From Mobula hypostoma (taxonomy: Eukaryota), in contig NC_086107.1 of NCBI RefSeq assembly GCF_963921235.1, forward strand, positions 100,194,001-100,258,000: DNA of 64,000 nt. The letters run 5' to 3'. Both the position numbers and the translations under genes were made by a program. Positions 1 through 64,000 of the stretch are shown piece after piece. Below the pieces are notes generated by a model. The model ran no database searches, was not told where the DNA came from, and was given only the letters and a program-made list of their open reading frames with translations. Position 1 is the stretch's first letter; each line of letters starts with the position of its first letter.

Positions 1-49
1 AGAAGCAAAGAAAAACTTGGAGAAACAAATTTCTGCCCTCCAGACTCAG
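1..49 (+). CDS. myh9: Non-muscle myosin heavy chain IIA, partial exon (equivalent to human exon 30), runs off the window start
   Basis: Frame 2 reads EAKKNLEKQISALQTQ (human MYH9 EAKHNLEKQIATLHAQ), then the donor CAG|GTAAAA at 50. Confidence 0.9.
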
Positions 50-1070
50 GTAAAATTGTCTTTGTATGTTTCCTGTTGCTCTTTTACTATGTAAAGCTTC
101 TCAATGGCAGCCTTAATAGGTGAGCAGACATATGGACATACTTAAGGTTTACAGACTTTTACTCAAGGAAATGTGATTCAAATTTAGTGCAAGATTTTGG
201 GTCCTAATCTGTTCATTGCATTCTTGTACATCAAGCTACTTTTTAAATTTATTGAGAGCGATGGCTTTTCTATCCATTTTAGGCAAGTGCTTCACGTGCC
301 TGTCATCTTCAATGAAGACTATTTTCAACTTTTCAGATAATTGGTAGAATAAATCTATGCCCCATTGTTACTAACTTATCTGCAGGCAAGATGTAATACT
401 GTGCAAATACAATATTTGTTCCGTAGGGCTCAATTATATCTCTCCCTCAACCTCTAGTTGTAAAAAAAAAGGTAATCAAAAGCCCATCCAATTTTTCCCG
501 TAATTAACCTTTTCCAGCCTCTGCATGGTAATTTCAAATTCTTTCAGTATCCTCAAATGGTACTTCTGCCCCTTATTGACCAAACTATAAGTGGTAAACT
601 GGACCTGGGTTATTTTTATTTAGTTGGAACATGGTCATCAGATTCAGGAATTCACTGAAAGAATTTCTCAAGTGTGCAAGATCCATTCATCTTCAATTAC
701 CTCATTTATGGCACCTACCTTTTATAATGCAGGGATAATTTACTGAATACACACTATTCAATTCTGCTTGCAATTCCTCAACAGAAAATGCAGTTTGTGC
801 CAACAACCAGCAGGATCTGGACAATATTCAGGCATGAAAAATCAAAGCTGTAGATGCTAGAAATGTGAAATAAAACAGTTTGCTGGAAACACTCAGCAGG
901 TCGGGTAGCATCAGCTGAAAGCAAAACAAAAGACCATTAGTTAAAACTGGAAAAAACAGGTTAGTTTTAAATTTGCAGAGAGGATGGGAAGGGGATGGAA
1001 AGGACAAAGAGGATGTACTTGTGTGCAAGATAGAAGCCCCATTGTGATCTGCGGTAGATTGAGCTGTAAG

Positions 1071-1291
1071 GACCGCATGGTAGTGTAGTGGTTAGTGCAG
1101 ACCCAGGTGCAGTTCTATCACTTTCTGTAAGAAGTTTGTACATTCACTCCATGACCATGTGAGTTTCCTCTGGGTGCTCCAATTTCCTCCCATATTCCAA
1201 AGACATACTGTTAATGGGTCACATGGGTGTCATTGGGTGGTATGGGCTCGTTGGGTTGGAAGGCCTGATACCATCCTGTGTCTATAAATAA
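1071..1291 (+). mobile_element. tRNA-derived SINE (V-SINE-like core)
   Basis: tRNA-like head (ggtagtgtagtggttag), core gtttcctctgggtgctccaatttcctccc, (TAAA)n tail. Confidence 0.65.
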
Positions 1292-2344
1292 ATGAACAGT
1301 TGCACAATATGGAAGCAGGCTCCCGACCCAACTCATCCACGCTGACCAAGTAAAATTAGTGTTGACTTGGAAAGGCTGTCTGTTCTCCTGAGCCAAGGTA
1401 GAGGAAACGAGATGCAGTCAAGGACTGTTAAACTTTGGTTAGAGAGGAATCTACAGTTTAGAACAGTGGGCATTTCAAATACACCTATATAGACCAATAT
1501 AGCAAAAACAAAGTAACTGAAACAATGGAGTTGAGTCCCTCCAGGAGATAGAATGAGTTGAAGTATAGGTGAGATGGCTGAGAGAGTCCCTGGGCTTGTA
1601 ATGGATTTTGACTGCTGATCTATTGCCACATGAAAATCTACAGCCATAGCAATGCAGTTCTGAATTTCTGCATGTGCATGAAGTAGCACCCAAACAATTG
1701 TCTTTGTACTAAAAAGGGTTAAGGAGGCCTGAATAGGTCTGAAACTAGGACTTGATCACTTATCCCACAGATATGCTTGATGGTAGAGGTTTCAAGGGTC
1801 TCCACATCAGCATCCTGGGGTCAGTTTGGACAAAAAACAGCTGGACTAGCCACAGATACTATGGCTGCAAGGTCACTTCCAAAACTTGGTATCATACAGC
1901 AACTGATTAACTTTCATGCATCTTAAACTTTTCACTGTCTGGAAGGCACATAACAGGATTGTGAAGGATTACTACCCATTTGTCTGGCGTACAGTTGCAA
2001 CAGCATGGAGAAATCTGACACTATTCGAATGCTTAGGAATGTAAAAAGCTGCAGGGAGTAATGGATTCAGCACAATACATTACATGTACATCCCTGCCCA
2101 CCATCAGTAGTATCTACAGGAGGTGCTACCTTGAGACACATCCATCATCAAAGATCACCACCATCTGGGCCATGCCAGCTTCTCGCAGCTTCCATTGGGC
2201 AGGAGACAAAGAAGCCTGAAGTCCCACGCCACAAGGTTCAAAAACAGCTACTTCCTTTCAACCATTTGGTTTTTGAAACAACTGGCACAACCCTAATTAC
2301 TACAGTTTGTGTTTAATTTGCTTTTCTTGTGAATGCTGCCTATA

Positions 2345-4529
2345 CAGTGCCTTGTCAAAGTATTCTGCCCACAATCCTTTGTTCAAAAATGAATATTACA
2401 ACCAGGGATGTTTATCGATTTTAACTGATTTTTTATTTATGAATCATATGCCCACTTTTTTCACAGTAGACTCCCAAAAAATAGGGAAAATTTTGAAGCA
2501 TGAAAAACTAAAAATTCAAAACCTGAAATGTCAGCCATTCAAAGGTATTCACCCCACCTTTGCTCAGTACTTAGTTGAGTCACCTCTCACAGCTATTGCG
2601 GCCAGTAGTCTTTGTGGATAAAACTCCATTAGCTTTGCCCAATGTGATGGAGCAAAATTGATCAAGCTGAGTCAGGTTAGTTGGGGATTGACAGGAGACA
2701 GCAATCTTGAGGTCTTGTCAGAGATGTTCAGTCAGGTTAAAGTCAGGACTCTGAATCACTCAAGGACATCAGATTTCTTCATTTCAAGCCAATTCATATT
2801 GCTCTGGCAGTGCGTTTTGGGTTGTTGTCCTACTGAAAGATGAACTTCCTCCCCGGTTTTAAGATTTCTGGCTAAGATCCTGGTTTTTATCCAGGATCTT
2901 CCTGTATTTAGCAGCATTCATCTTCCCATCAACCCTGACCAGATTTCCAGTCCCTGCTGCTGAAAAGCATCCAGATAGCATGATGCTACCTCCATCATAC
3001 TTTATGTAGCAATGATGTTACTTGGCTGGTGAGCGGTATTAGATTTATGCTACATGTACAGCTTAGCGTTGAGACCAAAAAGTTCAATTTTAGTCTCATC
3101 TGACCCCAAGACCTTTCTCCACGTCTTTACAGTATCTTCTAAGTGACGCTTTGCAAGTCTTTGCAGACATGGATAGGCTTTTTTTTTTAAAGCCAGGGCT
3201 TCTTCCTTGCCACTCTTCCACAAATACCGTTTTTTGTGCAAGGCCTTAGTTTGTGGAGCCATGAACTTCATCTCCAGTTGCAGCCACTGACTTCTGCAGC
3301 TCACTCAAAGTGACCGTTGGCATCACAGTAATCAATTTTACAAATGCAATTATTCTCCGGCAACTAATTTACAGAGGCGGCCTGATCTAGGCAGTGTGGA
3401 GGTAGTTTAATATTTTTTCCACTTTTTCATGATGGACTGCACTGAACTCAAGAGATAAGTTCAGTGCCTTTGAGATAGTCTTGTACCCTTCCCCAGATCT
3501 GTGCTGCTTTATTATCATTTCCCTGATATGCCTTGAATGCTCATTTGTCTTCATTTTGATTTGGTCTATTGAAAATCTACCGTACTGTTGGACCTTCCAG
3601 AGAGAAGGGGGTATTTATTATGAGTTCATTGGAAACAGGTCGAGTTGGATGAGTTGGATGGATTGGATGAGTTGGATGGATTGGATGAGTTGGATGGATT
3701 GGATGAGTTGGATGGATTGGATGAGTTGGATGGATTGGATGAGTTGGATGGATTGGATGAGTTGGATGGATTGGATGAGTTGGATGGATTGGATGAGTTG
3801 GATGGATTGGATGAGTTGGATGGATTGGATGAGTTGGATGGATTGGATGAGTTGGATGGATTGGATGAGTTGGATGGATTGGATGAGTTGGATGGATTGG
3901 ATGAGTTGGATGGATTGGATGAGTTGGATGGATTGGATGAGTTGGATGGATTGGATGAGTTGGATGGATTGGATGAGTTGGACGGATTGGATGAGTTGGA
4001 CGGATTGGATGAGTTGGACGGATTGGATGAGTTGGACGGATTGGATGAGTTGGACGGATTGGATGAGTTGGACGGATTGGATGAGTTGGACGGATTGGAT
4101 GAGTTGGACGGATTGGATGAGTTGGACGGATTGGATGAGTTGGACGGATTGGATGAGTTGGACGGATTGGATGAGTTGGACGGATTGGATGAGTCGGACG
4201 AATCGGATGAATTGGTAGAAAAGTTACGAAGGGGATGAATTGGATGAATCGGATGAATTGGTAGAAAAGTTACGAAGGGGATGAATTGGATGAGTTGGAC
4301 GAATCGGATGAATTGGTGGTAGAAAAGTTACGAAGGGGATGAATACTTTTCAGCCTCACAATTTAGGTTTTTAATTTTTAATAAATCGTTGACAGGTTTT
4401 GGAATTCTCCTTTTGATTTGACATGACGCACAATGTTTTATAGATTAGCTCAAAAATCCTATTTCAATATATTTTAAATTTAGAAGACTTAAAAGTAGTT
4501 TTGGGGCCGAATACTTTTTCAAGCCACTG
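2345..4529 (-). mobile_element. Degraded Tc1/mariner DNA transposon (IR/DR type)
   Basis: TA|cagtgccttgtcaaagtattctgccc ... ggccgaatactttttcaagccactg|TA terminal inverted repeats; inner repeats near 2541 and 4332; minus-strand remnant KTWRKVLGSDETKIELFG (Tc1 WSDETK motif). Confidence 0.9.
3643..4345. repeat. 18-bp minisatellite (GAGTTGGAYGGATTGGAT, ~30 units) plus three longer terminal units, inside the Tc1 element
   Basis: Read directly: about 18 T-variant units, then about 12 C-variant units from ~3975, then three copies of gaattggtagaaaagttacgaaggggat. Confidence 0.98.
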
Positions 4530-4784
4530 TATGTGTATCTGTTATGCTGCTGCAGTTTTTTTCCCACTCTTTTGGCACATTATCTCCCACTTGATGATCC
4601 GTTTCCTCCATCAGTGCTTCATCGTGACCACAGACTGCAGTGTGCCAATTGCACTATAGCTGCTTGCCTCTGCTACTCTGACAACACCAAACCTGCATCT
4701 TCTGAATCAAAATTAGATTTAATACCACTGGAATAATATTGTGAAATGTTGTTTTGCAGCAGCAGAACATTGACAGTAATATGC

Positions 4785-5082
4785 ATCCGTTAGTCTCATG
4801 AGACCATGGATTTGCGCCTTGGAAGGTTTCCAGGGTGCAGGCCTGGGCAAGGTTGTATGGAAGACAGGCAGTTGCCCATGCTGCAAGTCTCCCCTCTCCA
4901 CACCACTGATGTTGTCCAAGGGAAGGGCACTAGGGCCGATACAGCTTGGCACCGGTGTCATCGCAGAGCAATGTGTGGTTAAGTGCCTTGCTCAAGGACA
5001 CACACACGTTCCCTCAGCTGAGGCTCAAACTAGCGACCTTCAGATCACTAGACCGATGCCTTAACACTTAGCCACGCGCCAA
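4785..5082 (-). mobile_element. SINE with an RTE-related 3' part
   Basis: Its reverse complement shares ggtgccaagctgtatcggc...gcccttcccttggac...gcagcatgg with the + strand repeat at ~38600-38700; tRNA-like head at the right end. Confidence 0.55.
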
Positions 5083-6139
5083 CATGCAGAACATAATAAA
5101 AAATATATACAAATTACAATGAGAAATACATTAAAATTTTTAAAATTCAATATGTAGTGCAACAAGGAAACAAAAAAGAAAAAAAAAGTGAGATTGTGTA
5201 CATTGGTTCATTGTCCATTCAGAAATCTGTCGGTGGAGAAGAAGCTATTCCTAAAACGTTGAGTGTGTGCCTTCAGGTTCCTGTACCACCTCCTTAATGG
5301 TAGCAATGAGAAGAGGGCATGTTCTGGGTGATGGAGGTCCTTAATGATGGATACCACCTTTCTGAGGCATCATCTTTTGAAGATGCTGGGAGACTATTGC
5401 CCGTGATGGAGCTGGCTGAGCTTGGAAGTTTCTGCAGCTTTTTCTGATCCTGTGCAGTGGCCCCTCCAGATGCAACCAGTTAGAATGCCACAAGAAAGCA
5501 GCATCCACCATCAAGGATCCCTGCTGTCCAGGCTGTGCTCTCTTCTCGCTGCTGCCATCTGGAAGGAGGTACATGAGCCTTGGGTCCCACACCACCCTGG
5601 TTCAGAGACAGTGATTACCATATGTTCCTGAGATAAATTCACTCATCTCAACACTGAATTGATTTCACAACTATGAACTCACTTTCAAGGACTACACACC
5701 TTGTCCTCAGTACGTTTTATTTAATTATTTATTTTTGTATTTGCCAGTTTGTCTTTTGCACGTTAGATATTTGTCAATCTTAGCATAGTTTTTCATTATT
5801 TCTATTGTATTTTCTCCTACTGTGAATTTTAAAAGTTCCATGGATACAGGGAGGTCAAAAATCACCACTAACAAAGTTAACAAAATCTCTGCACTCTCAG
5901 TTTTGCATTTGCTTACAAGTTACGGTTTTTGGTAGTAAGAACTATATCTAGGTCTGCATTAGGATTGGCTCCCTTTCACATACACAGCTTTTGTCACCTA
6001 ATTTGGCTATGTATGTCACCCAGTGTATTTTAAATTGCCACACTACACCATTGCTGTCAAATGCTACAATTACCTGTTTATGCATAAATAAGTGGGTTGA
6101 ATGTGACTTTTCATTGTCTTTTGTATAATACAATTCTAG

Positions 6140-6388
6140 TTGACTGACTCAAAGAAGCGCCAGGATGATGGCTTGGTATCGTTGGAATATGCAGAGGAAG
6201 CTAAGAAGAAGCTACAGAAAGACATTGAGCTCTTAACTCAGCACTTTGAAGAGAAAGCATCAGCCTATGATAAATTGGAAAAGACTAAGAACCGTCTGCA
6301 GCAGGAGTTGGATGATATAGTTGTGGGCCTGGACCACCAACGGCAGATTGTTTCCAATCTTGAAAAGAAACAGAAGAAATTTGATCAG
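6140..6388 (+). CDS. myh9: myh9 coiled-coil rod exon (~exon 31), 249 nt
   Basis: ctag|TTG acceptor; LTDSKKRQ...[18 protein letters not shown]...[10 protein letters not shown]; donor CAG|GTGAGT. Confidence 0.97.
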
Positions 6389-6762
6389 GTGAGTGAGAGA
6401 TCCGAAGCACATGAATTGATTTTAAACCATTCAGAGCTTGCTACTTATTCTAAAACATTAAATGGTTAAGGAGAAAATGGAGGATTCAAAAATAATTAGT
6501 TCAAATTTTAAGAGCAAAACCAGTAAATTAAATTACTAGAAAATAAAAATTTATTGCATCATAGAGGCTTAATGGGTTGGGTGGGTGGGTTGAGAATTGG
6601 TGAGTTACATTTAACATGTTTTGTTTGCCACACCTTGAAATTTGTTCACATTTGGGTTAACCCAAAAATACTCGGGTACTACATGAGCACTGCAATTATC
6701 CTTTAACAGAGCTTTAGTGAAATCACTGTTAAATAGGTCATTTTTTTTTTACACTGTTTTAG

Positions 6763-6975
6763 TTGCTGGCTGAGGAAAAGAACGTTTCCTTAAAGAACGC
6801 GGAGGAGCGGGATCGTGCACAGGCTGAAGCACGCGAGAAGGAGACTAAGGCCCTGTCACTGACCCGTGCCCTAGAGGAGGCAATGGAACATAAGGAAGAG
6901 ATGGAGAAAATGAATAAGCTGCTGCGTGCAGAGATGGAAGACCTTGTCAGCTCCAAGGATGATGCAGGAAAGAAT
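6763..6975 (+). CDS. myh9: myh9 rod exon (~exon 32), 213 nt
   Basis: tttag| acceptor; LLAEEK...[12 protein letters not shown]...SSKDDAGKN; donor AAT|GTAAGT. Confidence 0.97.
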
Positions 6976-7494
6976 GTAAGTAGTGGGCCCATGTAGTAAA
7001 TTGCAACTGTCCTTTACTTTTCCTCATTCTTTGGTGGATGTGGCTCAGCTGACCTCCAATACCTTATGTCAGGCAGTTTATTAAAGACTTCACAAGCAAG
7101 TCTGATCATCCTGCATTATGTATTTATGCACGATTTCTGTCAGCAATTGCTTGACAAGGATGAAGGTCAGCATTCCTGCAGCCTATTGCTGCTACCAGGA
7201 TCCATTTGTTTAGTGCAAATCTAAAATTTATTCTGCTTTTAGTTACCAACCTACTCAAAGTTCTTTATCAACAATTTGAATATATATCAATTAATGCTCT
7301 GTATAAAACTACTGGATAATTTACTCTTTTTTTGGGGTGGGGGCAGTATGTTTTTCTCCATGCTTTGCTGGAATACTGATCCATAAATTCAGTGGTTAGT
7401 TCTCTGTAGTGGAGACAATTTTAGTGATAATTGGCCATAGTGGTGTGTTCAAAGGATGTGAGTATTGCTGACAGGCACTGTGGTTTGTTTGCAG

Positions 7495-7707
7495 GTACAT
7501 GAGTTGGAAAAGTCAAAACGTGCTCTGGAGCAGCAGGTGGAAGAGATGAAGACTCAGTTGGAAGAGCTGGAGGATGAGCTCCAGGCCACTGAAGACGCTA
7601 AGTTACGTCTGGAAGTAAATCTGCAAGCCGCGAAGGCTCAGTTTGATAGGGACCTGTTGGGCAAGGATGAACAAAGTGAAGAAAAGAGGAGACAACTGAT
7701 TAAGCAG
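7495..7707 (+). CDS. myh9: myh9 rod exon (~exon 33), 213 nt, ends at a GC donor
   Basis: ttgcag| acceptor; [44 protein letters not shown]...QLIKQ; donor CAG|GCAAGT is required to stay in frame with the next exon. Confidence 0.95.
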
Positions 7708-8167
7708 GCAAGTATGATTTTACCGATATATTGGACTGAACATCATGAATCCTAATTATCGGTAAAGGATTAACATGTTAACTGGTTTGCTTTGCTGGGA
7801 GGAATGGACAAAGCAACACCAAGTTTACAAAATTATGAACATTTATAAAACTGCCCCAGGCTATCCTGTAATGAATAGTTCAAACCTAGAACTCCCATCA
7901 TATACCATGATGGTTGATGAAAGGTTAGCCAACACTTGTGTTTGAGTAAGCAGTGAGGGAAGGCAAATGAAACAGCCGCACAATTAGATCTTCTGCATTG
8001 AAAGTGATTGTGCTAACTAGTTCTTAAGTATCATGTTTTTTGGGCCAACTCTGGTTATTTTGAGAAACTTTCTGTCAGTTTAAAGAAAGCCATTTAGGTT
8101 TGATTGCAACACACCTTTTAATGCTGTTTTAATAATAATATTTTTAATTGCTGTTCCCATGTTCCAG

Positions 8168-8329
8168 GTTCGTGAAATGGAGGCAGAACTGGAAGATGAG
8201 CGAAAGCAACGGTCCTCGGCTGTTACTGCCAAGAAAAAGTTGGAGATGGATTTCAAGGATTTGGAGGGACAAATTGAAGCTTCAAACAAGAGCCGTGATG
8301 AAGCCATAAAGCAACTTCGCAAACTGCAG
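8168..8329 (+). CDS. myh9: myh9 rod exon (~exon 34), 162 nt
   Basis: ttccag|; [16 protein letters not shown]...[20 protein letters not shown]. Confidence 0.97.
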
Positions 8330-8534
8330 GTGAGCAATAACAAGAATTACGGGCTAAAGTACTCAGGCAAGTCCCTGAGGCCCGATTACTGATGTTTATG
8401 GAGCATTTGAAGGAAATTCAAACTTTATTCCATTTCCTACAGCTGGAACCTTGTGCTTTGCTAGATGTAAAAATCAAGTGCTGATTCAAATTTGATATAA
8501 TGTAGCAATGTCTGACAGCTACCATTTAGATGTA

Positions 8535-9241
8535 CAGTCTCTTATTTGGGACAACTCTTAAAGAGCAAAAACTAATCGATAAAAGTAGCCAGGATTCTCT
8601 TTATTTGGGAAACTACACCCCTTAATTGGGACAGGAGACTGTTGCTGAAGTTTCTGTCTAGCGTCAGTCGTGTGCACTTGTGTGGCCATTGGAGACTACA
8701 CCATGCTTAGATCAAACAGATTTTAAAAAGCATTAGTTGCACGTGTTTATTTTCAAAAAGCAGTGATTTTTTTCACTGATAATTGGTGAGAAATATGCAA
8801 AAGACAATTTGGAGTTGTTCTGCTCACTATAGTTTCAAGCATTCAGGCTTAGAGATGCCAGAATCAGCTGGGAGTGAAATTAAGTGATTGCACTGCTTCA
8901 AGTTAGGAACTATGAAAAATTTGAAGGTATTGACAATCATCTTGAATATTACAATGAAAATGAAGATTGTATGATGTAATCATTGAAAGTAGTCCATTAT
9001 CTGGATGAGTTCCTCTGTCAATAACTGTTAGGAGCTACAGTTTTATAGTACTGTAGTACAGGGCTGTAGTATTGGTGATCTAATTTGTTCTGTATTTCCA
9101 TTTAAATGTGTAATTTGTTACTCAGTTCAATGGTAGTTTGTCTTTTTTTTAAAGTTTTAATATTTCCATGAAATTTAGCTAATTGGGGCAACCACATAAT
9201 TGGGCCAAAATCTACTATCCCAATTAACCAGAATCCCACTA
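8535..9241. mobile_element. Probable non-autonomous pogo-like DNA element
   Basis: TA-flanked; attgggac / tcccaattaaccagaatcccact terminal-type motifs; boundaries approximate. Confidence 0.35.
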
Positions 9242-10183
9242 TATTTAGAATGCAGCATAGGTTTGAATTAATATTTCACTGATAATTTGTACACAACAGA
9301 ATTCAATTAGAGACTGATTCAGTCAATGGTTTGGATCAGATAGTGATATTTGAATCAGCTTCAGTTTTAAAAACTATTTTAGTTAAGAATGCTCAAGCTA
9401 AAAATTATTGTATCCTAATTTAGCACTGATATTTGAAGACTTAGGCATAACCTGCAGAGATTGTATTTTGTGTCATTTATCAAATTCTTCAATCAAACAA
9501 AATCCAGCTGCTTTCTGTTTGATGGGAAGGAATCAGTGCCTCAGTTATGCCTGTTAATTAACTTGCTAATTAAAATGTAGGGTCTATAATTAGAGAGAAT
9601 GAGACTTGGGAAGTTCTTGCCTGAAACTCTTTAATTGGCAAATTATCATTGCTCTTGGACAACATGCCATCTATTAGTATTAGTAAGCTCCAAAGGTGAC
9701 AATAATAACTTTGCTTAAGGTACATATTTAACCTCTCATTTCCTACTAAATATTGGTACAGAAAGAGCACATTCCTGTTGTGCCAGCTGAAAAACGTAAC
9801 CACTCCTAAATGGTAATACTGTTCCATTTATTTTTGCTTTAAGAAACCCCTGCTGCAGCAAAAGTTACATTGCTCTCGTCAGCCCCTCATTTATTGATGG
9901 GGTATCGTTTAGGTATCTTACATTAATTTTTACACAGTCCCTGTACTGGCACCCATATGATTGGTGCTAGAATCTCTCATGCTACTCAACATTATGCACA
10001 CTAGGAACCAAGATGTTGCTTAGCCACCAGCTAAATTCAAAAGAACATTGAGCTCCATGCACATTAAGATTAAATGCAGTGCTTAGACACTCAGTCTAAT
10101 CTGTCAGATCCAGTGTTGTATTATACATATCCCACACACTTGAACATTGGAACATTTATTTGTATTGCCTTTGCCACATACAG

Positions 10184-10312
10184 GCTCAGCTGAAAGACTA
10201 CCTTCGTGAACTGGATGATGCTCGCAGCTCTCGAGAGGACATTCTGACCCAGTCTAAAGAAACTGAGAAGAAACTGAAGCAACTGGAGGCAGAAATGATT
10301 CAGTTGCAGGAG
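10184..10312 (+). CDS. myh9: myh9 rod exon (~exon 35), 129 nt
   Basis: atacag|; [52 protein letters not shown]. Confidence 0.96.
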
Positions 10313-10502
10313 GTATGACAAAAAATAAGTCTTGAAATTAATACAGAAGGTATTTTATGAAATACTATGGGCAGATATTGAATCCAATAGTTTGGTTCTT
10401 AAGCAATTGTTCCTTACTAATGTTGATTGAAACGTGAAAGCCACAGTATTCCTCTTTACTACCTGGATTGGGCCTGTTGTGAATTCTAATAAATAATTCA
10501 AA

Positions 10503-11095
10503 ACAACACACACAAAATGCTGGAGAAACTCAGCAGGCCAGACGCCATGGAAAAGAGTAAATAGTTTACATTTTGGGCCAAGACCCTTCTTCAGGACTGG
10601 AAAGGAAGGGGAAAGGTCAGAGTAAGAAGGTGGGGGGAGGGGAGGAAGAAGTACAAGATGGCAGGTGGTAAGTGAAGTCAGCATGAGGGAAGGGCTGAAA
10701 TAAAGAGCTGGGAAGTTGACTGGTGAAAGAGATAAAGGACTGGAGGAGGGGGCATCTGATGGGAGAGGGTAGAAGACCATGGAAGAAAGGGAAGAGGGAG
10801 GAGCACCAGAGGGAGGTAATGGGTAGGTAAGGAGATATGGTGAGAGGGGGAAACAGGAACGGGGAATAGTGAAGGGTGGTAATTACTGGAAGTTTGAGAA
10901 ATTGATATTCATGCCATTAGGTTAGAGGCTACCCAGGCAGAATATACTGTAAGGTGTTGCTCTTCCGACCTGAATGTGGCCTCATTGTGGCAATAGAGGA
11001 GGCCCTGGACTGACATATTGGAATGGGAAGTAGAATTGAAATGGGTGGCTACGGGGAGATCCTGCTTTTTCTGGCGGGCAGAGCCTAGGTGCTCA
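10503..11095 (-). mobile_element. Penelope-like element 3' portion (C-terminal coding remnant, CT-rich UTR, degenerate hammerhead motif)
   Basis: Reverse complement reads ...EEQHL..FCLGSL*PNGMNINFSNF; terminus shared with the many caacacacacaaaatgctgg copies. Confidence 0.7.
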
Positions 11096-11994
11096 GCTAT
11101 TTTCCATCAAATAAACCTGTAAACTTCACTTACTGTCCTTCCCACCCTGTGCAAAAACTGTCTACTTGACATTTAGTGCAAAAATGCATTGAATTCATTT
11201 GTATATGTACCATGAACTTACTGTGAGGACAGTATTTTGTTTATACATGAAATGCCAACATTTGCTTAGCAGCTAGATAGATTTATATCCAAACGCCTAC
11301 ACAATAATAATCTGCTTAATAGTGAATGATCTAAACAAAGTTTAATCTGTAATTTTGAAAATGTAGATATTTTCACTGTCATTGGGTTAAATGATATGAA
11401 AATGTATTTTCTAATTATAAGTAGCAGGAATTTATGTAGCAAAAAGCCCCATGCGTTTTCACAAGGGTATTGTGGATTTTAAGTGGATTTAATACAGCAA
11501 TTAGAAATGCTTGGTCAAACATTATTGTAAGAATGTTGGATTTAGGAAATATTCATGAGCTATAGGTCTTCATCAGCTTAACATATTGCTACCAGTGACA
11601 AGATTAAATTTAGATATGCAAAGGAAGCTAGATTTGGGAGAGGGCCAGTATGAGAGGGTTTAAATCTGATGTATGTGGCACTGATAGATGGACAAGGCAG
11701 CGAGGAATCTGAAAATGGTGAGGATTTTAAATTACAGTAATTAGGGCTTAAGCTTAGGTAGTAAGTATGGGGCGATGGGTTGAGTCATCTGTGGTGTTAG
11801 GGCTAGGCTTTGGATAACCAAGGCAGGCCAGGTGTGCTTTGGATCTAGAGGTGGTGAAAGTATGGGTGATGGTTGTGAAATTTGATAAGTTGAGCCTGGT
11901 CAAGTCAGACATAATAGATTAAAATTGGTGATGTAAGTGATAATGCAGGTATACTGTCCAAAGACGCAAAATCAACTATGTCACCAAAGCAATA

Positions 11995-12258
11995 TTTATT
12001 TTATTTACTAAGATACAGTGCAGAATTGATCCTTCCAGCCCTTCAAACCGTGCCACCCAGCAATCCCCAATCTAACCCGAGCTTAATCATGGGACAGTTT
12101 ACAATAACCAATTAACCTATCAACTGCTACGTCTTTCCACTGTGGGAAGAAACCCAGGTGGTCACAGGGAGAACGTACAAACTCCTTACACCAGAGGGAA
12201 CTGAACCCGGGTCGCCTGTACTGTAAAGTGTTGTGCTCACCACTACACTACCATGCTG
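11995..12258 (-). mobile_element. tRNA-derived V-SINE-like element
   Basis: Reverse complement of the 1071 family (gggagaacgtacaaactccttaca; cactacactaccatgc head). Confidence 0.65.
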
Positions 12259-12398
12259 CAGTCCCATTTTCTGTTTATTTTTTAAATTTCACTTGATATT
12301 TAAATTTTATTTAAGTTAAATCTGGGTTACTGGTACTGTATAGTATTGTGCTGGCTACTATGCCACCCCTGTATCTGAGATGTTGTGAAGGTCTTTTT

Positions 12399-13168
12399 TC
12401 ATAGTCATATTATTGATCCCGTGGGAAATTGGTTTTCGTTACAGTTGCACCATAAATAATAAAAGAACCATAACTAGTTAAATAGTAATATGTAAGTTAT
12501 GCCAGTAAATTATGAAATAAGTCCAGGACCAGCCTATTGGCTCAGGGTGTCTGACCCTCCAGGAGAGGAATTGTAAAGTTTGATGGCCACAGGCAGGAAT
12601 GACTTCCTATGATGCTCTGTGCTGCATCTCGGTGGAATGAGTCTCTGGCTGAATGTACTCTTGTGCCCACCCAGTACATTATGTAGTGGATGGGAGACAT
12701 TGACCAAGATGGCATGCAACTTAGACAGCATCCTCTTTTCAGACACCACCGTCAGAGAGTCCAGTTCCATTCCCACAACATCACTGGCCTTACGAATGAG
12801 TTTGTTGTTTCAGTTGGTGTCTGCTACCTTCAGCCTGCTGCCCCAGTACACAACAGCAAACATGATCACACTGGCCACCACAGACTCGTAGAACATCCTC
12901 AGCATCGTTCGGCAGATGTTAAAGGACCAGGAAATAGAGACAGCTCTGACCCTTCTTGTAGATAGCATCAGTGTTCTTTGACCAGTCCAGTTTATTGTCA
13001 ATTCGTATCCCCAGGTATTTGTAATCCTCCACCATGTCCACACTGACCCCCTGGATGGAAATAGGGGTCACCGGTACCTTAGCTGTCCTCAGGTCTACCA
13101 CTAGTTCCTTAGTCTTTTTCACATTAAGCTGCAGATAATTCTGCTCACACCATGTGACAGTTTCCTAC
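12399..13168 (-). mobile_element. Rex1/Babar-like non-LTR retrotransposon, 5'-truncated
   Basis: ORF fragments KTKELVVDLR...YKYLGIRIDNKLDW and ...SHPLH...RKSFLPVAIKLYN; (TATGAC)n tail; near-identical to the copies at 37468 and 42906. Confidence 0.85.
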
Positions 13169-13607
13169 CATATAATAATAAAAAATATTTTTTATATAAC
13201 ATAAATCACTAAGTAGATCTTTAATGAGGAAAAAAAATCAAAGACTTCATTCAACTGAACCTCTAACTTGATTACTAAACTAGTTTGTCCCACTTTATAT
13301 TCTACATGGTGCACTATTCGTGCAAATAGATTGTGCCTTGCCCTTATAACATCTTGCCTGGTGTGTGTATTAAATAGTACAGTGAAATGCAGCGTAAGAA
13401 TACCTCAGCTTAATTGCAAGCCCATAGTGGTGGCTGGAGCTGACAGACTGAGAAAATCTGTACACCACAAGGAAACATGAATCTTGCTTGTGAAGGATAC
13501 CTTTATGATGTGCATTTCAGCTTAATTTTAAATGTAAATTTATGCAAGTCACATGAATAGTTGTATATTAGCTAACAGCAAGAATATTTTTTGATTTAAT
13601 TAAATAG

Positions 13608-13696
13608 GAGCTTGCTGCAGCTGAGCGTGCCAAACGTCAGATACAACAGGAAAGAGATGAACTAGCTGAAGAGATTGCAAGCAACAGTTCTGGAAG
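13608..13696 (+). CDS. myh9: myh9 rod exon (~exon 36), 89 nt
   Basis: aatag|; [29 protein letters not shown](R); AG|GTATGC, phase 2. Confidence 0.95.
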
Positions 13697-13991
13697 GTAT
13701 GCACTTTTTTAAAATGAAGCTTTACTCTTTTACTTTTATTCTTTCTGTAGAATTAGTGTCGCTGACTCGGCCAACTTTCATTCCTCTTTCTCTAATTGCT
13801 CTTGAAAATATTAGCAAGATACTCACTCAGTCCTTTTATGGTAGGGAGTTCCGGAATCTTCATACTTACCCATCAAGATGGTTTGTTACTTGGGGGAACA
13901 GGTGGTAAAATTTCCACATACTTTTGTTTTTGCTCTTGATGGTTGGGGTGTGGATTTAGTAGGTGCTTTCAAATACAGAGCAGTAACATCA

Positions 13992-14063
13992 CTAGTGGAG
14001 GGTATAGGAGTCACATTCACCTGGTTTCTAGTGGAGGGTATAGGAGTCACATTCACCTGGTTT
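13992..14063. repeat. Perfect 36-bp tandem duplication
   Basis: ctagtggagggtataggagtcacattcacctggttt occurs twice in tandem. Confidence 0.95.
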
Positions 14064-15087
14064 CTTAAATTTGTTAAAGCTGCATTCCACTAAGCAAATG
14101 GAGATTATCACAATCTTGAGTTGGCTTACTGGATGCTAAACAAATGGAGAATTAGGTAGTGATCTTACCTCACTGACACTCTGTTGCTACTACTGTGGTT
14201 AATTGACTGCCCCAGTTAATTTTCTTATAATAGCTTCCCTCAACAACTGGAGTGTTGAATGTGAGATTTCCAGTAATCAGGACGTCTTCAAAAGGAGAGG
14301 GTAATTTAATTCTCTTAGAGTGGTCATTACCAGGTATTGGTGTGACATAACCGTCACTCTCTGCTTTTCAGACCAAATTTGAATTTTCTCCATGCCTTTT
14401 AATGTACATGTGGTATTTACTAGGTATTTCCTTGGTAACTTTCTCATTAGGATGAAAAGAGAGGAGCGGCTTTGAGTGATGGGTTAGAACTATGATTACT
14501 CTAAAAGATAGGATAATGGTGTCCTCTGGGACTAGTAAATCTGCAGTCTTTCAAGATACTGTCTTGATCTAAGTAGAACCTGGAGATGTAGACTTTATTT
14601 CAGGTTGTTGAAGTTTTCCTCTATTAGCAATCTTGATTATACAGATGCTAGTGTATTTCGTATGTGGTTTGAACATCTTGTATTTCGCAATGAACCCTTG
14701 CTAATCTATGTGTCATTGATCAAGGAATTTAGCATTTATTCACCTGTGAATGGCAGCAGACTCTCGTCTTTAGCTGCTTGGCTGTCATGGAAAGCCAGTG
14801 AGGCAAATGTAGCACATAAGCAGGAAAGCACAGGTAATTGCATTCACTTAAGTACTGCAACTTATCCTTGCATAACTCAAAAATAATTAAAAGTTCCATG
14901 CAGGTAGCTAGGATCAGGATTGAAAATTGATGTCCTGGACTAAGCATGAGTTAGTTTGTGAGGAAAATGATGAGTTTGGTTTACCTGGTGGACATTTTCT
15001 GAACAGGCTGTGTTTGTTCACTGAGCATGGAAACTTACTTTTGAAGGACTTTTTTAAACCAGTCGTGGGTTTTTTTTTAATATTTAG

Positions 15088-15211
15088 ATCTTTTGCTCTG
15101 GATGAGAAAAGACGTCTTGAGGCCAGGATTGCTCAGCTGGAAGAGGAGGTAGAAGAAGAGCAAAATAATGTTGAAATGGCTAATGATAGACTCAAGAAAG
15201 CCAACCTGCAG
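15088..15211 (+). CDS. myh9: myh9 rod exon (~exon 37), 124 nt
   Basis: tttag|; [20 protein letters not shown]...[19 protein letters not shown]. Confidence 0.96.
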
Positions 15212-16231
15212 GTGAGCTCCTCGCCACTTAGATGTGAATTCCAATGTGCATGTCAAGCTTTCAGTGCTGAAAATCGTAAATTTCTTTCATCAGACGTGAT
15301 GGAAGATTACCTCTCATTTGCTTAATCCATAAGAAATTTATTTAATTTGATTAATTATAATATGGGAATAAGTCAAGGAATGTTTGGCATGGTTTTAATA
15401 CATAGGTAGTTATGTACATAATCAGTAAGTATCGCCACATTAAATTTGCTATAATAATAGACTTCTGGTTATAGTGTGGAAGCGGGCTTATCAGCCCACC
15501 TAGTCCATACTGAACATCAGGCACTTTTTTTAAACCAGTGCTGTATAAATTCTATTCTTTGCCCATCCCCAGAATCTATTCCCACCCACATCATCCCCCC
15601 CCCCGCCACCCGATCCTACACACGGGGGTGGGGTGTGGAAATTAATGCAGCTTATTTCTGAGACGAAGGAAGAAGTTGGAACGTCTGGATGGAAACCCCT
15701 GCAGTCACGAGGGGTGGGGGAGGGAAGGGGTGTCATCTCCACAAGACAGTGCCAGGTCCCTGGAGCTGTTAGGCACCTTTCCATATGCCACTGTGCCATC
15801 ACAAATTCATTCTCTTCGTTGTGAATTGAGCTTGATTTTACTCTACCTCATAACTTGCAATGAGTTCCCAGAATGTCTGAACTTCAGATTAATTCACTAA
15901 TGTAAAAAATTTATTTATGCTGAGTAGCACTTCACTTTATAGTTGTGTATGGATTGCACAGTCAAGCAGGCACGGTAAAACTCAGTGCTAAAAAAATTTG
16001 CAATCTTTGTGTTTACCATTGTATTTTTTTTAAATAATAAAGACTTCTGTTGAGAATTAGATAATGTGGTGTCCTGTAAATTCTGGTGCACTGAAACAAT
16101 GTAGTTGAAGTTTCCCTATATTATGGATATATATTTGTGGAAATAGTTCACAAATTCTGTTGTGAAGGTTAGTCAAAGAAGCTGTACTTAAAGCTAAAAT
16201 TATTTTATTCTCCTATTAATTTGTTGAACAG

Positions 16232-16440
16232 GTTGATCAATTAAATGCAGATCTGTCTGCTGAACGCAGCAATGCCCAGAAGGCAGAAAATGCTCGCCAG
16301 CAAGTTGATCGTCAGAACAAGGAGCTGAAAGCCAAGTTGCAGGAGATGGAAAATGCTGTCAGATCCAAGTACAAGGCAAACCTTACAGCACTGGAGGCGA
16401 AGGTCACTCAGTTAGAGGAACAACTTGATGCAGAAACAAG
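16232..16440 (+). CDS. myh9: myh9 rod exon (~exon 38), 209 nt
   Basis: aacag|; [24 protein letters not shown]...[14 protein letters not shown]...LEEQLDAET(R); AG|GTACAA. Confidence 0.96.
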
Positions 16441-16949
16441 GTACAAAAAATTATGTCTTTTTTTTAAAGTAAGTGAAATATTTGAAGGTAAATAAAGCCC
16501 ATAATCTAGTCCAACTACAGATAGCCTCAGTCTACAAGATGGTGTTGAGAAAATGTTGATCTTATTGTAGTAGAGCAAGTTTAACATAGTTGTGGAAATG
16601 GGTGAAGGTTTTAAAGGCAAGAATTGATTTAGCAAAAGTAGACTAGAAACAGCGATTTCTGTACTTCAGAATTCTTACAGCAAGAAGCATCTAAAAAACA
16701 AGATTCGGCAGTTTCAAGGTAACAAAGGGGCAAGAGTCCTGCCAGACCGCGAACCTCTGAATAAAGAGGTTGCAGGAGGGTAGGATGGGGTAAAAGAAAA
16801 TTGCTTGAAATGCCAGAGTTTTACAGAAAGCCTAGCAAATAGAAAATGTAGTGAAATTAAAAGAGAAATTGGGAAAATACAGAGACAATATGAAAAATTG
16901 CAAAGAGAATAACTTGGGAATGAGTTGGGCCTACAGGGTCTTTTAAGAT

Positions 16950-18510
16950 AACCTATATGGAAATTGAAGATAGTTATAAATGAAATTATATAGCCATCTT
17001 AACAGTAAGAGGGGGATGATGGCAATATTGTAGTTAAGGAGGACCAGTGGACTATTGGATGCTGTAACATTTGTAAAGGTGGATAAATCGTCAGACCCAA
17101 TTAAATGGGCTGTCAATGGAAACAGAAGGGAATTGTGGAGATTCTGACCATCATTCCTAAAGTTCAGAAGGATTAAGAAACGGTGATTAACACAACTGCT
17201 AATATTGTGCTTGACATAAATTAATTGAGGACATTTAGCAGAGATTTGTTATGGGAATGTTGTATCTAACTAATGATTGCATTTTTTTAAGAGCCAACGA
17301 GAAGGGTCTATGCGGGTAGTGTGTTAAATGTAGTCTACGTGAATTTCAGCAAGCCATTTGACAAGGTCCTACATAGGAAACTGGTCAGAAAAAAATGCCT
17401 GTAAGATCAAAGGGAATAAATAAGTGGGTTGGATCTGAAGTTAATGGTAGTGGTTGGTGGGAACTAATACTTAGTCCTTTGCTCTTTTTTGTAATGTTAA
17501 GATTTAAATTGGAAGCATTATGAAAGCTTGCAGATGGTACAAGAAATAGCCAGATAGTTGACAGTAAAATGAAAAGCTTTAGATGCAGAAAGATGAGAAT
17601 TTATTATTGTCATGTATCAAGGTACAGTGAAAAATTGTTTTGCATGCTTTCCATCTAAATCAATTTCATTACAATAGTGCGATGAGATAGTACCACGAGT
17701 TGCATTCATGTTAGATGTGTGGTATGTTGAGCAAAAAAAGGAAGGTGAAATTGAATCCAGAGAGGTTTGAAATGGTGAATTGGGCAAGTGAAACAAGGTA
17801 AAGGAGTATATGATAGACAGGATATTCAATGGTAAAATAAACTTGGCCTGAATGCTCACGAATTCATAAGCATAATACTGGTCAACATGTACAGTAGGTT
17901 GAAAAAAACTTTATGGGATTATTTCCTTCATTATTCAAAGCATAAAATATAACAGCAGAGAGGTTATGCTGGAGCTGTGTACAATGTTAGACCACATCTT
18001 GAGCACTGTGTCCAATTCTCATCACCAATCTCACAGAGAGGATGTGATTGTCTGGAGTGTGCAGAGGAGGTTTTCAGCAGTGTCAGGATTGGAAAATAGT
18101 TGCTATAATAAAGGTTGAATAGGTTAGGACTTTGTTCCCTGGAGCATAGGACAATGAATGAAGCTTTGATAGAGGTGTACAAAATTATGAGCAGGGTAAT
18201 CACAAGCAGGCTTTTTCCATTGAGTTTGGGTGAGACTAGAACTAGAGGTCATAGGTTAATGTTGAAAGGTGAAATACTGAATGTGATCTACTCCATTCAG
18301 AGGGTGGTGTGCGTGTGAAATGAACTGCAGGCGGAAGTGGTTGTAACACTAAAGTTTTGATAAATACATGGATTGGTGGGCTATGGTCCAGGTGTGGGTC
18401 GATGGGACTACGCAGAAAAACAATTTGGCACAAGTAGATGGGATGAATAACAGTTGGGCACAATTTAGGTGGGCCGCAGGACCAGTTTCTGTGCTGTAGT
18501 ACTCTGACTC
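16950..18510 (+). mobile_element. Degraded CR1-type LINE fragments
   Basis: gaatttcagcaagccatttgacaaggtcc (FSKPFDKV RT-like motif); LNRLGLCSLEHR...LIEVYKIM C-terminal CR1 motif; boundaries approximate. Confidence 0.7.
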
Positions 18511-19316
18511 TAAGGAAAGAATGGAATATAGGCTCTTCTAATTTGAAATTGAGGTTCAGGTGAGATTTAACTAAGGTGTATAAAATTTGAGGGAGTCTAG
18601 ATAACATATAAAAGCAACCACATCAGAGGGCAATGACTTAGAGTAATAGCCAGAAAGATTAAACTGGAGATGAAGTTTTTCATCCAGAAAATAGTCAGGG
18701 TTTGGAGCTCTCTCTGTTAAAGGTGTTATAGACAGAAATCACCATCGCATTCTAAAATTGTGTGCTGTCACTGTGGAGCAGATCCATGTAGTGTAGAAAG
18801 GTCCTTGGTTTAATATCTATTAGTTAACATAGCTGGGTTAGAATTTGGCCATTACTAAGAGTGAGAAAGACATTATTAACAGGCAATGCACCTTTGATTG
18901 TTCTGAGTCAATGAACTCAAAGCAGTGGCTCAAGAGGGTTGAGATTAATTTTAGGAGAGTTGATAGTTGAGGGAACTGTCAGATAAGCCATGGGATCTGA
19001 CGCATTGCAGCACAGATTATCGTATCGGATGTGCAACAGGTTTAAGGGACTGTACAGCCTCCAGTGTAATTTTTTTTCGGTAACTCTGGGGAATTTTCAG
19101 TGACTCCACACTTAGGTAGAAATCAGCTGGGTTTACTTATTACATTCCAAAAATCTGTAGCCTTTTTTTGTTGCCAGGACTTGCGAGCATTATCCTTGTT
19201 TGAAGTGCAAGGGTTGTTGGTATCTGTTGATCTTGTAGGGCAATCACCTTGTTTGGGGAGTGGGGTTTGGGATGAACACGAATTGTAAATTAACATTCGT
19301 AATTTTGTCCAAACAG

Positions 19317-19425
19317 GGATAGACAAGCTGCCAGTAAACTGCTGCGTCGCTCAGAAAAGAAACTGAAAGAAGCTTTGCTGCAGATCGAAGATGAAAGACG
19401 CAATTCTGATCAATACAAAGACCAG
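19317..19425 (+). CDS. myh9: myh9 rod exon (~exon 39), 109 nt
   Basis: aacag|; [45 protein letters not shown]. Confidence 0.96.
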
Positions 19426-20576
19426 GTCAGTTGTAAATTTTAGTGTCCCTATTAAGCAGAGTACAAGTGAACTTGTTCACCTCAGTCTCTTCGTGGCAGA
19501 GATGTGTTGTTAACCTCCAAAGATGGCTATTGCATAACTCTGCCTTGTCTCCTCTCTCCAGGATAGTGATGGTCTGAATTATTGAAAAGCCATTGTGGCT
19601 GCCTGTGGGTGGGGTATTGGTTTCTGTCACATGGAACTTAATTGTCATTAGCAGGAGTGCCACAGCAAGGATGCAAGAAGCCACCTGGCCACTAAAGGTT
19701 ATTCCATTGAGACAGTTGGCAATGGGGAGAGGGGTGGGAGTTAAGGTACAGGTCAGGGACAGCAAAACATTCTGGTTTAATGCTGCCTTTGGACTTGCAA
19801 GGCATTTCTGCTTAACCAATTCTGTTGGACTTTGAAGAATGTTTTCAAACTTCTGAGGTGAAAGTTTAAGATGATACAGCTGTTTTAGGTGAGACACTGA
19901 CACTGATTTGTTAACCAAGGATGGCTCTGGGCAAAGGTAATTGTACTTGGCTGGGTGATGTGTGTAGCCAGTGATGTCAAAGGCAACCATTGGGTTGAAT
20001 TGGATGAGGTGTGATAGTTTCTATTATCACTTTCATGGCATTGTTTTCCATTTTATTGCCATAGGGTCTGAATCTCATGCATTTTTCACATTCAGATATT
20101 CTGGAGAGGAAAAAGGGAAAGTAGGCTGCATATGAGGTGTTAGTGTCCAGGTCCAAGGGTGTGAATGAAAAGTAACTTGGATATGGGCCAGGAACGAAGG
20201 AGAAGTAAGTGTTAATAATATAGTCAGGAGAGGGTTATATGGTCTGTTGTAGAGGTTTTTATCAGCACAGCAAGCAGGCATTCGGTAGAGGCTCACAAGC
20301 CCAAAGTACGTCACATTTTTTATACCCTTAAGATCAAAGGTAACAGTTGATACAGTACAGTTTCAATAGATGCAATATCATTTCCTTCAGTGTTTTGGGT
20401 TGATAATGCTTCCTTTGAATTACATATCTACACTGACAAACACCTCAGAATGATCAAATACCTTTGTCACAAAGTAATTCACACAAAGTCTATTAAAACT
20501 TCAAGGGCAGAAATCCCAGATGCCCAAAATTAATGTCAGGGCTGCTGCTGAGTACAGAAAAACTATTGATTTCATA

Positions 20577-20780
20577 GCAACATACACAAAATGTTGGAGG
20601 AACTCAGGAGGCTAGGCAGCATCTATGGGGGGAAAAAGTACAGTTGATGTTTTGGGCCGAGACCCTTCGGTCCAGCAGCTTGTACTTTTATCCGTAGATA
20701 CTGCCTGGCCTACCGAGTTCCTCCAACATTTTGTGCGTATTGTTTGTATTTCCACCTTCTGCAGATTTTCTCTTGTTTGC
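20577..20780. mobile_element. Miniature fold-back Penelope-like insertion with a 14-bp TSD
   Basis: Inverted element termini; ctattgatttcata at 20563-20576 and 20780-20793. Confidence 0.8.
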
Positions 20781-21085
20781 TATTGATTTCATATATTTGC
20801 GACATTGTTTAATATGCTAAGTGACAACATCCATCTGGTCTGCTAGCTTGAACTCAGTCACAATAGTGCAAATAACTATGTCCATGTTGCCTGCTTTGAT
20901 GCAAGTCCATTAACACAATCCCATTGTTTTAATGTTTGGCTCTTTCGTATGCAATATGTCTTCAGAGCAGCTTCTGCTTTTATTTCAGTGTACAAGGAAA
21001 ACTGAAGGCTAATTGCAAGCTTCCTGAACTTATTTACATTACATTAAGAACTGAAGCCAAATTCTTGTTTGAATTAATCTTTGCT

Positions 21086-22000
21086 AAATTCAAGCAACAC
21101 ACACACAAAATGCTGGTGGAACGAGCAGGCCAGGCAGCATCTATAGGAAGAAGTCGAGTTGACGTTTCGGGCCGAGACCCTTCATCAGGACTAACTGAAA
21201 GAAGAGATAGTAAGAGATTTGAAAGTGGGAGGGGGAGATCTGAAATGATAGGAGAAGACAGGAGGGGGAGGGATGGAGCCAAGAGCTGGACAGGTGATAG
21301 GCAAAAGGGATATGAGAGGATCATGGGACAGGAGGCCTAGGGAGAAAGAAAGGGGGGAGGGGGAACCCAGAGGAAGATGGAGTGCAGGCAAGGAGTTATT
21401 GTGAGAGGGACACAGAGAGAAAAAGAGGAAAAAAAGGGGGGGGGGAAATAACTAAATAAAGGATGGGGTAAGAAGGGGGGAGGGGCATTAACGGAAGTTA
21501 GAGAAATCAGTGTTCGTGCCATCAGTTTGGAGGTATTCTGTCTGGGTAGCCTCCAGCCTGATGGCATGAACATTGATTTCTCTAACTCCTGTTAATGCCC
21601 CTCCTCCCCTTTTTACCCCATCCATTATTTATTATTCTTTCCTTTTTTCTCTTTTTTTTCTCTCTGTGTCCCTCTCACAATAACTGCTTGCCTGCTGTCC
21701 ATCTTCCTCTGGTGCTCTCTCCCACTTTCTTTCTCCCTAGGCCTCCTGTCCCATGATCTTCTCCCTTCTCCAGCCTTCTATCCCTTTTGCCAATCAACTT
21801 TCTGGCTCTTAGCTCTATCCCTCCCCCTCCCACTTTCAAATCTCTTACTATCTCTTCTTTCAGTTAGTTCTGACGAAGGGTCTTGGCCCAAAATGTCATC
21901 TGTACTTTTTCCTATAGATGCTGCCCGGCCTGCTGCGTTCCACCAGCATTTTGTGTGTGTTGCTTGAATTTCCAGCATCTGCAGATTTCCTCGTGTTTGC
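21086..22000. mobile_element. Penelope-like insertion with inverted pseudo-LTRs (~900 bp palindrome)
   Basis: Arm 21086-21533 is the reverse complement of 21550-21971; the centre encodes FCLGSLQPDGMNIDFSN; direct repeat tttgctaaattca at 21080-21092 and 21996-22008. Confidence 0.85.
21157..21192 (-). ncRNA. Minimal type-I hammerhead ribozyme motif (Penelope-associated), catalytic core intact
   Basis: Minus strand reads AGUC-CUGAUGA-AGGGUCUCGGCCC-GAAAC-GUC-AACU; one helix-I mismatch. Confidence 0.7.
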
Positions 22001-22887
22001 TAAATTCACATAGCTCCACTGTACTTGCTAACATGATTCAGCAATTTAGTTATAATGGAATAAGGCTTGCCTTAATATGAGCTCAGAACAAATTAGATGG
22101 AGTGAGCCTGATAAAATGAGTGTTGACAAATAAGGCGACAAAATTCAAGGAAATTTCACCCATTGGCCTAGTGGGGTGGGGGGGGGGGGGGAGTAAATGG
22201 TAAAGGCACCCTGTATGTTTGGGCCAACCATTTAGCAGTCTCACTTTGGTGATGATTGAGCAGGCACAGGAAGGTAGTTCAATGAAAACAGACCTGATAC
22301 TTTAAACTGACACTGTCTAGTCACTGAAGTGAATAAACTCACATGACTTCTGTTTATCCTTCAAACATTATTGCTGAAATAATTTACTTGATCGTTATCT
22401 TAGTGCCATTTGTGAAATCAGCACTCAACTATCCGCAAACTCTGCTACCATTTCTCCTCCATTGCAATAATTTTCTGTTAAAGAAATGCTGAGCTGTGAA
22501 GTCTTCTGGATTGTGGAAGCTTCTATGTAAATTTTTCTATTTCTCTAATCTCATTAACCTCCACCCAAAAGTAAATGGCATTTATGAAGCAATCTCGAAT
22601 TGATGCACAAAGCTGAGGTGAAGACCGGAATTTTATCAAAGCGGTGACTCTTTAGGAGCATTTTAAAGAAAGGGGCTATGAAAGATTTTGAGAAATTTAG
22701 TGGGTGCAGGCTGAAGATTGAGATGTTGGTGATGATGTCTTGGGCGAAAAAATAAAAGCAGTGGATAATACATTCATTTGCATCCTGTTAAACTAGGTTT
22801 AATTGTCTCTTTTGAAAGTAAACCAGACTATGGAAAACTATTGTTGGGTACAGGAATAACAATTATTTTGTTACCTTTATCTTCTAG

Positions 22888-23060
22888 GTTGAGAAAGCCA
22901 ATTCCCGTGTGAAGCAGCTGAAACGGCAACTGGAGGAGGCAGAAGAGGAAGCCCAGCGTGCCAATGCTTCCCGCAGAAAACTACAGCGAGAGCTAGAGGA
23001 TACTACTGAAACTGCAGATGCAATGACCCGTGAGGTCAGCACGCTGAAGAGCAAGCTGAG
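22888..23060 (+). CDS. myh9: myh9 rod exon (~exon 40), 173 nt
   Basis: ttctag|; [38 protein letters not shown]...[10 protein letters not shown](R); AG|GTAAGA. Confidence 0.97.
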
Positions 23061-23994
23061 GTAAGAGGGTGCTTTATCCAGAAAGAATTCACTGTGGAGA
23101 TCATAAAACGTTACTGGGAATGGGCGAAGATTTTAAAACTCGCAAAGTTTAATAAATGTAATTATTACATTTATGAAATGTAACATAAATCTGATGGGGA
23201 ACTCCAGACTGAGAAGGTACTCTAAGAATACATGAAATCAAGTCATCATTATAGTGACATTGTTTACTATGTTTCTTAAACCATCTTTCAAGTCTCCATG
23301 CAACATAATTTCAAAGAAAGGAGAATTAAGTCATGGTTTGCAGAATAAAGACTTTCTGGATTTCATTGGCTGTCTATGTATTTGATAAACTGAAGCACTC
23401 CCAAATGGAGAGAATTGGGTTAGCAAACCTCTCTCATAAAACCCACAAGGTTTACTGGTTTTGGTCAGGATTGAATCCTCTCTCCAGTTTGGGTGCAATT
23501 TATATAAATATGGCTTGTATGGCCTTGGTTGGCTCTGATCCAATAAAGATAATTAAAATAATTAAGGGATTAGGGGATTATATCCCAGTGATGGGATCCA
23601 TAATGAAGTGCTGTTTTAGAGTTGGACCATGCCTCAGTAAAATTTTGAAGCAATCATGAGATGCTGGAAATGCAGCAACACACACAAATGCTGGGGGAGT
23701 TCAGCAAACCAGGCGGCATCTAGGAAAGTACAATCAACGTTTCAGGCCGTGATCCTTCAGCAAGACAGCTGACTTTCAGAATGTAGGCAGGCAGTTCAAA
23801 GGCTGTGAGTGGTGGAGATGGTCAGATTTGCATATCAAAAGGTGATAAATTGAAGTGAATATGTGGGGCTCAAGTACCAAATGATTGTAATCTAATTGAA
23901 CAATCGAGATTTAAAGCTAAATTGACATTAACTAAATCATAAGGCTTTTAGCCCACTTAAATCCCACAATTAATAAACTGCAAGAAAACATGGA

Positions 23995-24740
23995 AACTAT
24001 CATCCCCTCAAAGCTTATCAGAAAGCTTCAAGACCTTGGCCTCAATACCCCCTTGTTCAATTAGATCTTCGATTTCCTCACCTGCAGACTGCAGTCATTT
24101 TGGATTGACAACAGCATCTCCTCCATAATCTCCATCAGCACAGGTGCACCACAAGGCTCTGTGTTTAGACCCCTGCTCTGCTTTATTTATATTTATGACT
24201 GTGATGCTAAGCACAGCTCTAATGCCATATTCAAGTTTGCTGACAACACCACTGTCATTGGCCGAATCAAATGGGTAATGAATGACCATACTGGAGAAAG
24301 ATTGAAAATCTGGCTGAGTGTTGCCACAACAGCAACAGCTCCTCACTCAATGTCGGCAAGACCAAGCAGCTGATTATTGACTTCAGGAGGAGGAAATGAG
24401 GTCTATGAGCCAGTCCACATTGGGGGAATCGGAGGCGGAGGGGGGCAGCAACTTTAACTCCTCAGTGTTAAAAATTCTGAGATCTTATCCTGAACCCACC
24501 ACCTATGGACTCACTTTCAAGGACTCTTCATCTCATGTTCTCCATATTTGTTTATTTTTATTTTGTTTGCACCGTTTGTCACAAAAGCACATTAGATGTT
24601 TGTTCAACCTGATAGCTGCGGTCTTTCACTGATTCTACTGTTTCTTGGATTTACTGAGAATGCCTGCAAAAAATGTATCTCAGGGTTGTATATGGTGACG
24701 TATTTGTACTTTGATCATAAATTTACTTTGAACTTTGAAT
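23995..24740 (+). mobile_element. Rex1/L2-like LINE reverse transcriptase fragment
   Basis: STGAPQG..PLL...KFADNTTVIGRI (degenerate FADD motif); (TTTGAAC)n-like tail. Confidence 0.75.
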
Positions 24741-24984
24741 TTTGAAAATAATTGAAGGCAGGTTAGTCAAATCAATTGTATTTTTAGAATCTGCTTTTGA
24801 CTTCAGTCCATGTTATAGGTAAAAATATTTTGCTGGTTCTAAGGATACTTTAATGTTTCTTGTTGAGTGCTCTTAACTCTCATGGAGGTGAAAGAACTGA
24901 TTGTTAAAAATCCATTTTCCATTCCCCATCTCTGAAATCAATTGGTATAAACTCTGAAATTTTGTTTGATCTGTTTCCTTGTAG

Positions 24985-25096
24985 ACGCGGGGAACTACCA
25001 TTTGGTGTGCGCCGCACGGGCAGGAAGCTGGATGAAATCTCAGATGATGACGGTGAAGGTCGCACTGATCCAGGAGATTCCAAACCTGCAGAGTAA
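24985..25096 (+). CDS. myh9: myh9 last coding exon (non-helical tailpiece), stop TAA at 25094-25096
   Basis: ttgtag|; RGELPFGVRRTGRKLDEISDDDGEGRTDPGDSKPAE*. It resembles the human MYH9 tail (RGDLPFVVPRR...GSDEEVDG...AKPAE*), which distinguishes it from MYH10, MYH11 and MYH14. Confidence 0.93.
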
Positions 25097-27085
25097 CTTT
25101 GCCAAAACACGAACCTATATGCAGTATAAGAGCCATAATTGGGCCAATTATTATTAAGGTTTTATAAAATGCATAACTGTGTATTTTATGCTGCAGCTGA
25201 TAACATCAGGGCACACTTGCTCCTTTCCCCTCAGCTTTATGTAAATTCTTTCTGAGTAATTTTGTGATGTGCATAAACCTGTTAACTGGAAGAACAGGCT
25301 CATGTCTTCAGCAGCACAACCCATTGAAGAAAAGTTATGATTTAATCCTCTTGTAGATCAGTTTTTTAAATTGCGGTTCTGCATTTCTCAGCTAGTGTTC
25401 TGGCTTGGCCTGGAGTTGAACTTGTGGAGGAATTTTTTTTCCATTAGCTTTAAATGTGTTTTGTTTAATTTGGCTAACTTTGGGTTGCCTTTTTAGTATT
25501 CAGATTCAGGAATGTAGCATTTTGTTAGACAATGGCTATTGAAACTAGTGTCTAGGCATAGAAGCAACTCTTCCTTTGACAATCCTATTAAACCGTGTGG
25601 CTGGGCTCACAGATATTATACAATTCAGTAACTCGGAGACATCAATCAATATTGTATTCATGATCCCGTTGATGAATTGAAAATCCACTTGCAGATGTGT
25701 CACTGGCAGTTCTTCATACAATAGAATAGAAATTATTCATTTCTGCCTGGAATCTGGAGTTACCCTAGTTGCCGCAGGCTAGCTGATCACTGCCTGAGAG
25801 ATTTCAGTGGATTTTATTTCAGTTTATGTGTTTCTCTTTCTGAATTATGTAAATTGCCTCAGGAAGCAACAGAAAATAATCACTCCTAACTGGAAGCCTG
25901 TCTGTTCAGTTTCTTTGTGCTACTCTGAAGCTAATCCAGTGTGCATTCCCAGCATCCATTTCCAGTAAATGTGACAATCCTGTTTTACTTTAATACCTTA
26001 GGAAAGCATTCCATTTTTTTTATTGAAGAGAATAAGACAGTGCACCTTTTTCTTTGTTGTCAATAATTGTTTTTAGGCTGTGATCTAATTTGGAAATCTG
26101 GTAATTTCATTCATGGGAATTCCCAGTTTTGTACAAGTAAGCTTCTGACTGGTACTGCCAGTTCTCATGGCACACTTTCCTGCGTAGCAGAATAAAAACA
26201 TTACAGCTCCCACCCAAGTCAGTTATTTGCGAAGTGCTTTGCTTGGAACAGCTATTTCTTCTCAGATCCCTGGACAAATGGGGTACAGTACTGGTACTGA
26301 GAGAAGCAGCACTTAACACTGCAGATGATACCAGCCAAGCCTGGCTAGTTCTGAAACTCTTCTGAAGATGTTATTTTGTGCATTGACATCTAAGAAGACT
26401 GTTGAAAGGAAACGCATGGATATATATATTCATTTTTTAATCTTATGAGTATTGCTTCATAACAATATTGGGAACTGTTTTGAAAGTTGTACTGGATTTG
26501 TAAAATGACTTCATTTCTGTGATTCAGTTAAGGACCAAATATATATTTAAACATGAAAATATAATCAAGAAAAAAAATCACTAATAGATTCTCATTTTAT
26601 ATATGTAATGTAACCAATTGCTCTGACCAATCATGATCTTTTATTGAGCTTTGGGCTCCAATTTAAAAAAAATACATTTCAAAAAAAAACTGGAAAATGT
26701 GCTAATGTTTTAAACTGCACAGTTTTAAATTCACTATCTGGTGAGGGGTGCAATGTACACTGGGTGTGTCAGGAGATCCTACAAATTCTCCTTTATTCAG
26801 GTTGGGACCTTAGTTTGAGACTTGTTTTTAATGTTGTACATTCCTAACACACTGGGCTGAAAGAGTGAAAAATGTCTCTCCATTCTAAATGCTGCAACAT
26901 TTGTTTCACATGAGCAGTTGCTCTGTTTTTCTTGCTATAGAAACTATTTGAATTTACAACACGTATATTTTTATAAAAGTGCCTTAAGCATGTGTCGCAC
27001 CAGTGCCGCTAAATGGAATTGTAACAGTCATTTGCAGATGTTACCACAGACATGTTACAAATAAAGTTTATTGGAAGTTTTTTGC
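25097..27085 (+). other. myh9: myh9 3' UTR (approximate end)
   Basis: Repeat-free AT-rich stretch after the stop, ending at an AATAAA followed by a U-rich downstream element. Confidence 0.6.
27060..27065 (+). terminator. Likely myh9 polyadenylation signal
   Basis: AATAAA followed by gtttattggaagttttttgctcatcttgttt; an alternative AATAAA lies at 26191-26196. Confidence 0.6.
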
Positions 27086-29459
27086 TCATCTTGTTTATTA
27101 GCATTGCTACTTCATGGGGACGTTTACGAGAATAATTCCATTTTTGTGTACCTTGTGCTGTTCCACAGGTTTGATTACAGCTTTGTGTAGCTTGAAATAG
27201 TCATATTTCTTGTGTTTTTTACTTATTAGCCTTGGGTTACCAGTTGTGCACATAAAGTGCCGTGCTTTATTGTGCAGTGAACCTCCTGGTTCCAAATGGA
27301 ATTGAAGGCTTTAGATGGGACAAAGGCATCCTGGAGCATAACTGACTTCTGGATCTTTTTACTACTCAATTCTCTTTCAGCAATGTGCTTCCTCAACCTG
27401 AGTGATGTAATCCTATTAATGCCATTATTGCTGCTGTATACCCAAAACTTGGAGTGTCTCTCCTGTGGATGTGTCCAACTCCAAACTTGTCAAAAAGCTT
27501 GAAGTATCTTACATTTTAAAGGCAAGCAACAGATTGACTGTGCTGTTAGAATGCTTGCTTACATCTAGTTCCTCCAAAGTATCCTTAAATGTATGTCCTC
27601 GTCTGACTTGGAAATGGGACTATTCCACGCCTTTGCTCCCTCATGTTCAAGGTAAATGGAAACTAGTCCTCGTCAGCTCCAAGCTCTGCAGCCCTAACAT
27701 AATATGCCCTACCCTTTGAGACTTGTAGCATTGGGTAATCATGGGCGTTTTGGGGCTTAGTGGCTCAATAACATCCACGGCCAGGCCTCACAGTTTTAGT
27801 GCCCACTCATCTTGCCTTTCGCACTCGGGTAACCTGGTTTCCCACTGACTTCACCTGTAGTATTCAAGTGACTCAACTACAGAGAAATCATCTGTACTGC
27901 AGTCATCATTATTTCTATGGCCATTCATCTCTTCTTCATGCCTCACATTTCAAGTGTAACTTCATCCTGATGGCTATTGAACTATAAAACCATTCACTCA
28001 AACATACATGACTGGATCAAAGTTTTCTGTCCAAACTCTCACTTCCAATCTCTCCAATGCTTGACTTTAAAATGCCTGCAAGTTCCACCTACTTTCTAGT
28101 GTCAGCCATATGACCACAGATTTGGCATATGTTTCTTCTGGTCTCTGGATTACATATCCTTTCAATGTATTTGCATGCAACCATGTCTGTAGCTTGTACA
28201 CTAGTAGGCGCAATGTCTTGTATGCCTTGGGCTCTACCATCAAAGACACATTGACCGTATTTATTAGTATCATGCCTTCCCCCAACATTTCCCTTAACCA
28301 TCAACATCTGCTTCCAGGAACCTTCTTTTCCCCTTTTCGTACAAGCTCACCAACAAATTCCCCTCAGCCACCATCTACCATCATGACTACCTTATCAAAA
28401 GAGTTCATTTTTTATCTTGCATTGAATCCCCTTCCTTCTACTCCCTCAAGCCACCACAATACAAGCTTAAAAGCCGGTACAGTGGCTGTTTCAAGCTGGT
28501 GCAAAGGTAGAACTACCAATAAGACGCTCTTTGTTGAAGGTGTTAAACTCTCAACTTGCATCATTCTTCCAGATGCTGCTGTATCCAAAGTCCTAACACA
28601 TGCTCTACTCAGTTCCTAAAGTTACATTTAAACACTACACCCTTCTTAGCCAGTACTCCCAACCTTGTGAATAACTTGCTTCCACTCCAGTTTGGGGAGA
28701 CTGAAGTTAACCCGGAATCAGGAAGCCCTTAACAGGGCAGATGGGCAGTTGAATGATTTATAAGGTGGTGCTGGCCCTTACACAAATCTGTATACTCCTG
28801 GTGCATGGGCTTGGGCTTCTCAATGCTATCTCAAATGCTGCTCCTTCACTTAAAACAATCATAAGCCAGGGGTTGCTGGGCATGATACAGTTTTTCAGTG
28901 AGGCTTTACATATTCTTGTATATTTGCCACCTTTCACTTTCTAATCTCCTCCTGTGACAGAGCTCAGAATTGAGTGACTCTTCTAGGAGTCCAATTGTTA
29001 GGCCTGCTCAACAACCAAAATTATCCAGGACATCAATGTTGGAGATGTTCGCTTGGGAGAAGACACCAGTGTTAGTTGTTTATACCAACAGTACACTTGG
29101 AGGATCTTGCTGATCTTTCTGGTGCCCTAAGATGTCTGTTGTTAGGAGTCAAGAATTACATAAAGCAGCCATCACTGTAGCCCAATAATTTTATGTCAGG
29201 TCTGGGTTACAAGTGCCCTTTTAATTCATCCAACACTCTGCTGGTTGCTTAATGACAAGTTTGCCTTTCAGAGATGCTTCCTAAGATAAGTGAAGTGGTC
29301 CATGTTTGGAAATTGTCAGACATGGGATTTCATTTGAAGACTACAGAGGAGCGGCAGCAGGGTTTAATACAGACAAGAACCAACCAGTCTTAAAAAAATA
29401 TATATATTTAAATGTAAAATAAAAGCTGTTAACAGTCTTGAAATTAAAAGATGTATATG

Positions 29460-30660
29460 AAGGTTCTGGTCACTTCATAATAGTAAGGATGTGGAAGCTT
29501 TAGCAAGGGTGCAGAGCAGATTTACCAGGATGCTGCCTGGATTCGAGTGCAAATCTTATGAAGATGGATTGAGTGAGCTGGAGATTTTCTCTTTGGAGTG
29601 AAGGAGGATGAGAGATGACTTGGAGGTATACAAGATGATAAGAGACATAGATGGTGGATAGCCAGAGACTTTATCCCAGGGTGAAAATGACTAATTCAAG
29701 GGGCATAATTTTTAAGGTGATTGGAGGAAAGTGTAGATGGGTGTCAAAGGTAAGTTCTTTACACAGTGGTGTGAGCGTGGAATGCCCTGCCAGGGGTGGT
29801 AGTGGAGGTACTTTAGGGACATTTCTTTCTTTTCTTTTTCAATCTTTTTATTAATGTCAAAATACAGAAACAGAACATAGCCATAATACAAATAGAAGGA
29901 GATGTATTGTTACACTTAAAAAAAATTAATTGCAAAACCAAGTAGTGGAAATTAACAAAACTCTCAAACATGTAGAACTAACCACGGATAATACAAAATA
30001 AAAAAAAACAAAACAAAAAAAAACCCATCCCCAAAGAAAAACAAAATTAATCAACTAGCCTAAAAGACTTGGGCAAAACCAACAACTTAAAAATGGAAAA
30101 GAAGAAAACCTTAGTGTCGACGACTCCAATCCCCTCCAACAACAATACAGAGAGATAAAACAAGTTTGGAAATGATCAAATTACATCAAATGAAAATGCT
30201 GAATGAATGGCCTCCAAGTTTTTTCAAACTTAATAGAAGGGTCATAAACTGCACTTCTAATTTTTTCCAAATTCAAACACACCATAGTTTGTGAAAACCA
30301 ATGAAATACAGTAGGAGGGTTGATCTCTTTCCAATTCAACAAAATGGACCTTCTAGCTATTAGAGTAAGAAATGCAATCATCCTTTGTGATGAAGAGGTT
30401 AAATTATTTAAGTCTATCATTGGTAGTCCAAAGATAGCAGTAATTGGATGAGGTTGTAAGTCTATATTTAGGACTGTTGAAATAATATCAAAAATATCTT
30501 TCCAATATTTCTCCAACAAGGGACATGACCAGAACATGTGGGTTAAAGAGGGACATTTAAGAAACTGTTAGGCATGTGGATGATAGAAAAATGGAGGGTT
30601 ATGTAGGAGGGAAGAGTTAGATTGATCTTAGAGTAGGTTAAAAGTTCGCACAACATTGTG
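29460..30660 (+). mobile_element. CR1 3' fragment interrupted by an L1 insertion
   Basis: RVQSRFTRMLPG...FSLE*RRMR CR1 motif; the sequence resumes after the duplicated AGGGACATTT. Confidence 0.75.
29825..30548 (-). mobile_element. 5'-truncated L1-clade LINE with a 10-bp TSD
   Basis: ORF HMFWSCPLLEKYW...ARRSILLNWK...KFEKTWRPF (L1 ORF2 C-terminus); polyA signal (TTTATT at 29847-29852) and T-rich tail; TSD AGGGACATTT at 29815-29824 and 30549-30558. Confidence 0.85.
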
Positions 30661-31136
30661 GGCTTTCTCCCATTTTGTCATCTCCAGTCCCAAAGAAGGG
30701 TTTCAGCCCAAAATGTCAACTGTTTATTCATTTCCATATATTCTGCCTGGACTGCTGAGTTCCTCCAGCATTTTGTGTGTTAATGTGGGCCGAAAGTTGT
30801 TTACAATGCTGTTATGTTCTAAAGAACGGAGGAACTAGCTGCTCAAGATATAGTTTTAAACTGACGTGACCATGAAGTGATCTTGTCTGCATCCACCAAA
30901 AATAAGCAATACACAGTATATTAATTGGCCTGTATCAAACAAGGCACCTACAGCTAAGTACAGTATTTTTCACTCATCTTGCAGAGATCAAGGAGGCCTG
31001 CCAAATTAAACTAAAATTGTCATTTAACACATCAAACATGATCATAGATCATGTTTCAGGCCAAGACCCTTCTTCTGGACTGGCACTACAACGGGTAGAC
31101 ACACTTGCCTAGTGCTTTACCAGAACCAACCTACCC

Positions 31137-31942
31137 ACCATATAACAATTACAGCATAGAAACAGGCCATCTTGACCCTTCTAGTCCATGCCGAACTCTT
31201 ACTCTCACCTAGTCCCACCAACCCGCACTCAGCCCATGACCCTCCATTCCTTTCCTGTCCGTATAGCTGTCCAATTTAACTTTAAACGACAACATCGAAT
31301 CTGCCTCAGCCACTTCTGGAAGCTCGTTCCACACAGCTACCACATTGACTAAAGAAGTTCCCCCTCATGTTACCCCTAAACTTTTGCCCTTTAACTCTCA
31401 ACTCATGTCCTCTTGTTTGAATCTCCCCCACTCTCAATGGAAAAAGCCTATCCACATCAACTCTATCTATCCCCCTCATAATTTTACATACCCTCTCAAA
31501 TCCCCCCTCAACCTTCTACATTCCAAAGAATAAAGACCCAACTTGTTCAACCTTTCTCTGTAACTTAGGTGATGTAACCCAGGTAACATTCTAGTAAACC
31601 TTCTCTGTACTCTCTCTATTTTGTTGACATCTTTCCTATAATTCGGTGACCAAAACTGTGCACAATACTCCAAATTTGGCCTCACCAATGTCTTGTACAA
31701 TTTCAACATTACATCCTAACTCCTATACTCAATGCTCTGATTTATAAAGGCCAGCATACCAAAAGCTTTCTTCACCACCCTATCCACATGAGATTCCACC
31801 TTCAGGGAACTATGCACCATTATTCCTAGATTCCTCATTCTGTTCTACTGCATTCTTCAATGCCCTACCATTTACCATGTATGACCTATTTTGATTAGTC
31901 CTACCAAAATGTAGCACCTCACATTTATCAGCATTAAACTCA
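31137..31942 (-). mobile_element. CR1 LINE 3' fragment
   Basis: EFNADKCEVLHFGR and LYKTLVRPNLEYCAQFWSP...ERVQRRFTRMLPGL...LYSLECRRLRGDL. Confidence 0.9.
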
Positions 31943-33355
31943 AGGACATATATAAAGAAAGGTCCAGTAACATCATGGAGGATCTCCACCCACCTCATGG
32001 GACTGTTTGTCCCACTCCCATCAGGGAGAAGGCTACGTAGCATCCACACCACACCCACAGTGACTTTCACCAAACAGTAAAGCTGATTAACACCTCCAGT
32101 CACTAACCCACCCAACCAAACCCCCAAACACCACTACATTATTTCCTGTCTGCCAGTCACCTTAAGTACAAACACTCCTCTGCCTAGCGTCACTTTTTTG
32201 GACATAAGCTATCTTATGTTTTGGTTTATTATTATTGTTCTTTATTTTATGTGGGTGTTTTTTTGGTGCTGATTCAGATCTGGAGAGTTTACCGATATCT
32301 TAAATTTCTCACTTCAGCAGTATGAGGTACCCACCCGCTTCAAGCAGGCTTCAGTTATACTGGTGCCTCGGAGGAATGTGGTAATCTCCCTAAATTAATA
32401 TCCACTAGCACTTACCTCAACCTGGGGTCCGTGGCAGAAAAGGTTGGGAACCCTTGATTTACGTCCATTTTGATCAAGTGTTTTGAGAGGTCGGCAATAA
32501 AACAGCAACTCCTGTCTGAGAAGCAACTTGGATCTACCCCAGTTTACTTACTGGCACTATTTTAGCTCTCTTTTAGTACTATGTATTTAATTTATAATTT
32601 GTGATTTATGGTATCTTTATACACTGCAGCTGCCAGAAAACAACAAAGTTCACACACATGTCAGTGATATTGAAATCTGATTGTGAAACGACAACCATCA
32701 GGCTTCTGAACCAGTGTGAATAAGTTCACTCATCTCAAATCTGAACTGATTCCACAACCTGCAGGCTTACTTTCAAGAACTCTACAACTCATGTTCTCAG
32801 TATTATTTTTCATTATCTGCACAGTTTGTTTTCTTTTGCACATTGGTTATTTGTCAGTCTTTGACTTTGTATAGTTCTTCATCAATTCTATTGTAGTTTA
32901 TTTTCCTGCAAGCAAATGAATCTCAGGGTAGTATATATGTTAACATACAGTACATGTACTTTGATAATTTATTTTGACTGGAGAATTAGCCTAGTTAATT
33001 ATGCACAAATTTGACTACAGTGAGGATGCTTTTCAACTGAGCTCAGACTGATTAACGAGGTGATGACAACCTGGAAATAAGCCATAGTCATTTTCATTTC
33101 TATCTGTCTCTCTGTGTAGGATTATGCCCCAGGCTATCATATATGCAATGAACCTTTTGCATAACAGAAATGCCTATCATGTGGCCCTTTTTTTTTTGCC
33201 AGTTATTTATCTTTGGAGACAGATGTTCTTCAGCCCTCTTGTTTAGAAATAATTTGACACCTCCCCAATTATTGGACAGGTTCCTTGAAGGGTATTTGGG
33301 TTTCAAACGCTGTGTGTGCATGAGACTAGAATGTGGAACAAAAACAAACTGCTGG

Positions 33356-33393
33356 AGTAGCCTGATGAAGGGTCTCGGCCCGAAGCGTCGACT
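33356..33393 (+). ncRNA. Hammerhead motif copy with a core mutation (GAAGC instead of GAAAC), in a Penelope-like terminus at 33340-33482
   Basis: cctgatgaagggtctcggcccgaagcgtcgact. Confidence 0.5.
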
Positions 33394-36389
33394 GCTTAAT
33401 CTTTTCCATAGATGCTGCCTGGCCTGCTGAGTTGCTCCAGCATTTTGAGTGCGTTGTTTGGATTTCTAGCATCTGCAGTTTTTCACTTGTTGCTGGAGAG
33501 TCTGGCAGCATCCGTGTAAGAGCCAATAGCACAGTAGGTGTTAGATGAACTGCAGAGGGGTGAAAGTTCATCTATCATCCACTGAATCCTGTTCCACCTT
33601 CCCCCATCTGCCTGCTCCACTTCCTGTTCTGGGCCCTGACATGAAGATCTGACAATTCCCTTTTCCTGACAAATGTTGCTCCTCCAGCAGTTCCCTTTTG
33701 CTTTGGAGATCAAGCGTTTGACACATTTTCCCCCCACGTTATAAATTGGACTGTTAAAGAAAGCTGACAGTGATTAATGAAATGCAGATATCACCTATCT
33801 TATTTCCAGGACTAGAAACTTTACTTTGGGGAGTAAAATAAGGGAGCAGATGAAAATGGGTATAGGGCAAGTGGTTGCTAAGAAACAAGTTAGAAATTTA
33901 CGTATCTCTCAGCAAATATCTGGTTGTACATCATGTCCCTTAGCCATGGTAGGGTGGTTCACAGTAGAACTGATTCTTTTTCAGCTAGTCATTGAAGGTG
34001 AAATTATCTAAGAAAACTTGGATTCACTGAGATGAAAGAAACTTGTGACTAGCCTGACATGAAACTGGACTGCGTAGGACATATATTTCTTTTACTGCAA
34101 ATAAATAAGGATGCAACCAACCATAATCAAATCTGATTGGGGTGAATTGGCGTTACATCATATTTAGTGTTTGGGACTTTTTTGCCACAGTCACGGCCAA
34201 ATGTAGACACTGAATCAATGGTTCAATTTAATATATAGAGAATGCATAGAGTATACAACCTGAAGTTCTTACTCTTCACAGACATCCACGAAACAAGTTA
34301 AACCCCAAAGAATGATACAAAAAGCTAGAATGCTTTTTAGCACCCCACAAGCAGCAGCAAAAGCATTATTCCCCCCTCCATTTCTCCAGCATAAACATCT
34401 ACACCCACCTTGCAAGCTAAGGCAAAGCCCCCAATGAGACCATGATCTGGAGTCCATCAAAAACTACAGTCCACCCCAACACTTCGACGTCTCACAGGCT
34501 CTCTCTCTCACTAATGAGGGAGAACAAGGTGTTGCTCCTGCCTCAGTGAGAGGGGAGACCAACAGCTCACAGTTCTGGAGCACTTCTGCCCCCAAACATG
34601 CATTATCCTCTGCAGTAAAAGGTAGCCATACCCTGGCACTGGGGCAAGGTTCATGGATTTCAGTGTGTTGTTTTGCACACTGACGTGCATCTTTGCAGCG
34701 TTGTGGGATTAAAGTTAGCAATGGCAATGAACCATCCTGTAATCAAAAAGCAAAGAGCTACAAATGCTGGACCACTGAAAGAAAATGGGAATCGAGGAAA
34801 ATGCTCGTCAGCTCGGGCAGCAGGAGAGAGAACTGATGTTTGATTTCCGTTACCTTTCATAAGAACTCGGACCTTCCCGGTGAGAGGTTGTGAATCCGAA
34901 ATTTGACTCTGCTTCTTCCTGCACAGATGCTGCACGATCTGCCCTGTGTAGGGGGAGAAGTGGAAGGAAAACATTGCAGTTAGCCTTGATAATGACTGAC
35001 ATGTACAAAGAAATCAGAGTTTTAAGAAGGTACATGTTCAACCACTGGTGAACAACCATGGCTGTATTAGACCTCCTTAATTACAGTGGAGAATTACCAA
35101 AGGTTTCTCTGTTTCACTGGGAAGGGATTCAATATGTATTCATTTTTGGCTTTTCTATAGCATCAGTGGTTTGCATAAAGTGCTGGGTGTAACATCTGAC
35201 TAAATCTAAATGCAATTGCCTCACAAGATCAGCGTCCTTTTTTTTTGCTCCACACAACTGCACAGCAGATAATTTACATCTTCCAAAGGTTTGCTTTCAG
35301 CAATCAGATACTGGTCAAGGACGTGTGTAGGATATACAGAGGAGCAATTTCTCTTTCTCCCCCTCCTGACAATGATAGAATCACCTGCAGGAATTAAAAA
35401 TAAAACCTGAGCTCAGTTCGTGCAGCAATCAGCTGGAGTTAAGAGCTACTGGACAGCTGCCAGGCAACAGGCAAGCCAACAGTTGTGTGTGGTCTAAAAC
35501 CTGAGTGTTTACTGTAACACGAAGTGAGGCACAAACTCACTTCTGTTCCTCGGTTAAGATGTGAGTTCACAATCAGTTTTAATATCACCAGCATATGTCA
35601 TGAAATTTTGTTAACTCTGCGACAGCAGTACAATGCAGTACATGATAATATAGCAGAAAAAGCGGAATTACAGTAAGTGTGTGTGTATATTTTTATATAT
35701 ATATATATATAAAAAGGTTAAATTAAATAAGTAGTGCAAAAACAGAAATTAAAAAATAGTGAGGTCATGTTCCTGGTTTCAGTGTCTATTCAGAAATCGG
35801 ATGGCAGAAGGAAAGAAGCTGTTCCTGAATTGTTGAGAGTGTGCCTTCCGGTTTCTGTACCTCCTTCCTGATGGCAACAATGAGAAGAAAGCATGTCCTC
35901 TAATCACAAACAAGAGAAAATCTGCAGATGCTGGAAATCCAAGCAACACACACAAAATGCTGGAGGAACTCAGCAGGCCAGGCAGCATCTATGGAAAGAA
36001 GTATGGTCGACATTTAGGGCCTCCAATAAATTTTTTTTGTGTCAGGATGATATGGTACTGGAGGTTAATTTTGGCCCAGTGTTCGTTTACATTAGAAGCA
36101 TGAATGTCAAACACTTGCATTCACCTTGAACTTTAGTCTCCCAGCTGCAGGATCCAAACAGCTGAGGTCAGATGTTTCTGAGAGCTGTGTGTGTCAGCTC
36201 CAATCTTTCTGACTGGAGAAATAATTTACCTTCCTGTCTGTCATATGACTACACATATTCAAACAACCACGCCATCAAGCATGGTTCATTGTTAAGTACA
36301 TTTAGAGATCCCATTGAAGCATAAAAAATTCTTAAGGTTTGTTTAAGCGATAATGGTCAGCATAAAGTTTTACAGTGCCAGTGACGGAA

Positions 36390-37020
36390 TCAGAATTAGG
36401 TTTAATATCACCAGCATGTGCCTTGAAATTTGTTGTCATGCGGCAGCAGTACAATGCGATACATAGTACTGGAGAGAGAGAAACTAAATTACAGTAAGTA
36501 TATATTTAATATATATACAGTGAAGTTAAATAAGGAGTGAGGGAGTGTTCATGGGTTCAATGTCCATTCAGAAATGGGATGGCAGAGGGGAAGAAGCTGT
36601 TCCTGAATCTCTGAGTGTGTGCCTTCAGGCTCCTGTACCTCCTCCCTGATGGCAGCAGAGAGAAGAAGGTTTGTCCTGAGGTGATGGGGGTCCTTGATGA
36701 TGGACGCTGCCTTCCTGAGGCATCGCTCCTTGAAGATGTCCTAGATTTAACGGATGCCAGTGCCCATGATGGAGCTGACTAATTTTACAGCTCTCTACAG
36801 CTTACTTTGATCCCGTGCAGTAGCCCCCTCACCCCATGTCCCCCCCATACCAGACGGTGATGCAGCCAGTCAGAATGCTCTCCCCGGTACATCCGTAGAC
36901 ATTTGAGAGTGTTTTCAGTGACATACTAAATCTCCTCAAACTCCTAATGAAATACAGCCGCTGTCTTGCCTTCTTTATGGCTGCATTGATATGTTGGGTC
37001 CAGGTTAGATCCTCCGAGAT
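36390..37020 (-). mobile_element. Rex1/Babar-like LINE 3' fragment (related copies at ~5090-5460 and ~35570-35900)
   Basis: EDLTWTQHINAAIKKARQRLYFIRSLRRF...ESILTGCITVWYG. Confidence 0.8.
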
Positions 37021-37467
37021 AAGTTTGAGGTTCAATTCTCTCTGCTGTCTGTAAGGAGCATTCACGTTCACCCCCTGACTGCGTGGGCTTCCTGTAGGTG
37101 CTTGATTCCTCCCGCCCACCACCTCACATTCCAAAGATGAGCGAGTTAGGCTTAGTAGGTTTTGGACTTGCTATGTTGGAGCCAGAAGTATGGCGACACG
37201 CGTGGGCTGCCCCCAGCACACCCTCGGACTGTACTAGTTGTTGGCACAAATGACATAGTTCACTGTAGTGTGATCACCATCATTATGTTCTGTGTTGTAT
37301 GACGTGGGTGATCATGGTCTATGAGCATGACTTCTCTAGGCAAATTCTACAGAAGTGGTGTGCCATTGCCTTCTTCCGGGTGGTGTGTGCAAGTCGGGTG
37401 ACCACCAGCCATTATCAATGCTCTTCAGAGATTGCCTGTCACTAGTCGTGTAACTAGGACTTGTGAT

Positions 37468-37812
37468 AGTAGTCATAGTCATAGTCGTACTTTATTGATC
37501 CCAGGGGAAATTGATTTTTGTTACAGTTGCACCATAAATAATTAAATAGTAATAAAACCATAAATAATTAAATAGTAATATGTAAATTATGCCAGGAAAT
37601 AAGTCCTGGCTCAGGGTTGTAAAGTTTGATGGCCACAGGCAGGAATGACTTCCTATGACGCTCTGTGTTGCATCTCGGTGGAATGAGTCTCTGGCTGAAT
37701 GTACTCCTGTGCCCACCCAGTACATTGTGTAGTGGATGGGAGACATTGTCCAAGATGGCATGCAACTTGGACAGCATCCTCTTTTCAGACACCACCGTCA
37801 GAGAGTTCAGTT
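37468..37812 (-). mobile_element. Rex1/Babar-like 3' fragment with an internal deletion
   Basis: VSEKRMLSKLHAILDNVSHPLH...RKSFLPVAIKLYN; (atagtc)n tail. Confidence 0.85.
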
Positions 37813-37849
37813 TTCTCAGTACGCTTTAAGTCTTATTAGTTACCCAGCA

Positions 37850-38045
37850 AACCCCGACTCAGTCTAGCCTAATCACGGGACAGTTTTAAAAGACCAATTA
37901 ACCTACCAACCGGTGCATCTTTGGACCGTGGGAGGAAACTGGAGCACCCGGAGGAAACCCACGCGGTCAAGTGGAGAACGTACAAACTCCTTACAGGCAA
38001 TGGTGGGAATTGAACCCTGGTTGCCTGTACTGTAAAGCATTGTAG
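37850..38045 (-). mobile_element. V-SINE-like element
   Basis: gtgggaggaaactggagcacccggaggaaacccacg is the reverse complement of the V-SINE-like core. Confidence 0.7.
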
Positions 38046-38199
38046 GTAGGTGAGCACAACGGCACACAGTAGCCCAAATTAGACCTCACCAACGTCTCAT
38101 ACAGCTTCAACATCCCAACTCCTTCACTCAATATTTTGATTTATGGCCCATCTGCCAAAAGCTCTCTTTGCAACCCCATCTACTTGTGATGGGTTCCTA

Positions 38200-38790
38200 A
38201 GGTTGTCATAGCCGGGGTGGTAGTGCGGATAAGCTCCCACTACCTATAAAGTGCTCCAAATGGCGTGCATCACTAACAGTCTCTGACAACAAAGTCCAAC
38301 TCTTGGCCTTCAGGTGTGGCTTGGTTACTAAGCCCAGTGGAACTGTTTCTACTGACAAGAGAAGAGGCAAAGGTGAACCACTGGCGCCTTAACACCGGTT
38401 GCTTCAGGCAGGTGGGGCTCATCAGCCTTGGACGTCAGCCCGCCTGGGAGAAGGAAAACTCTGATTTTAAACCTGCGCTGCCTTGCGGCCATACCTGCCC
38501 ATGGGAAATGTTTTGGGAGTAAACCCTGAGGAAGAAATCCGGAGCCGGGGTCCCTAAGGCAGTTTGATGTTGTTTACAGCTTCACTCTGGAAGCGACGAC
38601 ACTGGTGCCAAGCTGTATCGGCGCTTGCCCTTCCCTTGGACTACGTCAGTGATGTGGAGAGGGTGAGCCTGCAGCATGGACAACAGCCGGTTCTTCAAAT
38701 CTTCCCGCCCAGGCTTACGCCCTGGAGAGGACACAGTCCACCAGAGGCGCAAACCCACGATCCCCGGGATTGATGGCTGCCTACTACGTG
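38200..38790 (+). mobile_element. RTE-related non-autonomous repeat inserted in a CR1 fragment
   Basis: Shares its 3' part with the SINE at 4785-5082; flanked by CR1-like minus-strand sequence. Confidence 0.45.
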
Positions 38791-39387
38791 TGATGCCACT
38801 TTCAAGGAATTATGGATCTGTGTTCCTCTGTTCTACCACACTCCTTAGTGCCCTACCACTCACCGTACAGACCCTACCCTGGTTTGTCCTTCCAAAGTGT
38901 AACACCTCACACTTCTCAGCATTAACTTCCATCTGCCATTTTTCAGTCTAGTTTCTCAACTGCTCCAGATTAGAGGCAAGTGAGAAGCTCTTAACTAGAC
39001 ACATGGATGATAGAAAAATGAATACGTAGAAGGAAAGGGTTGGATTGATTTTAGAGAAGGTTAAAAGGTCAGCACAACATCATAGACTGAAATACTTGTG
39101 TTGTGTTGTAATACTCAATGTAGTTGGATTTTCTGAGATAATGATATTTAATTAAGGGATTGTCAATGGATGTTGTTGTGTTCTTGTTGTGTTACTATAT
39201 TTCCTGTTAAAGAAAAATCTTTGAAACTGTATGGTCCTGAGCATGCACAGTATCTTGGGTGTGGTAATGCAGAAAGCAGCTATTGTTCTGTGAATCTCCT
39301 GAATCACACTGATCAAAGGCTTACTGTTTACAGAGTAAACTGATAATGAGCATCAACAAACTGGAAGAGCAGCTGCCGTCATGTTGA

Positions 39388-39388
<1 letters not shown>

Positions 39389-39434
<46 letters not shown>
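39389..39434. repeat. (TG)n microsatellite
   Basis: Read directly from the sequence. Confidence 0.99.
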
Positions 39435-39436
<2 letters not shown>

Positions 39437-39442
39437 TGAATG

Positions 39443-40117
39443 CACTCATTGGCCACATTATTAGGTGCACCTGCTTGTTAATGCAAATATCTAATCAGCC
39501 AATCACATGCCGGCAACTCAAGGTACAAAAGCATGCAGGCATGGTCAAGAGGCTCAGTTGTTGTTCAGACCAAACATCAGAATGGGGGAAGAAATCATTT
39601 TGACAGTGGAATGATTGTTGATGCCAGACAGGGTGGTTTGAGTATCTCAGAAACTACTGATCTGCTGGGATTTTCATGTACAACCGTCAAAATCAAAGAA
39701 CAATTATTATCAAAGTATGTATACTTTATACAACCTTGAGATTCGTCTCCTTACAGGCAGCCACAAAACTAAGAAACCCGATAGAACCCCTTAAAACAAA
39801 AGAAGAGCGTCAACTCTAGAGTCTACAGAGAATGGTGCGAGGAACAAAAAACGTTGAGTGAGTGGCAGTTCTGTGGGTGAAAACACTTTGTTAATGAGAG
39901 AGGTCAGAGGAGAATGGCCAGACTGGTTCAAGCTGACAGGAAGGTGACAGTAACTCAAATAACCACGTGTTACAACAGTGGTGTGCAGAAAAGCATCTCT
40001 GAATGCACAACACGTCGAACCTTGAAGTGGATGGGTACAGAACCAGAGACCATGAACATACACTCAGTGGCCACTTGACTGGGTACAGGAGATCCCGAGT
40101 AAAATGGCCACTGCATG
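39443..40117 (+). mobile_element. Internally deleted Tc1-like element, itself interrupted by a ~125-bp insert
   Basis: Termini cactcattggccac / tggccactgcatg|TA; N-terminal transposase remnant GMIVDARQGGLSISETTDLLGFSCTTV...RGQRRMARLVQADRK. Confidence 0.7.
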
Positions 40118-41534
40118 TACTTTTGCTGTTGACTTGCAAAGTATTGTGAAGATTCCCGTTGATGTTTTGTCTGTAATAGAATCAATCTGTTATTCACCCT
40201 GCAGTCAATTCAAACACTTGATTTGCTTAATCAGGGTCTGAACAAGCCATCTAATATTAAATCTGAAGTCTGAATGAACTGTCATGCTCAGTGTTTTAAA
40301 TTCATTCTCAGGGTTTCCCAACCTGGGGCCTAATGGTATTGGTCCATGGCATAACAAGGGTTGGGAACCCCTAGTTAGCATTGATATGCATTCTGCAATC
40401 CACAAAAGTCCCATGTCCCATGGCCCACAAGTCTCCTTTGCATCAGCAGCAAAATGCCATGAGAAGTATGTTCTCAATAATAAATTTGTGTTCCTTCAGA
40501 ATTCTCAGCACCACAGTCATTACAGTCAAGTGACTGTACAACCAGAATTCTAGAAATGACCAACAAACACAAAATGCTCAGCAGACCAGGCAGCATCTAT
40601 GGAAAATGGTAAATAGTCAACACTTCAGGCCGAGACCCTTCATCCGGACTCAAAAATGAGGGAGGATTCCTGAATGAAGTCACTGGAGAAAAGTACTGGT
40701 AGATCTGAGGCAGCCTCTTTATTCAACAAAACAAGATACAGCAGGCATCGTATGGAGACGCTTTTGGTGGAAAGGTCTGGCTTTGCCCAGCGCTACACAC
40801 ATTTTATGTTCTAAAGATCAAAGAACATTCAGGAGGATTCAGACAAAGCCATATTAACAATCGTCCCACCATCACTCCCAAAGCAAGTGTCACATCCATG
40901 CAATGGAACGTTGATTGGACTATGCAGACAATCAGCTGGGTACCTGTTTCCTGGTTTGCCTGGTCTGTGAATCGATTGCTGCATTAAAATCAAATCCACA
41001 ATCCAGATCTGAAGACAGGTGGCCGAAGCTATCTGCTAAATGAGCTCGAATGGGCAGAGCAGCAGTTGCCAGGGTGTGATACCAGGGAACTCTTACTAAG
41101 TCGGAATCACTAGGTTGTTCCAGGAGAGGAATCTCCGTGGATGCAGCCACCCCTCACACAAAGGACAGGACTGTGGTTGCTGGAGCCCAACATCCCAGCC
41201 CTGAGACATTGCTGCAGAATAGTGCACTTTTCTGCTAAATGGCCAAAGCCAAAGGATCCTCAGATGGTTCCTCAGCTGCCTTCGTTCCTTTGTAAGGTCG
41301 CAAGAGGTAGCAGGGTTCATTCTTTGATTACAAGTCCCGAAGTAACGAAATGGAGGCCCCAATTCAGATTTGTTCAGACAGGAGCTGAGGAACGATGAGC
41401 AATGTTCGTGCCACGTTAAGTGTAAGGCAATGAGGATCTTCACAAGGGAAGAGTCCAGCTACCTTCCTGGACTCTCAGTGGCACCGCCATCATTCACAGT
41501 TCAAGTTTAATTGTCATCCAACCATACATGAATA

Positions 41535-41970
41535 CACATTGAGGCCACCCTCAGGGTGGAGGAGCAACACCTTATATTCCATCTGGGTTCCCTCGATTCT
41601 GCTCTGGTAAACAAACCATCCACACCCCCACCCCCAGTTTCCGCAAGTTCCAACTCTGACCTTTCACCTCTTCTCCTCTGGGTCCCCTCCCTCTTGCTCT
41701 TCTCCTACAGTGTACCTTCCTCTGATAGGATTCTTCCTCAGCCCTTCCCCTTTCTCACCCACCTGGCTTCACCTATCACCCTCCAGCAAGCCTCTTTCTC
41801 CTTCCCCCCCCCACCTTTTTATTCTGGCATCTTCCCCCTTCCTTCTCAGTGGGTCTCTTGCCCAAAATGTCGACTGTTTACCCATTTCCATGGGTGCTGC
41901 CTGACCTGCTGAGTTCCTCCAGCATTTTGTGTGTGTTGCTCGGATTTCCAGCATCTGCAGACTTTCTTGC
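41535..41970 (+). mobile_element. Penelope-like element 3' portion
   Basis: EATLRVEEQHLIFHLGSL, CT-rich UTR, shared terminus ...cagcattttgtgtgtgttgc...gcatctgcag. Confidence 0.7.
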
Positions 41971-42905
41971 GTTTATGAATACTCATGAGTACAGTCAGAA
42001 GAAGCGGTGTTACTCCGGGGCCAACACACATCACCGAGCACGTGTAAGATATTTGTAAAGTCCAGTCACACAAGAAAATAAAGTCCCTGTTGCAGAAATC
42101 TGCAGCTGAGCGTAATACAGCTTGCCTTCTGCTGAGCGAACTCTAGGGGGCAGCACTGACTGCAGTTTGGATGCCATGCCACACTGCCTCTGGGGGAGCT
42201 CATCGACTCTGGCACCTCTCTCCTGGACATCAGAGTAAACAGGCAACATTGCAGCTTCAGGCACGGTCCTCACTACCACCAATGCCACGCAACTCCCCCA
42301 TTGTCAACATCCTGAGGATCAGAGATGAGGAAATCAAAGGGTGGGTATTCTGTGGCTCATAACTCTCCAGAGGCACAAAAATGTGAGGACACGGGTTGCG
42401 CACTTCAGATGCATGTAGTCTCAACACAGTAAGATAAACTGCTTCATCTTTGTTTAAGGAGATAAACTTGCATTGGTGGCAGTTTGGGGTGGCTCACCAG
42501 GTTGGTTCCTTGGATCAGGGGGTTATCTTATGAGAAGCAGTTGACCAGGTTGGACCCGTAAATGTCGGCGGTTAGAAGAATGAGACAAGTTTGCTTCTAA
42601 AAAGCAGGGAACTATAAAACTGCAAATGCTGGAAATCTGTGATTACAAACAAATGCTGAAAGCACTCAGTATCTGTAGAAAGTGAAACAGTTAACAACTG
42701 AGATTGTTCACCAGATTCCAAGGGAAAAGCTGAGCATGGGAAGTTTTCGAACTATTCATAAGCACAAGAGATTCTACAGTTGCAGGAAATCTTGAGCAAC
42801 ACACAAAAAATGCAGGAAGAACTCAGCAGGTCAGGCAGCATCAATGAAGAGGAACAAACAGTTGACGTTTTGGGCTAATCTCCTTCGTAAGGAGATTAGC
42901 CCAAA

Positions 42906-43328
42906 AAACAAACTCATTCGTAAGGCCAGTGATGTTGTGGGGATGGAACTGGACTCACTCACGGTGGTGTCTGAAAAGAGGATGCTGTCTAAGTTGCATG
43001 CCATCTTGGTCAATGTGTCCCATCCACTACATAATGTACTGGGTGGGCACAGGAGTACATTCAGCCAGAGACTCATCCCACTGAGATGCAACACAGAGCG
43101 TCATAGGAAGTCATTCCTGCCTGTGGCCATCAAACTTTACAACTCCTCCCTTGGAGGGTCAGACACCCTGAGCCAATAGGCTGGTCCTGGACTTATTTCA
43201 TAATTTACTGGTGTAATTTACATATTACTATTTAACTATTTATGGTTCTATTACTATTTATTATTTATGGTGCAACTGTAACGAAAACCAATTTCCCCCA
43301 GGATCAATATTAAGTATGACTATGACTA
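42906..43328 (+). mobile_element. Rex1/Babar-like 3' fragment inserted into a Penelope-like terminus just upstream of the slc25a38 CpG island
   Basis: NKLIRKASDVVGMELDSLTVVSEKR...IKLYNSS; (TATGAC)n tail; host sequence ccttc...ttcatcagga resumes after it. Confidence 0.88.
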
Positions 43329-43399
43329 TTCATCAGGACAGGGGCTGTGACCATGACCTTTCACATTTGGTAAATCTGTGAAACACTGCAACCTCCCCC

Positions 43400-43900
43400 A
43401 GGCCGCAGAAATGGAGAGAAGGTAGTCGGGGGCAGGCTGCTATTACAGCCCACGGCTGGTAGGGGGAGCATCTGGTCCGAGGGCGGGGTGTTGTGAGGCT
43501 TATGGCCGGTGGGGGGAAAACGGTGGTTCGTGGGGCAGCGTGCTGTTACAACTCGCGGCCGGCAGGGGGAGCTGGGATGTCGTCGGGCAGGGGGGCTGCG
43601 ACGGCCTGTGGCCGGCAGGGGGCGGAGCGGCGCCCCCATCGCGGTCCAACAAGCGCGCCGAGCTGCGGAGAAGCAGCTGAAACCGGTTTGGATCGGGCGA
43701 GAGGCGCAGGGAAACAGCGGCGGCGGCGGAGCCGGAGCCGGGAAACCCGGACGAAGAGCGTGTCCACACTCAAGGTGCCACGCCGAGCCCGAGAACCAGA
43801 CCCCAGCCCAGGATCAGGGAGGCAGCAATTCATCCCGGGGTCATCGAGGGATCCCTCCAGGACCAGGGACCTGATTCCATCTGAGATCCAGGGATCTAAT
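43400..43900 (+). promoter_or_regulatory. slc25a38: CpG island / GC-box promoter of slc25a38
   Basis: The only strongly GC- and CpG-dense segment in the window; GGGCGG boxes near 43481 and 43620; lies ~0.5-0.9 kb upstream of the start codon. Confidence 0.8.
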
Positions 43901-43951
43901 GCTGACTTAACAACCGAATCCAGCTCAGGACCGGGAAGCCCAAATAATCAG
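43640..43951 (+). other. slc25a38: Putative upstream first exon of slc25a38 (5' end uncertain)
   Basis: CpG-island sequence ends at a good donor CAG|GTAACT (43952); a candidate acceptor ctaacag| lies at 44185. Confidence 0.5.
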
Positions 43952-44109
43952 GTAACTGAAACCACCCGATGGCCCCAGCTTTAATGTTTAAGCATTTTAA
44001 AATATGCACAGTTGGATCAAACTCCCAGGAGCCCCCAGAAGGAGGGAAATGAGATTTACCTTTTAAATGGGTCCAATGTTCTGCGCCTGTACTACTCTTC
44101 AATTAAATT

Positions 44110-44415
44110 TTATCTTCCTGACTCATGTGACAATATAATAGCCGGGACCTATTGCCCCCTGCCAGTTTATAGAAAATTCTAACAGGGATTATCTTGAGCT
44201 GCTGGCAAAGGGAGTTTTGCTGTTAATCTACATTTAACTTGAAGGATTTTATAATTTTTTGCTTATCTGTTTAAATGATTCAAGAGCTGAAGACGTTAAT
44301 CCAGGATCGAATCCTGAGGAAGAAAGAAAACATGGAGGTTTTTCTGGTAAGTGAATGCACTTTCAATAACAAGGAGATAAGGGAATATTGGTAGCCGGAG
44401 GAGATCAGGCTATCA
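44110..44415. promoter_or_regulatory. Cluster of five WGATAR motifs plus an AP-1/NF-E2-like site; candidate erythroid promoter or enhancer
   Basis: TTATCT at 44110, 44189 and 44263; AGATAA at 44375; CTATCA at 44410; TGACTCA at 44119-44125. Confidence 0.55.
44332..44346 (+). CDS. slc25a38: slc25a38 start exon, MEVFL
   Basis: aacATGG Kozak context; ATG GAG GTT TTT CTG|GTAAGT is a strong phase-0 donor; joined to the next exon it gives [16 protein letters not shown], similar to short fish SLC25A38 N-termini. Confidence 0.8.
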
Positions 44416-45419
44416 GGAGTTTGGAGAACTTACTCTGGGGTTGAGTTTGTTCATGCCTGGTCTGTTCCCCAACACTAACTGCAGTCCTTAAAACCCACCA
44501 AAGACTCAACGATTCCGCCAATTGACCAGCAGTTTACCGAGGGAGAGAGATCCCTTGGAGCAAAATTAGTTTCTCACTCCTTCCCCTCGTTCTGGATTCA
44601 TACACCTGAGTAAATTCAAGGAATACAAATCTGTTGAGTGCAATTTTATTTTGGGCAGGTTTTGTATCCCTCAGCCTCCCAGCATAAAATCACTGGAGAG
44701 GGAGATTCTTGCTAAGTGCGTTTGGTAAAGAAGACTTCCTTAACGTGGGGCCATGTCAGCGTTCCCAACCTTTTTTTATGCCAGGGATCCCGACCATTAA
44801 TTTTGGGAACCTTGCGCGGTGACCAGGCAGCCTACTGGTATGGTCTCTGTGATTGCTGGTACCTACCACATTAGGTGAGCGGACTCTGTCGGAGCAGACT
44901 CACACAGAAAAAACCAGCAGTCGTGGCTGATGAAATGGGCTGGGGGTGGAGTCTGTGCGAGTCAGGTTTCCAAAGCAGAGCTTAGCTTCTCAGTACTAGA
45001 GTGGAACTGGTTATGGGCGGTAAAGCTGCTGATACATTTCCCAACCATTGCCTTGGTACTTACGGGAAAGATAAGTCATGTTTGTTTACTGAAAAAAAAA
45101 CACAACTTGTGGTTTCATAATGCTTTTCACAACTTGTAAGGCCAAGTAAGTTTCCTTGCAGCCTCTTGTTGTTTACTTAGAATATTTTGAGATGCCTCTT
45201 TTAAAGTAATATATGGTAAAAACAAAGACACTTCAACTTTCTGAGTTGTTTTGAGCCTTGCTCTAAGAAGGTTTTGACCCTGGCCAGCGAGATTTCTAAT
45301 CCATTCTCCTAAAGAACAATGAAATCAGGTGGGGTTAGTGAGAGACAGTGGGCTGAATGGCCTTTCACAGTGTTGTACTGCTCTAGGGTATACCACCCGG
45401 ATCAGTGCTGTGACCTTTG

Positions 45420-46480
45420 CCACATTAACTTAAGAGTGTCCATGGTCTGATAAGTAAGTTTGTTGACGACAGGAAGATTGGTGGAGCTGTAGATAGCGAG
45501 GACGGTTGTCTAACGATACGGAGGGACATGGCTGGAAAGTAGGGTGGAGAAATGGCAGATGGAAACCAATCTAAGTAAGTCAATTTTGGTTAACTTAATA
45601 CTGGCTGGGCGTGTCGAGTGGGTGGCAGGGACCTTTAGAACTGTTAATGTACACAGGGGTGCAAGTTCATAGCTCCCTGAAAGTGGCAAGACATACAGAT
45701 AGGGAAGGAAAGGGGCATGCAGGGATCTTGACGATAAGAGTTCGCACGTCATGCTGCAGCTGTACAAGACATTGCTTAGGCCACTTGGAGTATTGTGTGC
45801 AGTTCTGACCACCACAGTACGGAGGGGTAAGGTAGTGTTAAATAGAGCGCAGAAGAGACTCACCAGAATGTTGGCTGGAATGGAGGGCTGTAGTTACCAG
45901 GAAAGATAGGCTGGGATTGTTCTCACTGGAGCATGGGGGGCTGAGCAAAAACGTTACAGCGATTTACAAAATTATGACGATTATACAAGTATCACACGTG
46001 AAATGCTGGAGGAACTTGTTAAGTTAGGCAGCATCTTTAGAGGGAAATAAACAGTCCTCATCTCGGGCCAAGAATCCCCATTGGGGAAAGTCAGCCTTTT
46101 TTCAAGGGTGGGGGAATCTAAAACCAGAGGGCATGGGTTTAAGGCGAGCAGAGGAAACGGGTGCTCCCGTTTTAGGTCGTTGTAAGTTGTCGTGTGATTA
46201 GGTTGGGGTCAAATCGGGTTGCTGGGTGGCGCAGCTCGAAAAACTGGAAGGGCCTATTCTGTGTCGTATCTCCCAAGTAAATAAACTTCTGGAGGAGGTC
46301 TGATGGGAAATTGTTCTGCACAAAGGGTGGTCAAGGTATGGAACAAGCTGCTGAAAAGGTGACAGAGGCAGATATGATCACAGCATTTAAAATCCACCTG
46401 AACAGGTACATGGGGAGAAAAGGAACAGCGACGTGGGCTCACTGCAGGAAAATGGATTAGCACAGTTGGGCATCTTCGTT
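45420..46480 (+). mobile_element. Degraded CR1 fragments with nested SINE and Penelope pieces
   Basis: KFVDDRKIGG RT-like remnant; HLEYCVQF; ERVQRRFTRML-like sequence; boundaries approximate. Confidence 0.65.
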
Positions 46481-47278
46481 ATAGTATAGGAAATGCAACA
46501 GCTCTTGACCAAACAACAGTCTGATCATGACCAAATTAATCTACTTTAGAGATCTTTGGCAATAAACATTTACTCCCCAACTGTTTTTCCAAGGAGCACA
46601 TTAACCTGAGACAACGTGCAGGATTTTGAGTGAAGGACCTGTCTGGAAGATGGCTCTCCGAGCTGTGTAACGCTCCATCAATAAGGCTCTGGGAGTCGGC
46701 ATGGAAACTAAAGGCTCAGTCTGTGTTAGATGAGCAAAGGTCAGACTACAGAGGTGGGATCCATTTACCCTGAATGGTCAGAACAGTTATGGGTATTACC
46801 CAGAGATCGATGGTCCTCGGTTGCAAGAAGCAAGTCTGAGAGCCAGTTTGGGTCCAATGTAGCCCCTGGAGTCAAATAGCAGTCAAGGAGAGTGGCCACA
46901 GCAATCAGGGTAAGAGCAGGGGGTCTCCTTCCCTTCTCATCCCTGGAGAATGGGAAGACTATGGACTGAATGTCTTCTGGGTCCGGTTGAGGGCAGCTGG
47001 CATGCACCTTGTTGATTGAGGGTTGGACCTGACGCCCCCGATTGTGTATCCTGCACCTGCCCCTCTCTCGAACTGTATGTTACTGGTGATGTTTGTGAAA
47101 GGACACAGACAGGAGGGAGCTTCTTGTGACCGTTCTTTTGATTCCGGGATTTACAGACAAATGCAGCAGAGAGTGGTGGTCTGGGCTATAAGTGAAGATA
47201 GTGCAACAGTGCACAATCTCTAGGGCTCCTGAGTGCCCAGGCAGGGAGGAAAGGGAATCAGCAACTCAGGACAGGTGC

Positions 47279-47512
47279 CTCCCTCTCCCTCCCTCCCTTT
47301 CTTCTTCTTCTCCTTCTCCCTCCCCCTCTCCCTCCCCCTCTCCCTCCCCCTCTCCCTCCCCCTCTCCCTCCCCCTCTCCCTCCCCCTCCCCCTCCCCCTC
47401 CCCCTCCCCCTCCCCCTCCCCCTCCCCCTCCCCCTCCCCCTCCCCCTCCCCCTCCCCCTCTCCCTCCCCCTCTCCCTCCCCCTCCCCCTCCCTCTCCCTC
47501 CCCCCCCTTTCC
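47279..47512. repeat. (CCCCCT/CTCCCT)n polypyrimidine tract
   Basis: Read directly; about 230 nt of pure pyrimidines. Confidence 0.97.
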
Positions 47513-48748
47513 TTCACCCCGCTGCACTACATTATCACACGCACGCAGACGAGACAGGCCTCCTTCACGCCCTCCATTCCTTGCAATGTGATTGGCCATC
47601 GGCAACATTAAGCTGAGTGTCTTGTTTCAGACAGTCATAGCAGTTTGTGTCAAGACAGGGCAGCTTTGAGATCTGACACAGCACAACGGTGTCTAACAGT
47701 GGAAACATTTTGTTGATCATCAGTTTGTACCAATGTGTCTTAATAAACCACCTATCAACTGTTTTTGTTCCCAACCTGAAAACAGATGATTCTTGAGAAA
47801 TACAAAATGTGTCTCAAAAATAAAATCTAGGGGTATAAAGTATCAAAATCATGTTTCCAAGCAGAAATTCAGCTGATGCCTGGCCAGGCTGTCGTGGAAT
47901 GAGGGATTGAGTTGGTGAGGCCTGGTATTGTCTGGAGTTCAGGAGAATGTGAGAAGACTTCATTAAAACTTACAAAACTTTCAGTGGGCTCTCAGGGGCA
48001 GGTGCAGGGACAGTGTGTCCCCAGCCTGTGGGATAAGACCAGGAGCCACAGTCTCGAAACGGTAGGTTGTTCAGGACTGAAATCAGGAGCAGTTTCAGCA
48101 CAGAGGGTGGTGAATCTTTTGAGGCCCCCTCTACCCTGGGGGATGTGGAGACTTCATACTGATTCCATTTAATGGCTGTTAAAGGCGAGATGTTCTGTTT
48201 GTGCCAATGTGCCACAGTCCAAGGGTTGTGTTTCTGTCATCAACATAGCATGCCTACAACCCACTGACCCTAACTGTACGTCTTTGGAAAGTGCGAGGAA
48301 CATGGGACACTCAGTGGAAACCCATCAGTCACGGGGAACGTGGCGTGGATTGAAGTCCAGTGATCACTGGGTCGGGAAAGCAGTTATGCAAACTGCTACA
48401 CTACTGCGCTGCCCTTAGCCAAATGATGATGTTTAGCAGTAGGTCAGGGCAGGCTCGAGGGGCTGAATGGCCTACTCAGCTTCTATTTCTTATGCCCTCA
48501 TTAATATTTTCTTGTCGAATCTATTTCTCTGTCACATGGGATATAAACTGATAAAAAAAACCTACTCAAGGGTGTTATCTTAGTGTGTAACTGTGGGTGT
48601 TGTTATTTGTTCACACGTCCATTAAAATTCATGCATGAAAGTTTTTTTTTACACACCACTTTAACTTGTAACATTGACAAGTCCCAAACTGAGCTGTGGG
48701 GTGAGATTGCTTATACTGGTGGGGAAGGTAGGGGTGGAATTGTGAATA

Positions 48749-49360
48749 CAGTTTGAGTACCCCTTGTCCGAAATGCTTGGGGCTGGAAGTGTTTTGGATT
48801 TTGGGAAATACAATGAGATAGTTTGGGATTGCCATCATTTCTGGCACTGAATTTATGTGCCAAACAGGAAGCAGTCTTTGTCACCACACATAGGTACTGA
48901 TGCATCCATTCAGTGTGTTAGATTTTTATCAGTGACGATCTTAGCAAACTCCTCATTGAATTTCTCTGCAGCTTCATTATCAGGAGATGCTTTATCAGCG
49001 CAAATATTTAAAAATTTAATGCCGTGCCTTTTCTTAAATTTCTGCAACCAGCCTGCCGAACATTCACAATTACCTTCAATTTTCAATTTGTCGCGATGGA
49101 TCTTTGCTTGTTTCATGATCAGCATACCATTAAGTGGCACGTTCACTCTGACACTGACAAATCCACTCTTTTACTACACGATCGAGATCTTAGTTTTTCT
49201 GCTTTATGCAGGGTGAGGTCACTTCTCGGAAAGGCCTGTGGTGCACAGAGAATTACGTATCACCCGGGAACCTTCCCAGTGCCTTGTGGAATTTTCCATC
49301 ATGTCAGCACTGAGAAAAAGCTTCGGATTATGGAATTTTGGATAGGGCGGACCCAACCTG
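48749..49360 (-). mobile_element. Tigger/pogo-family DNA transposon, internally deleted
   Basis: TA|cagtttgagtaccccttgtccgaaat ... attttggatagggcggacccaacctg|TA; CENP-B-type HTH remnant VPLNGMLIMKQAK...SAGWLQKFKKRHGI. Confidence 0.88.
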
Positions 49361-50869
49361 TAATGTTAAAGTGTCGAAGTGTTGCTCAGGCTGATCATTT
49401 TGGTTCACATGCTGCAGTGCAGATGATTTGTTTAATTGTCGTGAACTGTGTCAAGGAGGCTGAACTCACTTTCTGTTTGCTGTAAAACACTCTGTCATCT
49501 TAGAATCCTGTGGGTTTGCTTAACTATAAACACGAGATTCTGCAGATGTTGGAAATCTTCAGCAACACACAGAATGCTGAAGCAATTCAGCGAGCTCAGG
49601 CAGCACCTACAAAGGGGGAGTAAACAGTTCACATTTTGTGCCAAGGCCCTTAATGAGGACTAGAAAGGAAGGGGCAGAAACCGGAGTAAGAAGGTAGGGG
49701 GAAGTGGAAGGAGTGCGGGTGATAGGTGATACCAGGTGAGGGGGAATGTGGGTGGGAGAAGTAAGAATTGTAGAGGGTACAACTTTGCAGAGGATTGCTC
49801 AGAATTCCAAATAGTGTCAGTTTTTAAGTGTTGTCTAACCGGAGTTTCATAGAGCTGCAACATTACCTCACAGTTCTTGAGCTCAGTCCCCTGACTAATA
49901 AAGACCAACGCACCAAATGCCTTCTTAAATACCCTACCAATTTGTGTGGCAACTTTGAGGGACCCCCAAGATCCCACTGTTTCTCCGCTCTGCTAAGAAC
50001 TCTGTACTCTACCTTTGAGTTCAACCTTGCAAGGCGAACCACTTTGTTGTACTATAGGAAGGATGTGGAGGCTTTGAAGAGGAAATGAAAGTGAACAATT
50101 TAAAAACTAAGATTTGAAGTTTCCTGATGTATGCCTCGGGCTGCGAACAGGGGCCGATGATCATATTTACCTGGGATGTGGAAGAAAACTAGAGCGCCTG
50201 ATGCAAACCACACAGGGAGAACGTACAAACTCCACGCTGTCAGCATCAAGCCTCTGTCAGGCAGCAGCTCTACTAGCTGAGACACTGTGCTGTTTTTTTG
50301 AGTTGTGAAAAATAATTGCTGGGTGTGTCTCCACTGGAAATGGCATCAAACTGAAGTCTGTATTTAAATGCCTCCAGCTTCCCCCTCCCCCCCCCCCACT
50401 CGCAGGAAACTGAAGTTCATGGATTTTATTGTAGAATCCCACTGGTTGTCCCATCTCCCGGGGGAGGGAGTGCAGCAGTTTCAGACAGTGCAAGCAGAAT
50501 ACAGACTGTGACTCCAGCTCCCCCTCACAGCAGGGGAACTGTTCACAGTGTCAACAGCAGCCCTGCCCTGGGAACATTATGTTACAGTATGGCCAGTACA
50601 TGTTTATTTTTGGTGACTTGTGCTTCACCCAGGGCTTAATGGAGCCCCCAGAGTCACTGCTGGTGGATCCAAGCAAAGAGTGTGAGGAAAATTGAAGGAA
50701 GTGTGAACATGGACGTGGACCAAATTTCCCGTTCGTTGCATAATTCCGTATGCACTGCTCCCGAACTCCGAACGGTTGTACCTCTTTTGTGTTTAAAAAG
50801 AGTGATGAATCAGCGACAAGGACCTGTATGTTGTGCCGTTCATCTCAGAACATAGAGTGATAGAGCACA

Positions 50870-51345
50870 GATAAAGCCCCTTTGTCTCAAAAGTCTGTGC
50901 AAAATACAGTTCCAGATTAACCTAATTCTCTTCTGCTTGCACGTGCTCCATATCCCTCCCTTCCCTGCTTATTCATGTGTCCGAAACGCAACAGCCTCCT
51001 AAACACCATTATTGTATCCGCTTTCCCTGGCACCCACCACTCTCTGTTTTTAAAAGAAAACACTTGCCTCTCATATTTCCCTTAAATTTCCCCCCGCACT
51101 TTAAATACATGTCTTCTAGTATTTGAACTGTCAACCCTGGGACACTCTACCATATCTGTGTTTATAATGATCTTATAAAGATCTATCAGGCCTCCCAGGC
51201 CCCAGAGAAAACATCCCAACATTGTGTTTAGTTCATATCCAGGTGAACCTCATCTGCAGCTTTTCCAAAGCTTCCACATCTTTCCTCTAATGGCGTGACC
51301 AGAATTGCACACAATACTCCCGAGTGTAGCCTAACCAGTTTTTTT
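50870..51345 (-). mobile_element. CR1 3' fragment
   Basis: Reverse complement of the LEYCVQFWSR...KDVEALEK motif; boundaries approximate. Confidence 0.65.
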
Positions 51346-51413
51346 TATAGTTAATAACATTTTTCACTGTCTGTATTTTCTGTTCATGTTCTGGTTTTGC
51401 CTTGCTTTGCCAG

Positions 51414-51535
51414 TGTCACCCCGTGCTGAAGGCCTTCATGTGCGGATCTCTGAGTGGGACCTGTTCGACGCTGCTCTTCCAGCCCCTGGACCTTGTGAAG
51501 ACTCGCCTGCAAACTGTGCAAGGTTCAGTGAGTGG
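51414..51535 (+). CDS. slc25a38: slc25a38 coding exon 2, 122 nt
   Basis: gccag|; [33 protein letters not shown] (carrier motif PxDxxKxR; human [32 protein letters not shown]); GG|GTACGT. Confidence 0.96.
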
Positions 51536-52146
51536 GTACGTGTGCACCGGGAGTTCACCGGCAGTCTTGGCATGGGTTCATCATGGAAGAGTGAGAGAGT
51601 TAACCAAGGAGAGGAACACATCTAGTGGGCCTGGGGGCATAGTATTAAGTGTGAATGGCCTTAGAATGCAGACATCTTGATGCAGGCCAGTAACAAAGGT
51701 TGCGGGCAGTGAGACTGATGATGTCCCACGATCAATTTGAGCTTGATTCGTCGCTAACTGGAGACTGGACTTTCAATTTTGATTTGAAGCCCAGTGGATA
51801 TGATCTGTCCAGCTCACTATTTATATCCTCACACAAAGCCGATCCCCACTCTCCTTCAGATGAGAAACCCCATGGTTGATTGCCATTTCTTTGCTGGTCA
51901 TGGTAAAGGAACAAAAGTAGGATAGGCCAGTAAACCTTATTGGGAGATGCCAGTGTGTGAACGTTGTGTGCTTGGTTGTAGTGCCCTTACTGTTAAAGGT
52001 GTGTTGATGCCAGGAATGGTCATGTCAGCAGTTTGTAGATGCTCGATTTGGAATGGAATTTAAAACCATAAACCTCTCCACTGGACAGAAGAGTGAGTCT
52101 CTGCTAATACCTGTTGCAGATCACTGCAGGTTAATCTTTGGTGACA

Positions 52147-52318
52147 GACACAAGAGACAGCAGATGCTGGAAAGCTGGAGTAATACACAAAGTGCTGAGA
52201 AACTCAGTAGTTACGGACGGAAATGAATAGCTGAGATTTCTGGAGTAGCTCTACAGTCCAATCCCTTCCATAGATACTGCCTGAGCTGCTGAGTTCCTTC
52301 AGTGTTTCCTGTGTTACT
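52147..52318. mobile_element. Older fold-back Penelope-like miniature with a degenerate 14-bp TSD
   Basis: Inverted termini; flanks aatctttggtgaca and aattcttggtgaca. Confidence 0.55.
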
Positions 52319-52367
52319 AATTCTTGGTGACATTTTGCTAAGAGCATTTTCTGTATCTTATCATCAG

Positions 52368-52452
52368 GTCTGGGCGTGTTGGAATGATCACCATTTTACT
52401 GAATGTTATTCGTACTGAGCGAATTATTGGATTGTGGAAAGGAGTGTCTCCG
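52368..52452 (+). CDS. slc25a38: slc25a38 coding exon 3, 85 nt
   Basis: catcag|; [37 protein letters not shown]. Confidence 0.96.
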
Positions 52453-53439
52453 GTAAGTGATTGACGGACTAGATCTTTGCGTTTTACCGCATGGTTTAAG
52501 TGCAGTGCCTGGTGCTCACCCACTATGGGTGGATGTGGGGTGGATCAGCTGGCTTCAGTACCTCCAAGCTGAGGGCTGGTAGATGACAGTGACCAGGAAC
52601 AGGACCCACTTTATCAGTCACCTATTCATCAAACTGGCATCAGAGAGACTCTAAAGTCTACCACCACCAGCACTACACGTTACCTCTGAAGCTCCTTTCC
52701 TGTAGCTATCCAGCTTCTCAACAAAACTCACTCGGGCATAATACCCAACACAACATCCATTAAACGGTCTTCCCTGCTCTTCTTGTTCTGTTGATGATTA
52801 TTTAGTCTGTTCATATATTCACACTTATTTAAATTTGATTATTGATTAGTAATAGTCAATAATTACATTTAAATATTTGTGCTAATTGTTGAATGTTCAT
52901 GGCTGTTTGCACGATGGTAAATTATTGGTTGCTGTTGTGTTGTCTGTTATGGCATTGTCCTGTGTCTTATGCATGGCACAGAACCACAATTAATTCTGGT
53001 AGGTTTCACTTATTGGCAATAACGTGATTCTGATTCTGATCCTGTTGGCCCTTCCTCTGGGCTGGGCAGAGGTTGATACTCCCGATGAGGCTCTTTACAG
53101 TTGAGCAGCCAGCAATACTTATAAATACTTTTAGGAGGCCTGTCTGCCTACAGTGGTCATCTTTGGTAAGATACTGAGTGTGAGCATCCAGCAGAAATGG
53201 GATTAAATAAGGGTATCAGAGGATCTGTAAAGTTGTAGCAGGTAGAATTGAGATACAGGTCAGCGATGATCTCCTTGTTTGGCGGAACAGGCCCAAGGGT
53301 TCCATAGTTGGCTCTTGTTCCTAAATATTCAAGATCTGTTGGGGTGATTGTGTACTGGAGTTGAAGCAGACGTGGCATCAGGTAAGATGGCCATGTGACC
53401 CCCTGACCCTCGTGCGAGCTCTCCAACTGGACACTAATT

Positions 53440-53890
53440 AATGCCTTGCACTCTGTGCCCTCCAAGAGGACCACGACCCTGACAAGGTTTGGAGGCTCAC
53501 GAGCCTCAGTGACCCGGAGAGCTGTGCTGGCCAGAGTCAGGGCTTTATGCTTTGGCTGTTGGTAAGGTGGTAAGGTCACCCATGCCAAACAGGTCAAAGG
53601 GTAGAGGACAGACTAAGAGTGGTTACCGGTCCTCCAGGTGTGGGGGTTCAGCTCAGGGCTAACAACCCTGACTGGTAAAACCAAATTGTTCTGGAAACAG
53701 CAATGGAGATTCCTTCTATATCTGAGTATGACGGTATTCCTACACCCATTCAGGACTTGCGTGACTGACATCAGTGAAAACCGAGAGGAGGCTCCTGACA
53801 TGATGAAGGAAGCCCTGAACACCTCCAGAGATGGAGGACCTTCATTGCTGCCCTAAACACCAGCGGTGTAACAGGAGCAAGAAGAAGACT
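53440..53890 (+). mobile_element. RTE-related non-autonomous repeat
   Basis: Composition and (GAA)n tail typical of RTE-mobilised short elements; family uncertain. Confidence 0.4.
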
Positions 53891-54232
53891 CTCTGTGGAA
53901 AGTTATGCATTTCTCTTCGTCATGCATCTAACCTTTGTCTCTCCACTTCGGGCCACTAAGAACAACCAACCTGCCTTTAACAATGTCCTTTGCAACAACA
54001 CAGGCTCAGGGTTAAACATGAGTATGACCACCTTTCACTTGAGGAGGAAGCAGCTCCATCTCTGCCCAGTGACCACCAAGTAGTGCCAGCACCACATTTG
54101 ACCCAGAGCTCTATGTGTGGGTAAAGAAGAGTGACCGGGGAGGTAGTGGCTGTGTTTTACAAGCTGTGTGTTTTATTCTACATGTTGTCTGTGAGTCTCT
54201 GAATTAATTTTCCCTTCTCTTCCTCATTGCAG

Positions 54233-54306
54233 TCATTTGTCCGATGCATTCCCGGTGTGGGGATTTACTTCAGCACACTCTACTCCACGAAGCAGCACTT
54301 CTTCAG
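54233..54306 (+). CDS. slc25a38: slc25a38 coding exon 4, 74 nt
   Basis: ttgcag|; [24 protein letters not shown](S); AG|GTGAGC. Confidence 0.95.
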
Positions 54307-55667
54307 GTGAGCCAGAGAGCTGAGCAGATTTTACCACCTTAACCTTCTGCCTCTGGAGCCTGAAGTTCAAATCTAACCCAGGATGAAGCTAGTGTCTCTT
54401 CAGACTTTAAGAGCGCAATGTGAAATTCTGCTTCAGTCAACACTTCGGTGGCTGAGACAGTTCAGAGGGAGCTTCGCTCCATAGTCCAACTCGTGCTCTT
54501 TCTACCATAAAGATTGTTTGATGGGATAGTGTAAAGTGTCACTCTTCATTTAAAGCAGTGCTTTGTCTGCCCTGGGACTGCCAAATACTTAAAATGGGCA
54601 ATCTGGAGGGGAGCTTTATTCTGCATGTCAGTTCATGCTTAATTCACATTGATGGGAGTTTTTCTCAGAGTATAATCCATGTAGGGTGTGTGCTGAGAGA
54701 GAATGTGAAGATATGTGACCCGGTGTTGTATCTGCCATGGGAGTATTTGATAAGACAGTGCAGGAAGTGATGTGGTTTAGAAGCCCTGGGAGCCTTTTAT
54801 GGGATGGTGTAGGAGAACTTTACTTATATCCAAGCCATACTTTTTCTGAAATAAAGACATTAAATATTGGAAATAATCAGCAGGTCCGGTGACATTTGTG
54901 GGGAGAGAAACAGTTAATGTTTTGAGTTGATTCTTCTCATCAGGCCTGAAACATTGACAATTTCTCTCCCCCCAGACTCTGGCTGACCTGCTGAGTGTTT
55001 CCCAAGATTTTCTGTTTTTAATTCAGATTTCCAGCATTTTTCTTTTTGCTTTTCATTCCGTGTTTTATCTGGATGTGTTTGACAGAAGCTCACCCCTGAT
55101 GCATCGACCCAGGGAGAGTTTGATGGTGCGGCAAAGCTTTAAGGGTGGAAGGGTCTGCAGTTCTTGTGATGGGATTGGGGCAGAGTGATGATGGCGGAGA
55201 TTTTCAAAGTTGATCAAGTGATGTCTCCAGCAGGGAGGGACGATGGTCTTATGGGACTTCTGCGCTAGGGAGAAAGAGGGAAAGTGCAGAAGAGTGATAG
55301 GTATAGCTTCTGATGGTGCCTCTAACATGTTGGACTTGCATCTACTATATTCAGAATGTATCAGTGAAATATTTTATTGAAGGAAGCTGCGTCACTCCCT
55401 GGAACGTTACAGGAGGTGGGAACAACGTGGGCAAAATCTATACACAGCCTGCAATGGGCATTGAAATTGCCTCTTGCTCATTGGCACCATGGCCCTCGTC
55501 ATTTTATGGAATCACAGTGCCAGGGTGGTGAGACCACAGAAAGGAGGGGCGCATAGGGTGCCCATGCTCCCAGAGTGCTGTGCCCCTGAGCACTAGGTCC
55601 CCGCTGTCCATCCTGCGAGGGGGTGACGCTCCTCCCATGTGTCTTATAAACTGTTTTTCATCTCCAG

Positions 55668-55773
55668 CGAGAGGAGCCCAACGGCGCTGGAGTCGGTGGC
55701 TTTAGGTGCCAGCGCTCGCACTGTAGCGGGCATCTGCATGTTGCCCGTAACCGTGGTGAAGACTCGATACGAG
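55668..55773 (+). CDS. slc25a38: slc25a38 coding exon 5, 106 nt
   Basis: ctccag|; [44 protein letters not shown]. Confidence 0.96.
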
Positions 55774-57626
55774 GTGAGTTTTGTGGCTGGTTGGGTCTCA
55801 GGGCTGTTTGGTAGATATGTGGCAGGCACAGATGGGTGGGCCAGGGCCATATGTATCCAACAGACCTTTACCTCGGGTCTTCGGAGTTGAGAAGAACGAG
55901 GGGTGACCTTATTGAGACACCAAGATCCTTCGGGGGGCATGACAGGGTAGACGTCAAGTTGTTTCCACTTGTGGCAGAATCTTGAATGAGGGGACATAGT
56001 TACAGAATTAGGGCAGTCATTTATAACTGAGGAATGAAGGAAATTCTCACAGAGGGTGGTGGATCTCTGGAATTCTTTATCCCTGAAGGTTGCAGATGAT
56101 GGATCTTTGGGAATATTTGAAGAGGAAGCTTGTATATTTTTGAAGGCTCAGGGAAATGATGGCTGGAGGGAGCTGATACAGAAGAGGAGATAAGGTCTGG
56201 GGCAGATCAACCATGATCACATTGAAGGGGACAGGCTTGATGGGCCAAGTCGCCTCTTCCTGCTCCTGTTTTCTCAAGTGTTTTAATACTACACTGCTGA
56301 TGCTGGATGACAGGATAATTGGAAACTGGGAGCAGGGTAATTAAAGGCAGGAACTGGTGTTCATCTGGAATATGGTAAAAACTGACTCCAGCTCAGGCAG
56401 GGGATGGAATTCTGTCTTTGTGGTCGTTGGACTGCAATGTGAAGTGAGTTTGGTAACTGAGTTCTACTCAGATTGGGTGCTCTAGGCCATTGCAGTAACT
56501 GAAGTTTCACACTGCTTTCCAAGGCTATACCAGACACTATTCCATTCATATATCAGTTTATCAGTTCCTGTCCTTTTTTAAACACTGCCTTCAGTCTCCC
56601 AGTCCCTCTGAAAACTTATTCCAAATAACTTCTACCTCAGCCCAATCTCTAATCTCTGCACACTCAGGTCTTCGGTATCACTTGCTGCCTTCTTCAAGGT
56701 CCTTCGCTCCCTGCTCCCACACATCCTGAGTTGTGTTCTGGTTCAGTGCAAGTTGTGTAGAGTTGGGAGATTGAGAGTAGGGATTCCACCTGTGATTCCA
56801 GCACCAGTAGGACAGAGCAAAGGCAGCAATCAAACGACAGTCTCTTTTCCAAACCCCACACTCCAACCACTTCTAGACCAACAGCAAATGGAGTACGAGG
56901 CATTTGTGTGGGTCTGTGTAGGGTCTCTTTCCAAGGGGGGGTGTGCTGTGGTCGTCACATCACTTGCATGGCCTGGTCACTGGGATCGTTCGAAGTCCCC
57001 AGCACATTTTGAAGAAATGCAGGACATCTTCCTGGTTTTCCAGGTTAACCTTCCTTCCTTCAATAAAGTGAGATTGACGTTGTCTTTTGCTGCCTGAGTG
57101 ACAATATGGCTGCTACTTTTGCTGGACTCCGCTTAAAACAAAAACTTTACATTCTGAGTCTCGTGGCTTCTGAATGTCCCAAGACAGCCTATAGCCAATG
57201 AAATGTAATGTCTAGTTTTACAGATAAAGCTGGCAGCCAAATTGTACACAGCAGGAGCCGAAAGCTCAATTGGGGATTTTGTGTGAATCAAGGTGCCGAG
57301 GAAGCTCTCTGCTCTTTGGATAGGATCTGTGGAGCCTTTAAAACCATCCTGAATAAGAACACTGCCTTTCCCATCAAAATACTGCCACCGAGCGTGTATT
57401 ACGTGTCCAAGTCTCTGTAGTGAGGCTCTTACTAAATGTTTCCAATTGATCAGGATTTGAGGGACCCTGTAAGATTGTGATAACTTGTGAAAGATCTTGC
57501 CAGTTGTTCCAAAGGGCAGCGGTGGAATCACGCAAAGATGTGTAACTGCATCTGGAACACGAAGGAAGATGGGAGCTCAGGAAATGGGAAAAGACAATTC
57601 CTCACAATTTGTGTCTGTGTCTGCAG

Positions 57627-57795
57627 AGCGGGAAGTTTCGATACGAAAGCGTGTTCAGTGCTTTGAGAAATATCTACAAGACTGAGGGTGCACGGGCGCT
57701 GTTTAGCGGACTGACAGCCACACTCCTCCGTGATGCCCCCTTCTCCGGGATTTACCTCATGTTCTACACGCAGACCAAGAAAGCAGTGCCTGAAA
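57627..57795 (+). CDS. slc25a38: slc25a38 coding exon 6, 169 nt
   Basis: ctgcag|; [52 protein letters not shown] (contains the LLRDAPFSG signature); A|GTACGT. Confidence 0.97.
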
Positions 57796-58284
57796 GTACG
57801 TGAGGGTGTTTGATACAAGATACCAGGGTGGGAGGGAGGGGGACTGTTGTTTCATACAGACATTGATTACATTGTGCCTGCTTTGCATTGCAATATCCTG
57901 GCACCAAAGGTAAGGCAAAGACCACGCTCTCCATTATACCCCAAACATTCCAAAATGGGGATCTAGTAAATGGAGTTAGTGATTGTCCATAAGTATTTTC
58001 TTTCTCAACTTGTCACATTTTAATTACAGGAACAGAAGGAGGCCAGTTATCCCGTCAAATCTGCTCTATTCAATAAAATCATGGATAAGTCCTAATCACA
58101 GCCTCAGCACCACATTATAGGAACACAACTTTATATATCCTCTTGCCAAGGAAAGCCCAAACAGCCAAGACCATTACAGCTACATAGAATAGTACAACAC
58201 AGGAATTGGCCCTTTGGCCCACAATGTTGTGCCAACCCAATTAAAATAGTTATTATTCGGCTCTAACTTCTCATCTTTTTTTCC

Positions 58285-58320
58285 GGTCCTGATGAAGGGT
58301 CTTGGCCCGAAACATCGACT
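58285..58320 (+). ncRNA. Minimal hammerhead motif in the sense strand of an slc25a38 intron (Penelope-like terminus 58270-58385)
   Basis: GGUC-CUGAUGA-AGGGUCUUGGCCC-GAAAC-AUC-GACU: core intact, helix I pairs, but the ACGU palindrome is broken (ACAU). Confidence 0.6.
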
Positions 58321-60065
58321 GTTTACTCTTTTCCCTGGATATTGCCTGACTTAATGAGTTCCTCCAGCATTTTGTGTGTCTTGCTTAAATTAGTAATCAA
58401 ATGGCTAACTGAACTAATCTCTTCTGCTACCCGATGTTCATTTTCTTCTATTTTCCTCACATTCACGTGCCTATCTAAACGTCTCGTAAAAGTCTCTAAT
58501 GTTTCCCCCACTCTAGGCAGCACAATCCAGGCACCCACCACTCTCTGAGTAAAGCGAAAACCTGCCCCTCGCATCTCCTTTGAAATTAATGCCACTCACC
58601 TTAAATGCATGCTGTAATTGTAATTGGCAGTGTCTATTGTACGGGTGGAAATGTTAAAAAGGAACAAAGCAACTGGCCCTGTTAAATCAGGTCTATCTAT
58701 TTATTTCCTCCTTTGGACATCTCAAGAGTGAATGATTTCTAGTCCTCTTGAAGAATGTGAGAATTGCCTGGAGTAGAGAGAAGTTTCCTGTTTTAGTGGC
58801 TCTTGAGGCCAGGCTGATAAACATTGAGGAGCTCAAACAGCTCCACTTGTTATACAAATTACTGATCAGATTTGAATATCTGCAAGGAGGTGATCTTTTG
58901 TACTCTCAGGAACATCTGTCAAGGAACCAGTAAAGTCACAACTATTTAATTCCAGTTGAGAGCAGAGTAATTTGAAGCTGGAGGGTCACGTGAATAGAAC
59001 AGACAAGCTAACGTTATCACCATCATCATTGTCACACATCTATTCCATTCACACCTACTCCATTGTCCATTCAATCCCATCCACCTCCAGGCCACTTCCT
59101 TCTCTTGTCACCCACACCCCCACCCCACAGTAACCTGGTAATCTGAAAGAACAAGAGGTTTTCTTCCTCATTTTTGGTATTGGATCTTGGACAAATATAG
59201 AAGTTGACTTCTCCTGTGTGTTGAGGCTTTTCCTCATTACCCAGGTGAAGATAGCTCCCAGCCCGTCAAATGTCACCTTTTGACAGATGTTGAACTAATG
59301 CTGGGTGAATTAATCCAAAGGACCCCATTGAAATTTCTAGACAAGTCATCCCTGGTGCTCTGATCACTGTTTGTCTCTGAACACACAGCACCAGCAATTC
59401 ATCTGGGGGACTGGGCAGACTCTGTCTAAAAGACTACACCTTCAACACTGCAATAGTGCCCCCAGTTTTGGACTAGAGTATCAGTACTATGCTGAAGTCT
59501 CTTCTGTGGTTTATGAATCCCCAGTGTTAACTCAGATAATATTATCTACATCCTGCCTTCCAAAGGGGCATAACCTAGGGCAAGCACACCCCAAGAAGAG
59601 CTTACACAATTGCCTCCTCCTGTCCGACACAACCAGACCAGAACAGTTTATCCCGCCACTCATGAGGGAGCTGGAAGAGGCTGAGCTTTTTGCCATGTGC
59701 TCTTAGAATGCAATGGAAGACTGATTCAGTACCAACTTTCAAACTGAGATATGGAGAAAGCCCAGAAGGTTTAATTGACTAGCAGTCTCAAAGAGATGGT
59801 ACTTGCACAATAAAGCCATGAGATGTAAGATGTATGTGTTGGTCTGCAGGAGCACCATCCTAGTTTATGACCATGACAATAGAGAGAAGTAATTAGAATG
59901 GGAAACGAGCTACAATGAATTAAGGTCTGTAGACAGTAACTGTGCACTGTACACATGTTGGTTTCATTGAGATAGTGAGATTATGAATGTGTTACTTGGC
60001 TGGGCTAAGTGTCATTGATTGAAGTGCTTTGTATGGTCAAATCTAATTTTCCTTCTATTATTCAG

Positions 60066-60232
60066 ACCGGTACGAGACGCCGATTGTCCCTCTGATCAAC
60101 TTCAGCTGTGGCATCTTCGCAGGCATTTTGGCTTCTTTGGTGACACAGCCAGCAGACGTCATAAAGACACACATGCAGCTGTCTCCCGAGAAGTATCGGC
60201 GAGTTAAACACACCATCGTTTTCATCTTTGAG
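60066..60232 (+). CDS. slc25a38: slc25a38 coding exon 7, 167 nt
   Basis: ttcag|; [28 protein letters not shown]...VFIFE; GAG|GTACAG. Confidence 0.97.
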
Positions 60233-60929
60233 GTACAGCCACCTGGCCACAAACATTTCTTCCTCTGCTCCTGATGAATTTTCAAACACTTTACCTTCAA
60301 AATGCTTTAAAAAAAATGGTTTTCATTTCCCATCTTCAGCTATTCTGTATGCAGACCTGGTTCTGAGGTGGTACCATTAGCTCCCAATGCATGCTGTCCT
60401 GTCCAGTGTCACACATGCCTTTCAACACCCTAACATCTGTACTGGAGCCAAAGGAGAAAATGACATGGGAGCTGGCAGTGGTTTGAGAAGTGCAGTGGTT
60501 TTATTCTTAATTCCTTCATGGATTGTGGATTCACTGGAGAAGGCAGATTGTCTGTGATTGCCTTGGTGGTATAGCTGCCTTATTGAACAACTGCAATCTC
60601 CGCTCCCATGATGCTACTGAGTTGGGAGTTGGGAGTTACGAGTTTGACTTGGCTGTAATGAAAAGAAAATGACATACATTTCCAAGTGAGGACAGAGTGT
60701 GATTTTGAGAAGAGCTTGGAGGTGAGACATGGAAATGTAGGAATTGCTTCCCAGTTGCTTTGCCCTGATTTTCATGAGTATTTTTGAAGTTGCACTGAGC
60801 CAGGCAGGTGCTGAGTATCCCACCACACTACTGACTTTGTAAATAGTGGAAAGATTTTGTACAGTATGAGTGAATTTTAGAACTTAAAGCTTCAGGGTCT
60901 GTCAGTAGTGGGATGCTGGGACAGGTATA

Positions 60930-61190
60930 TTTTATTTTAAATTATATTTATTGAGAGATACAGAGTGGTAACATGCCCTTCGAGCATAACCAGCGCGCAC
61001 AGCCCAATTACTCCCACGTGATCAATTTACCTACTAACCTGTATGTCTTTGGAATGTGGGAGGAAACCAGAGCACCCAGCGGATACTCTAACACAGTCAT
61101 GGGGAGAACGTACAAACTCCTTACAGACAGCAGCAGAATTAAAACTGGGTCACTAGCGCTGTAATAGTGCTACAGTAACTGCTATGCTAC
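60930..61190 (-). mobile_element. V-SINE-like element
   Basis: gtgggaggaaaccagagcaccc...gggagaacgtacaaactccttacag. Confidence 0.65.
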
Positions 61191-61228
61191 TATGCTGTCC
61201 ACAATGTTACCGTAATGCCCACTATGTA

Positions 61229-62741
61229 CAGTGCCTATAAAAAAACTATTCACCCCCACCCCCCAGAAATTTTCATGTTTTATTGTTTTACAACATTGAA
61301 ACACAGTGGATTTAATTTGGCTTTTTTTGACACTGATCAACAGAAAAAGACTCTTTCATGTCAAAGTGAAAACACAAAATAATTGATTGCATAAGTATAT
61401 ATTCCCTTCAAGTCAGTATTTAGTAAATGCAGCTTTGGCGGCAGTTACAGCCTTGAGTCTGTGTGGATAGGTCTCTATCAGCTTTGCACATCTGGACACT
61501 AATTTTTCCCCATTCTTCTTTACAAAACTGCTCAAGCTCTGTCAGATTGCATGGTGATCGTGAGTGAACAGCCCCTTTCAAATCCAGACACAAATTTTCA
61601 ATTAGATTGAGGCCTGACCCTGGATTGGCCACTCCAGGGCATTTCCTTTGTCGTTTTAAGCCATTCCAGTGTAGCTTTGGATTATTGTCTTGCTGGAAAA
61701 CAGATCTTCTCTCAAGTCATAGTTGTTAAGCAGACTGCACCAGGTTTCCCTCCAGGGTTTCCCTGTATTTTGCTGCATTCATTTTACCCTTTACCTTCAC
61801 AAGCCTTCCAGGGCCTGCTGCAGTGAAGCGTCCCCATAGCATGATGTAGCCAGCACCATGCTTCACAGGAGGGATGGTGAGTTTTTTTATGTTGTCTGGT
61901 GGTTGAAAAGCTCAATTTTGGTTTAATCAAACCATAGAACCTTCTTCCAGCTGACTTCAGAGTCTCACACATGCCTTTTGGCAACCTCTAGACGAGATTT
62001 CATGTGAGTTTTTTTTTCAACAGTGGCAACTGGTGAAGCACCCAGGCAACAGTTGTTGTATGGGCAGTCTCTCCCATCTCAGCTACTAAAGCTTGTAACT
62101 CCTCCAGAGTTGTCACAGGTGTCTTGGTGGCCTCCCTCACTTGTCCCCTTCTTGCACAGTCACTCAGTGTTTGACGACCGTCTGCTCTAGGCAAATTTAC
62201 AGCTGTGCCATATTCTTTTATTGATGATTGACTTAAATGTGCTCCAAGGGATATACAGTGACTTGGACATTTTCTTGTATCCATCTCCTAACTTGTGTTT
62301 TTCAATAACTTTTTCCATGGAGTTGCTTGGAGTGTTCTTTTGCCTTCATGGTGTAGTTTTTGCCAGGATACTGACTCTCCAGTAGTTGGACCTTCCAGAT
62401 ACAGGGGTATTTTTACTACAGTCAATTGAAACACCTTGACTGCACACAGGTGATCTCAATTTAACTAATTACATGACTTCTAAAACCAATTGGCTGTGTC
62501 AGTGAAGAATTGATGTGTCATATTAAAGGGAGTGAATACTTATGCAATCAATTATTTTGTGTTTTGTATTTGTAATTAATTTAGATCACTTTGTAGAGAT
62601 CTGTTTTCACTTTGACACCGAAGAGCCTTTTTCTGTTGATCAGTGTCAAAAAGCCAAATTAAATCCACTGTAATTCAGTGGTGTAGAACAATAAAACATG
62701 AAAACTTACGGGGGGGGGGTGAATACGTTTTATAGGTATTG
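61229..62741 (-). mobile_element. Degraded Tc1 transposon with ~200-bp terminal inverted repeats
   Basis: TA|cagtgcctataaaaaaactattcacccc ... ggggtgaatacgttttataggtattg|TA; transposase remnants EYGTAVNLPR...VREATKTPVTTLEELQ and LNLIENL...NLTELEQFCKEEW. Confidence 0.92.
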
Positions 62742-63124
62742 TATACAGGCAGTGAGGTAATGGAATTGCTGCATGGTGGAATGCAGACATCATAGATAGG
62801 TTATAGAGCTGGAGGATGTTACAGAGATTAGTTTGGGGTAAGGCTATGAAGGAACTTGATAACTATATCGAGAATTTCAACAAGTAGATACCTGGAGAGT
62901 GAATGCCACTGTAGGTCAGGAGATAGAGGGGTATTTGTGAACGAACACAGGCAGTAAAGTACTTAGTGAATTAAATGTGTGTGTGTTGAGGGAGACATTT
63001 TAGTGGAACATAGTCCCTCAATACTGAATGGGGAACAATTGAGGCTTGAGCTTCTTCTTGGTGGATTGTTGGTTTGATTTGGAAGCAGCACCAAAATGTT
63101 AACTCTCCTCTCTTCTGCCCGCAG

Positions 63125-63247
63125 AACCATGGTGTTGTGGGATTTTTCCGAGGAGCCGTCCCTCGTTCATTGCGGCGCTCACTCATGGCTGCCATGGCTT
63201 GGACAGTGTATGAACAGATGATGACCAAGTTGGGCCTCAAGTCATGA
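63125..63247 (+). CDS. slc25a38: slc25a38 last coding exon, stop TGA; total CDS 861 nt = 286 aa
   Basis: ccgcag|; [40 protein letters not shown] (human ...[28 protein letters not shown]). Confidence 0.97.
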
Positions 63248-64000
63248 AAAGCCGGACAGTTAAAGGAAGAACCTTTGGATAACGGAGAGAAGAGACAATG
63301 TCACTGGAGTTTTGTGTGCTGAGACTTCAATAGGCTTGAAGCCTTTGAGTGTGAACAGTGATACTTTTTCTTTGGTTTAAAAAAAACTGGCTTCATAGCA
63401 GGGTGAAGTTTACACCGTTTCAACCAAGCCAGAGAATTCCTAGTAGTCATGCAGACATCCACAGTAACCTCGAGCCCTGTGCTGTTCCACTGAGGTTATG
63501 TAACAGCCAGAAGTCCCCGTTTGTAACTCTGGAACCTGCCTGACCTTTTCCCAATTGACCTTGGGACAGTGGAGATTAAGCAGCAAAAGAAGGTTATTAA
63601 AATACTGCAGTCAATACCATTTGACGGAAACCGTGCGTCACTCCTATTGATTGTGACCAAGCCCAGTTAACGGACAGAACAGAGGAGTATTTGTCCTTGT
63701 GTGAGATAAGAATGCAGAGATCACTGTGCCAATTGATCTATTTAAATTTTCACTTTTCCTGCATTAAAGAATCATGCTTTATTAAAGAGTACATGTGTAT
63801 GAATGCAGCGTCCTCTGACATGCCCAGTCATTCACATCAGGAATCCACAGTGTTAGGTGAATTAACTAGTGTTAGGCTGCTATTGCCTGCTGATCCCTGA
63901 ATGGAGACATGGAGAAAAATGCACCTGTTTCCTGCCAGTTAACGTTTTCTGATCCTGTCCTCTACTTATACAAGTGTGTTGGTTGTAGGATTGTCTGTAC

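What the first reader, a model, noticed from the sequence alone, without database searches (positions are those of the whole stretch)
21157..58320. The window's most abundant repeat carries a minimal hammerhead ribozyme
Seen: more than 10 copies of one short terminus, at about 10564, 20640, 21157, 21866, 23733, 30686, 31050, 33356, 40617, 41845, 42860, 46052, 49625 and 58285. By-eye consensus is AGTC-CTGATGA-AGGGTCTCGGCCC-GAAAC-GTC-GACT. This fits a type-I hammerhead: helix I AGUC/GACU, core CUGAUGA, helix II GGGUC/GGCCC, GAAA, a helix III reduced to the palindrome ACGU, and a GUC cleavage triplet. Established: Penelope-like elements carry such minimal hammerheads, which are proposed to self-cleave as dimers through the palindromic helix III. 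The adjacent remnant EEQHLIF(R/C/H)LGSLQPDGMNIDFSN fits a Penelope-type C-terminus. Inference: this genome holds a very high-copy ribozyme-bearing Penelope family that is likely annotated only as a generic repeat.
Basis: partly seen in the sequence, partly recalled or inferred. Interest (0 to 1): 0.8.

Follow-up and report, generated by a model that had tools for sequence, protein, structure and literature searches.

The report
Penelope-element tail with minimal hammerhead
The repeat is the 3' end of a very abundant Penelope-like retrotransposon carrying the already-described "minimal" hammerhead ribozyme motif; the copies in this window are broken relics, so this is a well-verified but ordinary member of a known kind.

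Summary
All 14 listed sites are copies of one repeat, the window's most abundant interspersed one. Its consensus is the stated CTGAYGA-A-GGGTCTCGGCCY-GAAAC-GTC flanked by TAGTC/GACTG.

Genome-wide, 191,200 sites match the 28-nt motif within 3 mismatches, against 0 in the reversed control.

The interpretation also holds. In full-length copies the motif sits in both pseudo-LTRs of a 3,515-bp unit. [quoted passage not shown]

The motif has every feature of the published PLE "min-HHR" (Cervera & De la Pena 2014):
- no helix III;
- an extra nucleotide after A9;
- an ACGU palindrome.

Caveats:
- The motif is not a terminus. Insertions run 64-116 nt past the GUC, which is the known PLE "tail".
- No window copy is intact. 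Two of 14 keep both core boxes.
- Rfam hammerhead models do not match.
- Covariation is absent within the family, but clear across four other min-HHR families in the same genome.
- The commonest variant has G10.1-U11.1.
- Insertion 5' ends do not clearly pile up at the cleavage site.

Self-cleavage itself remains untested. This is a new member of a known kind, notable mainly for its copy number.

The parts
10495..11097 (-). 5'-truncated PLE copy: end of the EN reading frame (peptide remnant 10892-10960), 3' UTR, decayed hammerhead 10563-10598 (CTGAAGA kept, G12 to A), and tail. It lies antisense in an intron of the myosin heavy-chain gene.
   Evidence: BLAST to full-length unit, two HSPs at 79% and 70% identity; peptide; motif alignment
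20571..20669 (-). Short PLE 3' fragment. The 5' half of the hammerhead is disrupted and GAAA has become AAAA. Tail present.
21086..21533 (-). PLE 3' fragment forming the left arm of a head-to-head inverted pair. Best-preserved hammerhead in the window, at 21157-21193: all core positions intact, but helix I pair 1.1-2.1 is broken.
   Evidence: 81% identity to the unit over 461 nt; exact 28-mer at 21161-21188; fails the strict descriptor
21534..22009 (+). Right arm of the same inverted pair, with EN C-terminus remnant 21518-21586 and hammerhead 21865-21902 (CTGACGA kept, G12 to A, C15.2 to T). The palindrome around 21533/21534 produced spurious miRNA-like Rfam hits.
23659..23766 (-). Short PLE 3' fragment. 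The hammerhead CUGANGA box is lost.
30686..30780 (+). Short copy of an older subfamily (tail GTTTAC...). Core decayed (CCAAAGA, AAAA).
31046..31081 (-). Fragment holding only the hammerhead. U4 mutated (CAGAAGA).
33358..33491 (+). Copy that begins at the 5' edge of the hammerhead. CTGATGA intact, but A14 to G (GAAG) and one helix I base deleted. Tail runs to +101.
35901..36021 (-). It starts inside the hammerhead (unit position 26) and lacks CUGANGA.
   Evidence: start at -12
40579..40650 (-). Short copy. U4 to G (CGGATGA); GAAGTG.
41540..41967 (+). Copy with an EN C-terminus remnant (41540-41594) and a badly decayed hammerhead (41840-41876) plus tail.
42801..42893 (-). Rearranged copy. The helix II region is replaced by a long local hairpin. 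Tail present.
46052..46085 (-). Very decayed motif remnant. Its score is within the range of the reversed-window control. Family membership rests on the adjoining tail sequence seen by eye.
49529..49662 (-). Older-subfamily copy. Core decayed (CTCATTA, AAAA).
58286..58385 (+). Older-subfamily copy. Both core boxes are intact, but G16.2 to A breaks the ACGU palindrome.

Best explanation
The repeat is the 3'-terminal part of a Penelope-like retrotransposon (PLE). That part comprises the end of the ORF, about 300 nt of 3' UTR, the hammerhead motif, and a 64-116-nt 'tail'.

SHOWN:
- The full unit is 3,515 bp.
- The 28-nt motif, with its 5-bp helix I, sits about 60 nt upstream of the start codon and again about 300 nt after the stop. 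It is therefore in both pseudo-LTRs of partial-tandem copies.
- The motif is the published 'min-HHR': a type-I hammerhead with CUGANGA, one unpaired A, a 4-bp helix II with a CUCG loop, GAAA, no helix III (A15.1-C15.2 abut G16.2-U16.1, giving the ACGU palindrome), GUC, and helix I UAGUC/GACUG.
- Insertions are 5'-truncated, often head-to-head, and end at two preferred points about 30-35 nt apart downstream of the motif.
- The window's copies are dead relics of such insertions.

INFERRED from the literature on this class, not tested here:
- In a transcript, or pair of transcripts, carrying two copies, the ACGU palindromes pair to build a shared helix III. Each core then cuts after GUC, trimming read-through or tandem precursor RNA.

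The insertion anatomy suggests that the RNA actually copied into DNA is usually not cut. Reverse transcription starts downstream of the motif and runs through it.
For: Family and copy number:
- 191,200 sites within 3 mismatches of CTGAYGAAGGGTCTCGGCCYGAAACGTC. Reversed controls give 0.

Descriptor, my own script implementing the published features:
- 28 hits in 255,480 bases of fetched loci, 0 in the reversed sequence, all from this family.

Link to RT/EN:
- On the same strand, the peptide ...LGSLQPDGMNIDFSN is followed by the motif 331-357 nt later. This is seen in 7 instances at 6 of the 30 GIY-YIG loci fetched.
- L058 and L059 show the full layout HHR - ORF 1,043 aa - HHR at a 3,512-3,515-bp period. 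L060 keeps only its 3' HHR. In L057 both copies fail the motif match: the 5' one is cut inside helix II and the 3' one has an altered GAAA box.
- Pfam on the 1,043-aa frame: RVT_1 E 4e-5 and GIY-YIG E 0.004.
- GIY-YIG is above the curated cut-off in sister copies, at 29-30 bits.
- The nearest Atlas clusters carry HTH_animal/DUF8422/RVT_1/GIY-YIG in animals, score 0.98.

Recent activity:
- 131 of 131 scored matches to the RT part have E <= 1e-161, out of 48,355 candidates.
- Six of them have open frames of exactly 1,043 aa.
- Four open frames are 98.7-99.3% identical over 3,129 nt.

PLE anatomy:
- 3' ends of 54 distinct copies fall at +64..+75 in 21 copies and at +95..+116 in 21 copies. This fits the 30-40-bp 'tail' and the two internal RT start sites reported for PLEs (PMC8557442 and PMC11167929, passages read).
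- Inverted pairs and variable 5' ends are present.

Class match:
- PMC4209133 (main text read, parts 1-2 of 4) lists the extra nucleotide between 9 and 10.1, G10.1-C11.1, palindromic 15.2-16.2, absence of helix III, location in PLTRs, and occurrence in fishes, coelacanth and Xenopus.

Covariation:
- Across four further min-HHR families of this genome, with helix I/II imposed a priori, 78.5% of cells pair against 66.8 +/- 1.6 in shuffles (0 of 500 as high) and 30-50% in slid controls.
- 35 cells change on both sides against 13.5 +/- 3.0 in shuffles.
Against: - No Rfam hammerhead model matches. This holds at gathering score or at E <= 10 in the window, and on an intact copy searched alone.
- Within the family there is no covariation. 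0 of the 100 listed copies with G10.2 to A (of 814 in total) carry the compensating change.
- On 35 distinct copies the pairing and covariation measures do not exceed shuffles: 491 and 495 of 500 shuffles are at least as high.
- The commonest exact variant (85 of the 100 rows listed), which is also the one in the open-frame copies, has U at 11.1. That replaces the class's conserved G10.1-C11.1 pair with a wobble.
- Nearest-neighbour folding does not favour the active fold. The monomer MFE is -11.7 kcal/mol, against -11.1 +/- 2.75 for shuffles, and it pairs core GACG with CGUC. The designed double hammerhead scores -12.9, against a dimer MFE of -31.7.
- Insertion 5' ends give no clear sign of cleavage.
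  - The ORF-bearing copies whose 5' limit could be read start at -237, -205, -16 and +20. L058's homology runs past the reference start, and none starts at +1.
  - Copies starting exactly at +1 number 85, against 25 at a control site (+6) whose 26-mer is stricter.
  - Of 20 of the 85 examined, 13 are fold-backs explained by helix I microhomology, 1 is a one-base deletion, and 6 are true ends.
  - All 6 true ends are 71-110-bp fragments. At the control site 7 of 25 are true ends.
- In the only PLE studied in vitro, hammerhead mutants did not affect insertion, and no RNA-seq reads ended at the cut site (PMC11167929, passages read).
Confidence: 0.85

Rival explanations
1. The motif is a genuine hammerhead descendant, but self-cleavage is not a step of this element's retrotransposition. 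It would persist as a passenger, or as a structural element such as RNA dimerisation, RT recognition or helix I pairing. The copied RNA would be uncut.
For: - Every insertion keeps 64-116 nt beyond the GUC, so the 3' motif was not cut in the template.
- There is no clear excess of true 5' ends at +1.
- The most successful lineage carries G10.1-U11.1.
- Thermodynamics favours an inactive fold.
- In PAc, hammerhead mutants did not change insertion in vitro and no reads ended at the site (PMC11167929, passages).
Against: - The 11 invariant core nucleotides, the GUC and both helices are kept in the open-frame copies and in at least five other families of the genome with unrelated helix sequences. 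That is hard to explain without selection on the hammerhead fold itself.
- PLE hammerheads of fungi cleave well, and metazoan ones cleave weakly as dimers (PMC4209133).
- My 5'-end test has small numbers and an imperfect control.
Confidence: 0.35
2. The short copies are an independent non-autonomous element (a retrozyme or SINE-like derivative made of hammerhead plus tail) mobilised in trans by the PLE, rather than 5'-truncated PLE copies.
For: - 11 of 54 distinct copies begin within 4 nt of the 5' edge of helix I (-31..-28) and are only about 100-135 bp long.
- Retrozymes are reported to derive from PLE pLTRs in vertebrates (bioRxiv 10.64898/2026.07.22.740005, abstract and passages).
Against: - No hammerhead copy lies in a tandem array in the window: 10 TRF rows, none overlapping a copy.
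- No short-period same-strand repeats of the motif appear among the 200 listed genomic places.
- Copy lengths grade continuously up to the ORF.
- Many of the copies starting at -30 are low-identity members of older subfamilies, where BLAST simply stops.
- Sequences upstream of such copies are unrelated to one another.
Confidence: 0.05
3. The hammerhead-like boxes are a chance resemblance in a repeat whose conserved function is something else, for example a promoter or protein-binding site in the pseudo-LTR.
For: - Rfam models do not recognise it.
- There is no within-family covariation.
- The MFE is not unusual.
Against: - All defining features of a published class co-occur in the right order and spacing (PMC4209133).
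- The same architecture recurs with different helix sequences in other families of this genome. There are 1,177 matches to a generic descriptor against 240 for the reversed pattern, and pairing is far above slid controls.
Confidence: 0.03

Closest known systems
min-HHR of Penelope-like elements (Cervera & De la Pena 2014, PMC4209133)
   Same: - Type-I topology.
- CUGANGA and GAAA boxes.
- One unpaired nucleotide between A9 and G10.1.
- No helix III or loop 3.
- Palindromic 15.2-16.2 (ACGU).
- Short helix I (5 bp).
- Location in both pseudo-LTRs.
- Mostly single, dispersed, truncated copies, with some pairs on opposite strands 100-700 bp apart.
   Different: - Helix II is 4 bp here, against the 'larger than usual' 6-8 bp described. 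The other families found in this genome do have 6-8 bp.
- The dominant variant has G10.1-U11.1 instead of G-C.
- The copy number (191,200 within 3 mismatches) is over 20 times the about 4,000 and 9,000 called remarkable for coelacanth and Xenopus. The counting methods differ, so this is a loose comparison.
Poseidon PAc of Anolis carolinensis (Frangieh et al. 2024, PMC11167929)
   Same: - pLTR-ORF-pLTR layout with a hammerhead near the ORF start.
- Insertions end at two adjacent points inside the next unit (the 'tail'), matching internal initiation of reverse transcription.
- Uncut RNA appears to be the template.
   Different: - In PAc the ORF starts at stem II and the cut site lies 26 bp inside the ORF. 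Here the whole motif lies in the 5' UTR, with the cut site about 60 nt before the ATG.
- The linker CX4CxxC points to the Neptune/Nematis type rather than Penelope/Poseidon. This rests on the motif only; no tree was built.
Neptune-clade EN+ PLEs of fishes (as characterised in PMC8557442, citing Arkhipova 2006)
   Same: - C-terminal GIY-YIG with cysteines in its core.
- CX2-5CxxC Zn-finger-like linker upstream: CKRNKCYTC in the frame.
- Pseudo-LTRs, 5' truncation, inverted adjacent copies, and tail.
   Different: Clade membership was not tested by phylogeny. No insertion bias for microsatellites was examined.
Non-LTR retrozymes of animals (Cervera & de la Pena 2020, PMC7229834, listing/abstract only; bioRxiv 10.64898/2026.07.22.740005)
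   Same: Type-I hammerheads related to PLE pseudo-LTRs, with likely dependence on PLE enzymes.
   Different: Retrozymes are short tandem units, each with a canonical hammerhead, that give circular RNAs. Here the copies are dispersed, not tandem, and contiguous with PLE coding sequence.
Canonical type-I hammerheads (Rfam hammerhead families; newt satellite 2, Schistosoma Sm-alpha)
   Same: The same catalytic core and GUC site. Dimer-dependent activity through a weak, palindromic helix III is the classical newt/ASBVd behaviour (PMC6155905, passages).
   Different: There is no helix III at all and no loop-loop tertiary contacts. The Rfam covariance models score nothing at E <= 10.

Membership tests
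PLE min-HHR (type-I hammerhead without helix III) | Core box C3-U4-G5-A6-N7-G8-A9 | tested here: met
   CTGAYGA is in the family consensus and in all 28 descriptor hits. 191,200 genomic sites fall within 3 mismatches of the whole motif. In the window it is intact together with GAAA in 2 of 14 copies.
PLE min-HHR (type-I hammerhead without helix III) | Core box G12-A13-A14 followed by A15.1, and a U16.1-H17 cleavage site (GUC) | tested here: met
   GAAAC-GTC is in the consensus and in all descriptor hits.
PLE min-HHR (type-I hammerhead without helix III) | Open helix I formed by the sequences flanking the motif (4-5 bp) | tested here: met
   UAGUC/GACUG (4 Watson-Crick pairs plus U-G), or CAGUC/GACUG in older copies. 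Helix I is 5 bp in 27 of 28 hits. The same complementarity marks a recurrent fold-back junction in DNA.
PLE min-HHR (type-I hammerhead without helix III) | Helix II hairpin closed by G10.1-C11.1 | tested here: inconclusive
   The helix GGGU/GCCC with loop CUCG is present. However, 85 of the 100 listed exact copies, and all open-frame copies, have U11.1, giving a G-U wobble. The helix is 4 bp, shorter than the 6-8 bp typical of the class.
PLE min-HHR (type-I hammerhead without helix III) | One unpaired nucleotide between A9 and G10.1 | tested here: met
   An A is present in every copy (bulge = 1 in 28 of 28 hits). A bulge of 1 also gave the longest helix II for most of the 40 members of the other families examined.
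PLE min-HHR (type-I hammerhead without helix III) | No helix III or loop 3; positions 15.2 and 16.2 complementary, so that two copies can pair (ACGU) | tested here: met
   GAAAC is directly followed by GTC.
PLE min-HHR (type-I hammerhead without helix III) | Location in the pseudo-LTRs of an RT + GIY-YIG element | tested here: met
PLE min-HHR (type-I hammerhead without helix III) | Compensatory variation in helices I and II | tested here: inconclusive
   Within the family there is none. Across four other families of the same genome it is clear: 35 doubly changed cells against 13.5 +/- 3.0 in shuffles, and 78.5% paired against 30-50% when slid. The main family itself could not be put in that alignment because its helix II has a different length.
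PLE min-HHR (type-I hammerhead without helix III) | Self-cleavage after H17, as a dimer | not testable with these tools
   No RNA run with raw reads was available. Folding energies are uninformative.
Rfam hammerhead families (canonical type I/III) | Score at or above the gathering threshold of a hammerhead covariance model | tested here: not met
   There is no hammerhead hit at gathering score or at E <= 10 in the window, nor on an intact copy, L058:6480-6600.
Penelope-like element, EN+ | Reverse transcriptase domain | tested here: inconclusive
   RVT_1 has E 4e-5 and 23.9 bits, below the 29.6 cut-off. The YIDD motif is visible in the translation. The nearest Atlas clusters carry RVT_1. No PLE-specific RT profile was available.
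Penelope-like element, EN+ | C-terminal GIY-YIG endonuclease in the same frame | tested here: met
   The score is 17.8 bits in the 1,043-aa frame. Sister copies score 29.2 and 30.0 bits, above the 22.6 cut-off, and the genome search gives 31-35 bits.
Penelope-like element, EN+ | Pseudo-LTRs from partial tandem insertion, 5' truncation, and adjacent inverted truncated copies | tested here: met
   The window pair is 21086-21533 / 21534-22009.
Penelope-like element, EN+ | Optional 30-40-bp 'tail' at the insertion end | tested here: met
   There are two clusters of 3' ends, at +64..+75 (21 copies) and +95..+116 (21 copies), among 54 copies.
Neptune/Nematis-type PLE | CX2-5CxxC Zn-finger-like linker between RT and EN | tested here: met
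   CKRNKCYTC lies upstream of the GIY-YIG in the translation. The criterion is taken from PMC8557442.
Neptune/Nematis-type PLE | Placement in the clade by RT phylogeny | not tested
   No reference PLE sequences were on hand.
Non-LTR retrozyme | Head-to-tail arrays of short units, each with a hammerhead | tested here: not met
   None of the 10 TRF rows in the window overlaps a copy. No short-period same-strand repeats of the motif appear among the 200 listed places.

The most novel reading that the evidence does not exclude
This genome may hold the largest hammerhead-motif population yet counted in a vertebrate: about 191,000 sites, or one per 18 kb. They were produced by a PLE that still has open 1,043-codon frames.

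The lineage that made most of the recent copies carries a weakened core pair (G10.1-U11.1). Templates were copied uncut, and 5' ends do not pile up at the cut site.

Together these would mean that the hammerhead is not needed as a ribozyme for PLE mobility. What it contributes may be structural. Helix I complementarity demonstrably shapes insertions: fold-backs are joined through the 4-nt GACT overlap, leaving the 28-nt core as the hairpin loop.
Probability: 0.25. Interest if true: 0.5.

Novelty: new member of a known kind. Interest (0 to 1): 0.3.

Why it matters
For annotation, a repeat that makes up the commonest interspersed sequence of this window, and about 191,000 sites genome-wide, can be labelled precisely. 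It is the PLE 3' end with a min-HHR, not left as 'unknown repeat'. The miRNA-like hairpin hits at 21.4-21.6 kb are explained as an inverted PLE pair.

For ribozyme and retrotransposon biology, the family offers an unusually large natural data set with near-identical open-frame copies in a vertebrate. The role of PLE hammerheads is still unsettled in the literature, and here it could be tested in several ways:
- comparing the C11.1 and U11.1 variants;
- comparing dimer and monomer constructs;
- mapping RNA ends.

It does not open a new category.

Tried and rejected
- **RNA evidence.** No RNA holder was listed. All 23 runs are kept as contigs and labelled RNA only by guess. Laying X1, X2, X5 and X19 showed contigs over the whole unit, no table of molecule ends, and nothing about cleavage or expression.
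- **Rfam.** No hammerhead match in three searches. The only hits near the copies are sub-threshold miRNA/snoRNA models on the inverted pair at 21407-21673.
- **Folding.** The monomer MFE is not different from shuffles, and the double hammerhead is not the predicted dimer fold.
- **Within-family covariation.** A G10.2-to-A subset and 35 distinct copies both showed none.
- **Segment conservation against a young unit.** The hammerhead segment (0.71-0.89 identity) is the best-kept segment in all 10 window copies compared, but only slightly above the tail (0.54-0.87). This is weak evidence.
- **5'-end pile-up at the cut site.** The result is inconclusive. Three of the 25 control rows were not classified, because my script picked a second occurrence of the anchor within the locus.
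- **Random genome sample.** I used listed pattern matches and small fetches instead, so my samples are biased towards copies with exact anchors.
- **Second PLE family.** I looked for a hammerhead in the family with C-terminus ...SPNGLNEA*. No CTGANGA...GAAA lies within 1.2 kb downstream in the 15 loci examined, and the relaxed descriptor run over all fetched loci found none.
- **PLE linkage of the other hammerhead families.** 0 of 22 upstream ORF fragments hit GIY-YIG in Pfam. One fragment (family Y, L153) aligns to the GIY-YIG core of the second PLE family at E 4e-4. The comparisons with the main ORF are not significant.
- **Earlier notes of this scan.** None fit.
- **Literature.** 'penelope' + 'hammerhead' + 'shark' returned 4 papers, none relevant. 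Lunse et al. 2017 (PMC5785218) is not held and is known to me only from citing passages. Supplements of PMC4209133, which hold the family alignments, were not opened, and those of the bioRxiv preprint are closed. They may already contain this or a close family.

Full report
**Observation**

The window is G000:C45:100194001-100258000 of a 3.48-Gb, 200-contig animal genome. Its first quarter holds myosin heavy-chain tail exons on the + strand.

A local-alignment scan with the 38-nt motif recovers all 14 plus two weak extras. The reversed window gives 5 hits at the same threshold, so the lowest-scoring copies are recognisable only through their flanks. BLAST with a full-length unit adds a copy at 35901-36021 that starts inside the motif.

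A self-BLAST depth map shows that every interspersed region with depth of 10 or more is a copy of this element. 'Most abundant repeat' is therefore right.

The 28-mer within 3 mismatches occurs 3 times in the window and in none of 100 shuffles. CTGAYGAAGGGTCTCGGCCYGAAACGTC within 3 mismatches occurs 191,200 times, and the reversed control gives none. That is about 3.5 per 64 kb, so the window is simply typical of this genome.

**What it belongs to**

A GIY-YIG profile search of the genome gave 27,350 first-look candidates, of which 150 were scored and 39 matched at E <= 0.001. At 6 of the 30 loci fetched, the domain ends in ...EEQHLIF(R/H)LGSLQPDGMNIDFSNF(R/C/H/S)*. The hammerhead motif follows on the same strand 331-357 nt later, in 7 instances.

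An upstream ORF fragment used as a query found 48,355 candidates. All 131 scored had E <= 1e-161, and six had open frames of exactly 1,043 aa.

Four such loci were fetched.
- L058 and L059 show the full layout: motif, about 60 nt, ATG, a 1,043-codon frame, stop, about 300 nt, then the motif again, with a period of 3,512-3,515 bp.
- L060 keeps only its 3' motif.
- In L057 both motif copies fail the match. The 5' copy is cut inside helix II, and the 3' copy has an altered GAAA box.

The frame has a weak RVT_1 match around a YIDD motif and a GIY-YIG match. GIY-YIG is above the curated cut-off in sister copies. A CKRNKCYTC linker precedes the GIY-YIG. This is the CX2-5CxxC feature that PMC8557442 gives for the Neptune and Nematis clades.

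The nearest Atlas clusters are animal proteins with HTH_animal/DUF8422/RVT_1/GIY-YIG. The four open frames are 98.7-99.3% identical over 3,129 nt, so amplification was recent.

**The motif**

Read as RNA, it is UAGUC-CUGAYGA-A-GGGU(CUCG)GCCY-GAAA-CG-UC-GACUG. That is a type-I hammerhead with the following features:
- both core boxes;
- a GUC site;
- a 5-bp helix I;
- a 4-bp helix II;
- one unpaired A after A9;
- nothing between C15.2 and G16.2.

A script implementing these features found 28 hits in 255 kb of fetched loci, none in reversed sequence, and none in the window.

These are the features that Cervera and De la Pena (PMC4209133, main text read, parts 1-2 of 4) list for the 'min-HHR' of Penelope-like elements. 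Those features include the extra nucleotide, the palindromic 15.2-16.2 pair, the location in the PLTRs, the predominance of single truncated copies, and pairs on opposite strands. That paper also proposes the dimer mechanism and reports low activity in vitro.

First, the motif is not the terminus. In 54 distinct copies, the homology ends at +64..+75 in 21 and at +95..+116 in 21, counted from the GUC. That is just past the next unit's start codon. This bimodal end is the 'tail' of PLEs (PMC8557442). It matches the two internal reverse-transcription start sites found for the Anolis element PAc (PMC11167929).

Second, the window copies are relics. Two of 14 keep both boxes. The best one (21157-21193) has a broken first helix I pair, and the copy at 58286 has lost the palindrome.

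Third, the Rfam hammerhead models do not see the motif, even on an intact copy at E <= 10.

**Covariation**

Inside the family I found none. Of 814 copies with G10.2 to A, none of the 100 listed has the compensating change. On 35 distinct copies no measure exceeds shuffles. This is what neutral decay of dead copies from one lineage predicts, so it says little.

A generic pattern with a longer helix II (CTGANGA-N14-20-GAAACGTC) gave 1,177 matches against 240 for the reversed pattern. It revealed at least five further families. Forty members were fetched with their flanks. Most have a single unpaired nucleotide, a helix II whose family pattern is 6-8 bp, and their own helix I of up to 6 bp, though many individual members are decayed.

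I took 25 members of four of these families, all of equal length, and imposed the hammerhead pairs a priori. The results:
- 78.5% of cells pair, against 66.8 +/- 1.6 in shuffles (0 of 500 as high) and 30-50% in slid controls.
- 35 cells are changed on both sides, against 13.5 +/- 3.0 in shuffles.
- The number of pairs with any double change (6 of 11) does not exceed shuffles.

The sequences are related within families, so this is good support for the class in this genome but only indirect for the main family.

**How it works**

The mechanism stated in the literature is that two copies pair through ACGU to form helix III and cut after GUC, trimming tandem or read-through transcripts. I could not test it. 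No RNA run with raw reads was available.

Several observations argue that cleavage is at least not obligatory for copying.
- Every insertion contains sequence downstream of the 3' motif, so that motif was uncut in the template.
- The ORF-bearing copies whose 5' limit could be read start at -237, -205, -16 and +20. L058's homology runs past the reference start.
- The commonest variant has U at 11.1: 85 of the 100 listed exact copies, and all the open-frame copies.
- The predicted fold pairs core GACG with CGUC.

A direct test for 5' ends at the cut site gave 85 copies starting at +1, against 25 at a control position whose anchor is stricter. Of 20 of the 85 examined:
- 13 are fold-backs. An inverted arm runs through the motif to the base of helix I and joins the forward arm through the shared GACT, leaving the 28-nt core as the loop.
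- 1 is a single-base deletion.
- 6 are true ends.

All six true ends are 71-110-bp fragments. At the control site 7 of 25 are true ends. There is therefore no clear excess, although the numbers are small. This agrees with the PAc study, in which hammerhead mutants did not change insertion and no reads ended at the site (PMC11167929).

**Verdict**

The finding is real and correctly interpreted, but it is a new member of a known kind. Its points of interest are three:
- the scale, about 20 times the counts called remarkable in 2014, with the caveat that the methods differ;
- the near-identical open frames;
- the G-U variant together with the fold-back junctions, which bear on the unsettled question of what PLE hammerheads are for.

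Noticed in passing
G000 loci L112-L151 (e.g. L114, L119, L125, L144, L133); none in the window: At least five further min-HHR families exist with unrelated helix sequences. Helix II examples are GUCACC/GGUGAU, GGCUUC/GGAGCC, GUUGCC/GGUAAC, GCCUCUC/GAGUGGC and GAUGGCAG/UUGUCAUC. All have one unpaired nucleotide and GAAAC-GUC. The generic pattern gives 1,177 matches against 240 for the reversed control.
   Followed up: partly
G000 loci L009, L010, L012, L014, L018, L019, L021-L026, L028, L034, L036: A second RT + GIY-YIG PLE family (C-terminus ...RRWIERLQTHSPNGLNEA*) lies mostly in arrays near contig ends, for example within 7 kb of the end of C12 and at 4-106 kb from the starts of C75, C21, C67 and C11. 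Several units carry short CCCTAA runs downstream. No CTGANGA...GAAA was found within 1.2 kb after the stop. An EN+ PLE at chromosome ends with reverse-complement telomeric repeats would be unusual.
   Followed up: partly
G000 loci L061, L063, L066, L067, L079 (also L073, L076, L064, L074): A fold-back junction recurs. The inverted arm ends at the 5' end of CUGACGA and joins the forward arm at +1 through the 4-nt GACT shared by both strands of helix I. The resulting DNA is a long hairpin with the 28-nt hammerhead core as its loop.
   Followed up: partly
window 21407-21673: Sub-threshold Rfam hits to plant miRNA and snoRNA models (MIR2118, MIR408, snoR125 and others) fall on both strands. They are artefacts of the head-to-head PLE pair, whose palindrome centre is at 21533/21534.
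   Followed up: yes
window 6140-16492 (+): Exons encoding a myosin heavy-chain tail (Myosin_tail_1, profile positions 527-991). The PLE copy at 10495-11097 sits antisense in one of its introns. A Mito_carr exon lies at 51351-51677 (+).
   Followed up: no
window 3645-4344: An 18-bp tandem array (about 32-38 copies, TTGGATGAGTTGGATGGA) is open in several frames. It gives weak, meaningless Pfam hits (LED_rpt, Amelogenin).
   Followed up: no
window 40056-40122 (-): A 67-nt hairpin matches the mir-9256 model below threshold (34.7 bits against a gathering score of 80, E 0.003). It is adjacent to, but not part of, the PLE copy at 40579-40650.
   Followed up: no
window 33358, 58286, 23766, 40650; loci L005, L033, L051, L059: 11 of 54 distinct copies begin within 4 nt of the 5' edge of helix I (-31..-28). 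It is unresolved whether this is a real 5'-end hot spot or BLAST stopping where older subfamilies diverge.
   Followed up: partly
window 36832-37170 (-), 24065-24370 (+), 62003-62287 (-): Remnants of other mobile elements: an ALKBH8_N-like match, a weak RVT_1 match and a weak Tc3-type transposase HTH match.
   Followed up: no
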